Shown here piece by piece: positions 1 through 64,000 of a DNA stretch of 64,000 nt. A program made the translations under genes and the position numbers. The DNA comes from an uncultured Gammaproteobacteria bacterium (GTDB lineage: Bacteria; Pseudomonadota; Gammaproteobacteria; UBA9214), in NCBI GenBank assembly GCA_963748215.1, contig CAVVHS010000007.1, positions 384,001-448,000 on the forward strand. Reading direction: 5' to 3'. The notes below the pieces were generated by a model that saw nothing but the letters and a program-made list of their open reading frames with translations, had not been told where the DNA came from and did no database searches. Every line of letters begins with the position of its first letter. The stretch's first letter is position 1.

Positions 1-2
1 TC

Positions 3-1220
3 GAACTCGACCGCGGCCGGCTGAGTTCGTGGCCCGGGAACTACGATGATTACCTGCGCAGGAAGGCAGCACAGCTGGAGGTCGAGGAACGCCACCACGC
101 ACAGTTCGACCGCAAGCTCGCGCAGGAAGAGGCCTGGATACGCCAGGGTATCAAGGCACGCCGTACCCGCAACGAGGGGCGGGTGCGGGCGCTGCAGGGT
201 TTGCGCGAGGAGCGCTCGCAGCGCCGCGAACGTGGCGGCCGCGCCGACCTGCAGCTGGACCGCGGCGAGCAGTCCGGCCGCCTGGTATTCGAGGCTGAGG
301 ATGTCACGGTGCGTTTCGGTGAGCGCACCATCATCCGCGATTTCTCCGCCACCATCCTGCGCGGCGACCGGGTCGGCATCATCGGCCCGAACGGGGCCGG
401 CAAGTCGACGCTGATCCGTGTACTGCTTGGCGACCTGCAGCCGGACAGCGGGCGAGTGCGGCGCGGCACGCGCCAGCAGGTCGCGTATTTCGACCAGCAG
501 CGCGAGCAGCTCGATGCGGACAAGTCGGTGATGGACAGCGTCGCTGCCGGCAGTCAGCGCGTGATCGTGAACGGCAGCGACCGGCATGTGGCCGGTTACC
601 TTCGCGATTTCCTGTTCCCGCCGGAGCGCCTGCAGTCACCGGTGAGTTCGCTGTCCGGCGGCGAACGCAACCGTCTGCTGCTGGCGCGCCTGTTCGCGCG
701 TCCCGCCAATCTGCTGGTGATGGACGAACCGACCAACGACCTCGACGTGGAGACGCTGGAACTGCTCGAGGAACTGCTGATGGATTACCATGGCACCCTG
801 CTGCTGGTCAGTCACGACCGCGCCTTCCTCGACAATGTCGTCACCAGCTCACTGGTGTTCGAGGGTGACGGTATCATCAACGAGTACGTGGGCGGTTACA
901 CGGACTGGCAGCGCCAGCGCGCGGCCGGCGCGCAGCGAAGTCCCCGGTCGCCGGCGGCGAAGCCGGGGAAAACGCCACAGGACAGGACTCCCGCTGCCAG
1001 GCCGGTCAAGCTTGCCTACAGGGAACAGCGTGAACTCGACACGCTGCCGGCAAGGATCGAGACACTCGAAGCCGAGCAGGCGGCGTTGCAGAAGGCGGTC
1101 AATGACCCGGGGTTCTACCGGCAGGACAGTGCGGAGATTGCCGCCGCGCTGGCGCGACTGGAAGCACTCGGCACGGAACTGGAACAGTGCTACGCGCGCT
1201 GGGCGCAGCTGGAATCCTGA
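3..1220 (+). CDS. uup: ABC-F family ATPase Uup (5' end outside the window)
   Basis: Frame is open from base 3 (ELDRGRL...EEAWIRQGIKARRTRNEGRVRAL linker). Second ABC domain has GPNGAGKST, LSGGE and LLVMDEPTNDLD, followed by a C-terminal coiled coil (KLAYREQREL). Confidence 0.9.
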   Translation, partial: ELDRGRLSSWPGNYDDYLRRKAAQLEVEERHHAQFDRKLAQEEAWIRQGIKARRTRNEGRVRALQGLREERSQRRERGGRADLQLDRGEQSGRLVFEAEDVTVRFGERTIIRDFSATILRGDRVGIIGPNGAGKSTLIRVLLGDLQPDSGRVRRGTRQQVAYFDQQREQLDADKSVMDSVAAGSQRVIVNGSDRHVAGYLRDFLFPPERLQSPVSSLSGGERNRLLLARLFARPANLLVMDEPTNDLDVETLELLEELLMDYHGTLLLVSHDRAFLDNVVTSSLVFEGDGIINEYVGGYTDWQRQRAAGAQRSPRSPAAKPGKTPQDRTPAARPVKLAYREQRELDTLPARIETLEAEQAALQKAVNDPGFYRQDSAEIAAALARLEALGTELEQCYARWAQLES

Positions 1221-1231
1221 GCGGCCGCGGG

Positions 1232-1795
1232 TCAGGCCCGCGACATGTATTCGCCGGTGCCCGTGTTGACCTTGATCAGTTCGCCCGTGGCGAGGTATTC
1301 CGGCACCTGCACTACCAGCCCGGTGCTCAGTGTGGCAGGCTTGGTGCGCGCGGAGGCGGACGCCCCCTTCATGCCGGGTGCGGTATCGGCGATCGCCAGC
1401 GCCACGGTGGCCGGCAGTTCGATGCCGAGGATGGCGCCGTCGGCGATCATGGCCAGGATACCGTCGAGGTCCTCGGTGAGATATTGCAGTTCGTCTTCCA
1501 GGTCAGCCGTGCCGAGCGTGTACTGCTCGTAGCTCTCCTTGTCCATGAAGGTGCAGCCGTCGGCATCCCGGTACAGGTACTGCACCGGCCGCCGCCCGAA
1601 CTCGACCGGCTGGACGACATCGTCGCCCTTGAAACGGTTTTCATATTTCGCCTTGCTGACGATGTCGAAGCCCCGCACCTTGTAAAGTGTGCTGCCGCTG
1701 CGCGAGGACGGGCTCTGGACATCCAGTGCCTTGATGATCAACTTGCGGCCATCGATGTCGATGACCATGCCTTTTCTAAGTTCGCTGGCCTTCAT
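1232..1795 (-). CDS. yeiP: Elongation factor P-like protein (YeiP/EfpL)
   Basis: Starts MKASELRKGMVI at 1795. Has the SPSSRSGSTLYKVR loop and C-terminal KPATLSTGLVVQVPEYL...NTGTGEYMSRA. Confidence 0.88.
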   Translation of the reverse strand: MKASELRKGMVIDIDGRKLIIKALDVQSPSSRSGSTLYKVRGFDIVSKAKYENRFKGDDVVQPVEFGRRPVQYLYRDADGCTFMDKESYEQYTLGTADLEDELQYLTEDLDGILAMIADGAILGIELPATVALAIADTAPGMKGASASARTKPATLSTGLVVQVPEYLATGELIKVNTGTGEYMSRA

Positions 1796-1803
1796 CTGGC
1801 GGG

Positions 1804-2289
1804 CTAGTCGTGGTGGTGTCCGTCCGGGCCGTGTACGTGACCGTGTTCCAGTTCCTCGGGTGTGGCCTCGCGGATGTCGATGACCCTGACGTCGAAGTTG
1901 AGCTGCACGCCGGCCAGCGGGTGGTTGCCGTCCACGGTGATGGTGTCGTCCTCGACCTTCGCGATCATCACCACGATAGCCTGGCCGTCCGGGCCCTGGG
2001 CATGGAACTGCATGCCGGGCTGAATCTCCTGGTCGGCGGGGAACATCTCGCGCGGAACCGACTGGACCCGCTCCGCCTCGCGCACGCCGTAACCCTGTTC
2101 GGGCGGGATGGACACGGACAGCTCTTCTCCGGCGGTCTTGCCGGTGAGCGCGTCTTCCAGGCCCGGGATGATGTTGCTGGCGCCGTGCAGGTAGCAGAAG
2201 CTGCCGTCGTCCGACTGGTCGATGATGTTGTCGTCGTTGTCTTTCAGTGTATAGGCGATACTGATCACGCGGTTGTTTGCTATCTGCAT
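1804..2289 (-). CDS. slyD: FKBP-type peptidyl-prolyl isomerase SlyD
   Basis: MQIANNRVISIAYTL, YLHGASNIIPGLE, VDGNHPLAG and His-rich tail EELEHGHVHGPDGHHHD. Confidence 0.92.
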   Translation of the reverse strand: MQIANNRVISIAYTLKDNDDNIIDQSDDGSFCYLHGASNIIPGLEDALTGKTAGEELSVSIPPEQGYGVREAERVQSVPREMFPADQEIQPGMQFHAQGPDGQAIVVMIAKVEDDTITVDGNHPLAGVQLNFDVRVIDIREATPEELEHGHVHGPDGHHHD

Positions 2290-2577
2290 GCGAGGCTCCT
2301 GTAGAATTGTGCCGGGTGACTGCCGGATTTGGGTGATCGTAGCGGGCATGGCGGGAGAGCGAGGGCGTATCTTCCCGGCCCCGGGCGCATAACGATGCCA
2401 TGCAAGGGGGATAGGGGAAGTTCTGGCCGCTGCTTCCAACAGCGCAGTCGATAGATCCTGGGTCCGACAGCCTCCTGGATGCGGGATTGTGGCGTAAGGC
2501 GCCAAATGTTAGCACAGCCTATTGGCCGATGTGTGAAATTGCCGTGAAACAGGGGAAAAACAGGTATTACGAACGGC

Positions 2578-2841
2578 ATGGACTGGCAGGTATACATCAT
2601 TCTCTGTTCCGATGATTCGCTCTATACCGGGATCACCTGCGATGTCCGGCGCCGGCTCGGGCAGCACGGCGGCAAGCGGGGAGCGAAATATTTCCGCGGC
2701 CGCCAGCCGCTGCAGGTCGTCTACCTCGAAGCCGGCCACAGCCGCAGCAGCGCGAGCCGGCGCGAGGCCGCGATCAAGAAGCTGACGCGTACCGGGAAGC
2801 TGCGGCTGATCGGCTCTGGCGCACCAATACCCTGTGGATGA
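2578..2841 (+). CDS. GIY-YIG nuclease family protein (UPF0213/YhbQ-like)
   Basis: WQVYIILCSDDSLYTGIT...RRLGQH...GAKYFRGRQP...ASRREAAIKKL. Confidence 0.85.
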   Translation: MDWQVYIILCSDDSLYTGITCDVRRRLGQHGGKRGAKYFRGRQPLQVVYLEAGHSRSSASRREAAIKKLTRTGKLRLIGSGAPIPCG

Positions 2842-2870
2842 TATGCGAATGACCGACGCTGCGGCGCCGG

Positions 2871-3452
2871 TTAACCCTGCGGGTCGTCCGGTGGCACGGG
2901 AACGCTCGTGTCCTTGCCATTCGCAGCCGGGCGCACCGGCCTGGTGCGTAAAGCTTTCTTCTTGACGTCCAGCGTGAACCAGTCGTCCCGGGTGATTTCG
3001 TGGAAGTAGTCGGCTTCCTCTATCAGCTGCCTCGAGGTCGTGGCGGGCACGGCCGCAATCTCGACGCGCACGCCTTCCGATTTCAGATGGCTGACCAGCT
3101 CGATGTAATCCGAATCGCCCGACATGATGATGATGGTGTCGACCTTGTTGGCCAGTTGCGTGGCCTTGATGGATAGCGGGATATCCGCGCTCTTGTGGCA
3201 GGGGCGCACCGAGCCATGGTAGTTGGCATGCAGGCGTTCGCGCAGCTTGGACGAAATCTGCTTGCCTTCGCGGAAATACACCAGCCGGTTGAGCCCGCGG
3301 TTACCGAGCAGACGCGGCACCAGGGTATCGAAGTTGAGCATGGTGTTGGGCTTGTTGGTCTCGGCGTGAATACTGCGCTCGATGTTGTTGCCATCGACCA
3401 GGATGGCGACGGACTGGCTGATCAGGACCTGCTGGTTATCGCTGCTTGTCAT
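2871..3452 (-). CDS. NYN domain protein (LabA/DUF88, PIN-like fold)
   Basis: VAILVDGNN, KSADIPL, IIMSGDSDY, GVRVE and LIEEADYFH motifs. Start MTSSDNQQ at 3452. Confidence 0.85.
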   Translation of the reverse strand: MTSSDNQQVLISQSVAILVDGNNIERSIHAETNKPNTMLNFDTLVPRLLGNRGLNRLVYFREGKQISSKLRERLHANYHGSVRPCHKSADIPLSIKATQLANKVDTIIIMSGDSDYIELVSHLKSEGVRVEIAAVPATTSRQLIEEADYFHEITRDDWFTLDVKKKALRTRPVRPAANGKDTSVPVPPDDPQG

Positions 3453-3547
3453 CGGAAATGTCCGGTAAGGAACGGTATTTTTCGGCGGGTGCATTGTACA
3501 ATGCACAGAAATTATCCGAATTTCAATGATCGTTACGGGGTGCGGGC

Positions 3548-4012
3548 ATGATGGGCATGGCGTTGTCGATACACGTGTGGAGCGCTGTGATCTGGGTGGG
3601 CGGAATGTTCTTTGCCTGGATGGTGCTGCGACCGGTGGTGGCCGGCCAGCTCGAACCGCCGCAGCGGCTGACGCTGTGGGACGGAGTGTTCCGCCGCTTT
3701 TTCCCCTGGGTGTTTGCCGCAATCGCCGTATTGCTGGCAACCGGTTACTGGATGGTGCTGTCCTTTTACGGCGGTTTCGATCACGTCGGGCTATACATAC
3801 ATGTCATGCACTGGGGCGGCTATGTCATGATCCTGATTTTCCTGCACGTGTTTTTCGCCCCGACCCGGCGCCTCAGGGCCGCGGTGGCCGAAGCGGACTG
3901 GCCTGCGGGTGGCAGGGCGCTGGCACAGATCCGCCGGCTGGTCGGCGTCAATGTGCTGGTCGGCCTGCTGGTGGTGGCGGTCGCATCGGGCGGGCGTTAC
4001 CTGCTCGGCTAG
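3548..4012 (+). CDS. CopD-like integral membrane protein
   Basis: Four hydrophobic helices; HVWSAVIWVGGMFFA..VLRP, RFFPWV and IRRLVGVN motifs. Confidence 0.7.
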   Translation: MMGMALSIHVWSAVIWVGGMFFAWMVLRPVVAGQLEPPQRLTLWDGVFRRFFPWVFAAIAVLLATGYWMVLSFYGGFDHVGLYIHVMHWGGYVMILIFLHVFFAPTRRLRAAVAEADWPAGGRALAQIRRLVGVNVLVGLLVVAVASGGRYLLG

Positions 4013-4213
4013 CCCGCATGTCTCACCCGGACAGGCTGCAACCGATGTCACACGGTTTGTTGCCATATGGGCATCAGTTACATGCTTAAGCGCATGTTGT
4101 CGAACAACCGCCGCCTGGTGAGCAATGCGGGCCAGCTTGCGTGTACCCGAGCTGCGTACTACATTCATAATGGATAGCCACAAACGGCGCGAACAGGCGC
4201 AAGGAGCAGGGTT

Positions 4214-4567
4214 GTGATCGACTCGACAACATTCCAGGGTTCGGCCAATTCCGGGTTTCCGCATGCACCCGCGGGCTGGTCAGTAGCCGAGGCAGAGCAG
4301 GCGGCGTCAGGCGAAGGCCTGCAAACTGATGACGGTCACTGGGAGGCGGTGCGCGCGTTGCAGGAGTATTTTGCGCGGCATGCGGACGGCCCGGTGTTAA
4401 ATGCGCGTGAACTGCATGATGCCCTGGAGGAGAAGTTCCATGCCCGTGGCGGCATGAAATACCTTTACCGGCTGTTTCCGGGTGGCCCGGTGACGCAGGG
4501 TTGTCGTCTGGCCGGGCTCGAAGCGCCGGCTGGCAGCAGCGACCGTGGATTTGGCAGCGTGCAGTGA
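4214..4567 (+). CDS. TusE/DsrC/DsvC-family protein lacking the C-terminal cysteine
   Basis: HWEAVRALQEYF and KYLYRLFPGGPVTQGCRLAGL motifs. Ends GSSDRGFGSVQ rather than ...GCV. Confidence 0.8.
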   Translation: MIDSTTFQGSANSGFPHAPAGWSVAEAEQAASGEGLQTDDGHWEAVRALQEYFARHADGPVLNARELHDALEEKFHARGGMKYLYRLFPGGPVTQGCRLAGLEAPAGSSDRGFGSVQ

Positions 4568-4573
4568 CAGTCG

Positions 4574-5131
4574 GTGGATGATCATTTTGTCCCTGGACGG
4601 GAAGTCCTGACTTTCTGGTTCAGTGGGCCGGCAAGCCGACACTGGTTCAATTCCACGCCCGCCTTCGACAGCGTGATCAGGGAACGCTTCGAGGCCACCT
4701 GGCTACAGGCCCGGGACGGTGCCCTGTTGAGCTGGGAACAAACCCCGGACGGTGCCCTGGCGCTGGTCATCGTGCTTGACCAGTTTCCGCTGAACATGTA
4801 CCGCGATCAGGCGCTTTCCTACAGCACCGAGGCACAGGCACGGGCCGTGGCAAGTCGCGCCATCGAGCGTGGCCATGACCGGCAGCTGCCGGGTGAGCGC
4901 GTGGCCTTTCTGTATCTGCCTTTCATGCACAGCGAGACGCTGGCGGACCAGGACCGTTCGGTGGCGCTGTTTCGGGCGGCCGGGCTGGATAAAAACCTTG
5001 AGTTCGCACTGGGTCATCGCGACATCGTGCGACGCTTCGGACGTTTCCCGCACCGCAATCGTGTCCTCGGACGCGACAGCAGTGCCGAGGAACTCGCCTG
5101 GCTGGCCTCGCCCGGGGCTTTCAACCCCTGA
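4574..5131 (+). CDS. DUF924 family protein
   Basis: VLTFWF, LALVIVLDQFPLNMYR, FLYLPFMHSE and RFGRFPHRNRVLGR. Confidence 0.88.
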   Translation: MDDHFVPGREVLTFWFSGPASRHWFNSTPAFDSVIRERFEATWLQARDGALLSWEQTPDGALALVIVLDQFPLNMYRDQALSYSTEAQARAVASRAIERGHDRQLPGERVAFLYLPFMHSETLADQDRSVALFRAAGLDKNLEFALGHRDIVRRFGRFPHRNRVLGRDSSAEELAWLASPGAFNP

Positions 5132-5137
5132 GAACGT

Positions 5138-5175
5138 AAAAACGGCCCTGTACCGTGTCGTCCGGGGCAGGGCCG
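5138..5175 (-). terminator. Putative intrinsic terminator between convergent genes
   Basis: CGGCCCTG (5143) pairs with CAGGGCCG (to 5175). The adjacent A-run reads as a U-tract on the minus strand. Confidence 0.45.
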
Positions 5176-5209
5176 CTACTCTGTAAAAATCCGTTACGAA
5201 CCGGCCTGT

Positions 5210-5455
5210 TCAGTCAGCGCCAAGGCTCTTGTCTGCGGTTCCCTGCATGCAATCTGCAATGTATTGGTCCTTCTTGTCTTCATCCAGATCGGATGCGATG
5301 AAATCTGCAACACAGTTGGCCTTCTTTTCTGCGTCGGCTTCCATTTCGGCAGGGGAACCAGTGCCGGTGTCGCCGGGAACGGTATTTTCCTCCGACGCAA
5401 AGGTCATACCGGTCAGGGCAAGGGCGGCTGCAAACATCAAACTGCTGTACTTCAT
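5210..5455 (-). CDS. Small secreted acidic protein, unknown function
   Basis: AGGAG RBS, signal-peptide-like MKYSSLMFAAALALTGMTFA, and an acidic mature part with two Cys (ANCVADF...YIADCM). Confidence 0.6.
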   Translation of the reverse strand: MKYSSLMFAAALALTGMTFASEENTVPGDTGTGSPAEMEADAEKKANCVADFIASDLDEDKKDQYIADCMQGTADKSLGAD

Positions 5456-5754
5456 TTCTGTCTCCTGGCAGACCGTCTGGTCTGTGCATCGTGCGCGAGC
5501 TGCTGCCCGCAAGTGCATTAAGGGTGCAGGCGGCGTTCCTGTAAAGTGAATTGTTTTTATCCTGACCATGCAGAAAAGTATTCCTGCCGCCGACCGGGCT
5601 GCGCGCTTCGTCCGTCACCCCGACGGCAACCGCATGGCAGGTCCGGCGAGACGGGACGGCAGCCGGATTCTGCGGTAACATCGGCTCATGCCAGTCCCTC
5701 GATTCATCCTGTCAGCCGTCAGTCCGTGCTGAGCCGCCTTCCGGAACAGGCCAC

Positions 5755-7272
5755 GTGAAGCCCGGTCCCGTCATGCTGGTGATCTTCGATGGCTTCGGGC
5801 TCAATCCGAGTCGCGCGCACAATGCCTGGGCGCTGGCGCGTACGCCGCACCTCGACCACTACTTCGCCAGCTGGCCGCATTCCGTGCTGCAGGCCTCCGG
5901 TCGCGCCGTGGGATTGCCGGACGGGCAGTTCGGCAACTCCGAGGTCGGCCACCTGACGCTCGGTTCGGGGCGTATCCTGGAACAGGACCTGGTACGCATT
6001 GCCAATGCGATCTACGACGGCCGGCTCGCACACAACCCGGTCTGGCAGGATATGCTGCAGGGCGCCCGGCGCCTGCACCTGGTGGGCATGGTGTCCGATG
6101 GTGGCGTGCATTCCCACATCGAACACCTGTATGGCGTACTCGACCTGCTGCATGACAGCGGCATCGAGCCCGTGCTGCACATGATCACCGACGGGCGCGA
6201 TACTGCACCGCGGGCCGCACTGGACTATCTCGATCGACTCGAGGACAAGCTGACGCGCCTGGGCACGGGGACCATTGCCACAGTATGCGGGCGCTATTGC
6301 GCCATGGACCGTGCCAGGAACTGGGACCGTACCGAGCGTGCCTGGCGCTGCCTGGTGCGGGCAGACGGGTTGACGGCGGCATCGGTGCGCGCCGCCATCG
6401 AGTCCGCCTATGCACGCGGTGAAGGTGACGAGTTTATCCAGCCCACCGTGATAACAGGCTACCAGGGCATGGATCTGTCCGATCCGGTGTTGTGTTTCAA
6501 CTTCCGCAGCGACCGCATGCGCCAGCTGGCGGCCGCGTTCGGCCTGGCGGAGTTTGATGCCTTTGCGCGCGACGGCAGTGTGCTGCAACGCCTGGTATGC
6601 ATGACCGAATATGATGCGAATTACCCGTTTCCGGTGCTATTCGAGCCGCAATCGCCGCAAGGGGTGCTGGCCGAGCTGATCAGCGCCGCCGGGCTGCGCC
6701 AGCTGCACTGTGCCGAGACCGAGAAATACCCGCACGTCACCTATTTCTTCAACGGCGGCCGCGAACAGCCTTACGCCGGAGAGGAGCGCATCATCGTGCC
6801 ATCGCCCACCGTGGCCACCTACGACATGCAGCCGGAAATGAGCGCGGACAGGGTCGCGGACGAACTGGTCAAGGCCATAGAAAGCGCGCAGTATGATTTC
6901 ATAGTGACCAATTTTGCCAACACCGACATGGTCGGACACACCGCGCGCCGCGAGGCCGTGATCAAGGCCGTGGAGACTATCGACAACGAGAGCCACCGGG
7001 TATTCCGCGCGGCGCTGGAACGCGGCTGGCGCATCCTGCTGACGGCCGATCATGGCAATTGCGACGAAATGGTCAATCCCAATACCGGCGAACCCCATAC
7101 CCAGCACAGTGAGTACCCGGTACCGTTCCTGATCATGGGTGCGGGACCGGTGCGACTGGGGACCGGACGCGGCCTGGCGGACATCGCGCCTACCATCCTC
7201 GATCTGCTGGGTTTGCCACGGCCGCCGGAGATGACCGGGCACAGCCTGATACTGAGAGACGGACTGTTGTGA
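5755..7272 (+). CDS. gpmI: 2,3-bisphosphoglycerate-independent phosphoglycerate mutase
   Basis: LVIFDGFG, GNSEVGH, SDGGVHSH, TDGRD, AMDR, AETEKYPHVT, DMVGHT and TADHGN. Confidence 0.95.
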   Translation: MKPGPVMLVIFDGFGLNPSRAHNAWALARTPHLDHYFASWPHSVLQASGRAVGLPDGQFGNSEVGHLTLGSGRILEQDLVRIANAIYDGRLAHNPVWQDMLQGARRLHLVGMVSDGGVHSHIEHLYGVLDLLHDSGIEPVLHMITDGRDTAPRAALDYLDRLEDKLTRLGTGTIATVCGRYCAMDRARNWDRTERAWRCLVRADGLTAASVRAAIESAYARGEGDEFIQPTVITGYQGMDLSDPVLCFNFRSDRMRQLAAAFGLAEFDAFARDGSVLQRLVCMTEYDANYPFPVLFEPQSPQGVLAELISAAGLRQLHCAETEKYPHVTYFFNGGREQPYAGEERIIVPSPTVATYDMQPEMSADRVADELVKAIESAQYDFIVTNFANTDMVGHTARREAVIKAVETIDNESHRVFRAALERGWRILLTADHGNCDEMVNPNTGEPHTQHSEYPVPFLIMGAGPVRLGTGRGLADIAPTILDLLGLPRPPEMTGHSLILRDGLL

Positions 7273-7282
7273 ACCGGAGACA

Positions 7283-8242
7283 GTGATGAACGATACCCGC
7301 ACTTCCGACATTGCCGTGCTGGCGCACAACCCGGCCGTGGATATCAGCTACGAGGTGGCGCAACTGGTCGCCGATCGCAAGGTGCGCGCGGACCGTACCC
7401 GCTATTTTCCGGGCGGCAACGGCATCAATGTGGCCCGGGCGCTGGCCGAACTGGCGACGCCGTTTCGCTGTTGCAGCGTGGTCGGCGGCGAAAGCGGCGA
7501 TCTGCTGCTGCGCCTGCTCGGTGACCGGTTCGAAGACAATTACAGCATCTTCCGGGTCGCGGGCGAGACCCGGGTCAATGCCACCCTGCTGCAGAAGTCA
7601 CCACCGACCCAGTACGAGGTGGACAGTTGCGGGCCCGAGATACCGCCCGAAATCCTGGACGCTATGGATCGCTGTTTTCTTGCCGACTGCGGCAAAGGAT
7701 TCGGCGTGCTGAGCGGTTCGAACCCGCCCGGCGTACCGGATTCACATCGCCGCCTGCTGGCGGAACAGCTCGGGGCGCAGGGCGGCAGGGCGGTGGTGGA
7801 TGCCTACGGCCCGGTGTTGCAGGAGGCGTTGCAGGCGAACCCGTACCTGCTGCGGCTTAATCGCTACGTGCTGGAAATGACCACCATGCGGCGCCTGGAA
7901 AGCATCGAGGTGGTTGCCGCTGCCGCGCGCGAATTGCAGCAGGGCGGTGTCGAGATCGTCTGCATCTCGCTCGGGGCGGACGGCGCCATCCTGGCCGAGG
8001 CGCAGAACAGCTATCACTGTGCCGCGCCGCGCATGCACGTGCAGTCCACGGTCGGTTGTGGCGACGCGCTGCTGGCCGGCCTGGTGTCCGCTGCCGCGCA
8101 TGGCGCGGATGCACAGGCGATGCTGCGACTCGGTGTCGTGTGCGGCACGGCCACGGCCGCGCACCCGGGAACGGAATTGTTCAGCATCGAGGAAATCGAG
8201 CCTCTGTCCGCCCGGGTGCAGGTGACCGTGCTGGATATCTGA
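7283..8242 (+). CDS. PfkB / 1-phosphofructokinase-family hexose-phosphate kinase
   Basis: NPAVD, PGGNGINVARAL, GETRVN, SLGADGA and STVGCGDALLAG. Confidence 0.85.
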   Translation: MMNDTRTSDIAVLAHNPAVDISYEVAQLVADRKVRADRTRYFPGGNGINVARALAELATPFRCCSVVGGESGDLLLRLLGDRFEDNYSIFRVAGETRVNATLLQKSPPTQYEVDSCGPEIPPEILDAMDRCFLADCGKGFGVLSGSNPPGVPDSHRRLLAEQLGAQGGRAVVDAYGPVLQEALQANPYLLRLNRYVLEMTTMRRLESIEVVAAAARELQQGGVEIVCISLGADGAILAEAQNSYHCAAPRMHVQSTVGCGDALLAGLVSAAAHGADAQAMLRLGVVCGTATAAHPGTELFSIEEIEPLSARVQVTVLDI

Positions 8243-8305
8243 TGGTGGGCCGGGTACCGTGGCATGAAAGGGTGACAACTATCCGTTCTGGTGGATTGGG
8301 GGTAG

Positions 8306-8347
8306 TTGACAAATATCAAGGCCGTGGTCTGCAAGCTCTGCTAGTAT
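8306..8347 (+). promoter_or_regulatory. FNR-type box with class II promoter geometry
   Basis: TTGAC-AAAT-ATCAA at 8306-8319 (1 mismatch to TTGAT-N4-ATCAA). TAGTAT at 8342-8347 lies where a -10 is expected for a site centred at -41.5. Confidence 0.65.
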
Positions 8348-8398
8348 TTTAAATTGCCGGAGATTGTGCTGGTAGGCATGGCCCGGGGGGGGGCAGCC

Positions 8399-8587
8399 AT
8401 GAAAGACAAAAACACCACAGCCACGCAGGTCGCTCCGACTGACATCCTGAACGCCAGGAACAGCCTGGAGCTGATGTTGCTCGAATACGGCAACGTCCAT
8501 ATCGAAACACTTGGCCAGCTGCTCAGCCTGACCAGGACGGTTGAAATCGAATACTCGCATATTTGCGCCCACCGCCTTTGCCAATGA
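8399..8587 (+). CDS. Small hypothetical protein (62 aa)
   Basis: ATG after a G-rich RBS-like run and downstream of the FNR-like promoter. Fills the gap before convergent glgP. No recognised family. Confidence 0.5.
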   Translation: MKDKNTTATQVAPTDILNARNSLELMLLEYGNVHIETLGQLLSLTRTVEIEYSHICAHRLCQ

Positions 8588-8627
8588 TGCGGGCGACCGC
8601 CCGCGGCGTACGCGGTAGCCCTGTCTC

Positions 8628-11216
8628 CTACAGCCAGCGCATCAATCCGCATTCCAGCGGATGACTGAGCTGATGGTGGCAGGGATAGTAGCGAATCTTG
8701 AACTGCTGCAGACCGCCCGCCGAACAGACATTCTCCATATCGAACAGATCGCAGCGGAACAGCGTGGCGCCGTCCGCGTGGGTGCCGGACAGGTAGAACA
8801 GCCGCTTGTGGGTCGTCTCGAAGTTCTCATCCTCGTCGATCCGCCCCAGGACGCATTCCACGACGATATCGTCCGGCTGCAGGCCATTGAGCTGCAGCGC
8901 CACTTCGAATGACAGCATTTCGCCGGCCTGGATCGTGGCCGGCACCGGCGAGACCAGCTGCCCGCGCACGGCCGGCCAGGCGCTGGCGACCTGCTGCTTC
9001 CAGGTCGCCAGCTCGCGTGCGCCTTCCGCCGCGTTGGCGGCCAGGCGACGGCCTTCGCGCGCCGCGGGGGAGTAGGACTGCGCCAGGTAATCCATGGCCA
9101 TGCGGATGGTGTTGAAACGCGGCAGGATCGTCTTCATCGAGGCGCGGGCGATGCGCAGCCATTCATCCGAGTAACCCTCGCCGTTACGCGTGTAGTAAGC
9201 GGGGATGACCTGGTATTCAAGAATGTTCATCAACTCCACCGCCTCCAGCTGCTCGCGGGTCTCGCGGTCGAACTCGGGGTGCGGCGTGATGCTCCAGCCA
9301 TTCTCGCCATTCCAGGCCTCGGCCCACCAGCCGTCGGTGACGCTGAGGTTGATGGCGCCGTTGATGGCGGCCTTCATGCCTGAGGTGCCGCAGGCCTCCA
9401 TCGGGTATTCCGGCGTGTTCAGCCAGACGTCGACGCCGGGCAGGAAATCGCGCGTCAGCGAGAGGTTGTAGTTCTCCAGCAGGATGACCCGGCCCTGGAA
9501 TTCCGGGAGCAGGCTGATTTCGAAAATCCTGCGCAGCAACGCCTGCCCCGGCTGGTCGTTGGGATGCGCCTTGCCGGCAAAGACCAGCGTGACCGGTCGC
9601 TGCGGGTCGTTGACCAGACGGGCCAGGCGTTCCAGGTCCCGGAAGATCAGGCCGGCACGCTTGTAGGTCGCGAAGCGGCGCGCGAAGCCGATCAGCAGGG
9701 TGTTGATGTTGCGCGAGGTCAGGTTCGCGGTGAGCCTGCTGGACAGCGACTTGGTGCGCGCACAGCGCTCGTATTGCTGCACTGCACGCTCCCGGATTTC
9801 GTCGATGGCCGCGGCCTTCAGCAGTTGCCGTACGCTGAGGAAGACGTGATCGGGGATCTGGTCGATGAAGCTGTCCCAGAACCCGGTGTCGGTCAGCTTG
9901 GCGCGCCAGCCGCCGCCCATGTACATCTCGAACAGCGCCACCCAGGAACCTGCCAGGTAGCTGTCCACATCGGCGCCGTTGGTGATGTAGCCCATGGGGT
10001 TTTCCGCGACCTGGATCTCCGGCCACGCGTACGACTCCATCTCCGCTGCAATACCGCCGTGGATCCGGCTGACACCGTTGCGGTAGCGCGAGCCGCGCAC
10101 GGCAAGCGAGGTGGTACAGAAACCGTTCGGGTCGCGCGGGTTCGCGCCCAGGGCGAGGAACTGCGCCTCGCTGATGCCCAGGTCATTGGCCGTGTTGCCG
10201 AAATAGTTGCGCATCATGCCGTGGTCGAACACATCGTGACCGGCGGTCACCGGCGTATGGGTGGTGAACGCCGTGGCGGCGGCCACCAGTTCCAGCGCAC
10301 TCGGGAAATCCAGGCCGCTCGTGACCTGCTCGTGGCAGCGCTCCAGTATCTGGAAGGCGGCATGGCCTTCGTTGATGTGCCAGACCGTGGGGTGCAGCTG
10401 CAGGGCGCGCAGGGCGCGCACGCCGCCGATGCCGAGAATGACTTCCTGCTGGATGCGGGTTTCGCGATAGCCGCCGTAGAGCTGTGCCGTCAATTCGCGA
10501 TCGGTCGGACTGTTGTCCTCGACGTCGCTGTCCAGCAGCAACAGGCGAATATGCCCGGCGCGCGCCTCCCAGACGCGCAGTACCAGGCTGCGTCCAGGGA
10601 GGTCGACGCGGACCTTCACTTCCTCGCCGTTGCTGTCCAGCGCCGGGGTTACCGGCAGGTCGCAGGGATCGCTGCGCCGGTAGGTGGCGATCTGGTTGCC
10701 ATTGCAGTCGAAGCGCTGCGTGAAATAGCCGTGCCGGTAAAGGATGCCGATGCCCACAAACGGCACCCACAGGTTGCTCATGGCCTTGCAGTAATCGGCG
10801 GCCAGGATGCCGAGCCCGCCGGCGTAGATGGGCATGCTTTCGTGGAAACCGTACTCGGCGGAGAAATAGGCGATCAGGTCGGCCTTCGAGTCAATGAGCC
10901 TCTCGATGCGCATGCTCGGCATCTGTTCCATGTAGGTATCGTAGCCGGACAGTGTTTGCCGGTATTCGGTCAGCAGGATCGGGTCCTGTGCCGCCTGGTT
11001 GATACGGTCCTGTCGCAGCCGGCGCAGGAATACCCGGGGATTGTGGTCGGAGGCATCCCAGCACTCGGGGTCCAGGTGGCGGAACAGGCGCCGGACGCTG
11101 CGATTCCAGCTGTAATACAGGTCATTGCCGAGCTCGCCAAGGCGTTCGAAGCGCCTGGGCAGGGTCGCCTGGATCTCTACACTGAAGGAAGTGCCGTTAC
11201 GGGTCTTGTCGTTCAT
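8628..11216 (-). CDS. glgP: Alpha-glucan (glycogen) phosphorylase
   Basis: AYFSAEYG, YAGGLGILAAD, HINEGH, FARRFATYKRA, FAGKAHP and PLP-lysine motif EACGTSGMKAAING. Confidence 0.95.
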   Translation of the reverse strand: MNDKTRNGTSFSVEIQATLPRRFERLGELGNDLYYSWNRSVRRLFRHLDPECWDASDHNPRVFLRRLRQDRINQAAQDPILLTEYRQTLSGYDTYMEQMPSMRIERLIDSKADLIAYFSAEYGFHESMPIYAGGLGILAADYCKAMSNLWVPFVGIGILYRHGYFTQRFDCNGNQIATYRRSDPCDLPVTPALDSNGEEVKVRVDLPGRSLVLRVWEARAGHIRLLLLDSDVEDNSPTDRELTAQLYGGYRETRIQQEVILGIGGVRALRALQLHPTVWHINEGHAAFQILERCHEQVTSGLDFPSALELVAAATAFTTHTPVTAGHDVFDHGMMRNYFGNTANDLGISEAQFLALGANPRDPNGFCTTSLAVRGSRYRNGVSRIHGGIAAEMESYAWPEIQVAENPMGYITNGADVDSYLAGSWVALFEMYMGGGWRAKLTDTGFWDSFIDQIPDHVFLSVRQLLKAAAIDEIRERAVQQYERCARTKSLSSRLTANLTSRNINTLLIGFARRFATYKRAGLIFRDLERLARLVNDPQRPVTLVFAGKAHPNDQPGQALLRRIFEISLLPEFQGRVILLENYNLSLTRDFLPGVDVWLNTPEYPMEACGTSGMKAAINGAINLSVTDGWWAEAWNGENGWSITPHPEFDRETREQLEAVELMNILEYQVIPAYYTRNGEGYSDEWLRIARASMKTILPRFNTIRMAMDYLAQSYSPAAREGRRLAANAAEGARELATWKQQVASAWPAVRGQLVSPVPATIQAGEMLSFEVALQLNGLQPDDIVVECVLGRIDEDENFETTHKRLFYLSGTHADGATLFRCDLFDMENVCSAGGLQQFKIRYYPCHHQLSHPLECGLMRWL

Positions 11217-11254
11217 GGCGTCACCGGGTCAGGTCATGGGCTGGTGTGGCAATC

Positions 11255-12946
11255 TCAGGGTTCCGGTTCCATTACGATATAGGCCGATGGGCATTCGCGG
11301 GCACATATGCCGCAGCCCTTGCAGAAGTCGTAATCAAACACGTAGTACGAGCCGTCTTCGACCGGGCTGCGCGTCTTCAGCACCGCGACGTCCGGGCACA
11401 GGGTCCAGCAGTTGTCGCAGGCCAGGCAATTGCCGCAGGAAAGGCAGCGCAGGGCTTCCTGCGCTGCCTGCTGTGGCGCCAGACCGCCGATGATTTCGGC
11501 ATCGCCGACGCGCTCAGCGACAGCTAGTGTCGGTGCATGCTGGCGGGATTTCGGCTCGAAGTAATTCAGATTGATCTGCGCAGCCGTCACCGGGACTGCC
11601 GCGCGGTCATCGGGGTCGGCCTGACGCTGCACGTCGCGCGCCATGGCCAGCGCGGCGCGCCGCCCGTCGCCGATGGCGCCGCTCACCGTGCCACCGCCGC
11701 CACGCGCGTCGCCGCCGGTGTACAGACCCGGGTGTCCGCGGATGCGGCCATGTTCGCTGGCGGTAAGGAATTCACGCTGCCCGAGCAGCGAGGCCAGGCC
11801 GGCCGGGTCGACGGTCTGGCCGATGGCGGGTATGACCTGTTCGACATGCAGCAGGGTTTCCGTGCCTTCAAAGGAGACGGAGCGGGTGCTGTTGTCGGCC
11901 TCGTGCAGTTTTTTCCGGTGTACGAGTTCCAGGCCGACCACCTGTTCGCCGCGCAGCACCAGGCGCTGCACACCGCGGTGTTCGTGAATGATCACGCCTT
12001 CCTCCATGGCCTGCTCGATTTCACGCGCGATGGCCGGCATGGTGTCCGGCTGCTCGACGCCTGCGCGCGGCAGTGACTCGTGCGTGACCACGTGCACCGC
12101 CTCCACGCCACAGCGTTTGAGGATGCGCGCCAGGTCGATGGCCGTGTTGCCGCCGCCGATGATGGCCGCACTGGACCAGCCGGGCATCGAGCCGACATCC
12201 AGCCAGCGCTTCAGCAGGTCGAGTCCGACGTGCAGGTCGTGCGGCGTGGCACCGTCGATGTCCCAGTCACGGCTGCGCTGGGTGCCCGGCGCCAGAAACA
12301 CCGCCGCGTATTCGGCGTGCAGTTCATCGAGCGAGAAATCCCGCCCGAGCCGTTGCCCCGGGCGGAACGCGATACCGCTGGCCAGCAGGCGTTCGAGTTC
12401 CGGGTCGAGCACGTTGCGCGGCAGGCGGTAAGGTGGCAGGGCGCTGCGCAGCAGGCCGCCGGCTACCGGCAGGGCCTCGAACAGATCCACCCGGTAACCG
12501 AGCCGGGTCAGCTGCCAGGCCGCGGAACAACCGGCCGGTCCGCTGCCGACGACCGCTATGGCCTGTGCACCGTGCGCGACCGGCTGCGCCGGGTAGTCCC
12601 AGCCGGCGGCGATGGCCTGGTCACCCAGCCAGCGCTCCACGTGGTGGATGGCGATCGGTTCGTCGTAGTGGCCGCGGTTGCAGACCTGTTCGCAGGGATG
12701 GTGGCAGACCCGTCCGGTAATCGCGGGCAGCGGATTCGCCGCGACGATGGTTTCCCACGCCTCGCGGTATCGTTCTTCGGCGGCCAGTGCCAGCCAGGCC
12801 TGGCCGTCCTCGCCGGCCGGGCAGGCGGTGTGGCAGGGCGCCGGCCGGTGTTGATGCACCGGGCGTTCGATACGCCAGCTGCCGGTGTGGTAGCGCAGCG
12901 AGGTGCCCGGGTGTGCGAATGCGCCACGTGTCAGCTTCAGGCCCAC
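11255..12946 (-). CDS. GltD/SudA-like FAD/NAD(P) Fe-S oxidoreductase with PorD (delta)-like termini
   Basis: GTG start at 12946 after GGAGG. PGTSLRYHTGSWRIERP; PCHTACP; GRVCHHPCEQVC; GSGPAG; GGGNTAID; C-terminal CLSCGNCLACDNCWTLCP and DYDFCKGCGICARECP. Confidence 0.85.
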   Translation of the reverse strand: MGLKLTRGAFAHPGTSLRYHTGSWRIERPVHQHRPAPCHTACPAGEDGQAWLALAAEERYREAWETIVAANPLPAITGRVCHHPCEQVCNRGHYDEPIAIHHVERWLGDQAIAAGWDYPAQPVAHGAQAIAVVGSGPAGCSAAWQLTRLGYRVDLFEALPVAGGLLRSALPPYRLPRNVLDPELERLLASGIAFRPGQRLGRDFSLDELHAEYAAVFLAPGTQRSRDWDIDGATPHDLHVGLDLLKRWLDVGSMPGWSSAAIIGGGNTAIDLARILKRCGVEAVHVVTHESLPRAGVEQPDTMPAIAREIEQAMEEGVIIHEHRGVQRLVLRGEQVVGLELVHRKKLHEADNSTRSVSFEGTETLLHVEQVIPAIGQTVDPAGLASLLGQREFLTASEHGRIRGHPGLYTGGDARGGGGTVSGAIGDGRRAALAMARDVQRQADPDDRAAVPVTAAQINLNYFEPKSRQHAPTLAVAERVGDAEIIGGLAPQQAAQEALRCLSCGNCLACDNCWTLCPDVAVLKTRSPVEDGSYYVFDYDFCKGCGICARECPSAYIVMEPEP

Positions 12947-13935
12947 CGCAAGCCTCCGCGTCGCACCGTGTCGGCGCCCTCGCTGTCGCGCTTGTCCGAA
13001 CGGGTGCCGCGCAGGTTGTAGAGCTCGATGTTGTGGTTGGCCAGCGCCTGCAGGTGTTCCAGCTCCTCGCGCGCGCGGTCCTCGTCGGCGAACAGGTGCC
13101 GAAAGCGGTTTTGCAGTTTCAGATAGTCTGTAACCGGGCGCACCGTGCGGATCGGCATCGAGCCGGCGAGCCGGCCGCGCTCCAGTTCGATGATCGGGAA
13201 CAGGCCGGACTGCACGGCGAGCCGTGCTACCTCGATACTGAGCGCGCCGTCGTGGCCCCAGCCCAGCGGGCAGGGCGTGTGGATATGCAGGAAGGTCGGG
13301 CCGTCGATGGCGAGTGCGCGCCGTACCTTCTTGCGGATGTCGGAGGGATAGGCCACCGAACTGGTGGCGGCATACGGGATGTGGTGTGCGGCCACGATCG
13401 AGACGATGTCCTTTTTCAGATGGCGCTTGCCCATGCGTGCCTTGCCCGAGGGCGAGGTGGTGGTGACCGCGGCATGCGGCGTCGAGCTGGAGCGCTGGAT
13501 GCCGGTATTCATGTAGGCCTCGTTGTCGAAACACACGTGCAGCACGCTGTGGCCGCGCTCCAGCATGCCGGACAGCGCCTGGAAACCGATGTCGAAGGTG
13601 CTGCCGTCACCGCCCATCGAGATGACACGTGTGGTCTTGCCGCGCTGTTTCAGTGCCGCCTCCATGCCCGCGGCCACGGCGGGCGCGTTCTCGAACAGGG
13701 AGTGTATCCAGCCCACGCGCCAGGCCGACTCCGGCCAGGCGGTGGTGAACACCTCGAGACAGCCGGTGGCGTTAGCGTATACCACGTCCGGTCCGGCGGC
13801 CTCGGTCACCAGCCGTGCGGCCAGCGCCTCGCCGCAACCCTGGCAGGCACGGTGGCCGGCTTCCATGCCGGAGAATCGTGGTTGTGCATGACGCAGTTCG
13901 CGATGGCTCATGGGGTCGGTCGAGTTTCCATGCAA
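12937..13935 (-). CDS. porB: Pyruvate/2-oxoacid:ferredoxin oxidoreductase beta subunit (TPP-binding)
   Basis: GHRACQGCG, NATGCLEV, GGDGSTFDIG, DNEAYMNTGIQRSSSTP and PCPLGW. Exact start uncertain (13935 or 13911). Confidence 0.9.
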   Translation of the reverse strand: MHGNSTDPMSHRELRHAQPRFSGMEAGHRACQGCGEALAARLVTEAAGPDVVYANATGCLEVFTTAWPESAWRVGWIHSLFENAPAVAAGMEAALKQRGKTTRVISMGGDGSTFDIGFQALSGMLERGHSVLHVCFDNEAYMNTGIQRSSSTPHAAVTTTSPSGKARMGKRHLKKDIVSIVAAHHIPYAATSSVAYPSDIRKKVRRALAIDGPTFLHIHTPCPLGWGHDGALSIEVARLAVQSGLFPIIELERGRLAGSMPIRTVRPVTDYLKLQNRFRHLFADEDRAREELEHLQALANHNIELYNLRGTRSDKRDSEGADTVRRGGLRWA

Positions 13936-13946
13936 TGCTCCTGTGT

Positions 13947-15116
13947 TCAGCTGGCCGCCGGCAGCTTGTCCGGCTCCAGATCGATGATGTCAAAGGGGAT
14001 GCCGCTGCCGGCGCGCAGCGCCGCGTGAATGCGCGGGTAGATGTCGAGTGGCACGTCGCGGCCGCCGAGGCCGACACTGAAGTTGTGGACGCGCGGTGCA
14101 TCGCGCATCTCGGTCAGCGCGGCGCGGATCTCGGTACCGACGATGCCGCCGCTGCCCGGCGACAGCGCGCGTTCCAGCACCACCAGGTCGGTCAGTCCGG
14201 CGCACGCCTCGCGGATGGCTGCGGCGGGGAACGGGCGAAAGGTGCGCAGGGCCATCAGCCGCGTGGCAGGAAGGTCCTGATAGTGTTCCCGCGCGGCCGT
14301 CAGCGTGCCGGCGATGGAACCCAGTGTCAGGATGCCGGTGCGGGCATCCGGCATGTCATGGATGCACAGCAGCGGGTTCTGCCGACGGCCGCAGACGTCT
14401 TCCCAGGCCGCGGCCGCGGCCACGATCGCCTGCTGGGCATTGAGCAGCGCCTGGTGATGGTCCTGACGTGCCTCGGTGTAGAATTCCGGCGAGACCAGCG
14501 TGCCGATGCTGATCGGGTTGGCGGGGTCGAGCCGGCGCTCGAAATTGAACGGTGGCAGGAAACGGTCGACCTGCTGCTGGTCCGGAATGTCGAGTACTTC
14601 CAGCGTGTGCGTCAGGGTGAAGCCATCGACGCACACCATGACCGGCAGTTCCGTCTGCTCGGCGATGTGGTAGGCCTGGATAGTGGTGTCCACGGCATCC
14701 TGGTTGGTGGTGCAGTAGATCTGGATCCAGCCGGCATCACGCACCGCCATGGAGTCCTGCTGGTCATTCCAGATCGACAGCGGCCCCGACACCGCGCGAT
14801 TGGCGCAGGTCATTACCATCGGCAGGCGCAGGCCGGCGATGTTGAAGAGCACTTCGCTCATCAGCAGGATGCCCTGGGAGGAACTGGCGGTATAGGCACG
14901 GGCGCCGGCCGCGACGGCACCCAGCACCACCGAGGCGGCGGAGAACTCGCTTTCCACACTCACCAGCTCGCAGTCCAGTACACCGTCCGCGACCAGCTTC
15001 GACAGGTTTTCGACAATGTGGGTCTGCGGTGTGATCGGGTACGCGGCGATGACCTGGGGACGGCACAGCGCCACGGTGCGGGCCAGTGCCTGGGAACCTT
15101 CAAGCGCGTACTGCAT
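13947..15116 (-). CDS. porA: Pyruvate/2-oxoacid:ferredoxin oxidoreductase alpha subunit
   Basis: AAYPITPQT, VESEFSAAS, TASSSQG, NRAVSGPLSIWNDQQD, RPFP and GLGGRD. Confidence 0.9.
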   Translation of the reverse strand: MQYALEGSQALARTVALCRPQVIAAYPITPQTHIVENLSKLVADGVLDCELVSVESEFSAASVVLGAVAAGARAYTASSSQGILLMSEVLFNIAGLRLPMVMTCANRAVSGPLSIWNDQQDSMAVRDAGWIQIYCTTNQDAVDTTIQAYHIAEQTELPVMVCVDGFTLTHTLEVLDIPDQQQVDRFLPPFNFERRLDPANPISIGTLVSPEFYTEARQDHHQALLNAQQAIVAAAAAWEDVCGRRQNPLLCIHDMPDARTGILTLGSIAGTLTAAREHYQDLPATRLMALRTFRPFPAAAIREACAGLTDLVVLERALSPGSGGIVGTEIRAALTEMRDAPRVHNFSVGLGGRDVPLDIYPRIHAALRAGSGIPFDIIDLEPDKLPAAS

Positions 15117-15675
15117 GTGGACCCTCCTGCCAGGCGCCGGTATCGACCTCCGCCGCGGCGCGTTCGACCAGTTGCCGGTTTTTTTCGAGTACTGCGCCAT
15201 GGAAACGCTCGCCCAGGGCCTTGAGCAGCGCACTGCGCGGCAGCAGGCCGGTCAGTTCCAGGAACGCCGATAACAGCGCGGTATTCGGTACCGGCCGGCC
15301 GAGAATTTCCTGCGCCATTGCGCCGGCCGGCAGGGCGACGACGTTGCAACCCAGTTGTTCGGCGAGTTCGGCACTGGTGCGGTTCGAGTTGACCAGTATC
15401 GCACCGCCGGTCTGCAGTCCCGCCGTGATGTCAGACAGGTGCAGCAGGGTGTCGTCCTGTACGATGAGGAAGGCAGGTTCAAGTACCTGGCAGCGGCGCC
15501 GGATCGGCCGGTCGGCGATGCGCACGAACGCCGTGACCGGAGCGCCGCGCCGTTCGGCGCCGAAATTCGGGAACGCCTGCGGGTAGAGACCTTCCTCGAA
15601 GGCCGCGGCGGCAAGCAGGTAGGCGGCGACCACATTGCCCTGGCCGCCGCGGCCGTGGATACGGATTTCGATCAT
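15100..15675 (-). CDS. porC: Pyruvate/2-oxoacid:ferredoxin oxidoreductase gamma subunit
   Basis: MIEIRIHGRGGQG, QAFPNFGAERRGAPV and PNTALL. Confidence 0.92.
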   Translation of the reverse strand: MIEIRIHGRGGQGNVVAAYLLAAAAFEEGLYPQAFPNFGAERRGAPVTAFVRIADRPIRRRCQVLEPAFLIVQDDTLLHLSDITAGLQTGGAILVNSNRTSAELAEQLGCNVVALPAGAMAQEILGRPVPNTALLSAFLELTGLLPRSALLKALGERFHGAVLEKNRQLVERAAAEVDTGAWQEGPHAVRA

Positions 15676-15744
15676 GGTCCCTTCAGAATCCCCATCGGGG
15701 ACAGACCCCGTTTTCCATAAAAAACACGGCCTGTCCCACGTATG

Positions 15745-18170
15745 TCAGTCCGCCAGTGCCGGTTCGCGTTGGGTTTCTCCCTCGATGTCCAGCACGACCT
15801 GCGTCATCTTCATCACGCTGTCCGGGTTCAGCGAAATGGACTCGATGCCCTGATCGACCAGCCAGCGTGTGATTTCGGGAAAATCGGACGGGGCCTGGCC
15901 GCAGATGCCGATATACTTGCCGGATTCGCGGCAGGCGCGAATGGCCATTTCCATCAGCGCCAGCACCGCCGGGTTGCGTTCGTCGTAGCCGGTCAGGATG
16001 CCGGAGTCGCGATCCACGCCCAGGGTCAGCTGGGTGAGGTCGTTGGAGCCGATGGAGAAGCCGTCGCAGTGCTCGAGGAACTGCTTCGCGCGCACGGCAT
16101 TGGCGGGTATTTCGCACATCAGCTTGACCTTCAGGCCGTGTTCACCGCGGCGCAGCCCGTAGTTTGCCATCAGTCCCAGCACCAGCTGCACCTCTTCCAC
16201 GGTGCGCGCGAACGGGATCATGAGTTCGAGATTGTCCAGGCCCATCTCCTCGCGTACCTTCACCATCGCCGCGCATTCCAGTGCGAAGCAGTCCGAGAAA
16301 GACTCCGAGTGATAGCGCGAGGCGCCGCGGAAACCGATCATCGGGTTTTCCTCGACCGGTTCGAAGGCACGGCCACCGAGCAGGGCGGCATATTCATTGG
16401 ACTTGAAATCGCTCATGCGCACCGTCACCGGCTTTGGATAGAACGCCGCGGCAATGGTGCCGACACCCTCGGCAAGGCGGTCGATGTAGAAGTCGCGCGG
16501 GCTGGCATAGCCATGGATGCGCGGCGCGATTTCGTTACGGATGTCCTCCGGCAGGCTGTCGTACTCCAGCAGCGCGCGCGGGTGGATGCCGATGGTGTTG
16601 TTGATGATGAATTCGAGGCGCGCCAGTCCGACACCGGCGTTGGGCAGGGCGGAGAATTCCAGCGCCTGCACCGGGTTGCCGACGATCAGCATGACCTTGG
16701 TGCGCGGTGTCGCCAGCCCGGTCAGGTTAACCGACTCCTTGGTGAAGGGCAGTATGCCCTCGTAGACAAAACCGGTATCGCCCTCGACGCAGGACACCGT
16801 GACCTCCGTGCCGTCGTGTATTTCATGGGTTGCGTCACCGGCACCGACTACCGCGGGGATGCCGAGTTCGCGCGCCACGATGGCGGCATGGCAGACACGA
16901 CCACCGCGATTGGTGACAATGGCGCTGGCGATCTTCATCACCGGTTCCCAGTCCGGGTCGGTGATATCGGTCACCAGCACCTCGCCGGGCTGCAGGTCGT
17001 GCATGTGTGCGGCCTCGAGGATGATGCGCGCCTTGCCGGCGCCGATCTTGGCACCGACGGCCTTGCCCTGCGACAGCACCGGGCCGCGTTGCTGCAGGGT
17101 GAAGATGTCCTGGAAGGCGCCGGTGCGGATGGAATGCACCGTTTCCGGACGCGCCTGCACGATGAACAGCTCGCCGCTTTCGCCGTCCTTCGCCCACTCG
17201 ATGTCCATGGGCCGCGACTTGCCGGCCGATGCCGAGTAGTGTTTCTCGATGACTACGGCGTAGCGCGCCAGGGTGAGTATCTCGTCGTCGCTGATCGCGA
17301 ACTTGCGCGCGTTCCTCCTTTTTCACGGCGACGTTGCGCGTGGCCGCGGCGGTGACCGGGTCGCGCGTGTAGATCATCTTGATGGCCTTCTCGCCGAGGT
17401 GACGGCGGATGATGGGCCGGTGGCCGGATTCGAGCGTGGGCTTGAACACCAGGAACTCGTCCGGGTTGACCGCGCCCTGCACCACGTTCTCGCCCAGGCC
17501 ATAGGCCGCCGTGATCATGACCACGTCGCGGAAGCCGCTTTCGGTGTCGAGCGTGAACATCACGCCCGAGCTGGCCAGGTCGGAACGCACCATCTTCTGC
17601 ACGCCGATCGATAATGCGATGCTCATGTGATCGAAGCCCTTGTCCACGCGGTAGTGGATGGCGCGATCGGTGAATAATGAGGCCAGCACGCGCTTGCAGG
17701 TACGCAGCAGCTGCTCGATGCCGCGAATGTTCAGGTAGGTCTCCTGCTGGCCGGCGAACGAGGCGTCCGGCAGGTCCTCGGCGGTGGCGGAACTGCGTAC
17801 CGCTACGTCGGGCTCATTGCCGTACTCGATGGCCATGTCCTGGTAGGCGGCCTGGATTTCCTCGGCCAGTTGCGGCGGCAACTCGCCGTCGATCATCCAG
17901 CCGCGGATCTGCGCGCCGGTGACGGCCAGTGCGTCGACATCATCCATGTCCAGCGTTTCGAGTGCCTCGCGGATGCGGGCATCGAGCTTGTTGTGCGTCG
18001 AGGTAGTCGCGATAGGCCTGCGCGGTCGTGGCGAAACCATTCGGTACCTTGACGCCCTGGCCTGACAGCGTGCGATACATTTCACCGAGCGAGGCATTCT
18101 TGCCGCCGACCAGCGGTACGTCAGCGATGCCGAGTTCATTGAAACGTCGAATATAGGTCAAGGATTGCAT
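15745..18170 (-). CDS. ppsA: Phosphoenolpyruvate synthase, split by two frameshifts (~17990 and ~17310)
   Basis: [11 protein letters not shown] (frame A); [23 protein letters not shown] (frame B); [31 protein letters not shown] and [11 protein letters not shown] (frame C). The three pieces join into a full-length PpsA. Confidence 0.9.
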
Positions 18171-18213
18171 CAGAGGTGGACCTCGTTTGTTTTGTTAAGG
18201 GTATGGGTAGAGT

Positions 18214-18231
18214 GCATTGTGCCCACAATGC
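18214..18231. promoter_or_regulatory. Perfect palindrome, candidate operator
   Basis: GCATTGTG-CC-CACAATGC. A partial copy, ATTGTGCCCA, lies at 18291-18300. Confidence 0.4.
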
Positions 18232-18266
18232 CCCTGCGTAATTGCCACATCATTCGACCTGTCGTA

Positions 18267-18280
18267 TTGACGAATGTCAA
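18267..18280. promoter_or_regulatory. FNR/CRP-family box
   Basis: Perfect palindrome TTGAC-GAAT-GTCAA in the divergent ppsA/mbx intergenic region. Confidence 0.6.
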
Positions 18281-18366
18281 ATAAAGTGTGATTGTGCCCA
18301 GGCATGTTGACGAGCATGCCATGAAGCATATATCAGTCTTGCCCGGAACATCTGTCTGGGTGCAAA

Positions 18367-18408
18367 ATGATTTATGTCAAAACGCCAGTCACGGATTCGC
18401 GCTAGATT
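18367..18408 (+). promoter_or_regulatory. Second FNR-like box with class II -10 element
   Basis: ATGAT-TTAT-GTCAA at 18367-18380 and TAGATT at 18403-18408, the same spacing as the 8306 promoter. Oriented toward the Mrp-Mbx operon. Confidence 0.5.
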
Positions 18409-18577
18409 CCGCTGCTGTAAAACCAGCGTCTCAGAGACAGGCGTTGTCATATAAATGTAATAATTCGCGGGGGTTGCCAGTTTCGGTCAGTGACAGTGCA
18501 AGCGTCAGAATACCCTTGATCGACCCTGGTTTCACATATCATGCGCCTAGCAAGTTTTTACGTACTGATCTCCTGAT

Positions 18578-19105
18578 ATGAGCGGAAGCGGGACGTCGGT
18601 CATTAGCGGCACACGTGGACACATGGTGCTGGTCTTTCTGCTCGGCTGGCTGGCCTGGTTGCTGCTGGCCGGCACGCTGACTGTCGAGGAAGTCGTCGCC
18701 GGCGCGCTGGTGTCCCTGCTGGTCACGCTGCTGTCCGGCCGGCACCTGGCCGTCTATGCCGGGGTCCGCTTCACCCCCGATGCCATTCTCCACCTGTTTG
18801 CCTTTCTCGCCGTGTTCCTGCGTGCGCTGCTGCACGCGAACATCGACATGGCGCGCCGCGTGCTGTCGCCCGCGCTGCCGATCCGGCCAGCCGTGGTGGA
18901 AGTCGAAACGCAACTGCAGTCCGCGCTGGGCAAACTGTTGCTGACCAATGCCATAACGTTGACGCCCGGTACCCTCTCCATCGACGTCGAGGACAACCGT
19001 ATCAAGGTGCACTGGGTGGATTGCCCGCCAGGTCTGGACCTGCACGGCAAGACGGCCGCCATTGTCAGCGGTTTCGAACGCCACTTGCTCGGGTTCCTGG
19101 TATGA
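18578..19105 (+). CDS. Na+/H+ antiporter subunit E-like (MbxA/MrpE)
   Basis: ANIDMARRVLSP..PIRPAVVEV and LLTNAITLTPGTLSIDV...VHW. Confidence 0.9.
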   Translation: MSGSGTSVISGTRGHMVLVFLLGWLAWLLLAGTLTVEEVVAGALVSLLVTLLSGRHLAVYAGVRFTPDAILHLFAFLAVFLRALLHANIDMARRVLSPALPIRPAVVEVETQLQSALGKLLLTNAITLTPGTLSIDVEDNRIKVHWVDCPPGLDLHGKTAAIVSGFERHLLGFLV

Positions 19106-19368
19106 GCGTGTCCCTGTTACAGCTTGTCGCGCTGTGCCTGCTCGGTACCGGCCTGGTGCTGGGTACGATCCGCTTCGTGCTGGGACCGACCACGCCGGAC
19201 CGCATCGTCGCGGCAGACACCCTGTCGATCCTGATCACCGCGGGCCTGGTGTGGCTGGCGCACCTGCTCGACAGCGGCATCTATCTGTCCATCGCACTGG
19301 TGTTCGGGGCGCTGTCATTCGTCGGTACCGTGGCCCTGGCGCGTGCCATCGAGGGCAACCGCTCATGA
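19102..19368 (+). CDS. Antiporter subunit F-like (MbxB/MrpF)
   Basis: RFVLGPTTPDRIVAADTL and LSFVGTVALAR. ATGA overlap with the upstream gene. Confidence 0.88.
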   Translation: MSVSLLQLVALCLLGTGLVLGTIRFVLGPTTPDRIVAADTLSILITAGLVWLAHLLDSGIYLSIALVFGALSFVGTVALARAIEGNRS

Positions 19369-19697
19369 CGCTGGCCGGCGACCTGTTTCTGTTGCTGGGT
19401 TCCGCGTTCGCCTGTCTCGGTGCGCTGGGCCTGATTCGCATGCCGGATGTCTACAACCGCCTGCAGGCGGGTACCAAATCGGTCACGCTGGGGACCATGG
19501 CCATCCTCATCGGCATCGGCCTGCACCACCCGCAGTGGTGGTCCAATCTGCTGATGATCGGTGTGCTGGTGCTGTTCACCAATCCGGTCGGCTCTGCCTC
19601 CATCGCGCGCGCCGCACTGATTGCCGGTATTCGTCCCTGGCAGGTACCGGAGGCGGCGCCGCAACAGCTGCCGGCCGGCGAGGGGAAGGACGACTGA
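19365..19697 (+). CDS. Antiporter subunit G-like (MbxC/MrpG)
   Basis: GALGLIRMPDVYNRLQAGTKSVTLG and TNPVGSASIARAA. Confidence 0.9.
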   Translation: MTLAGDLFLLLGSAFACLGALGLIRMPDVYNRLQAGTKSVTLGTMAILIGIGLHHPQWWSNLLMIGVLVLFTNPVGSASIARAALIAGIRPWQVPEAAPQQLPAGEGKDD

Positions 19698-19990
19698 TGG
19701 CCGACTGGATCAACTGGGTGGCCCTGCTGGCGGTGCTGGTGATGCTGGCCGGCGCGGTAGCGGTGCTCCTGTTGAATAATTTCCTCGCGGCCGTGGCCGC
19801 GACCTCGGTGGTATCGCTGGGCGCTGCGGTGATTTTCGTGTTGCTGCGCGCGCCGGACGTGGCGCTGACCGAGGCCGCCGTGGGGGCCGGCCTGAGCAGC
19901 GTGATCATGGCGTTGTGCCTGCGACGGCTCGGCCTGTGGCACATCGCGCCGAATACGACCGGTGCGGATGACGCGGGAGGCAGCCGCTGA
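19697..19990 (+). CDS. MbhD/MbxD-like subunit (DUF4040)
   Basis: LLRAPDVALTEAAVGAGLS motif; translationally coupled. Confidence 0.85.
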   Translation: MADWINWVALLAVLVMLAGAVAVLLLNNFLAAVAATSVVSLGAAVIFVLLRAPDVALTEAAVGAGLSSVIMALCLRRLGLWHIAPNTTGADDAGGSR

Positions 19991-20679
19991 TGCGCAACTA
20001 CATCTCCCTGCTGTTCGTGGCCGGCCTGGCATTCCTGCTGTTCGTGATTACCGGTCAGCTCGAGTTCGGCGCGGCGCCGATGCTGATTGGACAGGCCATC
20101 AACCAGGCGGCGCCGGAGCAGGTCGGTGCCGCCAACATCGTCACCTCCGTGGTGCTGGGCTACCGTGCACTCGACACCCTGGGCGAGCTGGCGATCCTGT
20201 TCACTGCGGCCACCGCCGGCGGCCTGATGCTCGGGCGTCCGCGCCCCGGCGCGGCACATGATCCGGAGGCGGGTTTCATCCTGCGTACCGCCGCCGACCT
20301 GCTGTTTCCGTTGCTGCTGGTGGTGGGTCTGTTCATCATCGTGCACGGCCACCTGACGCCGGGTGGCGGCTTCCAGGGTGGCGTGATCCTGGCCGCGGCC
20401 TTTTTCGTGCCCTTGCTGGCGCGGCCCGGTACGCACTTCGACCACGCGTCCTTTGCCGTCGTCGAGGGCCTGGCCGGTGCCACCTTCATCGTGATCGGCC
20501 TGCTCGGCCTGGTGTATGGCGGCGAGTTTCTCGCGCCGCTGCTGGGACAGGGCGAGATGGGCAGCCTGCTGTCGGCCGGTACGCTGCCGTTGCTTTATAT
20601 CGCCGTTGGCCTGAAGGTCGGCACCGAGCTGGCCGGGCTGATGGCACACATTGCCGCCTACGAGGCGGTGGATTCATGA
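19990..20679 (+). CDS. Antiporter subunit B-like (MbhE/F fusion, MrpB)
   Basis: NIVTSVVLGYRALDTLGE and HGHLTPGGGFQGG. Confidence 0.9.
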   Translation: MRNYISLLFVAGLAFLLFVITGQLEFGAAPMLIGQAINQAAPEQVGAANIVTSVVLGYRALDTLGELAILFTAATAGGLMLGRPRPGAAHDPEAGFILRTAADLLFPLLLVVGLFIIVHGHLTPGGGFQGGVILAAAFFVPLLARPGTHFDHASFAVVEGLAGATFIVIGLLGLVYGGEFLAPLLGQGEMGSLLSAGTLPLLYIAVGLKVGTELAGLMAHIAAYEAVDS

Positions 20680-21134
20680 GCCCGCCGGACCTGGGGGCGA
20701 TCCTGTTCACCGGTGCCTTCGGCCTGGTGGTGATCGGCATCCTCGGCATTGTCACGTCCACGCACCTGGTGCGCATCGTACTGTCCATCGTGCTGCTGGA
20801 GACGGGCGCCAACCTGCTGCTGATGCTGTCGGGTTACCGGCCCGGCGCGGCGGCGCCGATCATTATCGACGGCGTGGTGCCGGCCGCCATGGTCGATCCG
20901 GTGCCGCAGGCCCTGGTGCTGACCGCGATCGTCATCGGTGTCGCGGTGCAGGCGTTCATGATGACGCTGGTACTGCGACTGCGCAGTGTTTACGGCACCC
21001 TGGATATTCGCGAGCTGCGTGGCCGCCTGGAGCGCGATCTCGCGCGGGAGGCCGGCATCGGTCTGCCGACCAGCGACGATGCCCCGGACGTGGCGGGTGT
21101 CGGTACGGCGCGTCCGCAGGGAGGTGACACCTGA
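20676..21134 (+). CDS. Antiporter subunit C-like (MbxG/MrpC)
   Basis: GANLLL...APII...MVDPVPQALVLTAIVIG and YGTLD. Confidence 0.9.
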   Translation: MSPPDLGAILFTGAFGLVVIGILGIVTSTHLVRIVLSIVLLETGANLLLMLSGYRPGAAAPIIIDGVVPAAMVDPVPQALVLTAIVIGVAVQAFMMTLVLRLRSVYGTLDIRELRGRLERDLAREAGIGLPTSDDAPDVAGVGTARPQGGDT

Positions 21135-22591
21135 TGTCGCCCGTGCTGATGTTCGTCCTGCCGTTGCTGGGTGCGTTCCTGTTGCCGATCGTGGCGCGTG
21201 CTTCGGCAATGGCTGGCCGCCTGTTCGGCCCGCTGGTGCTGGCGCTGAACTGTGTGATCGGCGTGCTGGCCTGGGGTACGGTGAGTGAACAGACCCAGGT
21301 CATTGCGCTGGGTGGCTTTCAGCCGCCGTTGGGTATCGCCTTCTATGTCGACCGGCTGGCGTTGCTGTTCGCCATCGCGGTCTCGCTCGGTGTGCTGCTG
21401 CTGTGGCCGGACGCCGGAGAGGATGAGGCCGCGCAGCGCGAGAACACGCTGACCCTGGTGCTGGCGGCAGCCGCGACCGGGCTGGCCTTGTCCGGCGACC
21501 TGTTCAATATCTACGTCTTTTACGAGCTCACGGCAGTGGCTTCCTACGGCCTGGCCGCGGCGCGCCGCAACGGCGCCGCCTATGCCGCCACGCTGCGCTA
21601 CGTGGTGATCAGCAGTTTCGGCGCGGCACTGATGCTGATGGGCATCGCGCTGGTGTACATGGCCACGGGCACGCTCAACCTCGCGCAGCTGGCGCAGCTT
21701 GCGCCCGGCGCGCTGGACGGTCCGCTCGGGCTGGCCGCGTTCGTGTTCATCCTGATCGGTGCCGGCGTCAAGGCCGAGCTGTTCCCGGTCAACACCTGGG
21801 TACCCGAGGTGTACGCGGCGGCCTCGAAGCGCGTCGCCGGCCTGCTGGCCGGTATCATTTCCAAGCTGGCATTGCTGATCATCGTGCGCCTGCTGGTGCT
21901 GGTTTTTCAGCAGCCCGAGGCGCTGCAGATCCTGTTGACGCTGGGCATCCTCGGCGTGATCACCGGCGAGCTGGCCGCCTGGTATGCGCGTGATCTGACA
22001 CGCATGCTGGCCTACTCGTCGATCGGCCAGCTTGGTGTGATGTTCATTGCCTTTTCCATTCCGGGTACGGCCGGCCTGTATGCCGGCCTGGCCGTGGCGC
22101 TGCATCATATGGTGGTCAAGCCGGCCCTGTTCCTGCTGGCGGAGCGCCAGGGCGGCGCGCTGGAACGCCTCGCCGGGTCGGCGCAGGCCTCGCCGGTGGC
22201 CGCCGGGCTGTTCATCCTGCTGGCGCTGTCACTGATCGGCATTCCGCCCTTGCCCGGTTTCTGGGCCAAATTCCTGGTGGTGACGGCGGCGCTGGCCCAG
22301 CCGGGCACGGCGTACCTGCTGAGCGTGGCGGTCATCCTGCTGGCCGTGGTGGTGGAGGCCAGCTACCTGTTCCGCGTGATCGTGCAGCTGTACCGGCGCG
22401 TGCCGCCGACCGAGGTCGGTGACGGGCACGATGGTGCGACGCTGACCGTCAGTGCAGCCCTGGGCCTGGCGCTGATCGCTGCCGTACTGTGGCTGGCACC
22501 ACTGGGCAACGGCCTGCAGGGCATCGCTGCGCAGGCCGCGGACCGGGCCGGCTACATCGAGGCGGTGCTGCCTGCCGGAGCCGGGTTATGA
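21134..22591 (+). CDS. Proton-translocating MrpD/NuoN-like subunit (MbxH)
   Basis: GDLFNIYVFYEL, GVKAELFPVNTWVPEVY, RMLAYSSIGQLG and GIPPLPGFWAKF. Confidence 0.9.
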   Translation: MSPVLMFVLPLLGAFLLPIVARASAMAGRLFGPLVLALNCVIGVLAWGTVSEQTQVIALGGFQPPLGIAFYVDRLALLFAIAVSLGVLLLWPDAGEDEAAQRENTLTLVLAAAATGLALSGDLFNIYVFYELTAVASYGLAAARRNGAAYAATLRYVVISSFGAALMLMGIALVYMATGTLNLAQLAQLAPGALDGPLGLAAFVFILIGAGVKAELFPVNTWVPEVYAAASKRVAGLLAGIISKLALLIIVRLLVLVFQQPEALQILLTLGILGVITGELAAWYARDLTRMLAYSSIGQLGVMFIAFSIPGTAGLYAGLAVALHHMVVKPALFLLAERQGGALERLAGSAQASPVAAGLFILLALSLIGIPPLPGFWAKFLVVTAALAQPGTAYLLSVAVILLAVVVEASYLFRVIVQLYRRVPPTEVGDGHDGATLTVSAALGLALIAAVLWLAPLGNGLQGIAAQAADRAGYIEAVLPAGAGL

Positions 22592-24450
22592 ACACGTTCG
22601 ACCAGTTGTTGCTGCTGGCTTTGGTCACCGTGCTGACGACGCTGCTCACCGGCGGCCTGCGCTGGGGTGGCTGGCTGGCAACACTGCTGTATGCGGGCCA
22701 GCTGGTATTGCTGTTCGGCATGGCGACGGTCGGCCAGGAAGGCGCATCGGTCAGTTCCGGACTGGCGATCGAGGTGCCGGGCTTTGTACTGCACTGGGAG
22801 ATGACGCCGCTGTCCTGGTTCTTCGCGCTGTTGACGGTGGGCGCCGGCCTGCTGTGCAGCGCCTATGCCGCGGGCGAGTGGGGGCAGGCTTACGGCGCGC
22901 AGCGCTCGTTGCGCCTGTTGAACGTGACGCTGGCGCTGAACGTCGCCAGCATGCTGTTGCTGGTCACCAGTGCCGACCTGTTGAGCCTGTTTATCGGCTG
23001 GGAGCTGATGAGCTGGGCCAGCCTGCTGATGATGATCCAGAACGGCCCCGCGTCGGTGCGCGCGGCGCTGCGTTACCTGCCGTATGCCATGGCCGGTGCG
23101 ATGGCGCTGCTCGGTGCCATCGCGCTGGTGTACGTGCAGGGCGGCACGCTTGAATTCGATGGCCTGCGCGCACTGCTGGCCGGCCTGGGCACGCTGCCGT
23201 TGTGGACGCTGCTGATGTTGCTGTTCGCCGGTTTCGCGGTGAAGATGGCCGCGGTGCCGTTCCACCTCTGGCAACCGCAGGCCTACAGCGAGGCACCCGG
23301 TGCGGGCGCGGCCTTCCTCGGCGCGATCTCATCGCGCATGGGCCTGTTCGCCATGGCGCTGGTGCTGGTCAAGCTGGTCGGTTTCGACTACCTGGCCGAT
23401 GCACAGGCCTGGGTCAGTCCGCAGGATGTCATGCTGCTGCTGTCTGCGGCCACCATCATCATCGGCGCCTACGTGGCGCTGCGCCAGGACGATGCGCGGC
23501 TGCTGCTGGCCTGGAGCGGTATCAGCCAGGGCGGCTACATGATGCTGGGGCTGTACAGCGGCGCACCGCTGGCGGTGGCCGGCGGCCTGAGTCATGTATT
23601 CAGCTATGCCACCTACGAGGCCGGCCTGTTCATGGTGGTGTTCGCCGTTGTCCACCGCACCGGCACCGCCGACATGAACCGGCTGGGCGGGCTGGTCACG
23701 CGCATGCCGCTGTCGTTCCTGGTGCTGCTGATGGGCATCATCGGGCTGGCCGGGCTGCCGCCGATCAACGGTTTCGTGTCGAAGTGGATGATCTACCGCG
23801 GCCTGCTCGACCAGGGCATGGTGCTCTATTTCCTGGTGTCGGTGATCGGCACCCTGGGCAGCGTGCTGTACTGCTACAAGCTGATCCACAATATCTTCCT
23901 CGGCCAGCTGCGGCTCGAGCACCACGCGGTGCGCGAGGCGCCGTGGAGCATGACCGTGCCCATGCTGGTGCTTGGCGCGCTGATGTTCGCCACCGGCTAC
24001 ATGCCGGGCCTCGTGCTCGACTGGGTAGCGCCGGCCATGGCCTACCTCGGCATTCAGCCGCCGGAATACACGCTCGGTGCCATCCTGACCGCGGGCGCCG
24101 ACCTCGACATGCTGTGGCTGGTGACCTTCATGCTGATTGGTTTCGGCATAGGCGCGGTGATTTTCTACTCGGCTGGCCGTGCCCAGCGCGTGCACCAGCT
24201 GAACAACTATGCCGGCGGCCATTTCCTGACGGCCGATACGCGTTACCAGTACAGCTACAATTTCTATCCGGCGCTTTACCGCCTGATCGGGCCGCTCTAT
24301 CGCAACAGCTTTCAGTGGCTGGAATCCGGCGTGCTGTCGCTGATGAATTTCGTGTCCGCCGGGGCGCAGGGCATTTACCGTTCGGTGCACCCGTCGCTGT
24401 ACCTGCTGGCCGTGGTGGTGCTGGTGAGCCTGTTCTGGGGGGCGACGTGA
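22588..24450 (+). CDS. Second, larger proton-translocating subunit (MbxH'-like)
   Basis: Starts MNTFDQ at 22588. DLLSLFIGWELMS, KMAAVPFHLWQP and GLPPINGFVSKWMIY. Confidence 0.9.
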   Translation: MNTFDQLLLLALVTVLTTLLTGGLRWGGWLATLLYAGQLVLLFGMATVGQEGASVSSGLAIEVPGFVLHWEMTPLSWFFALLTVGAGLLCSAYAAGEWGQAYGAQRSLRLLNVTLALNVASMLLLVTSADLLSLFIGWELMSWASLLMMIQNGPASVRAALRYLPYAMAGAMALLGAIALVYVQGGTLEFDGLRALLAGLGTLPLWTLLMLLFAGFAVKMAAVPFHLWQPQAYSEAPGAGAAFLGAISSRMGLFAMALVLVKLVGFDYLADAQAWVSPQDVMLLLSAATIIIGAYVALRQDDARLLLAWSGISQGGYMMLGLYSGAPLAVAGGLSHVFSYATYEAGLFMVVFAVVHRTGTADMNRLGGLVTRMPLSFLVLLMGIIGLAGLPPINGFVSKWMIYRGLLDQGMVLYFLVSVIGTLGSVLYCYKLIHNIFLGQLRLEHHAVREAPWSMTVPMLVLGALMFATGYMPGLVLDWVAPAMAYLGIQPPEYTLGAILTAGADLDMLWLVTFMLIGFGIGAVIFYSAGRAQRVHQLNNYAGGHFLTADTRYQYSYNFYPALYRLIGPLYRNSFQWLESGVLSLMNFVSAGAQGIYRSVHPSLYLLAVVVLVSLFWGAT

Positions 24451-25355
24451 TGGACTGGCAGACGGTGTTGTTCGATGTCGTGGTCATGCCGCTGGTGGCC
24501 TTTATCGTCGGGCTGCTGCTGGTGCTGATGATGCGCCGCACGCGCGCCCGGCTCGAGCGCCGCGTCGGGCCGCCGTTCTTCCAGCCGCTGTACGACATCC
24601 TCAAGCTGTATTCCAAGGATATCCAGGTCTCGCACGGTTTCATCCATGACCTGGGCATCATCATGGTGGTCGGTGGCTACATTACGGTGGAGATGTTCCT
24701 GCCGGTGCCGGGCATGGTCGGGCTGGCCGAGAAGGGCGACCTGATCGCGCTGGTGTACCTGATGATGGTGCCGTCGCTGGGCATGGCACTGGGCGTCGGC
24801 CAGTGCGCCAACCCGAACGGCTCGATCGGCATTTCGCGTGCGCTGACTTCCATGCTCGGCTACGACATTCCGTTCGTGCTGGTCGTGGTCGCGGCCGCGG
24901 CGATGTACGGCACCACCAGCCTGCCGGAGATCATCGCCATCCAGCAGCAGGGTGGAATCTCGACCTGGGGTATTGCGAGCATGCCGGTCATGGCGCTGGC
25001 CGGCTTAATCACCACTCACGTGATGCTGGCCAAGGAGCCGTTCGAGACCTACATCGCGCCGGCCGAGATCGCCACCGGGCCGATGGTCGAGATGGGCGGC
25101 AAGTTCATGGGCGGTTTGTTCGTCGTACAGACCTTTCAGGTCTATACTGCAGGTGTGCTGTTCACGACGCTGTTTCTGGGCGGCGGCGTCACCTGGTTCG
25201 ATTTTCTGCCAAAGGTGTTTGCCGTGCTGTTCCTGCCGTTCGCCATCACCATCCTGTATCCGCGTTACAAGGCCGGAGAAGGGTTACTCTGGGTGTGGAA
25301 ATGGCCGACCGGTATCGCGCTGCTGGGACTGGCGCTGATCTTTATGCAGAGGTGA
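24450..25355 (+). CDS. NuoH-like membrane subunit (MbxM)
   Basis: ARLERRVGPPFFQPLYDILKL and PFETYIAPAEIATGPMVEMGGK. Confidence 0.9.
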   Translation: MDWQTVLFDVVVMPLVAFIVGLLLVLMMRRTRARLERRVGPPFFQPLYDILKLYSKDIQVSHGFIHDLGIIMVVGGYITVEMFLPVPGMVGLAEKGDLIALVYLMMVPSLGMALGVGQCANPNGSIGISRALTSMLGYDIPFVLVVVAAAAMYGTTSLPEIIAIQQQGGISTWGIASMPVMALAGLITTHVMLAKEPFETYIAPAEIATGPMVEMGGKFMGGLFVVQTFQVYTAGVLFTTLFLGGGVTWFDFLPKVFAVLFLPFAITILYPRYKAGEGLLWVWKWPTGIALLGLALIFMQR

Positions 25356-25359
25356 GACC

Positions 25360-26091
25360 ATGAGCGACAAGCAACTCGAAATTCCGGTTACACAGGGCAG
25401 CCCTGCGCCCGGCGGCGGCAATCCCTATCGCGGCGTGTTTGACCGCCTGCAGGATTTCTGCCGCGCCCGCTCGCTGTTCATGCTGCATTACTGTACCGGC
25501 TGCGGGGCCATCGAGCTGCCACCGGCGATGACCTCGCGCTACGACATGGAGCGGCTCGGTATCCAGCCCATGGCCACGCCGCGCCAGGCGGACATCCTGC
25601 TGGTCACCGGCTATGTCGCCACCAAGACCCTGAAGCGCATCCTGCTGACCTACGAGCAGATGAGCGCGCCGCGCTATGTGATCGGCATCTGCTCCTGCAC
25701 CGTGAATGGCGGCATGTACTGGCAGAGCTACGCCACGGTGAAGAAACTTAACGACTACCTGCCGGTCGATATGTACATCGCCGGCTGCATGCCGCGCCCG
25801 GAGGCGGTCATCGTTGGCCTGCAGAAGCTGATGGAGAAGATCGATGCCGGCCGCGCGGAGTCCTGGAAGGACTACTACCGCAACTACGACTATTACCTGG
25901 GCAAGCAGCAGACGCTGTTCGGCGAACGCTGGCAGACGCCGACCGACATCATCGCCGAGGCGCGCCGCTACGACTTGTTCGGGCCGGACACGCTGGGATC
26001 ACACACCGCGCTGCTGGAGCAGTACCAGACGCCGCTGGAGATGCCGTCTACCCCGGTGTTCGGGCGCGAGCGCGAGAAAATCGAGCGGTAG
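25360..26091 (+). CDS. NuoB-like Fe-S subunit (MbxJ/MbsJ)
   Basis: YCTGCGAIELPPAMTSRYDMERLG, PRQADILLVTG, CSCTVNGG and AGCMPRPE. Confidence 0.9.
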   Translation: MSDKQLEIPVTQGSPAPGGGNPYRGVFDRLQDFCRARSLFMLHYCTGCGAIELPPAMTSRYDMERLGIQPMATPRQADILLVTGYVATKTLKRILLTYEQMSAPRYVIGICSCTVNGGMYWQSYATVKKLNDYLPVDMYIAGCMPRPEAVIVGLQKLMEKIDAGRAESWKDYYRNYDYYLGKQQTLFGERWQTPTDIIAEARRYDLFGPDTLGSHTALLEQYQTPLEMPSTPVFGREREKIER

Positions 26092-26118
26092 ATCGCGCCA
26101 TAAGCACCGCCCGGATCT

Positions 26119-26142
26119 ATGGTGCGCGTGGCGCACCCTACA
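26119..26142. repeat. Single GTAG-type REP palindrome inside the mbx operon
   Basis: GGTGCGCGTGGCGCACCCTAC, the same family as GGTGCGTAAAACGCACCCTAC elsewhere in the window. Confidence 0.55.
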
Positions 26143-26172
26143 AAAGGGAAATTAACCCCGCAGGCAAATTTC

Positions 26173-26712
26173 ATGGATAGCGGCAAGGAACTGGTCAACT
26201 GGCTGGACAAGGTGCTGGAGGAATTCCAGGGTGTGCAGGTGCGGCGCAAGAGCACCTCGCGCGTGCGCGTCGACGTGGATGCCGACGCGCTGCCGGCGCT
26301 GCTGGAGCTGCTGCAGGGGCGCGCCGGCTACGTGCACCTGTCCGCGCTGAGTTGCGTGGACTGGATCGACGACAACGAGTTCGAGCTGGTCTACCACGTG
26401 TGGTCCTACGAGACCCGCTCGCTGGTATCCGCGCACATCCGCATCCCGCGCGAGCCGGGGGCCTACCTCTCGGTCTACGACATCTACAAGCCGGCGGCCT
26501 TTTTCGAGCGCGACATCTTCGAAATGTTCGGCGTGTTCTTCGAGGGCAGTCCGCACATGGAGAAATTCATTCTCACCGAGTGGGACGGGCCGCCGCCGAT
26601 GCGCAAGGAATTCGATACCCGCCAGTACGTGCACGACACCTTCGACTGGCAGCAGTACAACCCGGAGTGGCTGCAGGAGATCCGCGCCAAGGGCGGGGGG
26701 ATCGTCGAATGA
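26173..26712 (+). CDS. NuoC-like subunit (MbxK)
   Basis: HLSALSCVDW...FELVYH, FERDIFEMFGVFFEG and PPMRKEF. Confidence 0.9.
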   Translation: MDSGKELVNWLDKVLEEFQGVQVRRKSTSRVRVDVDADALPALLELLQGRAGYVHLSALSCVDWIDDNEFELVYHVWSYETRSLVSAHIRIPREPGAYLSVYDIYKPAAFFERDIFEMFGVFFEGSPHMEKFILTEWDGPPPMRKEFDTRQYVHDTFDWQQYNPEWLQEIRAKGGGIVE

Positions 26713-27851
26713 GGCCCGAGAACTACCAGGCGGTCAGTCATCCGCCCAGCCACGAATTCGAGCTGAATATCGGCCCCAACCACCCCGGCATCGAGGGCAA
26801 CTACGCGCTCAAGCTGAAGCTGGAGGGCGACATCGTGGTGGCGGCAAAGGCCGACGCCGGCTACCTGCACCGCGGCTTCGAGAAGCTCATGGAAGGCCGG
26901 TTGTGGATGCAGAACATTGCGCTGGTGCCGCGCATCTGCGTGCCGGACCCGGCGCACATGGAGATCTGCTACGCGCTGGGCGTGGAAATGCTCGGCGGGC
27001 TGGAGGTGCCGGAGCGCGCGCAGTGGCTGCGTGTCATGCAGCTGGAGCTGTCGCGCCTCACCGCGCACCTGTTCTATTTCGGCGGCGCCGCCGCCACCAT
27101 GGGCATGTACAGCAACATGTTCTGGGGCGTGTCCGACCGCGACCTGATACTCGACCTGTTCGAGGAATTCACCGGCGGGCGCGTGTACAGCATGTACAAC
27201 GTGCCCGGCGGCGTGCGCCGCGACCTGCCCGAGGGCTTCATCGGTCGCCTGGTGTCGCTGCTGGATTACCTCGATTCGCGCCTGGACGACTACGACAACC
27301 TGTTCTTCACCAACTACGTGATGGTGCACCGCACGCGCGGCACCGGTGCCATGAACCAGCAGCAGGCGCTGGAATGGGGCGTGACCGGACCCAACCTGCG
27401 TTCCACCGGGCTGGCCTTCGACGTACGCCGTGACGATCCCTACCTGGTGTACGACCAGCTCGAGTTCGACATCCCGGTCGAGGAGGCCGGCGACGCGCTG
27501 TCGCGTATCCTGGTGCGGCGCAACGAGTTGATACAGAGCATCCGCATCCTGCGCCAGGTGGCCGAGCGCCTGCCGTCGATCGGCGGGCCGGTGCGCTGCC
27601 CGCTGCCCAATCCGCTGGCCTGGAACGTGCCGGCCGGCGAGAGCTACGCGCGCGTGGAATCCTCCAAGGGCGAGCTGGCCTACTACACCGTCTCCAATGG
27701 CAGCGACAAGCCGTGGCGCGTGCACATCCGCGGGCCGTCACAGATGCATGGCGTGCAGGTGCTGGAGAACCTCTGCATCGGCGCGCGCATCGAGGACGTC
27801 GCCCAGATCATTTTCACTCTCGACGCCTGTCCGCCGGAGGTCGACCGCTGA
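26709..27851 (+). CDS. NuoD-like catalytic subunit of MBS/MBX type (MbxL/MbsL)
   Basis: GPNHPG, GYLHRGFEKL, PRICVPD, VESSKGE, RGPS and C-terminal LDACPPEVDR. One Cys at each former NiFe site. Confidence 0.88.
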   Translation: MRPENYQAVSHPPSHEFELNIGPNHPGIEGNYALKLKLEGDIVVAAKADAGYLHRGFEKLMEGRLWMQNIALVPRICVPDPAHMEICYALGVEMLGGLEVPERAQWLRVMQLELSRLTAHLFYFGGAAATMGMYSNMFWGVSDRDLILDLFEEFTGGRVYSMYNVPGGVRRDLPEGFIGRLVSLLDYLDSRLDDYDNLFFTNYVMVHRTRGTGAMNQQQALEWGVTGPNLRSTGLAFDVRRDDPYLVYDQLEFDIPVEEAGDALSRILVRRNELIQSIRILRQVAERLPSIGGPVRCPLPNPLAWNVPAGESYARVESSKGELAYYTVSNGSDKPWRVHIRGPSQMHGVQVLENLCIGARIEDVAQIIFTLDACPPEVDR

Positions 27852-29686
27852 TGGCCGATATCGATTACAAGAGCCGCGGCAGCATCCTCAACCCGCTGCG
27901 CAACCTGTCGTTCCTGACGCGCAAGCCGGTCACGCTGCCGCTCGAACCGCGCGAGGCCTCGGCCAATTACCGCGGCTTTCACCTCAACGACTGGGAAAAG
28001 TGCATCGGCTGCAGCACCTGCCAGAAGATCTGCGACAACGAAGCGATTACCATGATCCACATCCCGGACCTGCCGGAGGACCCGATCAAGGGGGTGCGGG
28101 CGCAGCGACCGGCCATCGATTACGGCCGCTGCTGCTGGTGCGGCCTGTGTGTGGACATCTGTCCGACGGCGTCGCTGTCGCTGTCGCGCGAGTACGTGCA
28201 TACCTGCGAGGAACACGAGCTGGACAGCTATTTCATCCTGCCCGACCCGCAGGGCATGCACAAGAAGTTCTACGGCCACGGCTGGCGCAAGACCGCGGAC
28301 GAGGATCTAATTGACCTCGAGCGCCAGGCCATGCCCGAGCAGCCGGCGGAACAGCGCCTGCAGTCGTTCGGCGAATTCGTGCAGGGTTACGACATGCAGC
28401 AGGCCATCGTCGAGGCATCGCGATGCGTGCAGTGCGGCATGTGCCACGATTCCTGCCCGGCACACATGAACGCACCGGAATATATCCGCGCCATCTGGGA
28501 ACAGGACCTGGAGGAGGCGGTGCGCCAGATCTACCGCACCAACCCGTTCGCGCACGTGTGCGGGCGCGTTTGCACGCGGCGCTGCGAGGCGGCCTGTTCC
28601 ATCGGCGTACGGGGCGAGCCGGTGGCTATCCGCTGGCTGAAGCGATATGCCATGGACAGCGTCGGCCATGAACGCATACGCGAGATTGCAGGCGAGGGGC
28701 GTGGCGACTATCTCAGCGGTGGCAAGGTTGCGGTGATCGGTGCCGGACCCGCCGGCCTGACCGCGGCCTTCGACCTGGCACGGCACGGCCACAGCGTCAC
28801 GGTGTACGAGGCGCAGCCGGCGGCGGGCGGCATGATGCGCTACGGCATCCCGGCCTACCGGTTGCCGTACGCGCGCATCGACGACGACGTCGACGTGATT
28901 CGCGCCATGGGCGTCGACATCCAGTACAATACGCGCATTGGCCGCGATATTTCCATGTCGCAGCTGCAGGCGGACTACGATGGCGTACTGCTGGCCATCG
29001 GCCTGTGGAACGGTCGCTCCACGCGCGTGCCCGGTTCGGACCACGCACAGGTGCGCAGTGCGGTCGAGCTGCTGCGCGAGATCACGCTCAACGAGTCCTT
29101 GACGGTGCCGCAGTCGGCTGTGGTCATCGGCGGTGGCAATACCGCCATGGATATCGCGCGCAGCATGGCACGCCTGCAGCTCGTGCAATACGGACAGGCC
29201 AATATCACGCTTACCGCACTGGAAGACGCCGATCACTTGCTGGCCGACCCGGTGGAGATCCGCGAGACCGACGAGGAAGGCATTACCATCCTGCCGGGGC
29301 GCGGTCCGCGCCGCTGCATGATGGACGAGCAGGGCCGGCTGGTCGGGCTGGAGACCGTGCGCGTGGTGTCGCTGCATGACGAACAGGGCCGCTTCGCGCC
29401 GCAATACGACGACGGCGATGTGCAGATGCACGTCGCGGATATGGTGATCGAGGCCATCGGCCAGCAGGCGGACACCTCGCTGCTGAGCGTGGAACTTACC
29501 GAGGCGCTGGAATGGGAGCGCGGCCGGATCAAGACCGATGCCGGCGGTCGCAGCTCGGTCGGCTGGCTGTGGGCGGCCGGCGACGTGGTTACGGGGCCGG
29601 ATGTTATCCACGCCGTGGCCGACGGGCACCGCGTCGCAGCCAGCATCGAGGCCTGCCTGGGACAGGAGAGATATGCCAATGGGTAG
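27851..29686 (+). CDS. NuoI/MbxN-like 2x[4Fe-4S] domain fused to a GltD-like FAD/NAD(P)H oxidoreductase
   Basis: YRGFH..CIGCSTCQKIC and CCWCGLCVDICP, then RCVQCGMCHDSCP, GRVCTRRCEAAC, GAGPAG, GGGNTAMD and AGDVVTGP. Confidence 0.88.
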   Translation: MADIDYKSRGSILNPLRNLSFLTRKPVTLPLEPREASANYRGFHLNDWEKCIGCSTCQKICDNEAITMIHIPDLPEDPIKGVRAQRPAIDYGRCCWCGLCVDICPTASLSLSREYVHTCEEHELDSYFILPDPQGMHKKFYGHGWRKTADEDLIDLERQAMPEQPAEQRLQSFGEFVQGYDMQQAIVEASRCVQCGMCHDSCPAHMNAPEYIRAIWEQDLEEAVRQIYRTNPFAHVCGRVCTRRCEAACSIGVRGEPVAIRWLKRYAMDSVGHERIREIAGEGRGDYLSGGKVAVIGAGPAGLTAAFDLARHGHSVTVYEAQPAAGGMMRYGIPAYRLPYARIDDDVDVIRAMGVDIQYNTRIGRDISMSQLQADYDGVLLAIGLWNGRSTRVPGSDHAQVRSAVELLREITLNESLTVPQSAVVIGGGNTAMDIARSMARLQLVQYGQANITLTALEDADHLLADPVEIRETDEEGITILPGRGPRRCMMDEQGRLVGLETVRVVSLHDEQGRFAPQYDDGDVQMHVADMVIEAIGQQADTSLLSVELTEALEWERGRIKTDAGGRSSVGWLWAAGDVVTGPDVIHAVADGHRVAASIEACLGQERYANG

Positions 29687-30206
29687 TGATACAGATACAC
29701 GCAGCCGGGAGGGCGCCTTGCATGGCAAGGACCTGCTGGCGTCGAAAAAGTCGCTGCAGGACATCCTGCTCGTGGCAACGGCCTTCGAGAAGACGGCGCG
29801 CGATTTCTACACGGCGTTGATTCCGCGCGTCAGCAAGCAGATCCGCTACCTGGTGGAGGAGCTGGCGGAAGAGGAGCAGCGTCACTACGACCTGTTCACT
29901 GAGCTGGCGAAATCACCGGACATCAACGAGCTTGTCCACGCGCAGGTTACTGTGCCCGTCAACGACCACCATTTTTCCGACTACGTGCACATGCCGGAAA
30001 TCGATGATGCGCCGGATGACCAGGCAATCCTGCAATATGCGCTCGCACGCGAGCATGCTGCGATGGAGCAGTATCGCGACCTCGCCAATAACACCGAATC
30101 AGGCCCGATCCACGACCTGTTCGAGTTCCTGGCCATCGAGGAGACCAAGCACAAGCGCGAACTGGAGAAGATCTACTACGAGACGGTGCACAGCGGGGGC
30201 GTCTGA
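29673..30206 (+). CDS. Ferritin-like / rubrerythrin-family diiron protein
   Basis: FEKTARDFY..LAEEEQRH and REHAAMEQY..LAIEETKH, i.e. duplicated E...ExxH motifs. Overlaps the upstream stop codon. Confidence 0.82.
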   Translation: MPMGSDTDTRSREGALHGKDLLASKKSLQDILLVATAFEKTARDFYTALIPRVSKQIRYLVEELAEEEQRHYDLFTELAKSPDINELVHAQVTVPVNDHHFSDYVHMPEIDDAPDDQAILQYALAREHAAMEQYRDLANNTESGPIHDLFEFLAIEETKHKRELEKIYYETVHSGGV

Positions 30207-30255
30207 GCCGGACCTGCAAACGCCATCCAGCGGGTTATCCGTTTTAAGCGGTTTA

Positions 30256-30464
30256 AATGGCCACGGAATCCACGGCAGAACACGGAAAACACGTAGGATG
30301 CACTCCGTGCACCATTGGGTGAGACGTGAGACGTGAACAGCAGAATGGCCACGGAATCAACGGCAGAACACGGAAAACACGTAGGATGCACTCCGTGCAC
30401 CATTGGGTGAGACGTGAGACGTGAACAGCAGAATGGCCACGGAATCAACGGCAGAACACGGAAT
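30256..30464. repeat. 88-bp tandem repeat (2 full units plus a partial) built from REP-like parts
   Basis: Units start at 30256, 30344 and 30432: AATGGCCACGGAATC(C/A)ACGGCAGAACACGGAA + GTAGGATGCACTCCGTGCACC + GTGAGACGTGAGACGTGA. Confidence 0.85.
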
Positions 30465-30495
30465 GACGTCAAGAACCTCTACGAGTCTATACCTC

Positions 30496-30581
30496 GCCAT
30501 TGCGAGCGGAGCGAAGCAATCTTTCGATTTCATGATCAGTCGGCTGGAGATCGCTTCGTCACTGCATTCCTCGCAATGACG
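30496..30581. repeat. Palindromic element of the CATTGCGAG...GCAATC / CTCGCAATGAC type
   Basis: CATTGCGAGCGGAGCGAAGCAATCT ... AGATCGCTTCGTCACTGCATTCCTCGCAATGAC. Confidence 0.6.
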
Positions 30582-30609
30582 GGATGATCAGGGTTACCTT
30601 GAATAAATA

Positions 30610-30690
30610 GCCACGGAAACACACGGAAGAACACGGAATGAATCTGGATTTTTCCGTGTTCTTCCGTGTTCTTCCGTGGATTCCGTGGCA
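30610..30690. repeat. Inverted pair of CACGGAA-motif repeats
   Basis: GCCACGGAAACACACGGAAGAACACGGAA ... TTCCGTGTTCTTCCGTGTTCTTCCGTGGATTCCGTGGC. Confidence 0.7.
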
Positions 30691-30843
30691 ATAATAACTG
30701 GCTGCATTAATGCCACAGCAATCACCGAATAACGCTTATGTGATCAGAATATTTCCGTGATTTCCGTGGCCATAATCCAGCTTTACAGAATTTGCGGACA
30801 GGCTGTATGGTGTGACCTGCATAGGTAACAACAGGGGACAATA

Positions 30844-31860
30844 ATGCAACTGGGAATGATCGGCCTCGGGCGCATGGGCGCCAACATGGTTCAGCGCCTG
30901 ATGCGTGCCGGGCACGAATGCGTGGTCTACGACCGCAACCCGGAGGCGGTGCATGGCCTGGAGTCGCACGGTGCGTTCGGCACCACCAATCTCGACGGCT
31001 TTATCGCCAGCCTCGACAAGCCGCGCGCCATCTGGCTGATGGTGCCGGCCGCCGTGGTCGACCGCGTGATCGACGAGCTGGCGCCGCAGCTCGAGGCGGG
31101 CGACATCCTGATCGACGGCGGTAATTCGTATTACCGTGACGACATCATGCGCGCCGCTCAGTTGCAGGCACGCGGTATCCACTATCTCGACGTCGGCACC
31201 AGCGGCGGTGTGTGGGGCCTGGAGCGCGGCTACTGCCTGATGATCGGCGGCGAGCAGGATATCGTCGCGCACCTCGAGCCGCTGTTTTCCACGCTGGCAC
31301 CGGGTGTCGGCGACATCCCGCGCACGCAGGGCCGCAGCGGTCCGCCGGCGCGCGCCGAACAGGGCTACCTGCACTGTGGTCCGGCCGGCGCCGGGCACTT
31401 CGTGAAAATGGTGCATAACGGCATCGAGTACGGCCTGATGGCAGCCTACGCCGAGGGTCTGAACATTCTGGCGCACGCCAATGTCGGCAACGACGGGCAT
31501 GCCGAGGACGCCGAGACCACGCCGCTGCGCGACCCGGACGCGTTCCGCTACGATATCGACCTCGCCGCGGTGACCGAGCTGTGGCGGCGTGGCAGCGTGG
31601 TCAGTTCGTGGCTGCTGGATCTCACCGCAGAGGCGCTGCAGCGCAGCCCCGACCTGGCGGAGTTCAGCGGTCACGTGTCCGATTCCGGCGAGGGCCGCTG
31701 GACCAGCATCGCCGCCATCGAGTGCGGTGCGCCGGCACGCGTGCTGACCACGGCGCTGTACGACCGTTTCACCTCGCGCGGCGAATCGGACTTCGCCGAC
31801 AAGGTGCTGTCCGCCATGCGCTTCGGTTTCGGCGGGCATCATGAGAAACGTGAATCGTGA
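30844..31860 (+). CDS. gnd: Decarboxylating 6-phosphogluconate dehydrogenase, short (YqeC) type
   Basis: GLGRMG, IDGGNS, DVGTSGG, GHFVKMVHNGIEYG, DSGEGRW and MRFGFGGH. Confidence 0.95.
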   Translation: MQLGMIGLGRMGANMVQRLMRAGHECVVYDRNPEAVHGLESHGAFGTTNLDGFIASLDKPRAIWLMVPAAVVDRVIDELAPQLEAGDILIDGGNSYYRDDIMRAAQLQARGIHYLDVGTSGGVWGLERGYCLMIGGEQDIVAHLEPLFSTLAPGVGDIPRTQGRSGPPARAEQGYLHCGPAGAGHFVKMVHNGIEYGLMAAYAEGLNILAHANVGNDGHAEDAETTPLRDPDAFRYDIDLAAVTELWRRGSVVSSWLLDLTAEALQRSPDLAEFSGHVSDSGEGRWTSIAAIECGAPARVLTTALYDRFTSRGESDFADKVLSAMRFGFGGHHEKRES

Positions 31861-31870
31861 GAGGTGATTT

Positions 31871-33394
31871 GTGAGTGAGGTCGACACGGCGTCCCCCAGT
31901 GTCATGGTGATCTTCGGCGCCGGCGGGGACCTGACCCGGCGCAAGCTGATTCCGGCCATCTACTACCTGTGCCGCGATGGCCTCCTGCCGGAGACCTTTG
32001 CCGTGCTCGGCGTGGACCGCAGGGACACCGACGACGATGGCTACCGCGCACATATCGACATGAACGGCAGGGAATTCATCGGCGAAGACATCGACGATGC
32101 ACTCTGGCAGCGCCTGCTGGGTTGTCTGCAGTTCGAGTCGGGGGATTTTTCCGATCCGGACCTGTACCCGCGCCTGGCCGGGCGGCTTGGCAAACTGGTG
32201 GCCGAACGCGATATTGCACCGAATTACCTGTTCTATTTCGCGACCCCGCCGCGCTTCTTCGATGTGATAGCCGGCCTGCTCGGCAGTGCCGGGTTGTTGC
32301 AGGAAGAGGCCGGACACTGGCGGCGCGTGGTGATCGAGAAACCATTCGGGCATGACCTGGCCTCGGCGCGGGAAATGAACCGCGCGCTGCACACGGTGAT
32401 GGCCGAGCACCAGATCTACCGCATCGATCACTATCTCGGCAAGGAATCGGTACAGAATATCCTCGCCTACCGTTTCGCCAACGCTACCGTCGAGCCGATC
32501 TGGAACCGGCGCTATGTCGACCACGTGCAGATCACGGTGTCTGAATCCATTGGTGTCGAGACGCGCGGCAACTATTACGACCAGGCCGGTGCGCTGCGCG
32601 ACATGGTGCCGAATCACCTGCTGGCACTGCTCTCGGTGATTGCGATGGAACCGTCCAACTCTTTCGATGCTGATGCCATTCGCGACGAGCAGGTCAAGGT
32701 GCTGCGCGCCATCCAGCCGTTCGAGCCGGACGATGTGCTGACCCACGCCGTGCGCGGCCAGTATGCGGCAGGCCGCCTGCCCGACGGGCGTATGGTGCCG
32801 GCCTATCGTGAAGAGCCCAGGGTCGTGCCGCGTTCGAACACCGAGACCTATGCCGCGCTCAAGCTGAATATCGATTCCTGGCGCTGGGCCGGTGTGCCGT
32901 TCTACCTGCGTACCGGCAAATGCATGCCGGGCCGCTTCACCGAGGTGGTGATCCAGTTCCGCCACGCGCCGAACGTGATGTTCCGTGACTCACTGCTGAC
33001 GCGCGAGAATGTGCCGGCCAACTGCCTGGTGCTGCGTATCCAGCCGAACGAGGGCATCGGCATGAGCTTCAATGCCAAGATCCCGGGACACAGCACGCAC
33101 CTGGGCACGGTGGACATGAATTTCCGCTACGAGGACCACTTCGAGAACAAGCCCAGCAACGGTTACGAAACGCTGATCCACGATGTCATGACCGGCGACT
33201 CGACACTGTTCAAGCGCGCCGATCACATCGAGGCGAGCTGGGCACTGGTGGAGCCGGTGCTCGACGTGTGGTCGGCGCTGCCGCCACGCGATTTCCCCAA
33301 CTATGCCGCAGGTAGCTGGGGCCCGGTCGCGGCGGAAGAGCTGCTGAGACGCGACGGCCGTGCCTGGCGGCCCTGCAAGCGATGTCAACAGTGA
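31871..33394 (+). CDS. zwf: Glucose-6-phosphate 1-dehydrogenase
   Basis: FGAGGDLTRRKL, IEKPFG, RIDHYLGKE and WAGVPFYLRTGK. Confidence 0.96.
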   Translation: MSEVDTASPSVMVIFGAGGDLTRRKLIPAIYYLCRDGLLPETFAVLGVDRRDTDDDGYRAHIDMNGREFIGEDIDDALWQRLLGCLQFESGDFSDPDLYPRLAGRLGKLVAERDIAPNYLFYFATPPRFFDVIAGLLGSAGLLQEEAGHWRRVVIEKPFGHDLASAREMNRALHTVMAEHQIYRIDHYLGKESVQNILAYRFANATVEPIWNRRYVDHVQITVSESIGVETRGNYYDQAGALRDMVPNHLLALLSVIAMEPSNSFDADAIRDEQVKVLRAIQPFEPDDVLTHAVRGQYAAGRLPDGRMVPAYREEPRVVPRSNTETYAALKLNIDSWRWAGVPFYLRTGKCMPGRFTEVVIQFRHAPNVMFRDSLLTRENVPANCLVLRIQPNEGIGMSFNAKIPGHSTHLGTVDMNFRYEDHFENKPSNGYETLIHDVMTGDSTLFKRADHIEASWALVEPVLDVWSALPPRDFPNYAAGSWGPVAAEELLRRDGRAWRPCKRCQQ

Positions 33395-34098
33395 GTCTCA
33401 AGTTGCCAGGCAGGACTGCGGCGAACTGGCACGTGCTGCCGAATATCGACCAGCTGGAAGAGGTGGTTACGCAACGCATCCTGGCACGGGCCGCGGCGTC
33501 GATCGCCGACCACGGCAGATTCCGCGTCGTGCTGGCTGGCGGACGTACGCCGGCCGCCGTGTACCGGCGCCTGGCGGCCGCCGACGCCGACTGGGCACAC
33601 TGGCTGGTGTATTTCGGCGACGAACGCTGCCTGCCTGCGGACAGCCCGGAGCGCAACAGCGTAATGGCAGCGCAAGCCTGGCTTGCGCAGGTACCGATCC
33701 CGCCCGGCAATATCCATCCCATCCCGGCGGAGCAGGGCGCCGTGGTTGCGGCCGAGGCCTACCGCGCGCCGGTGCGTGCCGCGTTGCCGTTCGACCTGGT
33801 ATTGCTCGGCATGGGCGAGGACGGCCACACGGCCAGCCTGTTTCCGGGCCAGACATATTCGCAAGGTGAGCTGGTGCACGCGGTGCATGACGCACCCAAG
33901 CCACCGCCGGACCGGGTCAGCCTGGGCCTGGCGGCGCTGAACGACGCCGAGGCCGTACTGGTGCTCGTGACCGGCGGTGGCAAGTGCGCTGCCGTCGAGC
34001 GCTGGCGCCGTGGCGAGGACCTGCCGGTGGCGCATTTGCACGGGCGGCACGGTGTGGATGTCTACCTCGATGCAGTGGCCGCTGGCATGGAGGACTGA
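33382..34098 (+). CDS. pgl: 6-phosphogluconolactonase
   Basis: LAGGRTP, FGDERC and DLVLLGMGEDGHTASLFPG. Start may be the GTG at 33391. Confidence 0.93.
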   Translation: MSTVSLKLPGRTAANWHVLPNIDQLEEVVTQRILARAAASIADHGRFRVVLAGGRTPAAVYRRLAAADADWAHWLVYFGDERCLPADSPERNSVMAAQAWLAQVPIPPGNIHPIPAEQGAVVAAEAYRAPVRAALPFDLVLLGMGEDGHTASLFPGQTYSQGELVHAVHDAPKPPPDRVSLGLAALNDAEAVLVLVTGGGKCAAVERWRRGEDLPVAHLHGRHGVDVYLDAVAAGMED

Positions 34099-34120
34099 GT
34101 GCCGCCGGTGACACGATTCC

Positions 34121-34380
34121 TGCAGGAGCGGATGCCACCCGCGATCATTTTAAATATCGCATCGCGCATGAGATGCGCTCCTACCCTCAATAGAGGTGTA
34201 GGGTGCACTTTGTGCACCATACCCGGTGCGTAAAACGCACCCTACGCCCGGCTTTTATTTTTCCGTGTTGTTCCGTGGATTCCGTGGCCATTATCTATCG
34301 CGCATGAGATGCGCTCCTGCATCAATAGGTGTTCTCACGGCATGTGCAGGATGCGGTGAGCCTGCGAGCCGCTTCAATCG
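34121..34380. repeat. Mosaic cluster of REP-like palindromes
   Basis: TCGCGCATGAGATGCGCTCCT twice; GTAGGGTGCACTTTGTGCACC with GGTGCGTAAAACGCACCCTAC; TTCCGTGGATTCCGTGGCC; GCAGGATGCGGTGAGC. Confidence 0.75.
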
Positions 34381-34436
34381 AAGCACGCCACCTGCAGGCG
34401 CGTGCTTTCCGGCTTGCAAGGCGAGGCGTTTGTGAA

Positions 34437-34781
34437 TCAACTTTTTACGCCGAATTCATTTATATTCAATGAAAACCCTTTGCCATCGGTCGCTATCAGG
34501 CCAATGCCTTGCGTATATTTGTAAGTCACTTTGTCCAGAATGATATTCTGATCGATGATATTCACGACGTACCCGCTCTCGGCCAGATCGATTATCGTGA
34601 TACATTTTTCATCCCGTCGTAAAAACATCGTAGACTTCTGGTCGTAAATAAAGACAAATCCTTCAAGACGGCATACGGAACCTTCCGCTTCCTGCACCTC
34701 GCCCAGAAAATGACGTCGGGTCGAGTTCTCGAAAAGTGCCCTGTAAATTACATGTAGCTTGTTTCCCTTTTCAATAATCAT
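34437..34781 (-). CDS. Hypothetical protein (visibly AT-richer than flanks)
   Basis: Clean 114-aa ORF MIIEKGNKLHVIYRALFENSTRRHFLGEV with a GGGG RBS-like run. No family recognised. Confidence 0.7.
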   Translation of the reverse strand: MIIEKGNKLHVIYRALFENSTRRHFLGEVQEAEGSVCRLEGFVFIYDQKSTMFLRRDEKCITIIDLAESGYVVNIIDQNIILDKVTYKYTQGIGLIATDGKGFSLNINEFGVKS

Positions 34782-34883
34782 GGTTGCCCCGCTTTGGAAT
34801 GTGCAGTATGTCTTGGATAATACCATCGCATGATTTGTCTTACCCCTGCTGGCAGTTATGCTGCCGACCCTGTTCGAACGGGT

Positions 34884-35231
34884 TCACTCGTCCTCGGCCA
34901 GTGCGATCGTCGCCTCGCCCGTTGTTTTGTCGATGTCGACGTGCACCACGCAATACTCGGCCTGTTCCTCGACCGGGGTGGGATCGTCGGCGCAGCTGCA
35001 GCCGGCGATGATGCCGCTGTAGAAAATTCCCGCCTTGATGCGTATTCCGCGTTGGCTTTCCGATGAACTGATAATCATCACCTGCGGCGGTCGGTCGGTG
35101 GCGTAACTGCTGCCGCCGAGACCCTGCTGCAGCGGGAGTTGTTCAATACCGAGCCCGGCAAGCTCCTGTCTGATTACTGCCTCGAAGTCGGGGGTTCCCC
35201 ACGCTACCAGGGATTTTTGAAGCCTGATCAT
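34884..35231 (-). CDS. Hypothetical protein with GCSCADDP motif
   Basis: 115-aa ORF with LPLQQGL and GIFYSGIIAGCSCADDPTP. Co-oriented with its neighbours. Confidence 0.7.
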   Translation of the reverse strand: MIRLQKSLVAWGTPDFEAVIRQELAGLGIEQLPLQQGLGGSSYATDRPPQVMIISSSESQRGIRIKAGIFYSGIIAGCSCADDPTPVEEQAEYCVVHVDIDKTTGEATIALAEDE

Positions 35232-35247
35232 GATGGTGCCGTTGTGT

Positions 35248-35693
35248 CTATTTACCCGCCGCGCCCGGCTGGACGTCGAGCAATTCGATCATGAACATCA
35301 GGCTGGCGTTGGCGGGTATGACCTTGTCCACGGCGCGCGCGCCGTAGCCGAGAGCAGGCGGCAGCAGCACCAGCCTCCTGCCGCCCGGCTGCATGCCCGT
35401 CACGCCCTCGCTCCAGCCAGGCATGACCCGGTCGGTGCCGACCACGAAGCTGACCGTGCGGCCCTCGCGGCGCGAGTTGTACAGTTCCTTGCCCTGGCGG
35501 CCCCGGTCATCCAGCCAGCCGGTGAAGTGTATGGTGACCACGTCGCCTGGCGCGGCAATGGCGCCGCTGCCCGGCTGCAGGTCCTGGTAACGTGCCCCCG
35601 CGGGGTGGTGTGGAACGGTCCGGCCGCCGCAGCACTGGTGCACAGCAGGCAGGCAAACAGCAGGGCCACTACCTTGTCAGTGCAGGTTTGCAT
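35248..35693 (-). CDS. Secreted FKBP-type peptidyl-prolyl isomerase (frameshift ~35600)
   Basis: Signal peptide VVALLFACLLCTSAAAA in one frame; YQDLQPGSG..HFTGWL..GWSEGVTGMQPGGRR..LGYG..IPANASLMFMIEL in another. The junction falls in a C/G homopolymer. Confidence 0.8.
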
Positions 35694-35757
35694 CAGTATC
35701 TCCAGCAACTGCCTGTAATGTCTGCAGGGCCGCTCGTGGTCGGTGTTCCGCCACGGG

Positions 35758-36929
35758 TCATGGCTGCCCCCAGGGTGTCCTGAGCCATTCCTCTTGCGCC
35801 AGCAGCGCGTGTCCTGCCACGCTGGGATGGAAGCAATCGCCGCTGTTCACGTGAACGGCATCGAACCGCACATCATACACATCGGTATAGGCGGCGTTGG
35901 GCAGGGCGCCGGCCAGCCGGTATTCCTCCAGCACATCGCGCAGGACGGTGTTGTAGTCATCGCGGACTATCCTGTGGAATGCCTTCCGGCGCTGGCAATT
36001 CGCTCCGTCACCGGGGTACACGGTGTCCGGGTCCTGCCGGGATACCGCGTGCACGCAGTCGTCGCCGGGGTTGTCGAGCAGGTTCTCGCAGGGGACGAAT
36101 GGCCACACGAAAACCCGGCACCAGAAGTTGCTGAACCTGGCATTCCACAGCCAGTAGATGGCCGGGATGCCGGAGACGTGGATGCGGGCATGGCGGGTCG
36201 CGTCGCTGGCGGCCAGCACATCGAGGCCGGCACGGTATTGCGCCTCGAACAGCGCGGGGGCGGTCATGTTCGCCATGCTGGATGCGCACACATCATTGTT
36301 TCCGAGCAGGACGGTCACCATGCCGGCGTCGGCCGTGGGGGTCTGTGCCGCGGCCGTGACCACGCCCTGGGCCTGTGCCGCGAAATCGGCCATGACCGCG
36401 CCGCTCAGCGCGCGGTTGAAGACCGCATCGCGCGCCGGCAGTGTTTTCGTAGTAATAGGCGGATACCACGGCCTCGATGCGTTCATTCAGGCTTGCGACG
36501 CTGTCGCCCGCGTCATAGCCGGTCGACCAGACGGTCTCATGGTTCGACGTTGCCAATGTCGTTATACGCCGCCTCGCCCTCGCCGATGGAATCGCCGATG
36601 TTGAACTGGTTGCCCGGCCAGGCGGGCTTCAGCAGACCCAGGTCACCGAGTGCGATGCGCAGGATGACCGAGAGGTCACCCGTATTGAACGTGCCGTCCG
36701 GCGCCGGTATGCCGGCCACCAGCGGCGCTACATCAGCATGCAATGTCTGCGCCGGATCCAGGGCGCGGCTACCGAGCAGTGTCTGCTGTGCCCATAACAG
36801 GTCGACGACATTGACCGTGCCGTCGATGTTGATATCGCCGTCGTGGTCACCGGATGCTTTACCGGCCTGCAGCAGGCAGTACAGGCCCAGCAGCATTGCG
36901 ATGAAGGATTGGCCTGTCATTGATTTCAA
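35758..36929 (-). CDS. Secreted SGNH/GDSL hydrolase with N-terminal dockerin-like domain (frameshifts ~36545 and ~36435)
   Basis: Signal peptide; GDINIDGTVNVVDLL and PDGTFNTGDL; block I IGDSIG; NRALSGA; LLGNNDVC; DCFHPS. These motifs are spread over three frames. Confidence 0.75.
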
Positions 36930-37026
36930 AACGGGGCGGTACCCTGTTGGGCTGATACGTCAGAGTATAATGTGCCCGCACAGAAAAGGGTGGCTCTTCC
37001 CCAGATCGAGTGGGTAGATTACCGTT

Positions 37027-37367
37027 GTAGGGCCGAATTCATTCGGCCAACAGCCTGTTGCCATTGGAGACAAGGAGGTCACCCTGTCCTGTGACGCATT
37101 GCGCAGGAGGCGTCATTCCCTGCACCATCAAGTCTATTGCATCACCACGGTTACCCGCGGTCGTCATCCTTTGTTCACGGATATCACCGCAGCATGCCTG
37201 CTGGTTCGTGAATGGTCGAATGAATTCGACCCTACAGGGCTGATTCAATGACGATGAAACACCGCTGGTCGAATGAATTCGACCCTACAGGGCTGATTCA
37301 ATGACGATGAAACTCCGCTGGTCGAATGAATTCGACCCTACTGTAGGGCCGAATTCATTCGGCCAAC
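37027..37367. repeat. GTAGGG(T/C)CGAATTCATTCG(A/G)CCA REP family: 5 copies including a 53-bp tandem array
   Basis: Forward copies at ~37027 and ~37342. Reverse copies at 37213, 37266 and 37319 (period 53, near-identical linkers). Confidence 0.85.
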
Positions 37368-37495
37368 AACCTTGCCATCAGAAGGAATGCGTCTCGTCTA
37401 AATTGATGTGTTACCCACTCAATCAGGGGAAGATCCTCATTATAGGTTGCGAGCGCCCGGGTCAGCGGAACTTTCCATTATCGGGCAGGGGGATT

Positions 37496-38056
37496 TCAGT
37501 GAACATACCGGTTGAAGTGCCGGTCCCTGATCCCGAACTCGATATGCATCACGCCGTCCTGCAAGGATGTCTCGAGGGTGAAGCTGCTGCGTCTGAGGAT
37601 GTCGAGCATAGTCCTGTTGCCGGGCAGTACGTCCGCCTGCAATCGCGTGATACCGTTTTGCTGTGCAAGGGTGACGATGTGCTCGAACAGTAGCGTGCCG
37701 ACGCCGATGTGCTGATATTCGTCGGCCACGGCAAACGCGATCTCGGCGATACGTTCCGCGGAATCGTCTTTCAGCTCAATATACCTGCCGACGCCGACCG
37801 GCCGTTCTGTTGTATTGCCTGTTATGGCGACAACCAGTGCGACGTGATGCACGAAGTCGATTTCCGTGAAATACCTTAATTCCCGTTCCGTCAGTTCCGG
37901 CCTGGCACCGAGGAAGCGGTAATACACCGACTTGCCGGTCAGGTGATGGAACCCCTCAAGCAGGCGGTGCTTGTCATCCGGCCGGATGGCACGGATCAGG
38001 ACTGCGCTACCATCGCGCAGCGTGGCGTCTTGCGGATACTGGCTCAGTTCCGCCAT
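37496..38056 (-). CDS. GNAT family N-acetyltransferase (Pat-like GNAT domain)
   Basis: TLRDGSAVLIRAIRPDD, SVYYRF, VGVGRY, AEIAFAVADEYQHIGVGTLL and NRTML. Confidence 0.88.
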   Translation of the reverse strand: MAELSQYPQDATLRDGSAVLIRAIRPDDKHRLLEGFHHLTGKSVYYRFLGARPELTERELRYFTEIDFVHHVALVVAITGNTTERPVGVGRYIELKDDSAERIAEIAFAVADEYQHIGVGTLLFEHIVTLAQQNGITRLQADVLPGNRTMLDILRRSSFTLETSLQDGVMHIEFGIRDRHFNRYVH

Positions 38057-38119
38057 GAGATTGTGGCTTTTTTATGCATTTGCCTGCCGATTGCATGCGA
38101 CAGGCTGCCGTGGCACAGG

Positions 38120-38356
38120 TCAGGGTTCACGGCGGATCGACCTGCCAGGCGTGTACGCCTCGACAATATACCGGATCGGGCCAGGCTGCTGTCGGCGCTG
38201 AACGCGCTTGACGGTCGTAGGCCATGTGCGGCCATGCGCGGCCAGGTGTGCCAGGCTCACAGCCGGTTCCGCGGGCGAGGTCAGGGAGTCGGGCAGGGCG
38301 CCGACCTGTTCCGGTGTCGCGTCAAGCGCGCGTTCGTGGATATTGAAAACGTTCAT
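38120..38356 (-). pseudogene. Degraded SRPBCC-like gene remnant
   Basis: NIHERALDATPEQVGAL and GPIRYIVEAYTPGRSIR resemble SRPBCC-type proteins. The middle is scrambled and the ORF stops early. Confidence 0.45.
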
Positions 38357-38390
38357 GTGCAGCTATCCTGTCGCTGTGTCGTGGCGTTTC

Positions 38391-39905
38391 TCAGAACTTG
38401 TATACCGTCAGCGTCATGTAGAAATTATCCGGTTTGTCCAGCGGGTAGGATAAAACCGCACGTTCGCCGGTATCGGTCAAATACTCGATATCGGTGACCT
38501 GCACCGTTGACTCATCCAGTCCTTCCTCGGATAACACGGTGTCCTGGCCGGTCCCCCGGTAGCCGAGCTTCAGCAGCCGGGCATTGATTTCGTTGAGGGT
38601 AAAGCCGGCCTCGGCCTCGCCATCGGGCTGTAGCAGGACATCGGTCGTGCAGCCGATGTCCTGCGGGCTGACGGCATAGCTGACGCCATGCGCCATGGTT
38701 TCGAATATATCCCCGAACTCCGTCGAGGCGGTCAGCCTCGCGTCCTGTTCGAGTGCCCTGGCCAGCGAAGCCCTGTCTGGATAGGGTTGCGCGCAATGCC
38801 AGCCGTGCACATCGAGAAAGCTGGCCAGGGAGTCATTGTCAGTGCCACTGCACTGTGAAGTATCGGGGACGCGAGTACAGGGCGAGACCTGCGGGGTGCC
38901 GCCCAGCCGTACGATCCGCTCTCCGGTCGCGGGATGGCTGCCGAGATAGTCGCGGAACGGATTACTGTCTGTCCCGTAGGCACAGTCGGTTTCCGCCTGC
39001 ATGCGCGCCAGTATGTCTGCCAGTGCCGCGGGCGGCAGGTCGTTCGCCTTCAGCATGCCCAGTGCGTAGTCGTCGGCCTCGCGTTCGAAGTCGCGCGAGT
39101 AGCGCGCCTGCAGCAGGGCGCTGGGCAGGCCGGCGGCGACACTGCTCACGTCGCCCAGGTACCAGCTCACCATGAAGCCGACGATGGAGCCCTGGATCAA
39201 CATGCGCAGGCTGTGGCGCCGGTCGAGGTGGCCGAGTTCGTGCGCGAGCACGCCGAGGATCTCGTCGTCCTGTTCAGACAGCGCCACCAGCTGGTCGGTG
39301 ACCACGATGGTGCCGTCGGGCAGGGCAAAGGCGTTGGCGCCGATCGGGCCGCCGTCTCGGAACACGATGCGGTGCGCGGGCGTGGTGTCGGTCGGCGGTG
39401 TCAGCCGGGCAAAGCCGGTGCTGAGCTGTGCCTGACGGTCCTCCGGCAGCCTGCTGGCCTCGAATACGTGTTCGTCGAAGAATGCCAGGGTCGATTCGCC
39501 CATGCCGGCCAGCAGGCGTTCCGGCAGGCGTTCGGCGACCCAGCCGGCGGTGGCCGGCAGTCCCCAGTGATAGCCGGCGAGTGCCGCGGCGACCGTCAGT
39601 ACCACGGCGGCCAGTGCCCAGTGCCAGCGCGCCTGCAGGCGCACCGCCAGGCCGTCCTCGATGCCGGCCGTGCGCAGCAGCTGCTCGAACGCGGCATGCT
39701 CGCGTACCTCGCAATGCGCACCGTCGCTAAAGCGCACCACGCGTGGTGCGGCGCCCAGTGGTTCGGAAATCTCCAGGCCGGCGAGCGGCTCGTCGCGCGC
39801 TGCCTGCTCGCCGTCCACGATCAGGCGGTCGCCGTGCAGGTAGATCGTTACCGGCTGCGGCTGTGCCGTGTGTCCATCGTAGAAGATTGCCGGTATCGGT
39901 TGCAT
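38391..39905 (-). CDS. M48 family metallopeptidase with C-terminal extension
   Basis: Starts MQPIPAIFYDG. NAFALPDG, GVLAHELGH, YSRDFEREAD and YLGSHP..ERI. Confidence 0.88.
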   Translation of the reverse strand: MQPIPAIFYDGHTAQPQPVTIYLHGDRLIVDGEQAARDEPLAGLEISEPLGAAPRVVRFSDGAHCEVREHAAFEQLLRTAGIEDGLAVRLQARWHWALAAVVLTVAAALAGYHWGLPATAGWVAERLPERLLAGMGESTLAFFDEHVFEASRLPEDRQAQLSTGFARLTPPTDTTPAHRIVFRDGGPIGANAFALPDGTIVVTDQLVALSEQDDEILGVLAHELGHLDRRHSLRMLIQGSIVGFMVSWYLGDVSSVAAGLPSALLQARYSRDFEREADDYALGMLKANDLPPAALADILARMQAETDCAYGTDSNPFRDYLGSHPATGERIVRLGGTPQVSPCTRVPDTSQCSGTDNDSLASFLDVHGWHCAQPYPDRASLARALEQDARLTASTEFGDIFETMAHGVSYAVSPQDIGCTTDVLLQPDGEAEAGFTLNEINARLLKLGYRGTGQDTVLSEEGLDESTVQVTDIEYLTDTGERAVLSYPLDKPDNFYMTLTVYKF

Positions 39906-40969
39906 TAATACGAGATATCGAAGTCGAACAGGTCTGCCGCTTCCTCGCCGGTGGCGCTGGTCGCCTGCTGCTGGTCGGCCATGAAATCGTCGAGACTGCC
40001 GTCCGGCACCAGGCCGATGTGTTGCAGCCGGTAGCGCGCCAGGCGGATATCGGCGAACGGTTTGAACAGACCCAGCGTCGCCAGGATGCCGAGGAAGTTG
40101 GTCAGGTAGATCCAGAACAAGGCACGGGCCTGCACGTCGCTTACGAGATGGTGCGTGCCGAGCGTGGTGTGATTCCACACCAGGTTCTGCACGCGGGCGG
40201 AAAACCACGGGCCCAGCAGCAGGAACAGCATCAGGTAGACACCCGCCAGGCTCGCCAGGATGAAGGTGGCCATGTGTGCACGGGCTTCCTCGTCCAGCGC
40301 GTCCGGATTGGCGAGTTCGAAGGGAAACAGCAGCACCGCACCGCCCGTGACCAGCGCGATCACCAGCATGGCCAGGCCCAGCAGCTTCAGGTAGAGGGTG
40401 AAAAAGCGGCCGCTGCCGGCGCTGAAGTTGAACGGGGTGTTGGCGTACCAGCTGTTGCCATGCTGGAAGCGCTTGATGCGCTGGTGCGCCAGCGGTGACA
40501 TCAGGTAGAGGGTGACCAGCACCAGCAGCGGGTACAGCAGGAAGTTGACGTAACCCTGCCGGGTGCTGCCGCGGAACGAGAACCGCAGGCCGCGGTGACT
40601 GCTGTTATGCAGCTTGAAACACAGCGAGCGTACGATCAGCCAGGGGAAGACCAGCGCCAGCAGTGCCAGGGCGAGTAATGCCAGGCGCGGCGAGGTCGCG
40701 CTGGAGAACTGGTAGACGAGCAGCAACACCACCGCGATAATCCGGCCCTTCAGGATCGCCAGCGGGGCGCCGAGAAAATCGAAGCTGCTGCCCGCCAGGG
40801 CAGTATTCAGGTAGAAGTATTTCAGGCGCCGCACCTTGGCCCAGGCGGAATAGACGCCGAGGGTGAGGATGCTCAGCGCGATATTGACGATCCAGATACG
40901 GAAATATTCAGGGCCCTGGCCGGTGAAGGTCAGGCGTTGTGCGTCTGCGGTGACCGTGTCGAGCGGCAT
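39905..40969 (-). CDS. YjgN / DUF898 family membrane protein
   Basis: FTGQGPEYFRIWIVNIALSILTLGVYSAWAKVR. Usual partner of the downstream M48 peptidase; stop/start overlap. Confidence 0.9.
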   Translation of the reverse strand: MPLDTVTADAQRLTFTGQGPEYFRIWIVNIALSILTLGVYSAWAKVRRLKYFYLNTALAGSSFDFLGAPLAILKGRIIAVVLLLVYQFSSATSPRLALLALALLALVFPWLIVRSLCFKLHNSSHRGLRFSFRGSTRQGYVNFLLYPLLVLVTLYLMSPLAHQRIKRFQHGNSWYANTPFNFSAGSGRFFTLYLKLLGLAMLVIALVTGGAVLLFPFELANPDALDEEARAHMATFILASLAGVYLMLFLLLGPWFSARVQNLVWNHTTLGTHHLVSDVQARALFWIYLTNFLGILATLGLFKPFADIRLARYRLQHIGLVPDGSLDDFMADQQQATSATGEEAADLFDFDISY

Positions 40970-41223
40970 GCTGGCTCCCTGATGTAACCGGATGGGCGTT
41001 GCTGCAGGCCATTGTGCCGGTCAGGCGCGCCGGGTGCCAGTGCTGCCTTGCGCCTGTTGCTAGTACGAAGGTATTAGTGTCGGCTCTGGTTTGCCGGCCG
41101 TTCCCGGCCCTGCAGCGGCCGGGACGGCTTTCCTGGTCTGCGTGCTTGCATGGGATGCAGTCCCGGGCTAGGGTGGGCGCATATTTGCAGTCAGATCATG
41201 GAAGTACAACAAGGAGAAACCTC

Positions 41224-42297
41224 ATGAAAATCATCCCTGCCGTACTGGCGAACCTGTTCACGCTGTTGCTGCTCACGGCCTGTGGCGGCGGCGGAGGTGG
41301 CGTTGCCGGCATCACCGGGAATTCCGGGCTGGGCGGGACCGTCACCAACGGCATAAACATTACCGCACTGAATGCCCCCAATGTGGCGGCCGCAGTGTTG
41401 AATGGCATGACCGCCGTCACCGGCAGCTCCGACGGTGCCGCCTCGGCCCCGCCGCTGATCACCGGCGTCGCTGTCAACGCCACATCGGGTAACTTCGGTC
41501 TGCCAGGGGTGCTGCTCGATCAACTCGCCCGTGTGCCCGGTCTGCAGAATGCACCGAATAACACCGGTATCGTCGGTGCCGCCGTGAGCCTGAATGTCGG
41601 CTGCTCGGTCAGCGGCTCCGCCTCGCTGTTCGCCAATATCGCCGACCCGGCCTTCATGGTATTGACTGTCGCGGACAGCCTGTCGGTATCCTTTTTCCTC
41701 TGCAACGAGATCGGCGTGGTACTGGATGGCGATCTTGACATGACGGTTGCCGCGATCCAGGGGGGAACCTTCGACGGCATCCCGCCCTTCAATATCCAGC
41801 TGGACACGGTGTTCAGCGCACTGCGGGCGCTCGATGGCAGCGACTACTATTATTCTAATGGCGACATGCAGCTGGTGCTCGATGATGATGGCGCCGGCAA
41901 TCTCAACGCGATGATCTCCGGCACCGCGCTGGATACCTCGTACAATGACCATGATCAGGCGCTGACCGCGTACCTGTTCGATGTGTCCGGCAATGAAAAC
42001 ACCGGTGACTACGCCATTGACCTGGATGGCACCGTGGAGAGTCGTGACATCGACGGCACCATCACCTTCACCACCACGCAGCCCGGTACGGCCGCGTTCG
42101 TGGGCAACGAGTTTGTGGGCAACGGCGATCCCACCTCGGGCACACTGCTGGCGGTGAGCGACCTGGACGGTTCGCAGCTGAAGCTGATCGCGGATGTGAA
42201 TGGTGTCGATGTGGAGCTGCAGGTCGATGCCGACGGCGACGACATCTTTGAAACGACTGGCATCATGACGACCTGGGCCGCGCTGGAGCTGCTCTAG
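41224..42297 (+). CDS. Lipoprotein, acidic and Gly/Asp/Thr-rich, unknown function
   Basis: AAGGAG RBS; lipobox LLLTAC followed by GGGGGG; C-terminal VDADGDDIFE. Confidence 0.8.
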   Translation: MKIIPAVLANLFTLLLLTACGGGGGGVAGITGNSGLGGTVTNGINITALNAPNVAAAVLNGMTAVTGSSDGAASAPPLITGVAVNATSGNFGLPGVLLDQLARVPGLQNAPNNTGIVGAAVSLNVGCSVSGSASLFANIADPAFMVLTVADSLSVSFFLCNEIGVVLDGDLDMTVAAIQGGTFDGIPPFNIQLDTVFSALRALDGSDYYYSNGDMQLVLDDDGAGNLNAMISGTALDTSYNDHDQALTAYLFDVSGNENTGDYAIDLDGTVESRDIDGTITFTTTQPGTAAFVGNEFVGNGDPTSGTLLAVSDLDGSQLKLIADVNGVDVELQVDADGDDIFETTGIMTTWAALELL

Positions 42298-42356
42298 TCG
42301 TTAGTGAATCAACCGCTGCACGGTGCGGGTCGCCCGGCCCGCACTGTTTGCATTGC

Positions 42357-43190
42357 ATGAATCGCTTGCCCCGGCACAACAGCCCATTAAGCCTGGCGGT
42401 GGCCGCCTGGCTGCTGGTTTTGATGCCCGCGCTCACCCGCGCCGGTGATGACGGCGCAATGCACCTGGATGCCTGGCTGGGTGCCGGCGTTTTGGACTTC
42501 GACTATGAGGAGTTCGACCAGGGCGTCAGCCTCGACCGCGAGGAGGGCTACCTGCCGGGTGTCAGCGCGGGCCTGCGGCTGGCGCGAGGCAGACTGTTTG
42601 CCGAGACAGCGCTGGAGGCCTGGACGGGCGGTATCGATTACGCATCGGCGACCGTAATCACGACGACGGACGAGGACATCCTCGACTGGAACGTGATCGC
42701 CGGGCGTGACCTGTTCGTACAGGCGGACCAGCGCCTCGGGCTCTATGCCGGGCTCGGCTACCGGCACTGGCAGCGCGATATCCAGTCAACATCCACAGCA
42801 TTCGGCCTGGACGAGACCTACCGCTGGTGGTACGCCAGCGTGGGGTTGCGCGCCGAAAGTGCTGTCACGCCGCGGGTCAGTTTCCGGGCCGACCTGCAGC
42901 TGCGGCGCACGCTGGACCCTCAAATCGATATCCGTTTCAAGAGCGGCCAGGATGACATCACGCTCGACCTCGGTGAAGCCAACGGCGCGCGCGCGGCCTT
43001 CACCCTCGCGGGCCGCGCCGATCATGGCATGACCCTGTTCGTGACACCCTGGTTCGAATACTGGCGACTGGGCCGCAGTGCCAATGCCCTATTGACGCAG
43101 AACGGCGTGCCGGCGGGCACGGTGTTCGAGCCGCGCAGCCGGACGCACAACCTGGGCATCAACGCCGGTCTGCGCTGGCGGCTGTTCTAG
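42357..43190 (+). CDS. Outer-membrane beta-barrel protein
   Basis: Signal peptide, amphipathic strands (YAGLGYRHWQRDI) and terminal ...GINAGLRWRLF. Confidence 0.75.
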   Translation: MNRLPRHNSPLSLAVAAWLLVLMPALTRAGDDGAMHLDAWLGAGVLDFDYEEFDQGVSLDREEGYLPGVSAGLRLARGRLFAETALEAWTGGIDYASATVITTTDEDILDWNVIAGRDLFVQADQRLGLYAGLGYRHWQRDIQSTSTAFGLDETYRWWYASVGLRAESAVTPRVSFRADLQLRRTLDPQIDIRFKSGQDDITLDLGEANGARAAFTLAGRADHGMTLFVTPWFEYWRLGRSANALLTQNGVPAGTVFEPRSRTHNLGINAGLRWRLF

Positions 43191-43202
43191 TCGGCGGAAA
43201 AG

Positions 43203-43250
43203 GTAGGGTGCACTTTGTGCACCATTTCCGGTGCGTAAAACGCACCCTAC
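43203..43250. repeat. Inverted GTAG REP doublet
   Basis: GTAGGGTGCACTTTGTGCACC-ATTTCC-GGTGCGTAAAACGCACCCTAC, between convergent genes. Confidence 0.8.
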
Positions 43251-43340
43251 ATCTGATCGTTGCAGGAGCGCTTCGCAAGGCTGCTTCGGGCCTCCTGCCC
43301 TCACGCGGCACTCGTACTTCCATGTACATCGCGCGATCTT

Positions 43341-44153
43341 TTACTGACGCACCGCCAGTTTCTTCAGCACGTAGGCGGCGGCTGCCAGGCCGAAGCTGGC
43401 GGTGACCGGCATCGCCGAACCCAGGCCGCCGGCGCAGGTCAGCCCGCCGAGGCGCTGGTGGTCCGGCCGGGCCGGGCTGACGCAGCCGTCCGCGGCTGGG
43501 AATACCGGGTTTTCCTCCGAGTACACGCAGGGCACGTCGAAGCGTCGCTTGAGATTCTTCGGGAAGCCGTAGTCGGTGCGCAGCAGCCGGCGGGTCTTGG
43601 CAAACAGTGCATCGTGCTCGGTGCGGCTCAGGTCGACCACGCGGATGCGGGTCGGATCGGTCTGGCCGCCGGCGCCGCCGACGGTGATGATGCGGATCCT
43701 GTTGCGCCGGCAGTGCGCGATCAGGTGTGCCTTGGTGCGAAAGCCGTCGATGCAGTCGATGACGTAGTCGAAGCCGGGCGCGACCAGGGTCGCTATGTTG
43801 TCGAGCGTGACGAACTCCTCGATGCCGTACACCGTGCAGTGCGGATTGATCGCCCGCATGCGTTCAGTCATCGCCCGCGCCTTGGCCATACCGAGCGTGC
43901 TGTCGAGCGCGGGCAGCTGGCGGTTGATGTTCGACTCGGCAACGTGGTCCGGATCGATCAGCGTAATGCGGCCGATCGCCGAACGCGTCAGTGCCTCGGC
44001 CGCCCAGGAGCCGACACCGCCGATGCCCAGTACGCACACATGGGCATTGCGGAACGTCTCCAGCGCGGCCGCGCCGTACAGGCGTTGAATACCGCCGAAG
44101 CGGCGCTCGAAGTCCACGTTCCCGTCCCTGTGCAGTAAATCCGTACCGGTCAT
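43341..44153 (-). CDS. tcdA: tRNA threonylcarbamoyladenosine dehydratase (ThiF family)
   Basis: RRFGGIQRLYG, GIGGVGSWAAEAL, SNINRQL, GGAGGQTDP, CVYSEE and VTASFG. Confidence 0.9.
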   Translation of the reverse strand: MTGTDLLHRDGNVDFERRFGGIQRLYGAAALETFRNAHVCVLGIGGVGSWAAEALTRSAIGRITLIDPDHVAESNINRQLPALDSTLGMAKARAMTERMRAINPHCTVYGIEEFVTLDNIATLVAPGFDYVIDCIDGFRTKAHLIAHCRRNRIRIITVGGAGGQTDPTRIRVVDLSRTEHDALFAKTRRLLRTDYGFPKNLKRRFDVPCVYSEENPVFPAADGCVSPARPDHQRLGGLTCAGGLGSAMPVTASFGLAAAAYVLKKLAVRQ

Positions 44154-44215
44154 GCAGGCAACATACCAGAAAACGGCTGCGCGACAATGCGCGTCCGGCT
44201 TACAATGATCTGTAC

Positions 44216-44989
44216 ATGGAACTGATCGATACCCATTGCCATCTCGACGTGGAGGCGTTCGACGCCGACCGCGCCGCGGTGCTGGCCCGGGCGCGTGCCG
44301 CCGGGGTGGGCGGTATCGTGGTGCCCGGCGTGCTGGCCCGGACCTGGGACAGCCTGTGGGCGTTCTGCGCCGGCGATCCCGGCCTCTATCCGGCACTGGG
44401 CATGCACCCGGTCTACCTCGAGCGGCATACCGCTGCCGACACGGCGGAACTGGAGGCATGGATTGCCGCGCGGCGACCGGTCGCGATCGGCGAAATCGGG
44501 CTCGACTACTACGTCGACGGTCTCGACCGCGACCGGCAGCAGCAGCTGTTCGAGGCGCAGTTAAAGATCGCGCGCGCGGCGGACCTGCCGGTGATCCTGC
44601 ACGTGCGCAAGGCACACGATGACGTGCTGTCCACACTGAAGCGGGTGCGCGTGTGCGGCGGTATCTGCCATGCTTTCAACGGCAGCCTGCAGCAGGCCGG
44701 CCAGTATATGGAACTGGGTTTCCGGCTGGGTTTCGGCGGCATGTTGACCTATGAGCGCTCCAGCAAGCTGCGCGGCCTGGCCGGGGCGCTGCCGCTGGAG
44801 ATGCTGGTGCTGGAGACCGATGCGCCGGACATGACCGTCGCCCGGCACCACGGCGAGCGCAACAGCCCGGAGTACCTGCCGGACTGCCTGGCCGCGCTGG
44901 CCGCGGTGCGCGGGGAACCGGAACAACATGTGGCGAATGTGACGACGGCCAATGCGCGTGCCGTCCTCAGGCTGGATGATTATGTATGA
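44216..44989 (+). CDS. TatD family hydrolase
   Basis: IDTHCHLD, GMHP, AIGEIGLD, LHVRKAH, HAFNGS and LETDAPD. Confidence 0.92.
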   Translation: MELIDTHCHLDVEAFDADRAAVLARARAAGVGGIVVPGVLARTWDSLWAFCAGDPGLYPALGMHPVYLERHTAADTAELEAWIAARRPVAIGEIGLDYYVDGLDRDRQQQLFEAQLKIARAADLPVILHVRKAHDDVLSTLKRVRVCGGICHAFNGSLQQAGQYMELGFRLGFGGMLTYERSSKLRGLAGALPLEMLVLETDAPDMTVARHHGERNSPEYLPDCLAALAAVRGEPEQHVANVTTANARAVLRLDDYV

Positions 44990-45040
44990 CAAGGGCGCGC
45001 CAGGTGGATGCGTGGCCGCTACTGAAGGAGGGACAGGGCG

Positions 45041-45439
45041 ATGCGGCTGTTTTGCTACGGGACATTGCAATACCCGGAAATCATGCAACAGGTAAGCGGC
45101 ACTCACTATGCCGGCCTGCCGGTGGTGCTGGAGAACTACGCCTGCTACACAGTGCGCGGTGAGGTCTTTCCCGGCATCATCCCCGAACCGGGTGCACATA
45201 CCCGCGGCATGGTTTACAACGGCATGGGTACGGCGCAGCTGGAACGGCTGGATGCCTTCGAAAACGATTTCTACGTGCGCCGGCGTGTGGTGGTTAGCGG
45301 TGCGGACGAACGGCCGCTCCAGGCGTGGGCCTACGTGGTGCGTTCCGAAGACCGTGCGCTACTCACGGACGAGCACTGGGACCGCGGCCTGTTCGAGTTG
45401 CTGCACCTGCCGGCGTTTCTGCACAAAGTCACGGGCTGA
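45041..45439 (+). CDS. Gamma-glutamylcyclotransferase (AIG2-like) family protein
   Basis: LFCYGTL, LERLDAFE..YVR and AWAYV. Confidence 0.85.
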   Translation: MRLFCYGTLQYPEIMQQVSGTHYAGLPVVLENYACYTVRGEVFPGIIPEPGAHTRGMVYNGMGTAQLERLDAFENDFYVRRRVVVSGADERPLQAWAYVVRSEDRALLTDEHWDRGLFELLHLPAFLHKVTG

Positions 45440-45443
45440 CGCG

Positions 45444-45659
45444 ATGGGCGCCGGCAAGCTGCTGATATCCATTGGCGTGATGCTGGTCGTGCTGGGCCTG
45501 GTACTCAGCTACGCGCCCGGCCTGTTCGGCTGGTTCGGACACCTGCCCGGCGATATCCGCCGGGAAGGGGCGCACGGTACCGTGTTCATCCCGATCACCT
45601 CGATGATTGTGATCAGCATCGTGCTGAGCATCCTCCTCAATCTGTTTTTTCGACGCTGA
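45444..45659 (+). CDS. DUF2905 small membrane protein
   Basis: FGHLPGDIR...VFIPITSMIVISIVLS...FFRR. Confidence 0.85.
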   Translation: MGAGKLLISIGVMLVVLGLVLSYAPGLFGWFGHLPGDIRREGAHGTVFIPITSMIVISIVLSILLNLFFRR

Positions 45660-45862
45660 AACGCCGGCAGACAGGCATTACCTGGAACATCGCCATGGAA
45701 GCACAGGGAATTACACGAATGGCTTTGGTTTCATTCCGTGTCCATTATCTATCGCGCGATGTTCAGGATGTACAAGTGCCGTGAAGCACATGGAGAAGGT
45801 GAGACCATTTTTACGGGCATAGCCCGGGTCGAGAAGCTGGCCTGGGCCATGTGCGGGAACGG

Positions 45863-46015
45863 CCATGAGATGCGCTCCTGCCTCAACAGGCGGTGCACGG
45901 GCGTTCACGGTGCGTAAAACGCACCCTACGCCTGCATTTGTTATTTTTCCGTGTTCTTCCGTGGATTCCGTGGCCATTATCCTCTCGCAGACCGCGACGA
46001 ATACGCTTCCTACCC
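45863..46015. repeat. REP-like mosaic
   Basis: CATGAGATGCGCTCCTGC, GGTGCGTAAAACGCACCCTAC and TTCCGTGTTCTTCCGTGGATTCCGTGGCCATTATC. Confidence 0.7.
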
Positions 46016-46285
46016 CCATGGACGCTGACAGGGTGGCAGCGCTGGCGAGCTTCGTGACCTTTGCCGCGGGGCTCGACTGCGTCCGGAACATAACCGTTCC
46101 GGTACGCAAGCACTCTTCGTTCAATATATGAGAAGTATTATATAAGTATACTGAATATTAATATTATAAATTTGTCGGGCATGTGCGCGATGCGCGTCTG
46201 GCATGTGCGGCGCATTCCCTCTAATATGGGGGCGTCCCGGGACACGCGTTCGCCTGCATTCCCGGTAACCGGACAGGAACATACA

Positions 46286-47072
46286 ATGACCTATTGCGTG
46301 GCAATTGCAACCGAAGATGGCCTGGTATTCTGCTCGGACTCGCGCACCAGCGCCGGTCCCGATATGCTCTCGTCCTACAGCAAGATGCACGTGTTCAGCG
46401 CCGGCGCCGGACCGGCTGTTCGTGCTGCTGACGGCGGGAAACCTCGCCACCACGCAGGCCATCGTCAGCCGCATCGAACACGAACTGAACGAGCCCGACA
46501 TGGCCAACCTGCGCAACTGCAAACGAATGGTCGATGCCGCCAAGTACGTCGGCATGGTGAGCCGGCAGGAACAGACGGATGCGCAGTCCTCCACGGCCAA
46601 AACCGGTGTCGATACCTCGGCCTCGCTGCTGCTGGGCGGCCAGATTCGCGGTGGCGAGATGGCCATCTTTTTGATCTACCCGGCCGGCAATTTCATCACC
46701 GACTCGGACGAGAACCCGTTCCTGCAGATCGGTGAAAGCAAGTACGGCAAGCCGATCCTGGACCGCATCCTGACCCGCAAGACCTCGCTGGAAGATGCCG
46801 CGCGCTGCGCCGTCGTGTCCATGGACTCCACAATCCGTTCCAATGCGACGGTGGGACCGCCGATCGAGCTGCTGGTATACGAGGACAATACCTTCGAAAG
46901 CGATCATTACCTGCGCTTCGAAGAGGATGACGATTACCTCCGTGCCGTCCGCCAGAGCTGGAATGAATCGCTCAAGGAGGCATTTTCCGGGTTGCCGCTG
47001 CTGGATTGGGAACAGCGCACCACGCATGCCAACGTCCTGCCGCTGCCACAGGAGACCAAGCGCAAGCGTTGA
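46286..47072 (+). CDS. Proteasome-type Ntn protease (Anbu), frameshift ~46400
   Basis: MTYCVAI..GLVFCSDSRTSAG (catalytic Thr) in one frame; LTAGNLATTQ, IYPAGNFI, QIGESKYGKPILDR and SMDSTIRSNATVGPP in the next. Confidence 0.88.
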
Positions 47073-47219
47073 CCGGTTTTCTTCCCGGAGTTGCCGTGGC
47101 CATGCCCGCAGCGGCCAGGCCTCGGCAACCGCTCCTGCATCAATCAGACACACCCGCAATGGTGCGGTTGATGCGGTTCGCGAAGCTCACCGCATCCTGC
47201 GGACTGCAATCATCGGTTA

Positions 47220-47665
47220 TTCCGTGTCCTTCCGTGTAGTTCCGTGGCCATTATCATCGCGCATGAGATGCGCTCCTACATCCAATAGACGGTGTAGGGC
47301 GGCACCCGTCGCACGGTTGCCGGTGCGTAAAACGCACCCTACGCCTGCATTTATTTTTCCGTGTCCTTCCGTGTGGTTCCGTGGCCATTATCATCGCGCA
47401 TGAGATGCGCTCCTACATCAATAGACGGTGTAGGGCGGCACCCGCCGCATGGTTGCCGGTGCGTAAAACGCACCCTACGCCTGCATTTATTTTTCCGTGT
47501 CCTTCCGTGTGGTTCCGTGGCCATTATCATCGCGCATGAGATGCGCTCCTACATCAATAGACGGTGTAGGGTGCACCCGCCGCAGGGTTGCCGGTGCGTA
47601 AAACGCACCCTACGCCTGCATTTATTTTTCCGTGTCCTTCCGTGGATTCCGTGGCCATTATCATT
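47220..47665. repeat. ~136-bp tandem array of composite REP units (3 units plus a partial; BIME-like)
   Basis: Units start at ~47220, 47357, 47493 and 47628. Each is a TTCCGTG triplet + TCGCGCATGAGATGCGCTCCTAC + GTAGGG..CACCC + GGTGCGTAAAACGCACCCTAC. Confidence 0.88.
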
Positions 47666-47744
47666 TGCAGGAGCGGATCGCGTCCGCGATCATTTTATGG
47701 CCGTAAAATTTTCGCGTGCCGGGAGCGGCATGCGCGGCAATGCT

Positions 47745-48680
47745 TTATTTGCCGGCCTCGGGATCGAACCAGGTGTGGTTGATGGCGTTGTGTATGTCGT
47801 CCAGCATGAGCTGCATGTCATCGATGAAGGTGTGCAGCGTGGCGTTTTTGAGCATGGCCGGGTCGGCCTCGTCCAGCGCCTGTTTGACGCTGGCGATGGC
47901 CGCGAGCGGTTCCTTGTTGCGTGGCAGCAGGCCGAGACTGGTGTCTATCTCGTTGAGCGTGTGCGCCAGCGCGCGCGGAAATATCTTGCTGTCGAGCAGG
48001 AAATGCAGCACATCCTCCGGGTTGACATTGCGGCGCACGCTGAGCCGGTACATCTGGTAGGCGCTGAGCGACTTGAGCACGCTGACCCACAGCACATTGC
48101 GATAGGGCAGTATTTCCTCCCTGTCGCCCATCAGCCGGGCCGAGGCGGTATCGATGATGCGCGTACTCATGTCGGCGCGCTCCAGGTTGCGGCCGATACG
48201 GATGAACTGGTAGGCGGCGTCGTTGTTCATGCTGCCGGCCAGCATGCCCGTGATCTGCTGACAGCGCTGCACGATGTCATTCAGCACCTTGTGTCGGATA
48301 CTCCCCGGCAGCCCGCGCGTGCCGCGCTGGGCAACGCTCAGGTAGAGGCTGTTGATGCGTTCCCAGGTTTCGGTCGGCAGGACCTCGCGCGTGGTGCGGA
48401 TATTTTCACGCGCCGCCGCGAGTGAGCTGAGCAGGGAGCTTGGGTTGTCACGGCTGCCGAACAGGAAGGCGATGATGTTTTTTTCCGTGGGCTTCATGCC
48501 CAGTGTATCGAATGCCACCCGCGCACCCAGTACCTCGATCATCAGGTCCCAGCCGGGCCTGATGGATGCCGGAAGGTCGAGCACCATGTGATGCTGGACC
48601 AGCATCAGGCGTGCCGTGTTTTCGGTGCGCTCGATCTGGCGCGCCATCCAGTACAGCCGTTTGGCGACACGCGACAGCAT
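47745..48680 (-). CDS. Alpha-E domain protein (DUF403)
   Basis: MLSRVAKRLYWMARQIERTENTAR, ARENIR, GRNLERADMSTRI and FPRAL. Confidence 0.9.
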   Translation of the reverse strand: MLSRVAKRLYWMARQIERTENTARLMLVQHHMVLDLPASIRPGWDLMIEVLGARVAFDTLGMKPTEKNIIAFLFGSRDNPSSLLSSLAAARENIRTTREVLPTETWERINSLYLSVAQRGTRGLPGSIRHKVLNDIVQRCQQITGMLAGSMNNDAAYQFIRIGRNLERADMSTRIIDTASARLMGDREEILPYRNVLWVSVLKSLSAYQMYRLSVRRNVNPEDVLHFLLDSKIFPRALAHTLNEIDTSLGLLPRNKEPLAAIASVKQALDEADPAMLKNATLHTFIDDMQLMLDDIHNAINHTWFDPEAGK

Positions 48681-50152
48681 TATTTCGCCTCCGTATCGAC
48701 GACCCAGGTGTCCTTGCTGCCGCCGCCCTGGGAGGAGTTCACTACCAGCGAACCCTTGCGCAGGGCGACCCGGGTCAGGCCGCCGGCGGTGACGTAATGG
48801 TGCTTGCCCTGCAGGATGAAGGGCCGCAGGTCGAGGTGGCGCGGTTCGATACGGCCGTTGCACAGGGTCGGCGCGGTGGACAGGTTGAGCGCCGGCTGTG
48901 CCATGTAGTTGCGCGGGTTTTTCTCGATGAGTTCGGCAAATTTCGCGCGCTCCGCCTTGGTCGCGACCGGGCCGACCAGCATGCCGTAGCCGCCGGATTC
49001 GTTGGCCGGCTTGACCACCATCTTGTCGAGGTTGGCCAGCACGTGCTTGCGCTGTTTCTCGTCAACGCACAGGAAGGACGGCACGTTGGGTATGATCGGG
49101 TCTTCGTCGAGGTAGTACTTGATGATGGCCGGCACGAAGGTGTAGACCACCTTGTCGTCGGCGACACCGGCACCCGGTGCGTTCGCCAGGCCGACCTTGC
49201 CGGCGCGCCAGGCGCGCATCAGGCCGGGCGTGCCCAGGCAGGAATCGGGCCGGAACGCCTCCGGGTCGATGAAGTCGTCGTTGACGCGGCGGTAGATGAC
49301 GTCGACCCGTTCCAGACCCTTGATGGTCTTCATGTACACGCAGTCATCATCACCAACCACCAGGTCAGATCCCATCACCAGTTCCGCGCCCATGCGCTGC
49401 GCCAGGTAGGAATGCTCGAAATAGGCGGAGTTATAGATGCCCGGTGTCATGACCACGACCTCGGGACTGCGCGAATGGCGCGGCGACAGCGAGGTGAGCA
49501 TGTCGAACAGCTGCGACGGGTAGTCGTCTACCGGCAGGATGCTGTGCTTGCGGAACAGCTGCGGCAGCACGCGCTTGGTGACGGCGCGGTTCTCCAGCAT
49601 GTAGGACACGCCGGACGGCACGCGCAGGTTGTCTTCCAGCACGTACACGGTGCCGTCGCTGTCGCGTACCAGGTCGGAGCCGCAGATATGCGCCCATACG
49701 CCATACTTCGGCTTGGCGTCGACGCACTGCTTGAAGAAATCCTTCGAGCTATTGATGATCTCCGCGGGAAAGACCTTGTCCTTGATGATGCGCTGCCTGT
49801 GATAGACATCATCGATGAACATGTTGAGCGCCGTCAGGCGCTGGACCAGGCCGGCCTCCAGGCGCCGCCACTCCGTAATGGGGATGACACGCGGAATGAT
49901 GTCCATGGGCCAGGAACGGTCGATGTTCTCGCCCTCGCTGTAGACGGTGAAGCTGATGCCCATTTCCTTGATGGCCAGGTCGGCCGCCTGCTGGCGGTTC
50001 TGCAGGTGTTTTTCGGTCAGGGTCTGCAGGTAGGAAACGATGCCGCGCGCAACGGCGCGGGCATGGCCCGGCGAACTGATCAGTTCGTCGTAAAATTTAC
50101 CTGGATCGTACTGCTTCCAGTCGATTGCCTCTTTGCGGACAACGCGGGTCAT
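48680..50152 (-). CDS. Circularly permuted type 2 ATP-grasp protein
   Basis: DIIPRVI, VLEDNLRVPSGVSYMLENR, NSAYFEH, VIYRRVND, GVADDK, DLRPF and VVNSSQGGGSKDTWV. Confidence 0.92.
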   Translation of the reverse strand: MTRVVRKEAIDWKQYDPGKFYDELISSPGHARAVARGIVSYLQTLTEKHLQNRQQAADLAIKEMGISFTVYSEGENIDRSWPMDIIPRVIPITEWRRLEAGLVQRLTALNMFIDDVYHRQRIIKDKVFPAEIINSSKDFFKQCVDAKPKYGVWAHICGSDLVRDSDGTVYVLEDNLRVPSGVSYMLENRAVTKRVLPQLFRKHSILPVDDYPSQLFDMLTSLSPRHSRSPEVVVMTPGIYNSAYFEHSYLAQRMGAELVMGSDLVVGDDDCVYMKTIKGLERVDVIYRRVNDDFIDPEAFRPDSCLGTPGLMRAWRAGKVGLANAPGAGVADDKVVYTFVPAIIKYYLDEDPIIPNVPSFLCVDEKQRKHVLANLDKMVVKPANESGGYGMLVGPVATKAERAKFAELIEKNPRNYMAQPALNLSTAPTLCNGRIEPRHLDLRPFILQGKHHYVTAGGLTRVALRKGSLVVNSSQGGGSKDTWVVDTEAK

Positions 50153-50239
50153 GTTGCCTGTATTCCTGTTCCGGTCATGGGTCACCGAGTGAGTAAGCAG
50201 CTTGTGTCAGTTACCTGTCTGCATCCTGCTCCAGACTGA

Positions 50240-50255
50240 AGCAAGACGCATGCCA
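50240..50255 (-). promoter_or_regulatory. Sigma54 (-24/-12) promoter
   Basis: Minus strand reads TGGCATGCGTCTTGCT: GG-N10-GC with TTGC, ~90 bp upstream of the ATP-grasp start. Confidence 0.7.
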
Positions 50256-50387
50256 TTATGGGGTATATGGCTAACTGCCCGCAATGGTTATCTATTTACC
50301 GGGATAAAATTTCGCGATGGGTCAAGCCGTGGGCGATTCTGGTGCTGGGCGATCCCGTCTGGCGCGTGACAGGTGTAAAGTACCGGC

Positions 50388-52337
50388 ATGAAAGCTGTGT
50401 TGCGCAACGCGACCCGATACGGTGTCGGGGGGATGGTCATACTGCTGTGCTGCGCCGCCGCGTTGTCGTCGGGTGCGGACGAACAACGGACGGGCGGCTG
50501 GCGGCTGGCGAAGGAGTCGAGCCCCTACCTGCAGTTGCACGCGGACAATCCGGTGGCGTGGTACCCGTGGGGCGCGGCAGCGCTGGAGCGGGCGCGTGCG
50601 GAGAACAAGCCGCTGTTCATCTCGATCGGGTATTTCACCTGCCACTGGTGTCACGTGATGGCGCGCGAGTCGTTCAGCGACCCGGCCATCGCGGCCTTGC
50701 TCAACGAACACTTTATCGCCATCAAGATAGACCGCGAGCAGCGTCCTGACCTTGACGATGCCTACATGGAATATGTGACAGTGACCAGCGGGCAGGGCGG
50801 CTGGCCGATGTCGGTGTGGGCGACGCCGCAGGGCGAACCGTTTTTCGGCGGCACCTATTTCCCGCCGCGGGCGTCGCTGGGCCGCAGCGGTTTCCTGGAG
50901 CTGCTGGAGCGGATCGATGCCGCCTGGCGCGAGGACGAGGCAGGGGTGCGCGCGATAGCGCAACATGCGGTGGCGACGCTGCGTGAGCGCGGCCGCTCCG
51001 CGGCGCCCGTGCCACGCCTGACGGACAAGCCGCTGCAAGCTGCACGGCGCGAGTATGCCGCCCGCTACGACGCGCTGCAGGGTGGTTTTAGCCCGGCGCC
51101 GAAGTTTCCGCAACCGGCGCGGCTGCTGTTTCTGCTGGAAGACAGCGACCCGGCCAGCGCGCCCATGGCGCTGGCCACGCTCGACCACATGCTGGCAGGT
51201 GGCATCTATGACCGGCTGGACGGCGGTTTTCACCGCTACTCGACCGACTACGAATGGCGCATACCGCATTTCGAGAAAATGCTCTACGACCAGGCGCTGA
51301 TGGCGCGTGTCTGCCTTAACGCCTGGCGCAACACCGCTAAGACGCGTTATGCCGACTGCGTGCGCGGCGTTCTCGACTTCACCCTGAACGGCATGCGCGA
51401 TCCCCGCGGCGGTTTTTATGCGGCGCTCTCCGCGGACAGCCTCGTGGCGGACAGCCCGGACAGCCATGCCGAGGAGGGCGCCTACTACACCTGGGACTGG
51501 CCGCAACTGGCCGCGGCACTGCCGGACAAGGTATTGCGCGAGTGGGCGGTGCTGCGCTACGGGCTGGAGGAGTCGGGCAATGCCCTGAGCGACCCGCTGG
51601 GTGATATGGCCGGGCGCAATGTGTTGCTGCTGGTGCTGGACGACGATGCGCTGGCCAAACGGTTTGCGCTCGACCCGAAGACCGTACGGCAACGCAATGC
51701 GCGGATCGAGGACGGCCTGCGCGCGGCGCGGCATGCACGGCCGCCGGTGCCGGTCGACGACAAGATCGTCACGGCCTGGAACGGATACCAGATCGTCACG
51801 CTGGCACTGGCCGGCCTGCTGCTGGAGGAGCCACGCTACAGCGATGCCGCACGGCAGGCGGCACAATTCCTCCTGGACGAGTTGTTCGATGCCGGGCGCG
51901 GCGTGCTGTACCGTGACTGGCGCGACGGCGTGCGTGGCGTGCCGGGTTTCCAGGAAGACTACGCGGCGCTGGCGCAGGGACTGCTGACACTGTACCGGAC
52001 CAGCGGGGAACGGCGCTGGCTGAACAGTGCGCGGCGCCTGGTGGACATCATGCGCGAGCGTTTCGAGGACAGGACACACGGCGGTTTCTTCAGTACCGGT
52101 GCCGATACGGAACTCTGGTTGCGTGACAAGCCGGCGGATGACGGCGCCGCGCTGTCCGGTAACGGTATTGCCGTGCATGTGCTGCTGGAACTGGGCCGGT
52201 TGACCGATAACCAGGCTTACCTCGACAGCGCCAGGCGTGTTGCGGCCTGGGCCGCCGCGCAGCTGGACGATTACCCGGCGGCCATGCCGCAGATCCTGCA
52301 GGCCTGGCCGCTGCTGATGGCCATCAAGACGCCATAG
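50388..52337 (+). CDS. Thioredoxin-domain protein, YyaL/DUF255 (SPATA20-like), with possible signal peptide
   Basis: [50 protein letters not shown] and [11 protein letters not shown]. Confidence 0.9.
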
Positions 52338-52529
52338 GCGGTCAGGCCGCGGGGAAGGGATTTGCTCCCGCGCAGTCCCGGAAGGGGGTGAACCGGTTGT
52401 CTGCCGGCAGGCGCCGGGCATTACACCGCAACCCCGTGACCGGTTTCCCGACAGTCACCGGCAGGCATGCACCGCCCGGGTGCAGTGCCGCTGCTGTGCG
52501 TGACAGCACTGCGACACGAGCGTTTGACA

Positions 52530-54686
52530 ATGCAGCGAAACTCGAAAACACTCCACGCCGTGGATTCCGACGACGACAGTTTTGATGCAGCAATCCGCGC
52601 CCACGATGCAGCAGTGGAGGCCAGCGACCTCGATGTCTGGATAGGTGCCGAGCCGACCTTTACCAACCGCCTCTCCGAGTCGCCGGAATGGCTGACCGAC
52701 GCCCTTGGCGCAAGCAAGCTGGGCTACGCCTGCCACATTATCGAACAGCTCCGCGATAGCTATCCCGGCTCGATCATACTGCGCACCCTGGGACGCCAGT
52801 ATCCCGGGGAAGAGCGACCCCGCTGGAGCCTGGGCCTGTACCAGCGCCGTGACGGTCGCGCGCTGGCCGATGACCTGCCGGCTGATCCGCTGGGGATGGC
52901 GTGTTCCTGCGAAGCGGGACGCCTGACGGCGTTCTGGCAGGCCCTGGCCGCGGCCCTCGGCCGGGATGGCTGGGATGCAGCGGGTTTTCGGGTCGATGGG
53001 GAGATGGGTCTGCGCGTGGTGTTCCGCTGCGACAGGCAGCAGTCGCTGGCCGATCCGGCCACGGATGCGCGCCTCGGGCGGGCGTCACTGCATACGCAGG
53101 CCGTACCGACGGATGGCCTGGCGGATGACCTTGCCGGCGAGGGACTGTATCTGGTCGCGGTTGGCTGCGTGGCCACGGGTCCGGATGACAGCCAGCAGCC
53201 CTGCATCGAGTTGCCGGCGTTTGCGAAGGTCGCGTTGTTCATGGCTTTCATACAGCGTGTCGCGCAGGCGGCGCGTGAGGCGGGACTGACTGCGCTGGTG
53301 TGGCGCGGATTCCCGCCGCCGGTGGACAGGACCGTCGCCTGGACTACACTGACACCGGATCCGGCAGTACTTGAAATCAATGAAGCGCCCGCGTCCTCTG
53401 TTGCCGAGTTTCTGGAGCGGAGCCGCCGGCTGTACGCCCTGGTGGAGGCGCAGGGCCTGGCACCTTACCGGTTGCAATACGACGGCACCGTGTCGGACAG
53501 CGGTGGCGGCGGTCAATTCACACTCGGTGGGCCCACACCGGCGCACAGCCCGTTTTTCGTGGCACCCCGGCTGATGAGTCGCATGGTCGTCTATTTCAAT
53601 CGTCATCCGGCGCTGTCCTACTGGTTTGCACCGCTTTATGTCGGCAGCTTCAGCCAGTCGCCACGCGCGGACGAGAACGTGCTCGAATCGTTCAGCGAAC
53701 TGCAGGTGGCGTTGCAGCATCTGGACGCCACACCCGAACCGGAGCCCGAATACATCTGGCGCAGTCTCAGTCCGTTTCTGGTCGATACCTCGGGCAATGC
53801 CCACCGCAGCGAACTCAACATCGAAAAACTCTGGAATCCCTTACTGCCCGGACGCGGCTGTCTCGGACTGGTCGAGTTGCGTGCGTTTCGCATGGCCATC
53901 GATGCGGAAAGCGCGGCTGCCATTGCCGCCATGCTGCGTGCGCTGGCGGCGATGCTGAGTCGCCAGGCGAGCAGCCGGCAGCTGATCGAGTGGGGCAGCC
54001 GCCTGCACGACCGTTTTGCACTGCCGTTCTACCTGCGCCAGGATCTGGGTGCGGTATTCAGTGACCTGACCGCGGCCGGACTGGGACTTGGTGCACCTGT
54101 CATCGAGCGTCTGCTTGCCGATCACTGGCGGCATATCGGTGATGCCGAGTGCGCCGGTTGCCGGCTCGATGTCGACCAGGCCATCGAATTCTGGCCGCTG
54201 CTGGGCGATGCCGCCACGCAATCGGGCGGTTCGCGCCTGGTGGATGCCAGCACGACACGCCTGCAGATCATGCTGCGGCCCGCGTCCGGTCATGCAGCGG
54301 ATCTCGATGGCTGGCAGCTGCTGGCGGGCCGCTACCGGGTGCCGTTGCGCCGTGACCAGGACGCCTTCGGGGCGGTGCTCATCATGGGCCTGCGTTACCG
54401 TGCCTTTGTACCCTGGGCAGGCCTGCATCCGGGACTCGGTGCGCAGGGGCCGATCGTGCTCACGCTCCTGCCGCCCGGGGGTGAGCGCGGGCTGCGCATC
54501 ACACTGCACGTCTGGCAACCTCAGGGGGAGGCCTATGCGGGTCTGCCTGGATCACTCGACGACGCGCGCAGGCGCATACGCGAGCGGTTCGCCGTGGAGG
54601 TGATCACGGCGGACAGCGCGCCCGAAGGCATCGCGCCGCCGGCCGAAGCGATGTCGGACTACTGTTTCGACCTGCGGCGCACCTGA
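52530..54686 (+). CDS. Stand-alone DUF2126-type putative amidoligase (no transglutaminase domain)
   Basis: [60 protein letters not shown] and LHDRFALP, colinear with the C-terminal part of the 60158-63544 protein. Confidence 0.82.
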
Positions 54687-54891
54687 GGACAGACGTCGCG
54701 CCCGGTCGGATGTGCCCCGCAGCAGATAGACTTCAGCGTGAAAATGCGCCGCATACATTTCTGCCTGATCAAGCCCGAATACCCTGACCGAAAAATGTAT
54801 CCGGCCTTTTTTCAATTTCCCGATCCGGGCGGTTTCGCGTACAGTGTGCAGGCTCTGAATACCCGATCCCATTACTTACGGAGATGAACTC

Positions 54892-55359
54892 ATGTCGACT
54901 GATACAATCAAATCGAGAAAATCCGGTGCACTGGTGTTGATTCCCGCACTGGCCCTGATGCTGCTGGGTGCCGGCTGCTCGGATAAGGAAACCACGTCCT
55001 CCCAGCAAGTTACACCGGCGGAGGCACCCGCCCCGCAGACTGCGAAACCGGAAGCAATGCCGCCTGTCAAGGCACCCGAACCTGCCGCCGAGGCGCCGGC
55101 CGGGACCGGGATGGCCGCTGCGGGCGGGGAGAAGATCTATCAGTCAAGCTGCCATGCCTGCCACGCGGCCGGTGTTGCGGGTGCGCCGAAACTGGGTGAT
55201 AAAGCGGCCTGGGCACCGCGAATTGCGAAGGGAAATGATGCCCTGCTGTCTTCGGTCAAGAACGGTCTCAACGCCATGCCCCCGAAAGGTGCCTGCATGA
55301 GTTGCAGTGATGACGATCTGCGTTCAGCCGTAGACTACATGGTCGGGCAGGGCTCCTGA
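54892..55359 (+). CDS. Cytochrome c5 family lipoprotein
   Basis: Lipobox LGAGC, Pro/Ala linker, CHACH heme motif, GAPKLGDKAAWAPR and NAMPPKGACMSCSDD. Confidence 0.9.
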   Translation: MSTDTIKSRKSGALVLIPALALMLLGAGCSDKETTSSQQVTPAEAPAPQTAKPEAMPPVKAPEPAAEAPAGTGMAAAGGEKIYQSSCHACHAAGVAGAPKLGDKAAWAPRIAKGNDALLSSVKNGLNAMPPKGACMSCSDDDLRSAVDYMVGQGS

Positions 55360-55365
55360 CGGTCT

Positions 55366-55434
55366 AAAGGGGCCGGATACTTTTTCGTATAAGGATATAC
55401 CTCGGCCGAAAAATGTATCCGCCCCGTTTTTTTT
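55366..55434. repeat. Inverted repeat between convergent genes (REP-like, possible terminator)
   Basis: AAAGGGGCCGGATACTTTTTCG ... CGAAAAATGTATCCGCCCCGTTTT. Another copy lies at 54788-54812. Confidence 0.55.
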
Positions 55435-55471
55435 CTTTGCCCTGCCGGGCGTGTCCTGCCGGCAGCCTACC

Positions 55472-56656
55472 TCAGACCCGGTACGGTGCAAGCCGATCGA
55501 CCAGGTATCCGGCGATCTGTTGCAGCAAGGAAGCGCCGCTACCGGGGCGGTCGACGTCCTGGTCCAGCACATAACCGGCATCAAATTCGCGGTGTGCCCT
55601 GACGATCCCGTGCACGAATGCGAGTTTCCGCACCGCCGGATCGGGCAGTGTAAACGGGTACAGGTCCGGAAGCCCCATGCTTCGGTTGAGGCTGTTCAGG
55701 GCATGCGTCAGCGGTATCCAGTGACTGATGATGGTGTCGAAATCCTCGATACGATAGGCATTGAAGCGGGGGTCGGCATGGTGAATGGTGCCGTCCGGCA
55801 GCTCGCGTCTGACCTGCACGCCGTAGTGCCCGGCAGTTTCCAGTGTGTCAATGATATGCAGGTAGTGCGCCCAGGACTCGGCCCAGTCCTCCCATGGGTG
55901 TGAGCTGGCGTAGCGGGAGATATAGCGGCTCTGCCAGTCCCCCGGTGCGCCGGCCTGGTAATGGTTGTCGAGGGCCTGCGGATAGTTGATCCGTTCGTCA
56001 CCGAACAGCTCGCGGAAGGGGGCCAGCGAAGGCGTGTTCCGGATCAGTCGATTCCAGTAATAGTGTCCGCTTTCATGTCTGAAGTGCCCCAGCAGCGTCC
56101 GGTATTTTTCGTTCAGGTCGACGCGGGACCGTTCGCGCAGGGCCGGATCCGCCTCATCGAGGCTGATGATGATATGGCCGTTATCATGCCCGGTGATCAC
56201 GTGTGACCCGGGCGGTGAATCGATATCGGACATAAAGGAAAAGGCCAGTCCCCGTGCGGGGTCTTCCGCACTGGTGTGCAGGGGCAACCCGAGTTTCAGC
56301 AGGCTGTAGATCAGGCGCCGCTTGCTGCGCTCCAGTCGATACCAGCGTTCCGCGAAGCCGGGCCGGGAAAGATTGGGGATGGTCTGGTTGAACTTGCAGG
56401 CGATACAGACACGCTGGCCGGAGTCGACCGGGACCATCCAGTTGCAGACGTTGTGAACCGCGTAGTTTTCGCACTTGCGGTAGCGGTTACCCGCCGCCAT
56501 GTCGGTGAGTGCCTTCCAGGTCCCGTCCGTAGCGGGTTCCAGCGCCGACACGCGCAGAATCTGCGGCAGCACGCCGAGTGCGTGGTTGCAGCGGGTGCAA
56601 ACGCTATTGTCGAAATAGACCGGATTTTTACAGTGTTCGCAGTGAAAGGTTCGCAT
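55472..56656 (-). CDS. Putative zinc-binding metallopeptidase with N-terminal zinc ribbon (DUF2248/Peptidase_Mx)
   Basis: FHCEHC..CTRC, CNW..CIAC, RTLLGHFRHESGHYYW and HPWEDWAESWAHYLH. Confidence 0.88.
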   Translation of the reverse strand: MRTFHCEHCKNPVYFDNSVCTRCNHALGVLPQILRVSALEPATDGTWKALTDMAAGNRYRKCENYAVHNVCNWMVPVDSGQRVCIACKFNQTIPNLSRPGFAERWYRLERSKRRLIYSLLKLGLPLHTSAEDPARGLAFSFMSDIDSPPGSHVITGHDNGHIIISLDEADPALRERSRVDLNEKYRTLLGHFRHESGHYYWNRLIRNTPSLAPFRELFGDERINYPQALDNHYQAGAPGDWQSRYISRYASSHPWEDWAESWAHYLHIIDTLETAGHYGVQVRRELPDGTIHHADPRFNAYRIEDFDTIISHWIPLTHALNSLNRSMGLPDLYPFTLPDPAVRKLAFVHGIVRAHREFDAGYVLDQDVDRPGSGASLLQQIAGYLVDRLAPYRV

Positions 56657-56686
56657 CTGTCGACCGCTGTTTCCAGGGGGAGGATT

Positions 56687-57607
56687 TCAGCCGCCGGGTG
56701 CCGGTTGAGCCGCCGGTGCATCGGGTTCCGGCAGGCGCTCCATGTCCACCGACACCTGCGGCCGGTGTCCCGGGTCGCCGCCGAACAGTACGCCCTTGAG
56801 TGGCGTGACATCGGCATAGTCCCGTCCCCAGGCCGTGGTGATGTGCTGGTCCAGCGGCACCCGGTTGTTGGTGGGGTCGAAGTCATGCCAGCCGACATCG
56901 GGCAGGTATACCGAGAACCAGGCATGCGATTCGTCGGCCCCGCGCTGCTTGGCCTGGCCCGGTGGCGGCAGGGTTTCCAGGTAGCCGCTCACATAGCGCG
57001 CCGCCAGCCCGAGACTGCGCAGGCAGGCGATCGCCAGGTGGGCGAAGTCCTGGCATACGCCCCGCCGACTGGAGAGGACCTCGGTCAGGGGGGTGGAGAC
57101 GGTGGAAAATCCCGGGTCGTAGGTGAACTCGTGGTGGACGCGCGCCATCAGGTCGCGCACCGACTCCAGCAGCGGCCGGCCGGGCGGGAACGACGGCGCC
57201 GCGTAATCGGCCAGTTCCTGCCCGGTGGGCACCAGCGATGAATCGAGCACGAACTGCCGGTTCTCGCGTGACATGTCCGTGGCGGGTTCCGCCAGGCGCC
57301 TGCGCGCCTCGTCCCAGGGGATGTCAGCTTCAAGTGCCAGCTGGCCGGTCCCGGGATTCAGCTCGATTTCGCTGGTGGCGATGACCGTGAGGGTCTGGTG
57401 CGGTTGCTGAATGGAAAAATAGCTGACATGGTTGCCGAAGTAATCCGCGTGTTCGGCAAGATCCATCGGCAGCGGGTCGATCTGCAGGCGATGTCCCAGG
57501 CACTGCTGGGTGACCAGATTGCGCGGCCGCAGGTGGGCCAGGTTGTGGCACAGGCTGACGGTCATCCCGTAACGGTACTCTGTCTTGTGCACGACACGGT
57601 ATTTCAT
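56687..57607 (-). CDS. Transglutaminase family protein (N-terminal domain plus catalytic core)
   Basis: YRVVHKTEYRY, DYFGN, GVCQDFAH, ARYVSGY, SHAW, FDPTN and GRDYADV. Confidence 0.92.
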   Translation of the reverse strand: MKYRVVHKTEYRYGMTVSLCHNLAHLRPRNLVTQQCLGHRLQIDPLPMDLAEHADYFGNHVSYFSIQQPHQTLTVIATSEIELNPGTGQLALEADIPWDEARRRLAEPATDMSRENRQFVLDSSLVPTGQELADYAAPSFPPGRPLLESVRDLMARVHHEFTYDPGFSTVSTPLTEVLSSRRGVCQDFAHLAIACLRSLGLAARYVSGYLETLPPPGQAKQRGADESHAWFSVYLPDVGWHDFDPTNNRVPLDQHITTAWGRDYADVTPLKGVLFGGDPGHRPQVSVDMERLPEPDAPAAQPAPGG

Positions 57608-60165
57608 GACTGTTCTGATTCTTCATCGACCAGCTGGTAGGGCCGCTCGGCATGGGTGAAATAGGTTGACGTCAGGGCATTGGAGGTGTCACCCAGGTGC
57701 TGGCCGAGCCCGGCGAGCAGGTTTTCGAGTCGCGGCCTGATACCGCCGTCCGCCTGCGCCAGTTCCTCCGCATTCGCCAGTTCGAGCTGGGTGGTGGCTT
57801 CGAGCACGAGTCGCATTTCCCGCTTGTAGGGACGTCGGTCCTGTCCCGGTAACACGGCGAGATGCTGCCGCGCCGCGTGCAACTGGTAGACGAGGGAGCG
57901 GCTGTTGGTTTCATCCAGCAGCAGCAGGTCCAGCGTGGCTTCCAGCTGCGGCCGGTTGCGAAAACGGCGTCGATAGAGGGTGAAGCTCTCGGTAACGGCC
58001 AGCACCGACTCCAGCAGCAGGACCTCGATTTCCGGCGCCACGCGGCTGGTCAGCACGGCGCGCAGCAGCGCGATCAGCAGCAAGGCGCGCTCGATGCGTC
58101 TGCCCAGGTTGAAGAAGTGCCAGCCCAGGTCCCGGCTCATGCTTTCGCTGGCGGCGCCGGCGATGGCCATCAGGGCGGTGATGATGCGGTCCTGTGTGTC
58201 CTGCAGGAACTGCAGATCGGTGTGACCGCCTTGCGCAAGGCCGTCCAGTTCGTCACCGATGTCATTGAATACCCGCCGCGCGTCGCTGCTCACCAGGTTG
58301 CGAACGGCGTAGGCCGCGTTGAGGCAGTCCGACAGGTTGGCGGCCAGGGTTCCGGTGCGCCGCCGGTTGCAGATCAGGTCGATAAGCTCCGCCTGCGGCT
58401 CGGCCAGGCGTTGCTCGGCGCCGACCCCCGTGAAGCCGGGGTAGGTCATGCTCATGTGGGTCAGACCCCGCAGCAGCATGTCCAGGGTCGTCTGGTAGAC
58501 CGGGTCCGTCAGCTGCAGGGTTTCGTTGCGGCGTGTGTGGATGTTGCGGATCAGCCGGATCATGTCCTCGGCACGCTCGGCGTAGCGTGCCAGCCAGAAC
58601 AGGTTTTCGGCGGCCAGGCCGGGCAGGGTCTCCTGCGATTGCGGGAAGATGCCCTTGCCCTGGGGCAGCAGTGTCACGATCTGCTCGGGTTCGGAGGCCA
58701 GCACCCAGGTGTCCTTGCTGACGGCGCCGGCCTGGTTGGACACTAACCGGCTTTCCGGTGTCTCGCCGACGCGGGTCAGTCCGCCCGGCATGACCGTGAA
58801 ACTGTCCTGGCCGGCGGCCAGGAAGGTGCGCAGCACGCTATGGCGCGGTTCCAGCCGGCCCGCGTTCAGCGTCGGCGCCGATGACGGTATCAGTCGTTCC
58901 TGACCGATGTACTGGTGGGGCTGCGCCTTGATGCGCTCGCGCCATTCTGCCAGTCCTGTGGCATCGAGCTGGTCGCCGAACACCGGCTGGCCGCCCCGCT
59001 TGACCGGTCGCAGTACCAGGGTGGCGAGGTTGGCCAGCACGTAGTCACGCTCCCGCGGCTGTCCGCACCACCAGGTGGCGACCGAGGGCAGCCGCAGTTC
59101 CTGTCCCAGCAAATGCCTCGCCAGCCGGGGCAGGAAGGCCATCAGGCCGGGACTCTCCAGGATGCCCGCGCCGATCGAATTGGCGATGGCAACCCGTCCG
59201 CGACGCATCACTTCCACCAGCCCGGGGACACCGAGCAGGGAGTCGGGGCGCAGTTCCAGCGGGTCACAGTAGTGATCGTCGACGCGCCTGAGAATGACAT
59301 CCACCGGGGCCAGCCCGCTGACGGACTTGAGCCAGACCCGACCGTCGCGCACGGTCAGGTTGGCGCCCTCGATCAGGGTGTAATCGAGGTAGTTGGCAAG
59401 GTACAGGTGTTCGAAATAGGTTTCGTTGTGCGGCCCGGGGGTCATGATCACCACCCGCGGGTCCTCGCGCGCCGGTTCCGGCGCCAGGTTTGCCAGCGAC
59501 TCGCGCAGGCGGCGGAAGAAGGGGGCCAGCCGGTGCGGGTGGGAATCGCGGAACAGGCTGGGAATCAGGCGCGACATGACGGTGCGGTTTTCCAGCGCAT
59601 AGCCCATGCCCGAGGGGGCCTGGGTGCGGTCCTTGAGGACCCGGAACCGGCCGTCATTGCCGCGCACCAGGTCCGCGGCAAACAGGCTCAGTCCCGGCGG
59701 CCTGGCGGGCGGAGCGACCACGCAGGAACGCTGGAAGCCGGGATCGCCATACACCAGGTCCGGCGGGATCAGGCCCTTCCTGATCAGGCTGCAGGGACCG
59801 TAGAGATCCTGCAGGATCAGGTTGAGCAGCTCCGCCCGCTGCATCAGGCCGGACTCGATGCCGGCCCATTCGCTGCTGCTGATCAGCAGCGGTACCGGGT
59901 CGAGCTGCCAGGCCCGGTTGAGGCCGTCCTGAGCGCCGTAGACATTGTAGGTGGCGCCGTCGCTGCGCAGCATGCGGACTGTGTCACGCTGCCGCTGCTG
60001 CAGCACCTCGGGACCCATGGCATCCAGCGCGCTGATCAGGTACTGCCAGTGTTTGCGCACCGTGCCGTCTCCGGTGCACATCTCGTCATAGCCTGACGGC
60101 GACCGCGCGTAGGCCGGACAGGCTGCGCTGCGGTCGGGGGTGTTCATGGTTGGCGTATCAGTCAC
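57604..60165 (-). CDS. Circularly permuted type 2 ATP-grasp fused to an alpha-E domain
   Basis: WQLDPVP, DRTQAPSGMGYALENR, ETYFEH, MPGGLTRV and SKDTWV, then ENLFWLARYAERAE and GRRIERA. Confidence 0.92.
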   Translation of the reverse strand: MTDTPTMNTPDRSAACPAYARSPSGYDEMCTGDGTVRKHWQYLISALDAMGPEVLQQRQRDTVRMLRSDGATYNVYGAQDGLNRAWQLDPVPLLISSSEWAGIESGLMQRAELLNLILQDLYGPCSLIRKGLIPPDLVYGDPGFQRSCVVAPPARPPGLSLFAADLVRGNDGRFRVLKDRTQAPSGMGYALENRTVMSRLIPSLFRDSHPHRLAPFFRRLRESLANLAPEPAREDPRVVIMTPGPHNETYFEHLYLANYLDYTLIEGANLTVRDGRVWLKSVSGLAPVDVILRRVDDHYCDPLELRPDSLLGVPGLVEVMRRGRVAIANSIGAGILESPGLMAFLPRLARHLLGQELRLPSVATWWCGQPRERDYVLANLATLVLRPVKRGGQPVFGDQLDATGLAEWRERIKAQPHQYIGQERLIPSSAPTLNAGRLEPRHSVLRTFLAAGQDSFTVMPGGLTRVGETPESRLVSNQAGAVSKDTWVLASEPEQIVTLLPQGKGIFPQSQETLPGLAAENLFWLARYAERAEDMIRLIRNIHTRRNETLQLTDPVYQTTLDMLLRGLTHMSMTYPGFTGVGAEQRLAEPQAELIDLICNRRRTGTLAANLSDCLNAAYAVRNLVSSDARRVFNDIGDELDGLAQGGHTDLQFLQDTQDRIITALMAIAGAASESMSRDLGWHFFNLGRRIERALLLIALLRAVLTSRVAPEIEVLLLESVLAVTESFTLYRRRFRNRPQLEATLDLLLLDETNSRSLVYQLHAARQHLAVLPGQDRRPYKREMRLVLEATTQLELANAEELAQADGGIRPRLENLLAGLGQHLGDTSNALTSTYFTHAERPYQLVDEESEQS

Positions 60166-63100
60166 ATCTGCCGCTGTGTCTCAGGTCCAGGGTATAAGGA
60201 TACTCCGGATTGATCTCCTCCACAGGGGGTGCCATGGGTCCCGGGGCATGGCCTTCGGGGAAAAACTTCGCCAGGGGTGCAAGCTCCGGCGGCGGGCGCA
60301 GCGGGCCCGTGCTGTGGCCATGGCCCCAGAAACGGCTGATGCGGCGCGATTCGGCCTCGTAGGCATTGACCGGGAAAACGTCGTAGTGCCGCCCGCCGGG
60401 ATGTGCCACGTGGTAGGTGCAGCCACCGATGGAACGGCCGTTCCAGGTGTCGATGATATCGAAGACCAGCGGCGAATGAACGCCGATGGTGGGGTGCAGC
60501 GCCGAGGGTGGCTGCCAGGCGCGGAAGCGTACGCCCGCCACGTACTCGCCATGGGTGCCGGTGCTTCGCAGCGGGATCCGGCGGCCGTTGCAGGCAACCA
60601 CGTAGCGGCTTTCCGTCAGCCCGCTGACCTTGACCTGCAGCCGCTCCACCGAGGAGTCGACGAAGCGTGCCGTGCCCAGGTTGCTCATTTCCTCGCCCAG
60701 CACGTGCCAGGGCTCGAGCGCGGCATGGAGGTCGAGGCGGATGTCCTGCACGCTGAGCGATCCGCAATGCGGGAAACGGAATTCCAGGAACGGCGCCAGC
60801 CATTCCAGCTGGAACGGGTAGCCGGCGCGCTGCAATTCGCACGCCACGTCCTTGATGTCGGCCCATACGTAATGGGGCAGCATGAAGCGGTCATGCAGCT
60901 GCGGTGCCCCAGCGCACCAGCCGGTGCCGGTAGGGCTGGTCCCAGAAGCGTGCGACCAGGGTGCGCAACAGCAGCATCTGCACCAGGCTCATCTGTGCAT
61001 GCGGCGGCATTTCGAAGGCACGGAATTCCACCAGCCCCAGGCGTCCGGTCGACGAATTGGGCGAGTACAGCTTGTCGATACAGAACTCGGCGCGATGGGT
61101 GTTGCCGGTGATATCCACCAGCAGGTTGCGCAGCAGCCGGTCCACCAGCCAGGGTTCGGCCACTTCACCGTCGGGCATTTGCTGGAAGGCGATTTCCAGC
61201 TCGTACAGGTTCTCGTCCCGGGCCTCGTCCACCCGCGGTGCCTGGCTGGTCGGGCCGATGAACATGCCGGAGAACAGGTGGACAGGCCGGGGTGATGCTG
61301 CCAGTAGGTCAGCAGGCTGCGCAGCAGGTCGGGACGCCGCAGGAACGGACTGTCGGCCGGGGTGGCGCCGCCGAGGGTGACATGGTTGCCGCCGCCGGTG
61401 CCGGTATGGCGGCCGTCCAGCATGAACTTCTCCGTCCCCAGCCGGGACAGGCGCGCCTCGGCGTAGAGGGTCTCGGTATTCTCCACCAGTTCCTGCCAGT
61501 CGTGCGCCGGGTGAATGTTGACCTCGATCACGCCCGGATCGGGGGTCACGGCCAGCTTGCGGATACGCCAGTCCCGCGGTGGCTCGTAGCCTTCGATGCG
61601 TATCGGCATCTCCAGTTCGGCCGCCGTCAGTTCCACCGCGGCGAGCAGGTCCAGGTAATGTTCGAGGTGGGTAAGCGGCGGCAGGAACAGGCGCAGCATG
61701 CCTTCGCGGGCCTCGACACACAGGGCGGTATGAATCACCTCGATCCGCCGCCGCGCCTGCGCGCCGTTGTCCGCCGGTTCCTGCTGCATGATTTCCGGGT
61801 GGGATTCCGGTGCCGCCTCGATGCGGCTGAAGCGGCGGGTTACCTCGCCGTAGTAATCACCCAGTGCCGGTCGCGGTTCGAACAGGTCGCGATCCGGTTC
61901 GATGTCGCGTTCCTCCTCGGCTATCCAGGGCAGGGCGTCGAGTGGCAGGCGCAGTCCCATGGGGGAATCGCCGGGCGCGAGGCACATATGCCCGCGGCGA
62001 AAGTGCCAGCTGCAGCTTTGCCAGCCGCTGCGGGAATCATCCCAGCGCAGCGGCAGGGCGAAGCCGGCGGGTTTGCCGAGGTCGCCGGCGAGCAGTTCCA
62101 CCAGCCGGCGCCGTTCGTCCGGCTTCTTCAGGTCGGTGCCGAGCAGGTCCACGTTGACCGGCTGGTCGCCTTCCTTCCACAGGTAGTAGAGGGTGTCTTC
62201 GTAGGCGGGGAGCAGGTAATGCCCGGGTACGCCGAGCTTGCGGGTCAGTGCCGCAGCGAACTGCTCCGCCTCGTCCGGCCCGCAGCCGTAATCGACGCCG
62301 TCCCGCGCCAGCAGTTTCGGGTCGCGCCACACCGGCTTGCCATCGACACGCCAGAAACAGTTCAGCGACCAGCGCGGCACGGGTTCGCCCGGGTACCACT
62401 TGCCCTGTCCGTAGTGCAGCAGGCCGCCGGGTGCGAAGCGCCCTTGCAGTCGCTGCAACAGATCACCGGCCAGCTCGCGCTTCTGTTTCCCGAGCGCGGC
62501 ATCATTCCACTGCGCAGATTCCATGTCATCGATGGAGACGAAAGTCGGTTCGCCACCGAGGGTGAGCCGCACATCACCCGCCGCCAGGTCGGCATCCACC
62601 TTGCGTCCCAGGGCCTGGATGGTCTCCCACTGTGACGCGGTGTACGGCTTGGTGACCCGCGGATCCTCGTGGATGCGCTGCACCTCGTTATGGAAGCGGA
62701 ATTCCACCTTGCATTTGCCGGTCGTGCCGGTTATGGGCGCGGCACTGACGGGGTGGGGCGTGCAGGCGAGCGGGATATGGCCTTCGCCCGCGAACAGGCC
62801 CGAGGTCGGATCCAGTCCCAGCCAGCCGGCGCCCGGTATAAACACCTCGGCCCAGGCATGCAGGTCGGTGAAGTCATGGTCGGTGCCGGCAGGACCCTCC
62901 AGCGGTTTTTCATCCGGTGTCAGCTGCAGCAGGTAGCCGGAAACAAAGCGCGCCGCAAGGCCGAGATGGCGCAGGATCTGCACCATCAACCAGGCGCTGT
63001 CGCGACAGGAACCCAGTGCCTTGTCGAGGGTTGTCTCACAGCTCTGGATGCCCGGTTCCATGCGGATGGTGTAGTCGATGTCACGCTGCAGCCGCTGGTT

Positions 63101-63544
63101 GATAGCCACCAGGAAATTATTGATCTCCTGCTTCGAACGATCGGCACCGGACAGCCACTTCAGCAACCGCGGGCCGTCCTCGGTGATCTCCAGATAAGGC
63201 GCCAGTTCCTTGCGCAAGCCGGGCGTGTATTCGAAGGGGTAGTGCTCCGCATATTTTTCGACGAAAAAATCGAACGGGTTGATGACCACGATATCGGCCA
63301 CCAGGTCCACCTCGAAGGACAATGTCCGCACCGGTTCCGGGAACACCAGGCGGGCGAGGTAGTTGCCGAAGGGATCCTGCTGCCAGTTGATGAAATGTTT
63401 TTCGGGCAGCACCTTGAGCGAATAGGACTCGATCGGGCTGCGTGTATGCGGGGCCGGGCGCAGCCGTACGATATGCGGGGAGACCTCGACCGGCCGGTCA
63501 AAGCGGTACTCCGTCAAGTGATTGATAGCAACTCGAATAGCCAT
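60158..63544 (-). CDS. Transglutaminase-DUF2126 amidoligase fusion (frameshifts ~61280 and ~60900)
   Basis: [31 protein letters not shown]; [30 protein letters not shown]; then [15 protein letters not shown] and [12 protein letters not shown]; then EPWHVLGEE and RFVDSSVER. Three frames in total. Confidence 0.9.
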
Positions 63545-63608
63545 TTCAAGGAAACCTGGTCAGTAGTAAACAGGGGTCACCATAGCACGGATCGCGTCAA
63601 CGGCAGCT

Positions 63609-63998
63609 TCAGCTGTCCGTCCGGATGCTGAGATCAAAGTGCATTTCGGAATTCTCAACAGCGCCGTAACAGGACCCCTCTATCGGCAGGGTCCCGGCCG
63701 GGCTGCAGGCCGCGGCCAGCGCCACGTGCGCATCCGCCACGGCGGTACCGTGGCCGGGGTCGTAACCGCGCCAGCCACCACCGGGGATGTAGACCTCCGG
63801 CCAGGCGTGCAGGTAACGGCGTTTCCCGCGGGTTTCCGAACGGGCCTGGTAGCCGCTGACGAAACGCGCCGCGATGCCCTGTTCCCGGCAGAGTGCGATA
63901 AACAGCAGCGTCAGGTCGCGGCATGCGCCCCGGCGCTGTGCCAGTGTTAGTTCGGGGCTTTGCGGTGCACCCTGGTCCCGAATCGTCTTTTCGCATGT
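63609..63998 (-). CDS. Transglutaminase family protein, 3' part (start outside the window; not in the ORF track)
   Basis: Own translation: ...[48 protein letters not shown]...IRTDS*. Contains the Cys-His-Asp triad motifs. Confidence 0.88.
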   Translation of the reverse strand, partial: TCEKTIRDQGAPQSPELTLAQRRGACRDLTLLFIALCREQGIAARFVSGYQARSETRGKRRYLHAWPEVYIPGGGWRGYDPGHGTAVADAHVALAAACSPAGTLPIEGSCYGAVENSEMHFDLSIRTDS

Positions 63999-64000
63999 GG

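Follow-up and report, generated by a model that had tools for sequence, protein, structure and literature searches.

Does the DNA block at positions 5755-34098 of the window, the whole 64-kb stretch examined here, encode a module with which a sulfur oxidiser could respire stored sulfur at the expense of stored carbon? The first-pass annotation had proposed a co-regulated unit that mobilises glycogen under anoxia and passes the electrons through NAD(P)H to sulfane sulfur. The host is an uncultured, marine, mesophilic CBB/rDsr sulfur oxidiser, and the Mbx complex encoded here is a candidate, open to testing, for the long-missing enzyme with which sulfur oxidisers respire stored sulfur, because glycogen and pyruvate genes lie back to back with this MBS-related complex under what appears to be a common low-oxygen switch. 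All gene families named earlier were recovered in the block with Pfam and NCBIfam, with corrections for ppsA, a PorD fusion and a DsrC-family gene (Table 1).

Table 1. Features of the block and its surroundings, in window coordinates
Feature	Position	Strand	Remark
DsrC/TusE-family gene	4214-4567	+	DsrC domain; TIGR03342 60.1 bits
gpmI	5755-7272	+	flanking glycolytic gene, no FNR-type box
pfkB (PfkB kinase)	7283-8242	+	flanking glycolytic gene, no FNR-type box
FNR/CRP-type palindrome TTGAC-N4-ATCAA	8306-8319		~80 nt upstream of 62-aa ORF
small ORF, 62 aa	8399-8587	+	between pfkB and glgP 3' ends
glgP, alpha-glucan (glycogen/maltodextrin) phosphorylase	8628-11216	-	last gene of minus-strand operon
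porD::flavoprotein	11255-12946	-	PorD (2x[4Fe-4S]) + DsrL/NfnB/GltD-like FAD flavoprotein
porB (TPP-binding beta subunit)	12937-13935	-	TPP_enzyme_C; top NCBIfam match PorB, 368.5 bits
porA (alpha subunit)	13947-15233 (maximal ORF)	-	POR_N, PFOR_II; PorA_Arch 401.8 bits
porG/porC (gamma subunit)	15100-15675	-	POR domain; PorC_KorC 186.4 bits, above cut-off
ppsA (PEP synthase)	15745-18170	-	first gene of minus-strand operon
FNR/CRP-type palindrome TTGAC-N4-GTCAA	18267-18280		ppsA/mbxA divergent promoter region
imperfect second box aTGAT-N4-GTCAA	18367-18380		one mismatch; between ppsA and mbxA
mbxA	18623-19105	+	Mrp-type Na+/H+ module
mbxB	19102-19368	+	Mrp-type Na+/H+ module
mbxC	19365-19697	+	Mrp-type Na+/H+ module
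mbxD	19697-19990	+	Mrp-type Na+/H+ module
mbxE	19990-20679	+	Mrp-type Na+/H+ module
mbxG	20676-21134	+	Mrp-type Na+/H+ module
mbxH	21134-22591	+	antiporter-like pump subunit; Proton_antipo_M
mbxH'	22588-24450	+	antiporter-like pump subunit; second Proton_antipo_M
mbxM	24450-25355	+	NuoH-like membrane anchor; NADHdh domain
mbxJ	25360-26091	+	NuoB-like, proximal [4Fe-4S] cluster subunit
mbxK	26119-26712	+	NuoC-like; Complex1_30kDa domain
mbxL	26709-27851	+	NuoD/NiFe-large-subunit-like
mbxN	27851-29686	+	NuoI-like 2x[4Fe-4S] fused to NfnB/GltD-like FAD flavoprotein
rubrerythrin-like (ferritin-like di-iron)	29679-30206	+	Rubrerythrin domain; last gene of mbx operon
gnd (short type)	30844-31860	+	flanking oxidative pentose-phosphate operon
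zwf	31871-33394	+	flanking oxidative pentose-phosphate operon
pgl	33382-34098	+	flanking oxidative pentose-phosphate operon

The core of the block consists of two divergent operons with one common promoter region that carries two FNR/CRP-type boxes. The leftward operon runs ppsA-porG-porA-porB-(porD::DsrL-like flavoprotein)-glgP and the rightward one mbxABCDEGHH'MJKL-(mbxN::NfnB-like flavoprotein)-rubrerythrin, with operon-like spacing in both (gaps from overlaps to 69 nt). Convergent or repeat-filled spacers part gpmI-pfkB and gnd-zwf-pgl from this core, the latter being set off from the mbx operon by a 637-nt spacer full of repeats; a search for FNR-type boxes at these two gene groups found none, and both adjoin the core only in G000 and its congener G002. 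In this genus alone they are neighbours that suit the metabolism, but not demonstrably members of the unit. A DsrC-family gene does lie just upstream, as had been reported, but its product, which keeps the 'QGC' cysteine (CysB position), ends in ...GFGSVQ and lacks the catalytic penultimate cysteine; the gene is probably context outside the module.

In the leftward operon, the ORF at 11255-12946 (-) had been read as ppsA, which was rejected on its NCBIfam matches to a PorD domain and a GltD/NfnB/DsrL-like flavoprotein. The ppsA gene itself is broken up by two 1-nt insertions, one near 17999 and one near 17307, which are not present in the intact genes of G002 (807 aa), G007 and G023 and are probably assembly errors; its PPDK_N, PEP-utilizers and PEP-utilizers_C domains are split over two ORFs and its N-terminus lies in a third frame. 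The PorA_Arch match to porA begins at residue 43, and the real start probably lies about 40 codons inside the maximal ORF, while pyruvate is the predicted POR substrate from the best NCBIfam matches only. The porD fusion starts with GTG, accompanied by a GGAGG motif, and its product combines Fer4_20 and Pyr_redox_2 domains with a C-terminal dicluster, scoring slightly below the cut-off for PRK12771 (494 against 516 bits) and above that for PorD_KorD (64.9 against 60.05 bits). T-H-E stands at the NfnB YRR position, and the protein is predicted to be the NAD(H)-linking subunit of the POR. The glgP product has DUF3417 and Phosphorylase domains (TIGR02094, 732.7 bits, above cut-off). The neighbouring 62-aa ORF is conserved at the codon level in G002 and G007; a Pfam search assigned it no family and ESM Atlas gave no usable match.

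In joining a multi-subunit OFOR core through a flavoprotein to a nicotinamide cofactor, the POR resembles the NAD(P)-linked 2-oxoacid oxidoreductases, among them PadEFGHI, the NADH-dependent phenylglyoxylate dehydrogenase of Azoarcus evansii, and 2-oxoglutarate:NADP+ oxidoreductase. The PadE/G/I/F models match porG/A/B/D with scores far under the Pad cut-offs, and the POR-linked flavoprotein is of a different type from that of Pad. With DsrL, the NAD(P)H:acceptor oxidoreductase of rDsrAB (PMC7596348), it shares an N-terminal dicluster, FAD/NAD domains, a linker and a C-terminal dicluster, and with DsrL-1 a T-x-E at the YRR position. Unlike DsrL, it is encoded within a POR operon and its C-terminal domain scores as PorD; POR linkage has been used as an exclusion criterion for DsrL (PMC7596348).

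The 13 mbx genes, spanning 18623-29686 (+), can be classed by sequence as encoding an MBS/Mbx-type complex, neither hydrogenase nor quinone reductase. The genes mbxA-B-C-D-E-G (18623-21134), whose starts and stops overlap, carry MNHE, PhaG_MnhG, MbhD, MnhB/MbhE and Oxidored_q2 domains. MbxJ and MbxL find their top PDB matches in the P. furiosus MBS chains 6u8y_J (E 3.6e-64, gapless) and 6u8y_L (E 3.6e-115), with MBH matches at E 8.6e-29 and E 1.4e-34, respectively. C45, C48, C113 and C143 of MbxJ align with C25, C28, C93 and C123 of MbsJ, in which the short C-x-x-C motif frees one proximal-cluster iron for catalysis (PMC7684303). The full set of hydrogenase ligands is absent from MbxL, which retains two of the four NiFe cysteines in its RICVPDP and DACPPEVDR motifs (corresponding to MbsL C85/C385), and so are the quinone ligands Nqo4 H38 and Y87, with E29 and V78 aligned in their place. 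The retained cysteines prove little, because those of MbsL are dispensable in MBS (PMC7684303). The complete Mrp-Mbx(MBS)-like complex described earlier is thereby upheld.

MbxN has Fer4, Fer4_20 and Pyr_redox_2 domains (full-length PRK13984 match, 803.8 bits) and carries A-L-E at the YRR position, ALED being kept in 120/120 closest homologues among the matches listed. The NADPH 'YRR' motif is therefore missing from both the MbxN and the PorD fusions, and in DsrL its loss accompanies NAD(H) use (PMC7596348). This makes NADH the likelier cofactor of MbxN, so that the proposed passage of electrons via NAD(P)H stands as regards a nicotinamide-cofactor module on the complex, but its tie to NADPH-forming zwf/gnd is weakened.

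The complex is of a known kind; its regulon-linked context is new and informative. The gene order A-G, H, H', M, J, K, L, N is that of the 13-gene P. furiosus MBS (formerly Mbx; PDB 6U8Y; PMC7684303), whose L and J subunits are the nearest solved relatives and which has the same two vestigial L cysteines, shortened J C-x-x-C and Mrp-type module. MbsN is a free ferredoxin-accepting subunit in a sugar-fermenting archaeon, whereas N is fused here to a 450-residue NfnB/DsrL-like FAD flavoprotein lacking the NADPH motif, and a rubrerythrin gene is added. A proteobacterial mbx-gltD-rubrerythrin operon, in which a flavoprotein likewise replaces NuoI and the rubrerythrin and vestigial cysteines recur, is already in print (PMC4758237); that work is comparative only, takes the complex as a ferredoxin:NADP+ oxidoreductase and, in its accessible part, describes no POR/ppsA/glgP linkage, FNR-type boxes or rDsr association. 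Similarly, a putative Mrp-Mbx of Candidatus Endoriftia persephone has been published (Mitchell et al. 2024, PMC11636981), and tubeworm-symbiont proteins are ~70% identical to the MbxN fusion. Its authors suggest that it reduces S0 and couples this to a sodium gradient, with the direction listed as unknown, on the evidence of co-expression with rTCA and hydrogenases; the accessible text gives no neighbourhood or promoter evidence, and no mention of a flavoprotein fusion was found there. The first-pass annotation knew of no prior description of the arrangement, which is true only in part, the mbx operon and a putative complex being already published.

The FNR-like boxes reported between the divergent arms are confirmed, that at 18267 being perfect and that at 18367 bearing one mismatch. 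Perfect TTGA-N6-TCAA sites occur in the window at 8306 and 18267 only (2 against 0.33 expected), and at least two arose in 5/100 shuffles of the 64-kb sequence. Across three species (G000, G002 and G007) the half-sites of box 18267 are constant around the spacers GAAT, GGTT and GCCC, and boxes 18367 and 8306 similarly combine constant half-sites with varying spacers, a pattern that by this comparison exceeds chance expectation. Genome-wide, 31 perfect boxes (~4.8 expected) adjoin genes that include a ccoI/fixI-type ATPase, ompW, usp, nirS, a nosR-like gene, malic enzyme, fbaB, ppk2 and pgi. Judged by these neighbours, the box belongs to a low-oxygen/denitrification regulon in which pgi, fbaB and malic enzyme are included, and a single low-oxygen switch apparently controls the divergent operons; the genome encodes four CRP/FNR-family regulators. 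Among 14 other type-1 loci, a perfect box lies upstream of mbxA in only one. For the co-regulated module proposed earlier, the conserved boxes shared by ppsA and mbxA speak in its favour and the unboxed gpmI-pfkB and gnd-zwf-pgl against it.

In a sample of 400 genomes of the class, dsrA is present in 20/21 Mbx carriers versus 105/379 non-carriers, and the oxidative type in 16/16 type-1 carriers. Mbx in this class is near-exclusive to rDsr sulfur oxidisers, and the correlation with rDsr raised by the first-pass annotation is borne out.

We tentatively favour, as possible rather than probable, a route from glycogen and pyruvate to sulfur. When oxygen is depleted, stored glycogen would be phosphorolysed and then glycolysed, and the POR would oxidise pyruvate, its electrons passing through the fused PorD-flavoprotein to NAD+. 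Mbx would re-oxidise the NADH, with the electrons running through FAD and a [4Fe-4S] chain as far as MbxJ and its three-cysteine proximal cluster. Sulfane sulfur (polysulfide or persulfide from stored S0) would be reduced at this cluster, and Na+/H+ would at the same time be exported by the Mrp-like arm. Sulfur reduction is a plausible, putative function of the complex. NADH-dependent sulfur reduction yields about 10 kJ per 2 e-, a figure near the 12 kJ given for MBH (PMC8165549). With so small a free energy the enzyme should operate near equilibrium, and pumping in the NADH-to-sulfur direction would be marginal because the yield is very little. The usual direction of PpsA, towards PEP, also counts against the route. 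The genome encodes glgA, acetate kinase and RuBisCO; these were counted in favour of the route, together with the G043 cluster (below), the 31 boxes, the dsrA association and the 4.4-fold rise of T. maritima mbxA with S0 (PMC9431562), and against it were counted the 7/10 non-congeneric carriers without the queried island genes (below), the PorD-flavoprotein in only 8/16 type-1 carriers, the single box in 14 loci, a Hox hydrogenase and ppsA being out of frame in the assembly.

An unlikely alternative, though one worth weighing, is that Mbx runs in reverse or both ways, a Na+/H+ gradient driving electrons from sulfide/polysulfide to NAD+ and so supplying NADH for CO2 fixation without quinone-level reverse electron transport, with a backward run only in anoxia. 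The potentials (about -270 mV for sulfide/polysulfide and -320 mV for NAD+) place the reaction close to equilibrium, the host has RuBisCO, carriers have oxidative-type dsrA (in the proportions given above), and most of them have the mbx operon alone, with no carbon genes. In addition, the flavoprotein lacks YRR, and so does DsrL-1, for which NAD+ reduction is the favoured direction in A. vinosum (PMC7596348). Against this, the boxes in this genus and in G043 group mbx with fermentative and low-oxygen genes, expression of the Endoriftia complex goes with that of rTCA, hydrogenases and V-ATPase and not with that of Sox/rDsr/CBB (PMC11636981), and it is S0 as acceptor that induces T. maritima mbxA (PMC9431562).

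It is also unlikely that the complex is an NADH-oxidising Mbx-type pump with another acceptor, whether protein- or thiol-bound persulfide or trisulfide (on DsrC/TusA-type carriers or as glutathione polysulfide), thiosulfate/tetrathionate, or peroxide/oxygen by way of the co-transcribed rubrerythrin. The rubrerythrin gene does end 21/21 type-1 loci whose contig extends beyond mbxN, MBS accepts an organic trisulfide (DMTS) in vitro (PMC7684303), and 1.2 kb upstream of the block there is the DsrC-family gene; that gene is unboxed, however, its product lacks the active cysteine, and 27 type-1 loci show no conserved carrier-protein gene beside mbx.

Conservation of the neighbourhood bears on a rather improbable reading, namely that the carbon genes and mbx are neighbours by descent in one genus, the shared box reflecting a broad low-oxygen regulon (31 boxes beside many kinds of genes) and Mbx having a role unconnected with glycogen. 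The synteny expected for the whole glgP/por/ppsA + mbx + zwf/gnd island fails: the 28-kb arrangement is whole only in G002 and partial in G007, and ppsA, gnd, zwf and pgl flank 0/27 type-1 loci of other Gammaproteobacteria. Within +/-20 kb, 7/10 non-congeneric carriers have none of the island genes queried and two more have no more than a ppsA-like gene or a por-like pair at some distance, the ppsA-por-mbx linkage being repeated only in G043. In that genome, from another family (f20), a box-fbaB-atpC-like-ppsA-porGAB-porD::flavoprotein cluster is followed in the same direction by mbx, and glgP lies 6.5 kb past rbr, so that the linkage recurs in altered order and orientation with a box again in front. 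Furthermore, a type-2 mbx adjoins ppsA and glgP in G023, and a PorD-flavoprotein orthologue occurs in 8/16 type-1 carriers versus 14/384 other genomes, counts in which kin are not independent; these recurrences argue for a functional unit.

Very unlikely is the older, Rnf-like model, in which ferredoxin from POR reduces NAD(P)+ with ion movement and no sulfur, as bacterial mbx was read by Degli Esposti 2015 (PMC4758237) and in a Mesotoga preprint and as the adjoining POR might suggest, since this POR has its own NAD-type flavoprotein and not a free PorD/ferredoxin route, coupling in complex I-like enzymes would require substrate at the MbxL/J/M pocket, which a path limited to the peripheral-arm tip would bypass (inferred from PMC7684303), and P. 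furiosus Mbx itself has been re-assigned to polysulfide reduction (PMC7684303). For the favoured glycogen-to-sulfur route, the genome also encodes a Hox-type NAD-linked hydrogenase beside a second phosphorylase, which could be an alternative taker of the same electrons.

The source genome comprises 3.5 Mb in nine contigs, and the window, taken from contig C7, has a G+C content of 64%. Its genes were mapped by Pfam and NCBIfam scans together with start-codon mapping, which bears out both the extent and the gene list that a first-pass annotation had given for the central metabolic block. One assignment has to be corrected: the stretch previously called ppsA is in part the gene for a PorD-flavoprotein fusion, and a ppsA identity for 11255-13534 was dropped on domain, start and NCBIfam evidence. 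The minus-strand series from ppsA to glgP is tightly packed, with spacings that range from overlaps to 69-nt gaps, and ppsA and the mbx operon diverge across a 450-nt spacer. By eye, the spacer between the rubrerythrin gene and gnd (30207-30843) contains two direct copies of a unit of about 85-90 nt, along with several short GC-poor repeats with inverted copies of a motif of the CCACGGAA/TTCCGTG type. These repeats look like REP/MITE-type elements, and they set gnd-zwf-pgl apart from the mbx operon.

Gene map of the window from Pfam domains, NCBIfam models and start/stop positions
Feature	Coordinates	Strand	Remarks
Left flank			ABC-F ATPase, EF-P-like gene, NYN-domain gene, DsrC/TusE-family gene (4214-4567), DUF924
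gpmI	5755-7272	+	
PfkB hexose-phosphate kinase	7283-8242	+	
Small ORF	8399-8587	+	62 codons; in the 385-nt spacer that separates the converging pfkB and glgP
Alpha-glucan phosphorylase (glgP)	11216-8628	-	
PorD-flavoprotein fusion	12946-11255	-	563 residues
porG, porA, porB		-	between ppsA and the PorD fusion
ppsA	18170-15745	-	
mbx operon	18623-29686	+	thirteen overlapping genes
Rubrerythrin-like gene (rbr)	29679-30206	+	
gnd-zwf-pgl	30844-34098	+	beyond a 637-nt spacer rich in direct repeats
Right flank			unrelated: unknowns, GNAT, M48 peptidase, DUF898

The thirteen mbx genes follow the MBS/Mbx order, that is mrp-like A-G, antiporter-like H/H', and then M, J, K, L and N. The best solved relative of MbxL is chain L of the P. 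furiosus MBS (6u8y_L, E 3.6e-115), far ahead of Thermus Nqo4 (E 5.5e-79) and MBH (6cfw_L, E 1.4e-34). Its RICVPDP and DACPPEVDR motifs align to RICVPEP and DNCPPDIDR of MbsL, and thereby the two vestigial cysteines (MbsL C85 and C385) are kept and the other two [NiFe] ligands are gone. A group 4 [NiFe] hydrogenase (MBH) is ruled out by the single cysteine left in each C-x-x-C motif of the large subunit. A complex I-type quinone reductase is rejected as well, because both quinone-ligand positions are replaced, His38 and Tyr87 of Nqo4 corresponding to Glu29 and Val78 of MbxL in an alignment to 2fug_4; the role of these residues as quinone head-group ligands in T. thermophilus is cited in the accessible part of PMC7684303. 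MbxJ aligns to MbsJ without a gap over 168 residues (E 3.6e-64), its C45, C48, C113 and C143 fall on MbsJ C25, C28, C93 and C123, and the shortened C-x-x-C motif is present. The available sections of PMC7684303 describe that the proximal cluster of MBS is bound by three MbsJ cysteines (C28, C93 and C123), that the shortened C-x-x-C loop leaves this cluster with one iron that has no cysteine and at which polysulfide is proposed to be reduced, and that the L-subunit cysteines are dispensable. From these motifs the complex is predicted to be an MBS-type enzyme, and neither a hydrogenase nor a canonical quinone reductase. The operon also has all the features named in the accessible text on the bacterial mbx-like operon (PMC4758237), namely a gltD-related NuoI, a terminal rubrerythrin and vestigial NuoD cysteines.

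Only two perfect TTGA-N6-TCAA palindromes occur in the 64 kb, at 8306 and 18267, when 0.33 are expected and two were reached in 5 of 100 shuffles; a one-mismatch box lies at 18367. Alignment of this genome with two congeners (G002 and G007) shows the half-sites conserved in both boxes between ppsA and mbxA and in the one that precedes the small ORF; the four central bases vary, and the rest of the box-bearing spacers is poorly conserved. Conserved half-sites with a variable centre are the putative footprint of a dimeric CRP/FNR-type regulator, a family represented in the genome by four HTH_Crp_2 proteins. Genome-wide, perfect TTGAY-N4-RTCAA sites number 31, when about 4.8 are expected from base composition. 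Pfam annotation of 18 ORFs neighbouring or near boxes (nine, eight and, separately, the hox region) assigned a family to all but one of them. Among the genes that start within 450 nt of a box are those for a CcoI/FixI-type ATPase, OmpW, a universal stress protein, NirS, a NosR/NirI-like protein, a COX2-like protein, malic enzyme, PPK2 and a MoxR ATPase, as well as two glycolytic enzymes, a class-I (DeoC/LacD-family) aldolase and phosphoglucose isomerase. Since nirS, the nosR-like gene, the ccoI-type gene and others stand beside boxes, the box is predicted to mark a low-oxygen/denitrification regulon, whose predicted members are the ppsA-por-glgP and mbx operons and two further glycolytic steps. 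No box with up to one mismatch precedes gpmI-pfkB or gnd-zwf-pgl. The small ORF shows codon-level conservation in G002 and G007 and always lies about 80-90 nt behind a perfect box (here 8306-8319); searches of Pfam and the ESM Atlas gave no family and no usable hit, respectively, and the ORF may encode a small low-oxygen-induced protein.

The best reading of the locus is that of the first-pass annotation, narrowed and amended, and we hold it tentatively, at somewhat less than an even chance. Low oxygen would induce, through the regulon, the phosphorolysis of glycogen, glycolysis and a POR linked to NAD; the MBS-type complex would then re-oxidise the NADH at a sulfane-sulfur site and export Na+/H+ during the reduction. 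The data show the anatomy, motifs, boxes and distribution, and the substrate, direction, ion coupling and induction are inferred. The passage of electrons from NADH to sulfur releases about 10 kJ per two electrons, as estimated from the potentials. The energy yield of MBH is quoted as 12 kJ (PMC8165549), and with a similarly small yield the enzyme must work near equilibrium. The reverse reading, in which sulfide or polysulfide reduces NAD+ using the ion gradient in autotrophic sulfur oxidisers, therefore deserves weight, unlikely as it is. A wider proposal joins both directions and is itself rather unlikely: the Mbx-flavoprotein complex of rDsr-bearing Gammaproteobacteria would be a reversible, ion-coupled NADH:sulfane-sulfur oxidoreductase. 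Under anoxia it would be the enzyme of 'dark sulfur respiration', with which Chromatium, Beggiatoa and thiotrophic symbionts would respire their own sulfur globules using glycogen-derived NADH. With sulfide and oxygen it would run backwards and form NADH straight from sulfide; this would cost about one ion and avoid reverse electron flow at the quinone level.

It also appears distinctly unlikely that the complex serves another acceptor. A competing electron sink lies on the same contig, 10-36 kb past the window end, in a hox neighbourhood (G000:C7:457500-484300; loci L126, L130 and L131). Its minus strand carries a second phosphorylase, hoxF-U-Y-H-like genes, a small gene, PEP carboxykinase, a GltD-like gene and the boxed class-I aldolase; boxed pgi and glgA follow a few kb beyond. 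The hox-like genes encode NuoE/F-, NuoG- and NuoB-like proteins and NiFe subunits of an NAD-linked [NiFe] hydrogenase, and the whole recalls the cyanobacterial glycogen-Hox route of fermentative hydrogen production.

That the genes are mere neighbours without any coupling is quite improbable, and the conservation of the arrangement, which bears on this point, is uneven. Among 24 other species of the genus, an MbxL like that of the window (type-1) was found in two, G002 (96% identity) and G007 (89%). The island is complete in G002, where it extends from the DsrC-like gene through to pgl. The 33-kb contig of G007 carries rbr-mbx, ppsA-porGAB-flavoprotein-glgP and the small ORF but none of gpmI, pfkB, gnd, zwf and pgl. 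Five congeners (loci L004-L008 in G024, G010, G023, G015 and G001) have a type-2 MbxL, a form that is about 45-50% identical (45-47% in these five) and has lost both L-subunit cysteines (RIAVPEP, HTYPPEIE); the type-2 operons keep the fusion of MbxN to a flavoprotein and lack rubrerythrin. In G023, the type-2 operon is followed by a ppsA orthologue (81-84% in two query pieces), with glgP 7 kb on. A distant PEP-utilising enzyme (27-30% identical to PpsA) lies directly upstream of mbxA in G024 and G015. Type-2 MbxL was also seen in G147, G152, G310, G325, G353 and G220.

Scanning 185,579 species genomes for the pattern yielded 80 loci, 27 of which have a type-1 MbxL with 68-78% identity, in MAGs labelled Sedimenticola, Ca. 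Thiodiazotropha, Lamellibrachia symbiont, Thiomargarita, Thiohalobacterales, Thioalkalispiraceae, Chromatiales/Chromatiaceae, Hydrogenophilales and Thiobacillaceae. One locus labelled Candidatus Bathyarchaeota (L048) is a type-1 mbx fragment whose MbxL is 75% identical to the gammaproteobacterial protein, and the label is probably a binning error. All 27 type-1 loci keep the operon, and rubrerythrin is present in all 21 whose contig extends past mbxN. Their flanks, which reach at least 1 kb upstream in 14 loci and at least 6.7 kb downstream in 13, contain none of ppsA, gnd, zwf and pgl, and a perfect box stands upstream of mbxA in only 1 of 14 loci. When the 208 flanking ORFs of the 27 loci were clustered, the only conserved neighbour was a sensor-kinase-like family in six loci, the other families being private to three Thiodiazotropha loci. 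In three of the 80 loci (L052, L083, there with pgl, and L087), zwf adjoins an mbx-like operon, which may reflect an association with the oxidative pentose-phosphate pathway that recurs, if rarely; the hosts are a Spirochaetes MAG, a Sulfurovum MAG and a gammaproteobacterial MAG.

Within 20 kb on either side of the operon, island genes are missing from 7 of 10 non-congeneric carriers; there is a distant por-like pair in G275 and, at 16 kb, a ppsA-like gene in G084. The remaining carrier, G043 of another family, has on one strand a perfect box, a class-I aldolase 61 nt later that is 74% identical to the boxed aldolase of the genome under study, an AtpC-like gene, ppsA, porG, porA, porB and the PorD-flavoprotein gene, and then, after a 0.6-kb gap, mbxA to rbr, with glgP 6.5 kb further. 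The AtpC-like gene (L112:7691-8140) encodes a stand-alone ATP-synthase epsilon-like protein of 149 aa. The synteny that the first-pass annotation proposed as a check is found in part: the ppsA-por-mbx linkage recurs in G043, and the whole island only in G002. The 28-kb island is genus-specific; the core linkage of box, lower glycolysis, NAD-type POR and Mbx, whether newly arisen or retained, occurs in two families and is arranged differently in each.

The older model, in which Mbx is a ferredoxin:NAD(P)+ oxidoreductase, is very improbable here. In the P. furiosus MBS a free MbsN takes electrons from ferredoxin, whereas here the NuoI-like MbxN is fused to an NfnB/GltD-like FAD flavoprotein of 450 residues. 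The mbxN fusion follows mbxL in all of the 80 loci with downstream sequence found by tblastn, which makes it the rule in bacteria. Its homologues form at least 120 clusters at 66% identity or more, including tubeworm symbionts, in which they are annotated merely as 'FAD-dependent oxidoreductase' or 'glutamate synthase small chain'. According to the accessible part of PMC7596348, Y310-R311-R312 of T. maritima NfnB holds the 2'-phosphate of NADPH, and DsrL proteins with this YRR motif use NADP(H) and those without it NAD(H). In alignments to NfnB (4ylf_B), the YRR position reads A-L-E in the MbxN fusion and T-H-E in the PorD fusion, and the ALED version is kept in all 120 MbxN-fusion homologues listed. 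An NADPH-specific module of the NfnB/GltD/DsrL-2 type is disfavoured, as both fusions lack YRR. Because the motif is replaced in both modules, we infer NAD(H) rather than NADP(H) as their predicted cofactor. The YRR-less modules weaken the link to the NADPH-forming zwf proposed in the first-pass annotation. The gnd product is of the short type and scores above the cut-offs of both the 'NAD+-dependent' and the 'NADP-dependent' NCBIfam models.

The PorD fusion shares the domain order of DsrL, that is an N-terminal dicluster domain, FAD/NAD(P) domains, a linker and a C-terminal dicluster domain, and dsrA is present in its host. A DsrL identity was nevertheless rejected. The third DsrL criterion in the accessible text of PMC7596348 is the absence of immediate linkage to genes of pyruvate/ketoisovalerate:ferredoxin oxidoreductase, and this gene overlaps porB by 10 nt, which leaves it as a DsrL-like PorD fusion. 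Linkage to POR being an exclusion criterion in that part of the study, POR-linked DsrL-like genes are known to exist; no characterisation of their proteins was found in the literature searched. The window POR is the only one found in the genome with porA as query, and the genome uses RuBisCO. The potentials of pyruvate/acetyl-CoA and NAD are about -500 mV and -320 mV, and for this reason a NAD+-reducing POR would work in the oxidative direction only, which suits fermentation rather than CO2 fixation.

Among 400 evenly sampled genomes of the class, all with a completeness of at least 85%, 21 have an Mbx-type MbxL (E <= 1e-80), 16 of them with type-1 and one with both types. The expected correlation of Mbx with rDsr holds: dsrA (E <= 1e-60) occurs in 20 of the 21 Mbx carriers and in 105 of the 379 others (Fisher p = 4e-10, an association that is overstated as kin are not independent). 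An orthologue of the PorD-flavoprotein (at least 54% identity) is found in 8 of the 16 type-1 carriers and in 14 of the other 384 genomes.

Sulfur-storing bacteria and thiotrophic symbionts form sulfide from stored sulfur and stored carbon once oxygen is gone, and to our knowledge the enzyme behind this has not been pinned down. Mitchell et al. 2024 (PMC11636981) list a putative Mrp-Mbx in Endoriftia, cite S0 reduction in other organisms and mark the direction as unknown, and the accessible part of PMC9431562 reports that T. maritima mbxA is induced by S0. The searchable literature, outside which lie supplements and subscription journals, yielded no linkage of Mbx to a POR/ppsA/glgP operon, no FNR-type control of Mbx, no Mbx-rDsr association, and nothing on a membrane-bound sulfane reductase together with Gammaproteobacteria. 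The complex itself is of a known kind; what is new is its context, together with the cofactor prediction. The locus is the clearest genomic argument so far for an Mbx-type complex within a predicted low-oxygen glycogen/pyruvate-catabolic regulon of a sulfur oxidiser, and its study adds the class-wide Mbx-rDsr association and the prediction, drawn from sequence, that POR and Mbx of such bacteria talk to NAD(H) via DsrL/NfnB-like modules. Regulon, rDsr link and NAD(H) use can be tested in cultured carriers such as Sedimenticola, which makes an old physiological question testable. If they hold, an ion-coupled sulfur-reducing (or NAD+-reducing) step would have to be added when energy is budgeted for chemosynthetic symbioses and for sediment sulfur oxidisers that experience fluctuating oxygen.

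Three genes that ought to be essential or intact are split in this genome. ppsA lies in three frames, since two 1-nt insertions set it apart from the gene of three congeners, which is intact (807 aa in G002). On contig C6, dsrA (G000:C6:353160-354375) is present and frameshifted over several frames, and nuoD (G000:C6:1020290-1021542) is likewise split. Since dsrA and nuoD are also fragmented, the ppsA indels are read as assembly errors, and all three splits look like such errors, not gene decay. Twenty sequencing runs match, two of them metatranscriptomes, with small word shares that are no evidence of expression or habitat. The DsrC/TusE-family protein of the left flank keeps the 'QGC' (CysB-position) cysteine and lacks the penultimate one, ending in ...APAGSSDRGFGSVQ instead of ...PTGCV. 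A role as working DsrC or TusE was dropped on account of the missing C-terminal cysteine; a counterpart with 72% identity occupies the same place in G002.

What the first reader, a model, noticed from the sequence alone, without database searches (positions are those of the whole stretch)
18578..29686. 13-gene complex matches MBS/MBX rather than complex I or a hydrogenase
Seen: gene order MrpE,F,G,MbhD,MrpB,C,H,H',M(NuoH),J,K,L,N. The L subunit has RICVPD and LDACPPEVDR (one Cys at each end, no CxxC pairs), and J has CTGCGAIELPP. Known: Pyrococcus furiosus MBS has this architecture with two antiporter-like H subunits, and MbsL retains two Cys but no NiFe site. Inference: an MBS-type sulfane reductase in an apparently mesophilic gammaproteobacterium; a different substrate is possible.
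Basis: partly seen in the sequence, partly recalled or inferred. Interest (0 to 1): 0.8.

Follow-up and report, generated by a model that had tools for sequence, protein, structure and literature searches.

The report
NADH-linked MBS-type sulfur respiratory complex
A sulfur-oxidising sediment bacterium carries the bacterial version of an archaeal sulfur-reducing, ion-pumping membrane complex, apparently wired to NADH instead of ferredoxin; the gene set is real and conserved, but genome studies have already noted this kind and its actual job is untested.

Summary
Window 18578-29686 (+) encodes 13 tightly packed genes in the stated order, and the quoted motifs are present. The NuoD-like L subunit belongs with Pyrococcus/Thermococcaceae MbsL. 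It does not group with NuoD, FpoD or [NiFe] hydrogenases. The evidence is PDB scores, a careful tree (clade support 100/99) and an AU test that rejects a NuoD/FpoD placement.

Subunit N (611 aa) is a NuoI-like domain fused to an NfnB/GltD-type FAD and Fe-S NAD(P)H module. A conserved rubrerythrin-like 14th gene follows it. The fused N lacks the YRR motif that marks NADP(H) use in NfnB and DsrL, so I predict NAD(H) as the partner rather than ferredoxin.

The same operon is conserved in about 66 gammaproteobacterial loci, including tubeworm symbionts, Sedimenticola, Thiogranum and Thiohalobacter. Fused-N forms dominate bacterial relatives across many phyla.

The literature already describes "mbx-like" operons with a gltD-type N and rubrerythrin (2015) and a "putative Mrp-Mbx" in Endoriftia (2024). 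This is therefore a new member of a known kind.

Substrate and direction are not established. My best guess is an ion-translocating NADH:sulfane-sulfur oxidoreductase.

The parts
18578..19105 (+). MrpE-like membrane subunit. By gene order it corresponds to MbsA (inferred). The start could also be the ATG at 18623.
   Evidence: Pfam MNHE 2.2e-32; coordinates.
19102..19368 (+). MrpF-like subunit (MbsB position).
   Evidence: Pfam MrpF_PhaF 7.8e-16.
19365..19697 (+). MrpG-like subunit (MbsC position).
   Evidence: Pfam PhaG_MnhG_YufB 2.5e-24; TIGR01300 87.2 bits, above its cut-off of 63.1.
19697..19990 (+). MbhD-like subunit (MrpA C-terminal-like; MbsD position).
   Evidence: Pfam MbhD 5.6e-19.
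19990..20679 (+). MrpB/MbhE-like subunit (MbsE position).
   Evidence: Pfam MnhB 2.2e-22 and MbhE 7.9e-06.
20676..21134 (+). MrpC/NuoK-like subunit (MbsG position).
   Evidence: Pfam Oxidored_q2 1.1e-21.
21134..22591 (+). Antiporter-like subunit H (MrpD/NuoN-like).
   Evidence: Best PDB match is 6u8y_H (MbsH), 199.4 bits over residues 4-480. The TM5 Glu and TM7 Lys align with MbsH E138 and K250 (read from the alignment).
22588..24450 (+). Antiporter-like subunit H' (MrpA N-terminal/NuoL-like) with a C-terminal extension.
   Evidence: Best PDB match is 6u8y_X (MbsH'), 173.9 bits, residues 59-615 against 56-614. E139 and H336 are conserved. The TM7 Lys (MbsH' K248) is Arg250 here.
24450..25355 (+). 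NuoH-like membrane anchor M.
   Evidence: Pfam NADHdh 5.6e-42.
25360..26091 (+). NuoB-like subunit J, carrier of the proximal [4Fe-4S] cluster.
   Evidence: Best PDB match is 6u8y_J, 219.9 bits; the next is NdhK at 117.3. Cys45/48/113/143 align with MbsJ C25/C28/C93/C123.
26119..26712 (+). NuoC-like subunit K. An alternative start lies at 26173.
   Evidence: Pfam Complex1_30kDa 2.4e-26.
26709..27851 (+). NuoD-like subunit L of MbsL type. It has no NiFe site and no quinone-ligand residues.
   Evidence: Scores, tree and structure. E29 and V78 stand at the Nqo4 H38 and Y87 positions; C77 and C374 are the vestigial Cys.
27851..29686 (+). Fused subunit N. Residues 7-131 are NuoI/MbsN-like with two CxxCxxCxxxC motifs. 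Residues ~157-606 are an NfnB/GltD-type module: Fe-S motifs, FAD site GAGPAG at 297-302, and NAD(P)H site GGGNTAMD at 427-434 followed by TALED at 455-459 in place of YRR.
   Evidence: (NF010590, 803.8 bits over residues 11-606).
29673..30206 (+). Rubrerythrin-like diiron four-helix protein, a conserved 14th gene. Its start is uncertain; as called it overlaps the N stop by 14 nt.
   Evidence: Pfam Rubrerythrin 2e-13; ExxH motifs. It was found in 65 of the 72 loci whose N lacks YRR and in 0 of the 34 with YRR.

Best explanation
The 14 genes encode a bacterial Mrp-Mbx/MBS-type ion-translocating oxidoreductase. The membrane arm is a complete Mrp antiporter set (E, F, G, MbhD, B, C and the two antiporter-like subunits H and H') joined through a NuoH-like anchor (M). 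The peripheral arm consists of J, K, L and N.

Electrons would enter or leave through an NfnB/GltD-type flavoprotein module fused to N. The path would be nicotinamide cofactor, FAD, two [4Fe-4S] clusters, the two NuoI-type [4Fe-4S] clusters, then the proximal [4Fe-4S] of J. That last cluster sits at the J/L/M pocket, which in P. furiosus MBS reduces S-S bonds of polysulfide.

The module lacks the YRR NADP motif, so the cofactor is predicted to be NAD(H).

My committed reading is that this is an NADH:sulfane-sulfur (polysulfide / stored S0) oxidoreductase coupled to Na+/H+ translocation. A sulfur-storing chemolithoautotroph would use it under anoxia to respire stored sulfur with reducing power from stored carbon.

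Shown: the gene set, its family placement, the domain fusion, motif states, and conservation. Inferred: the cofactor (from a motif rule), the substrate (by homology), and the direction (from gene context and physiology of other sulfur bacteria).

Membership of the MBS/Mbx family: about 0.95. NAD(H) linkage: about 0.7. The full statement, including forward direction: about 0.4.
For: Family placement:
- Every peripheral and antiporter subunit tested has its best solved-structure match in 6u8y (MBS). L scores 388.3 bits, J 219.9, the N N-terminal domain 88.8, H' 173.9 and H 199.4.
- L is 49% identical to a Thermococcaceae MbsL. That protein itself scores 808.9 bits to 6u8y_L.
- The careful IQ-TREE of 66 rows puts window L in a clade with MbsL at 100/99. 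The AU test rejects holding it with NuoD/FpoD, p 7.4e-5.
- The quinone ligands Nqo4 H38 and Y87 are E29 and V78 here, as reported for MBS.

NAD(H) linkage:
- N residues 157-606 score 235.8 bits to NfnI-L (5jca_L) and 230.7 to T. maritima NfnB (4ylf_B).
- TALED stands where 34 of 106 fused relatives have YRR.
- YRR binds the NADP phosphate in NfnB, and it separates NADP(H)-specific DsrL-2 from NAD(H)-preferring DsrL-1 (PMC7596348, passages).

Sulfur link:
- T. maritima mbxA, from a 13-subunit homologue, rises 4.36-fold with S0 (PMC9431562, passages).
- The host genome has SoxB, dsrA and RuBisCO.
- In Endoriftia a 'putative Mrp-Mbx' shares co-expression neighbours with the rTCA cycle; sulfur globule protein genes are also rTCA neighbours (PMC11636981).

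Forward direction:
- The neighbours are alpha-glucan phosphorylase, zwf, pgl, an NAD+-type gnd (TIGR00872, 421 bits) and a POR operon with its own NfnB/DsrL-like flavoprotein.
- gnd lies directly downstream in 7 of 44 gamma-clade loci.
- Beggiatoa respires stored sulfur with stored PHA under anoxia (PMC3253548, abstract).
Against: - No activity has been measured for any bacterial MBX.
- Recalled standard potentials are NAD+/NADH about -320 mV and S0 or polysulfide/HS- about -260 to -270 mV. That leaves only about 10 kJ per 2 e-, barely enough to move one ion. The reaction is therefore near equilibrium and could as well run backwards.
- The gnd/zwf adjacency is a minority pattern (7 of 44 loci), and three of the seven are near-identical genomes.
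- PEP synthase next door is normally gluconeogenic.
- The YRR rule comes from NfnB/DsrL and has not been tested on this module.
- Three Bacillota and two Cloacimonadota loci also lack YRR, so the motif does not track sulfur oxidisers alone.
- H' carries Arg instead of the TM7 Lys in 47 of 47 gamma-clade sequences. The effect on pumping is unknown.
- The non-cysteinyl iron that is catalytic in MBS cannot be read from sequence, and J keeps all four Cys.
Confidence: 0.4

Rival explanations
1. Same complex, opposite direction. The ion-motive force drives electrons from sulfide or short polysulfides (forming S-S bonds) onto NAD+. This would give the autotroph NADH far more cheaply than reverse electron flow from quinol through complex I.
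For: The redox span is small (recalled potentials), so direction is set by the ion gradient and the substrate ratios. The hosts are sulfur-oxidising autotrophs that need NADH for CO2 fixation. In the related DsrL family the YRR-less, NAD(H)-preferring form is the one found in sulfur oxidisers and is biased toward NAD+ reduction, while the YRR form serves reduction (PMC7596348). Here, 67 of the 72 YRR-less N sequences are from Pseudomonadota, and 33 of the 34 YRR forms are from other or unlabelled phyla.
Against: No MBS-type enzyme has been shown to run backwards. YRR-less forms also occur in Bacillota and Cloacimonadota. In Endoriftia the cluster is co-expressed with modules that rise when sulfide is limiting, which fits sulfide oxidation poorly. 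The neighbouring genes are catabolic and NAD(P)H-producing.
Confidence: 0.2
2. A ferredoxin:NAD(P)+ oxidoreductase, as in the older Mbx model. Run in reverse, it would be an ion-gradient-driven NADH:ferredoxin reductase that supplies reduced ferredoxin, as Rnf does. The L/J pocket would have no substrate.
For: This is how mbx and mbx-like operons were read in PMC4758237 and in the Mesotoga preprint. Co-expression with the ferredoxin-dependent rTCA cycle in Endoriftia fits it.
Against: P. furiosus MBS was later shown to reduce sulfane sulfur at the proximal cluster. In complex I-type machines coupling arises from chemistry in the pocket (established knowledge). No ferredoxin gene lies in the operon, and N's surface carries a fused domain where ferredoxin would dock (inference).
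Confidence: 0.12
3. The pocket reduces or oxidises another substrate: organic persulfides or trisulfides, thiosulfate or tetrathionate, or another hydrophobic acceptor. Rubrerythrin might take part in peroxide removal.
For: The gamma clade has its own residues near the active site. These are extra Cys34 and Cys111 in J (55 and 57 of 60, against Gly at position 111 in 76 of 81 others) and Glu29 in L (61 of 61). Rubrerythrin co-occurs strictly with the YRR-less N.
Against: Glu29 and the four J cysteines are shared with Thermococcaceae MBS. No sulfur-transferase or other substrate-specific gene sits in the operon.
Confidence: 0.15
4. An alternative NADH:quinone oxidoreductase, that is, a compact complex I.
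For: It has an NADH-type input module and a complex I-like architecture. According to the MBS paper the pocket opening is as wide as in complex I.
Against: L lacks the H38 and Y87 equivalents in 61 of 61 gamma-clade sequences. L is separated from NuoD/FpoD in the tree and by the AU test. The genome has a separate nuoD.
Confidence: 0.08

Closest known systems
Pyrococcus furiosus MBS (membrane-bound sulfane sulfur reductase, PDB 6U8Y; formerly MBX)
   Same: Every subunit tested has its best PDB match there. L is about 48-49% identical and keeps both vestigial Cys and Glu at the H38 position. J has the same four Cys positions. H' has the long C-terminal extension.
   Different: In MBS, N is a short ferredoxin-accepting subunit (208 aa chain). 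Here N is 611 aa with a fused NfnB/GltD-type FAD and Fe-S NAD(P)H module, giving five predicted [4Fe-4S] clusters instead of three. There is an added rubrerythrin-like gene. H' has Arg for the TM7 Lys, and J has extra Cys34 and Cys111. The host is a sulfur-oxidising bacterium, presumed mesophilic.
Bacterial 'mbx-like' operon with gltD-type N, often ending in rubrerythrin (Thermotoga, proteobacteria; Degli Esposti 2015, PMC4758237); T. maritima MBX
   Same: The architecture matches exactly: an Mrp set, the Nuo-like H, B, C, D subunits, N replaced or extended by a gltD-like flavoprotein, and a terminal rubrerythrin. T. maritima mbxA is induced by S0.
   Different: In the loci examined here, the 2 Thermotogota and the other non-proteobacterial forms mostly keep YRR (NADPH type), and none has a rubrerythrin gene nearby (0 of 34). 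The window's clade lacks YRR and has rubrerythrin. None has been purified.
'Putative Mrp-Mbx complex' of Ca. Endoriftia persephone (Mitchell et al. 2024, PMC11636981)
   Same: It belongs to the same gamma clade. An Endoriftia contig fragment (L071) and tubeworm-symbiont loci are 76-79% identical in L and carry the same 14 genes.
   Different: The paper only names the complex and reports co-expression with the rTCA cycle. In the passages I read, the N fusion and the cofactor are not discussed.
Respiratory complex I (Nuo) and F420H2 dehydrogenase (Fpo)
   Same: The fold and modular plan are shared. The L model superposes on NuoD at TM about 0.90.
   Different: There is no H38/Y87 and no NuoE/F/G module. 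The membrane arm is Mrp-type. L lies outside the NuoD and FpoD clades.
NfnB / GltD / DsrL iron-sulfur flavoproteins
   Same: The C-terminal 450 residues of N have the same domain order and cofactor motifs. The YRR rule for NADP(H) comes from this family.
   Different: Here the module is covalently fused to a NuoI-like subunit of a membrane complex. It has no NfnA partner and no C-terminal ferredoxin domain.

Membership tests
MBS/MBX-type membrane-bound oxidoreductase (P. furiosus MBS, 6U8Y) | 13 subunit types: a full Mrp set with two antiporter-like subunits (H, H') plus NuoH/B/C/D/I-like subunits | tested here: met
   All 13 were identified by Pfam/NCBIfam. The subunit list of MBS is taken from PMC7684303.
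MBS/MBX-type membrane-bound oxidoreductase (P. furiosus MBS, 6U8Y) | L subunit without the four NiFe cysteines (two vestigial Cys kept) and without the quinone ligands H38/Y87 | tested here: met
   Only C77 and C374 remain. E29 and V78 stand at the H38 and Y87 positions.
MBS/MBX-type membrane-bound oxidoreductase (P. furiosus MBS, 6U8Y) | L groups phylogenetically with MbsL rather than NuoD, FpoD or group 4 hydrogenase large subunits | tested here: met
   Clade support is 100/99, 99 in the quick tree and 96 in FastTree with 128 rows. AU p is 7.4e-5 against NuoD/FpoD. No labelled 'Ehr' reference was available.
MBS/MBX-type membrane-bound oxidoreductase (P. furiosus MBS, 6U8Y) | Proximal [4Fe-4S] in J held by three Cys, with one free catalytic Fe | not testable with these tools
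   All four Cys positions of MbsJ are present. Whether Cys45 ligates the cluster cannot be read from sequence.
MBS/MBX-type membrane-bound oxidoreductase (P. furiosus MBS, 6U8Y) | Ferredoxin as electron donor through a short N subunit (three clusters in all) | tested here: not met
   N is 611 aa with a fused NfnB/GltD-type module. The window complex is therefore a relative of P. furiosus MBS, not the same enzyme.
MBS/MBX-type membrane-bound oxidoreductase (P. furiosus MBS, 6U8Y) | Sulfane sulfur (polysulfide/DMTS) reductase activity coupled to ion pumping | not testable with these tools
   This needs biochemistry.
Bacterial mbx-like operon with gltD-type N (Degli Esposti 2015) | NuoI position occupied by a gltD-related NAD(P)H flavoprotein | tested here: met
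   The same fusion is seen in 53 of 63 judgeable loci of the RICVPEPD scan.
Bacterial mbx-like operon with gltD-type N (Degli Esposti 2015) | Operon ends with rubrerythrin | tested here: met
   29673-30206 matches Pfam Rubrerythrin at 2e-13. It is conserved in the gamma clade.
Respiratory complex I (NuoD equivalog) | NuoD with the H38/Y87 quinone site, and clustering with NuoD | tested here: not met
   TIGR01962 scores 348.4, below its cut-off of 459.35. The residues are absent, and the tree and AU test separate L from NuoD. The looser NF004739 model is passed (433 against 360), which is why automated annotation would call it NuoD.
Group 4 [NiFe] hydrogenase (MBH/Ech) | RxCxxC and DPCxxC nickel-iron ligands in the large subunit | tested here: not met
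   The sequence reads RICVPD and DACPPE. It scores 123 bits to MbhL against 388 to MbsL.
F420H2 dehydrogenase FpoD | NF040602 above cut-off | tested here: not met
   The score is 316.1, below the cut-off of 600. True FpoD representatives (P0011, P0032) fall outside the clade.

The most novel reading that the evidence does not exclude
In sulfur-oxidising autotrophs this MBS-type machine runs in reverse. It would spend a small amount of Na+/H+ gradient to lift electrons from sulfide or polysulfide directly onto NAD+, bypassing the costly reverse electron flow from quinol through complex I. The loss of the YRR motif (NADH type), the rubrerythrin partner and the clade-specific H' Lys-to-Arg change would be adaptations to that mode.
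Probability: 0.18. Interest if true: 0.85.

Novelty: new member of a known kind. Interest (0 to 1): 0.45.

Why it matters
How sulfur-storing chemolithoautotrophs, including the symbionts that feed tubeworms, survive anoxia is poorly understood at the enzyme level. The same is true of how they balance NADH. Physiology shows that stored sulfur can be respired, for example in Beggiatoa, but I know of no assigned enzyme (recalled).

This conserved 14-gene complex is a concrete candidate. The prediction that it uses NADH, while relatives in anaerobes use NADPH and archaea use ferredoxin, can be tested directly in cultured carriers.

If the complex runs in reverse, it would change the energy budget assumed for sulfur-based CO2 fixation. 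On present evidence, however, it is a well-conserved member of an operon type already described from genomes.

Tried and rejected
- The promoter/terminator scan of 17900-31000 found 1 promoter-like site (2.7 expected) and 9 terminator-like sites (6.4 expected). This is uninformative.
- The search of earlier findings returned nothing for this place.
The AlphaFold2 model of L (pLDDT 89.6) hits 6u8y_L first (TM 0.92/0.94), but NuoD chains follow at TM about 0.90.
- The single-protein locus search reached only the gamma clade plus four NuoD-like loci (L066, L067, L069, L070). These proved to be H38/Y87 or other NuoD types, and I used them as outgroup material.
- I found no labelled 'Ehr' large subunit, so that comparison was not made. 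Unnamed NuoD-like representatives (P0004, P0015, P0017, P0007, P0016, P0020, P0022, P0028, P0070) sit just outside the MbsL clade and may include such proteins.
- RNA evidence: four sediment metatranscriptome runs hold short contigs 95-99% alike over 15-23 of 30 bins. These are contigs from relatives in RNA libraries that may contain DNA, so they are only a weak hint of transcription. Uncovered parts mean nothing.
- I did not use complex prediction, the protein-atlas search or the search for homologous proteins, because the family assignment was already clear.
- I considered reading the upstream 759-aa ORF as a POR-GltD fusion and rejected it. Its first ~230 residues look like out-of-frame translation, and porB occupies another frame there.

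Full report
**1. Observation**

The + strand of window 18578-29686 holds 13 ORFs packed with 1-4 nt overlaps or gaps of 4-27 nt. Pfam and NCBIfam assign them, in order, as follows:
- MrpE
- MrpF
- MrpG
- MbhD
- MrpB/MbhE
- MrpC/NuoK-like
- two Proton_antipo_M subunits (H, 485 aa; H', 620 aa)
- NuoH-like (M)
- NuoB-like (J)
- NuoC-like (K)
- NuoD-like (L)
- a 4Fe-4S dicluster subunit (N)

E-values run from 7.8e-16 to 1.3e-76. L has RICVPD at residues 75-80 and LDACPPEVDR at 371-380. J has CTGCGAIELPP from residue 45.

**2. Family of the complex**

Against all PDB chains, each subunit I tested has its best match in 6u8y, the P. furiosus MBS complex.

| Subunit | Score to 6u8y chain | Next best matches |
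|---|---|---|
| L | 388.3 bits | Nqo4 269.2; MbhL 123; HycE 119.1 |
| J | 219.9 bits | NdhK 117.3 |
| N, residues 7-131 | 88.8 bits | next NuoI-like 52.4 |
| H' | 173.9 bits over its whole length, including the C-terminal extension | - |
| H | 199.4 bits | - |

To build a labelled tree I fetched loci in three ways:
- Gamma-clade loci with the L protein.
- Eighty loci with a degenerate pattern for the motif RICVPEPD.
- L paralogues from two Thermococci genomes, a Thiocapsa genome and a Thermotogae genome.

L203 is a Thermococcaceae MbsL, scoring 808.9 bits to 6u8y_L over residues 1-391. L207 is MbhL-type, scoring 391 bits to 6cfw_L. L208 is a Thiocapsa NuoD. Representatives P0011 and P0032 pass the FpoD cut-off.

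Three trees were built:
- FastTree. I dropped 6 rows (two duplicates of L208, one frameshifted and three truncated). I kept representatives P0001-P0070 of at least 350 aa plus three NiFe rows. I then thinned 209 rows to 128 at 82% identity. This tree puts window L in a 13-row gamma clade (support 100) inside a 56-row clade (support 96) that holds every RICVP-type L, including MbsL.
- Quick IQ-TREE on a hand-picked 66-row set (LG+C20 PMSF). This gives 99 for that clade.
- Careful IQ-TREE on the same 66 rows. This gives 100/99 for the clade and 100/100 for the gamma clade.

NuoD, FpoD and NiFe large subunits lie outside the clade in all three. Holding the gamma clade together with NuoD/FpoD costs 113.7 log-likelihood units, with p-AU 7.4e-5. 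I named that group after seeing the tree, which weakens the formal meaning of the p-value.

The AlphaFold2 model of L (pLDDT 89.6) hits 6u8y_L first (TM 0.92/0.94, rmsd 2.2). NuoD chains follow at TM about 0.90, so fold alone does not decide the question.

'Ehr' is an umbrella term in which Mbx itself is counted (PMC6349859, passages). I had no labelled Ehr reference.

**3.

N is 611 aa.
- Residues 7-131 are MbsN/NuoI-like, with two CxxCxxCxxxC motifs.
- Residues ~157-606 are an NfnB/GltD-type iron-sulfur flavoprotein. The evidence is Fer4_20 at 1.9e-29, Pyr_redox_2 at 2.6e-30, 235.8 bits to NfnI-L (5jca_L) and 230.7 bits to T. maritima NfnB (4ylf_B).
- The whole fusion matches NCBIfam NF010590 over residues 11-606. 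The score is 803.8 bits, below its cut-off of 946.

A rubrerythrin-like gene (29673-30206; Pfam 2e-13; ExxH motifs) follows.

The peripheral arm is therefore predicted to carry FAD and five [4Fe-4S] clusters, and to talk to a nicotinamide cofactor. P. furiosus MBS has three clusters and uses ferredoxin (PMC7684303, passages).

**4. Residue-level anatomy**

L subunit:
- E29 stands at the Nqo4 H38 position and V78 at the Y87 position. C77 and C374 are the two vestigial NiFe cysteines.
- These states hold in 60-61 of the 61 gamma-clade sequences.
- The MBS paper reports that the equivalent C85A/C385A mutant, and MbsJ C25A, keep activity. It assigns catalysis to the proximal cluster's non-cysteinyl Fe. 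The cysteines are therefore a family mark, not the mechanism.

J subunit:
- Cys45/48/113/143 align with MbsJ C25/C28/C93/C123.
- Position 45 is Cys in 59 of 60 gamma-clade sequences. It is Gly in 59 of 81 other relatives, which fits a three-Cys cluster in the family.
- Cys34 (55 of 60) and Cys111 (57 of 60; Gly in 76 of 81 others) are specific to the gamma clade.

H' and H subunits:
- H' keeps the TM5 Glu and TM8 His. It has Arg250 where MbsH' has K248. This is so in 47 of 47 gamma-clade sequences, against Lys in 22 of 22 others.
- H keeps the Glu and the Lys.

N subunit:
- After the NAD(P)H-site motif GGGNTAMD there is a 6-residue insertion and then TALED, where NfnB-like sequences have YRR.
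- Over 106 fused N ORFs, 34 have YRR. One of these is from Pseudomonadota; the rest come from Cloacimonadota, Bacteroidota, Thermotogota, Spirochaetota, Acidobacteriota and others.
- The other 72 have the insertion plus an acidic motif. They comprise 53 gamma clade, 14 other Pseudomonadota, 3 Bacillota and 2 Cloacimonadota.
- A rubrerythrin-like gene is found in the locus of 65 of the 72 and of 0 of the 34. Related genomes are not independent observations.
- In NfnB, Y310/R311/R312 hold the NADP phosphate. In DsrL, YRR marks the NADP(H)-only enzymes, while YRR-less DsrL-1 prefers NAD(H) (PMC7596348, passages).
- I therefore predict NAD(H) for the window's complex.

**5. Distribution and setting**

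Gamma clade:
- Of the 70 loci, 66 are gamma-clade relatives, with L 70-99% identical. They include MAGs labelled Sedimenticola, Thiogranum, Thiohalobacter and Ectothiorhodospiraceae, endosymbionts of Escarpia and Lamellibrachia, and an Endoriftia fragment.
- Thirty-seven loci return all 14 proteins. The rest are short contigs. In L050, the 10 kb upstream shows no membrane-subunit genes.

Class survey:
- In an even sample of 300 genomes of the class, 16 have an Mbx-type L at E <= 1e-90.
- Fourteen of these, including the window's own genome, are of the gamma-clade type. Two have only a ~49% type. One of the fourteen (G219) has both types.

The RICVPEPD scan:
Seventy-eight have an Mbx-type L.
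- N is fused in 53 and short in 10. The short ones are Thermococcaceae, DHVE2, Thermoplasmata, Synergistota, three Campylobacterota, two Chromatiaceae, and one Rhodospirillales locus with the flavoprotein gene elsewhere.
- N cannot be judged in 15.
- The NAD(P)H-linked form is thus the common bacterial one.

Host genome:
- It has SoxB (697 bits), RuBisCO large subunit (462 bits) and dsrA (two frames, 276 + 217 bits).

Neighbouring genes:
- On the minus strand upstream lie PEP synthase, a porG-porA-porB operon with its own NfnB/DsrL-like flavoprotein, alpha-glucan phosphorylase, a PfkB kinase and iPGM.
- Downstream lie an NAD+-type gnd (TIGR00872, 421 bits), zwf and pgl.
- gnd is the first downstream gene in 7 of 44 gamma-clade loci and zwf the second in 6. 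The POR/flavoprotein pair recurs in L010 and L011.

RNA:
- Short contigs 95-99% alike occur in four sediment metatranscriptome runs. This is a weak hint only.

**6. How it most likely works**

Shown: the parts list, the fusion and the motif states.

Inferred: NADH reduces FAD in N. Electrons pass five [4Fe-4S] clusters to the J/L/M pocket. There, as in MBS, an S-S bond of polysulfide or stored sulfur is reduced. The conformational coupling shared with complex I drives H+ through H and H', and Na+/H+ exchange through the Mrp module.

With NADH, the span to S0 or polysulfide is only about 50-60 mV (recalled standard potentials). That compares with the 42 kJ per 2 e- quoted for ferredoxin-driven MBS (PMC8165549). 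The reaction is therefore close to equilibrium, and its direction in vivo is open.

I lean toward sulfur respiration during anoxia (0.4). The reasons are the catabolic, NAD(P)H-producing neighbours, the S0 induction of T. maritima mbxA, and the known respiration of stored sulfur by Beggiatoa.

The reverse mode is gradient-driven sulfide/polysulfide:NAD+ reduction. It is the most interesting alternative (about 0.2) and has a parallel in the DsrL family.

**7. Novelty**

[quoted passage not shown] The paper adds that the operon often ends with rubrerythrin and that NuoD keeps vestigial Cys (PMC4758237, passages).
- Mitchell et al. (2024) name a putative Mrp-Mbx in Endoriftia.
- My searches found no paper assigning a cofactor, a direction or an activity to the proteobacterial form. 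The searches were 'Mrp-Mbx' (1 paper); Mbx + NuoI + glutamate synthase + Gammaproteobacteria (4 papers); and 'sulfane reductase' + sulfur-oxidizing + Gammaproteobacteria (none of the 12 listed hold the first term). The library does not include most subscription journals.
- New here, as far as these searches go: the split between YRR and no-YRR forms, its link with rubrerythrin, the clade-specific H' Lys-to-Arg and J Cys changes, and the count showing that fused N is the bacterial norm.

**8. Limits**

- No activity data exist.
- Motif rules are borrowed from relatives.
- Loci were gathered by motif and are not a random sample.
- The assembly shows frame breaks in other genes (nuoD, dsrA, PEP synthase), although the 14 genes here are intact.

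Noticed in passing
window 11255-15744 (-): This is a porG (15103-15744), porA (13947-15251), porB (12940-13989) operon. It is followed by an NfnB/DsrL-like Fe-S flavoprotein (~12900-11255) with a C-terminal 2x[4Fe-4S] domain and no separate delta-ferredoxin gene. It looks like a 2-oxoacid:NAD(P)+ oxidoreductase. The pair also lies next to the Mbx-like cluster in L010 and L011.
   Followed up: partly
window 15745-18139 (-): PEP synthase is split over two overlapping frames (15745-17208 and 16835-18139). One metatranscriptome contig from a relative lacks one base at 17304. This may be an assembly indel or a real frameshift.
   Followed up: partly
G000:C6:1020290-1021542 and G000:C6:353160-354375: The genome's canonical nuoD matches in three frames, and dsrA in two, one with 4 in-frame TGA. 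This suggests frequent indel errors in this assembly, or decaying genes. The 14 genes of the finding are intact.
   Followed up: no
window 22588-24450 (H'), residue 250: The TM7 lysine of antiporter-like subunits (MbsH' K248) is arginine in 47 of 47 gamma-clade H' sequences and lysine in 22 of 22 others. The consequence for ion transfer is unknown.
   Followed up: partly
window 25360-26091 (J), residues 34 and 111: There are two extra cysteines specific to the gamma clade. Cys111 lies two residues before cluster ligand Cys113 (ICSC). In most other bacterial relatives the first ligand-position Cys (45) is Gly.
   Followed up: partly
loci L083, L088, L094-L096, L125, L153, L155 and others: This is a second L subtype, RICVPEPD ... 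HTYPPEIER, in which the C-terminal vestigial Cys is Tyr. It occurs in Cloacimonadota, Spirochaetota and a second proteobacterial clade (Thiosymbion, Sedimenticola, Thiobacillaceae, Gallionellaceae). Its N and rubrerythrin are 57-66% identical to the window's although L is only ~45% identical, which hints at module exchange.
   Followed up: partly
loci: A rubrerythrin-like gene accompanies the YRR-less N in 65 of 72 loci and the YRR form in 0 of 34.
   Followed up: partly
L050:1-10000: In this Chromatiaceae MAG the J-K-L-N-rubrerythrin genes are present, but the 10 kb upstream shows no hits to the nine membrane-subunit genes. The operon may be split, or the contig misjoined.
   Followed up: no
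window 30844-34098 (+): gnd (short, NAD+-type equivalog TIGR00872), zwf and pgl lie directly downstream of the cluster. The same adjacency is seen in L005, L006, L015, L018, L029 and L043.
   Followed up: partly
window 48680-63544: There are two sets of circularly permuted ATP-grasp, alpha-E, transglutaminase-like and DUF2126 genes, plus a zinc metallopeptidase. This conserved gene group of unknown role is unrelated to the finding.
   Followed up: no
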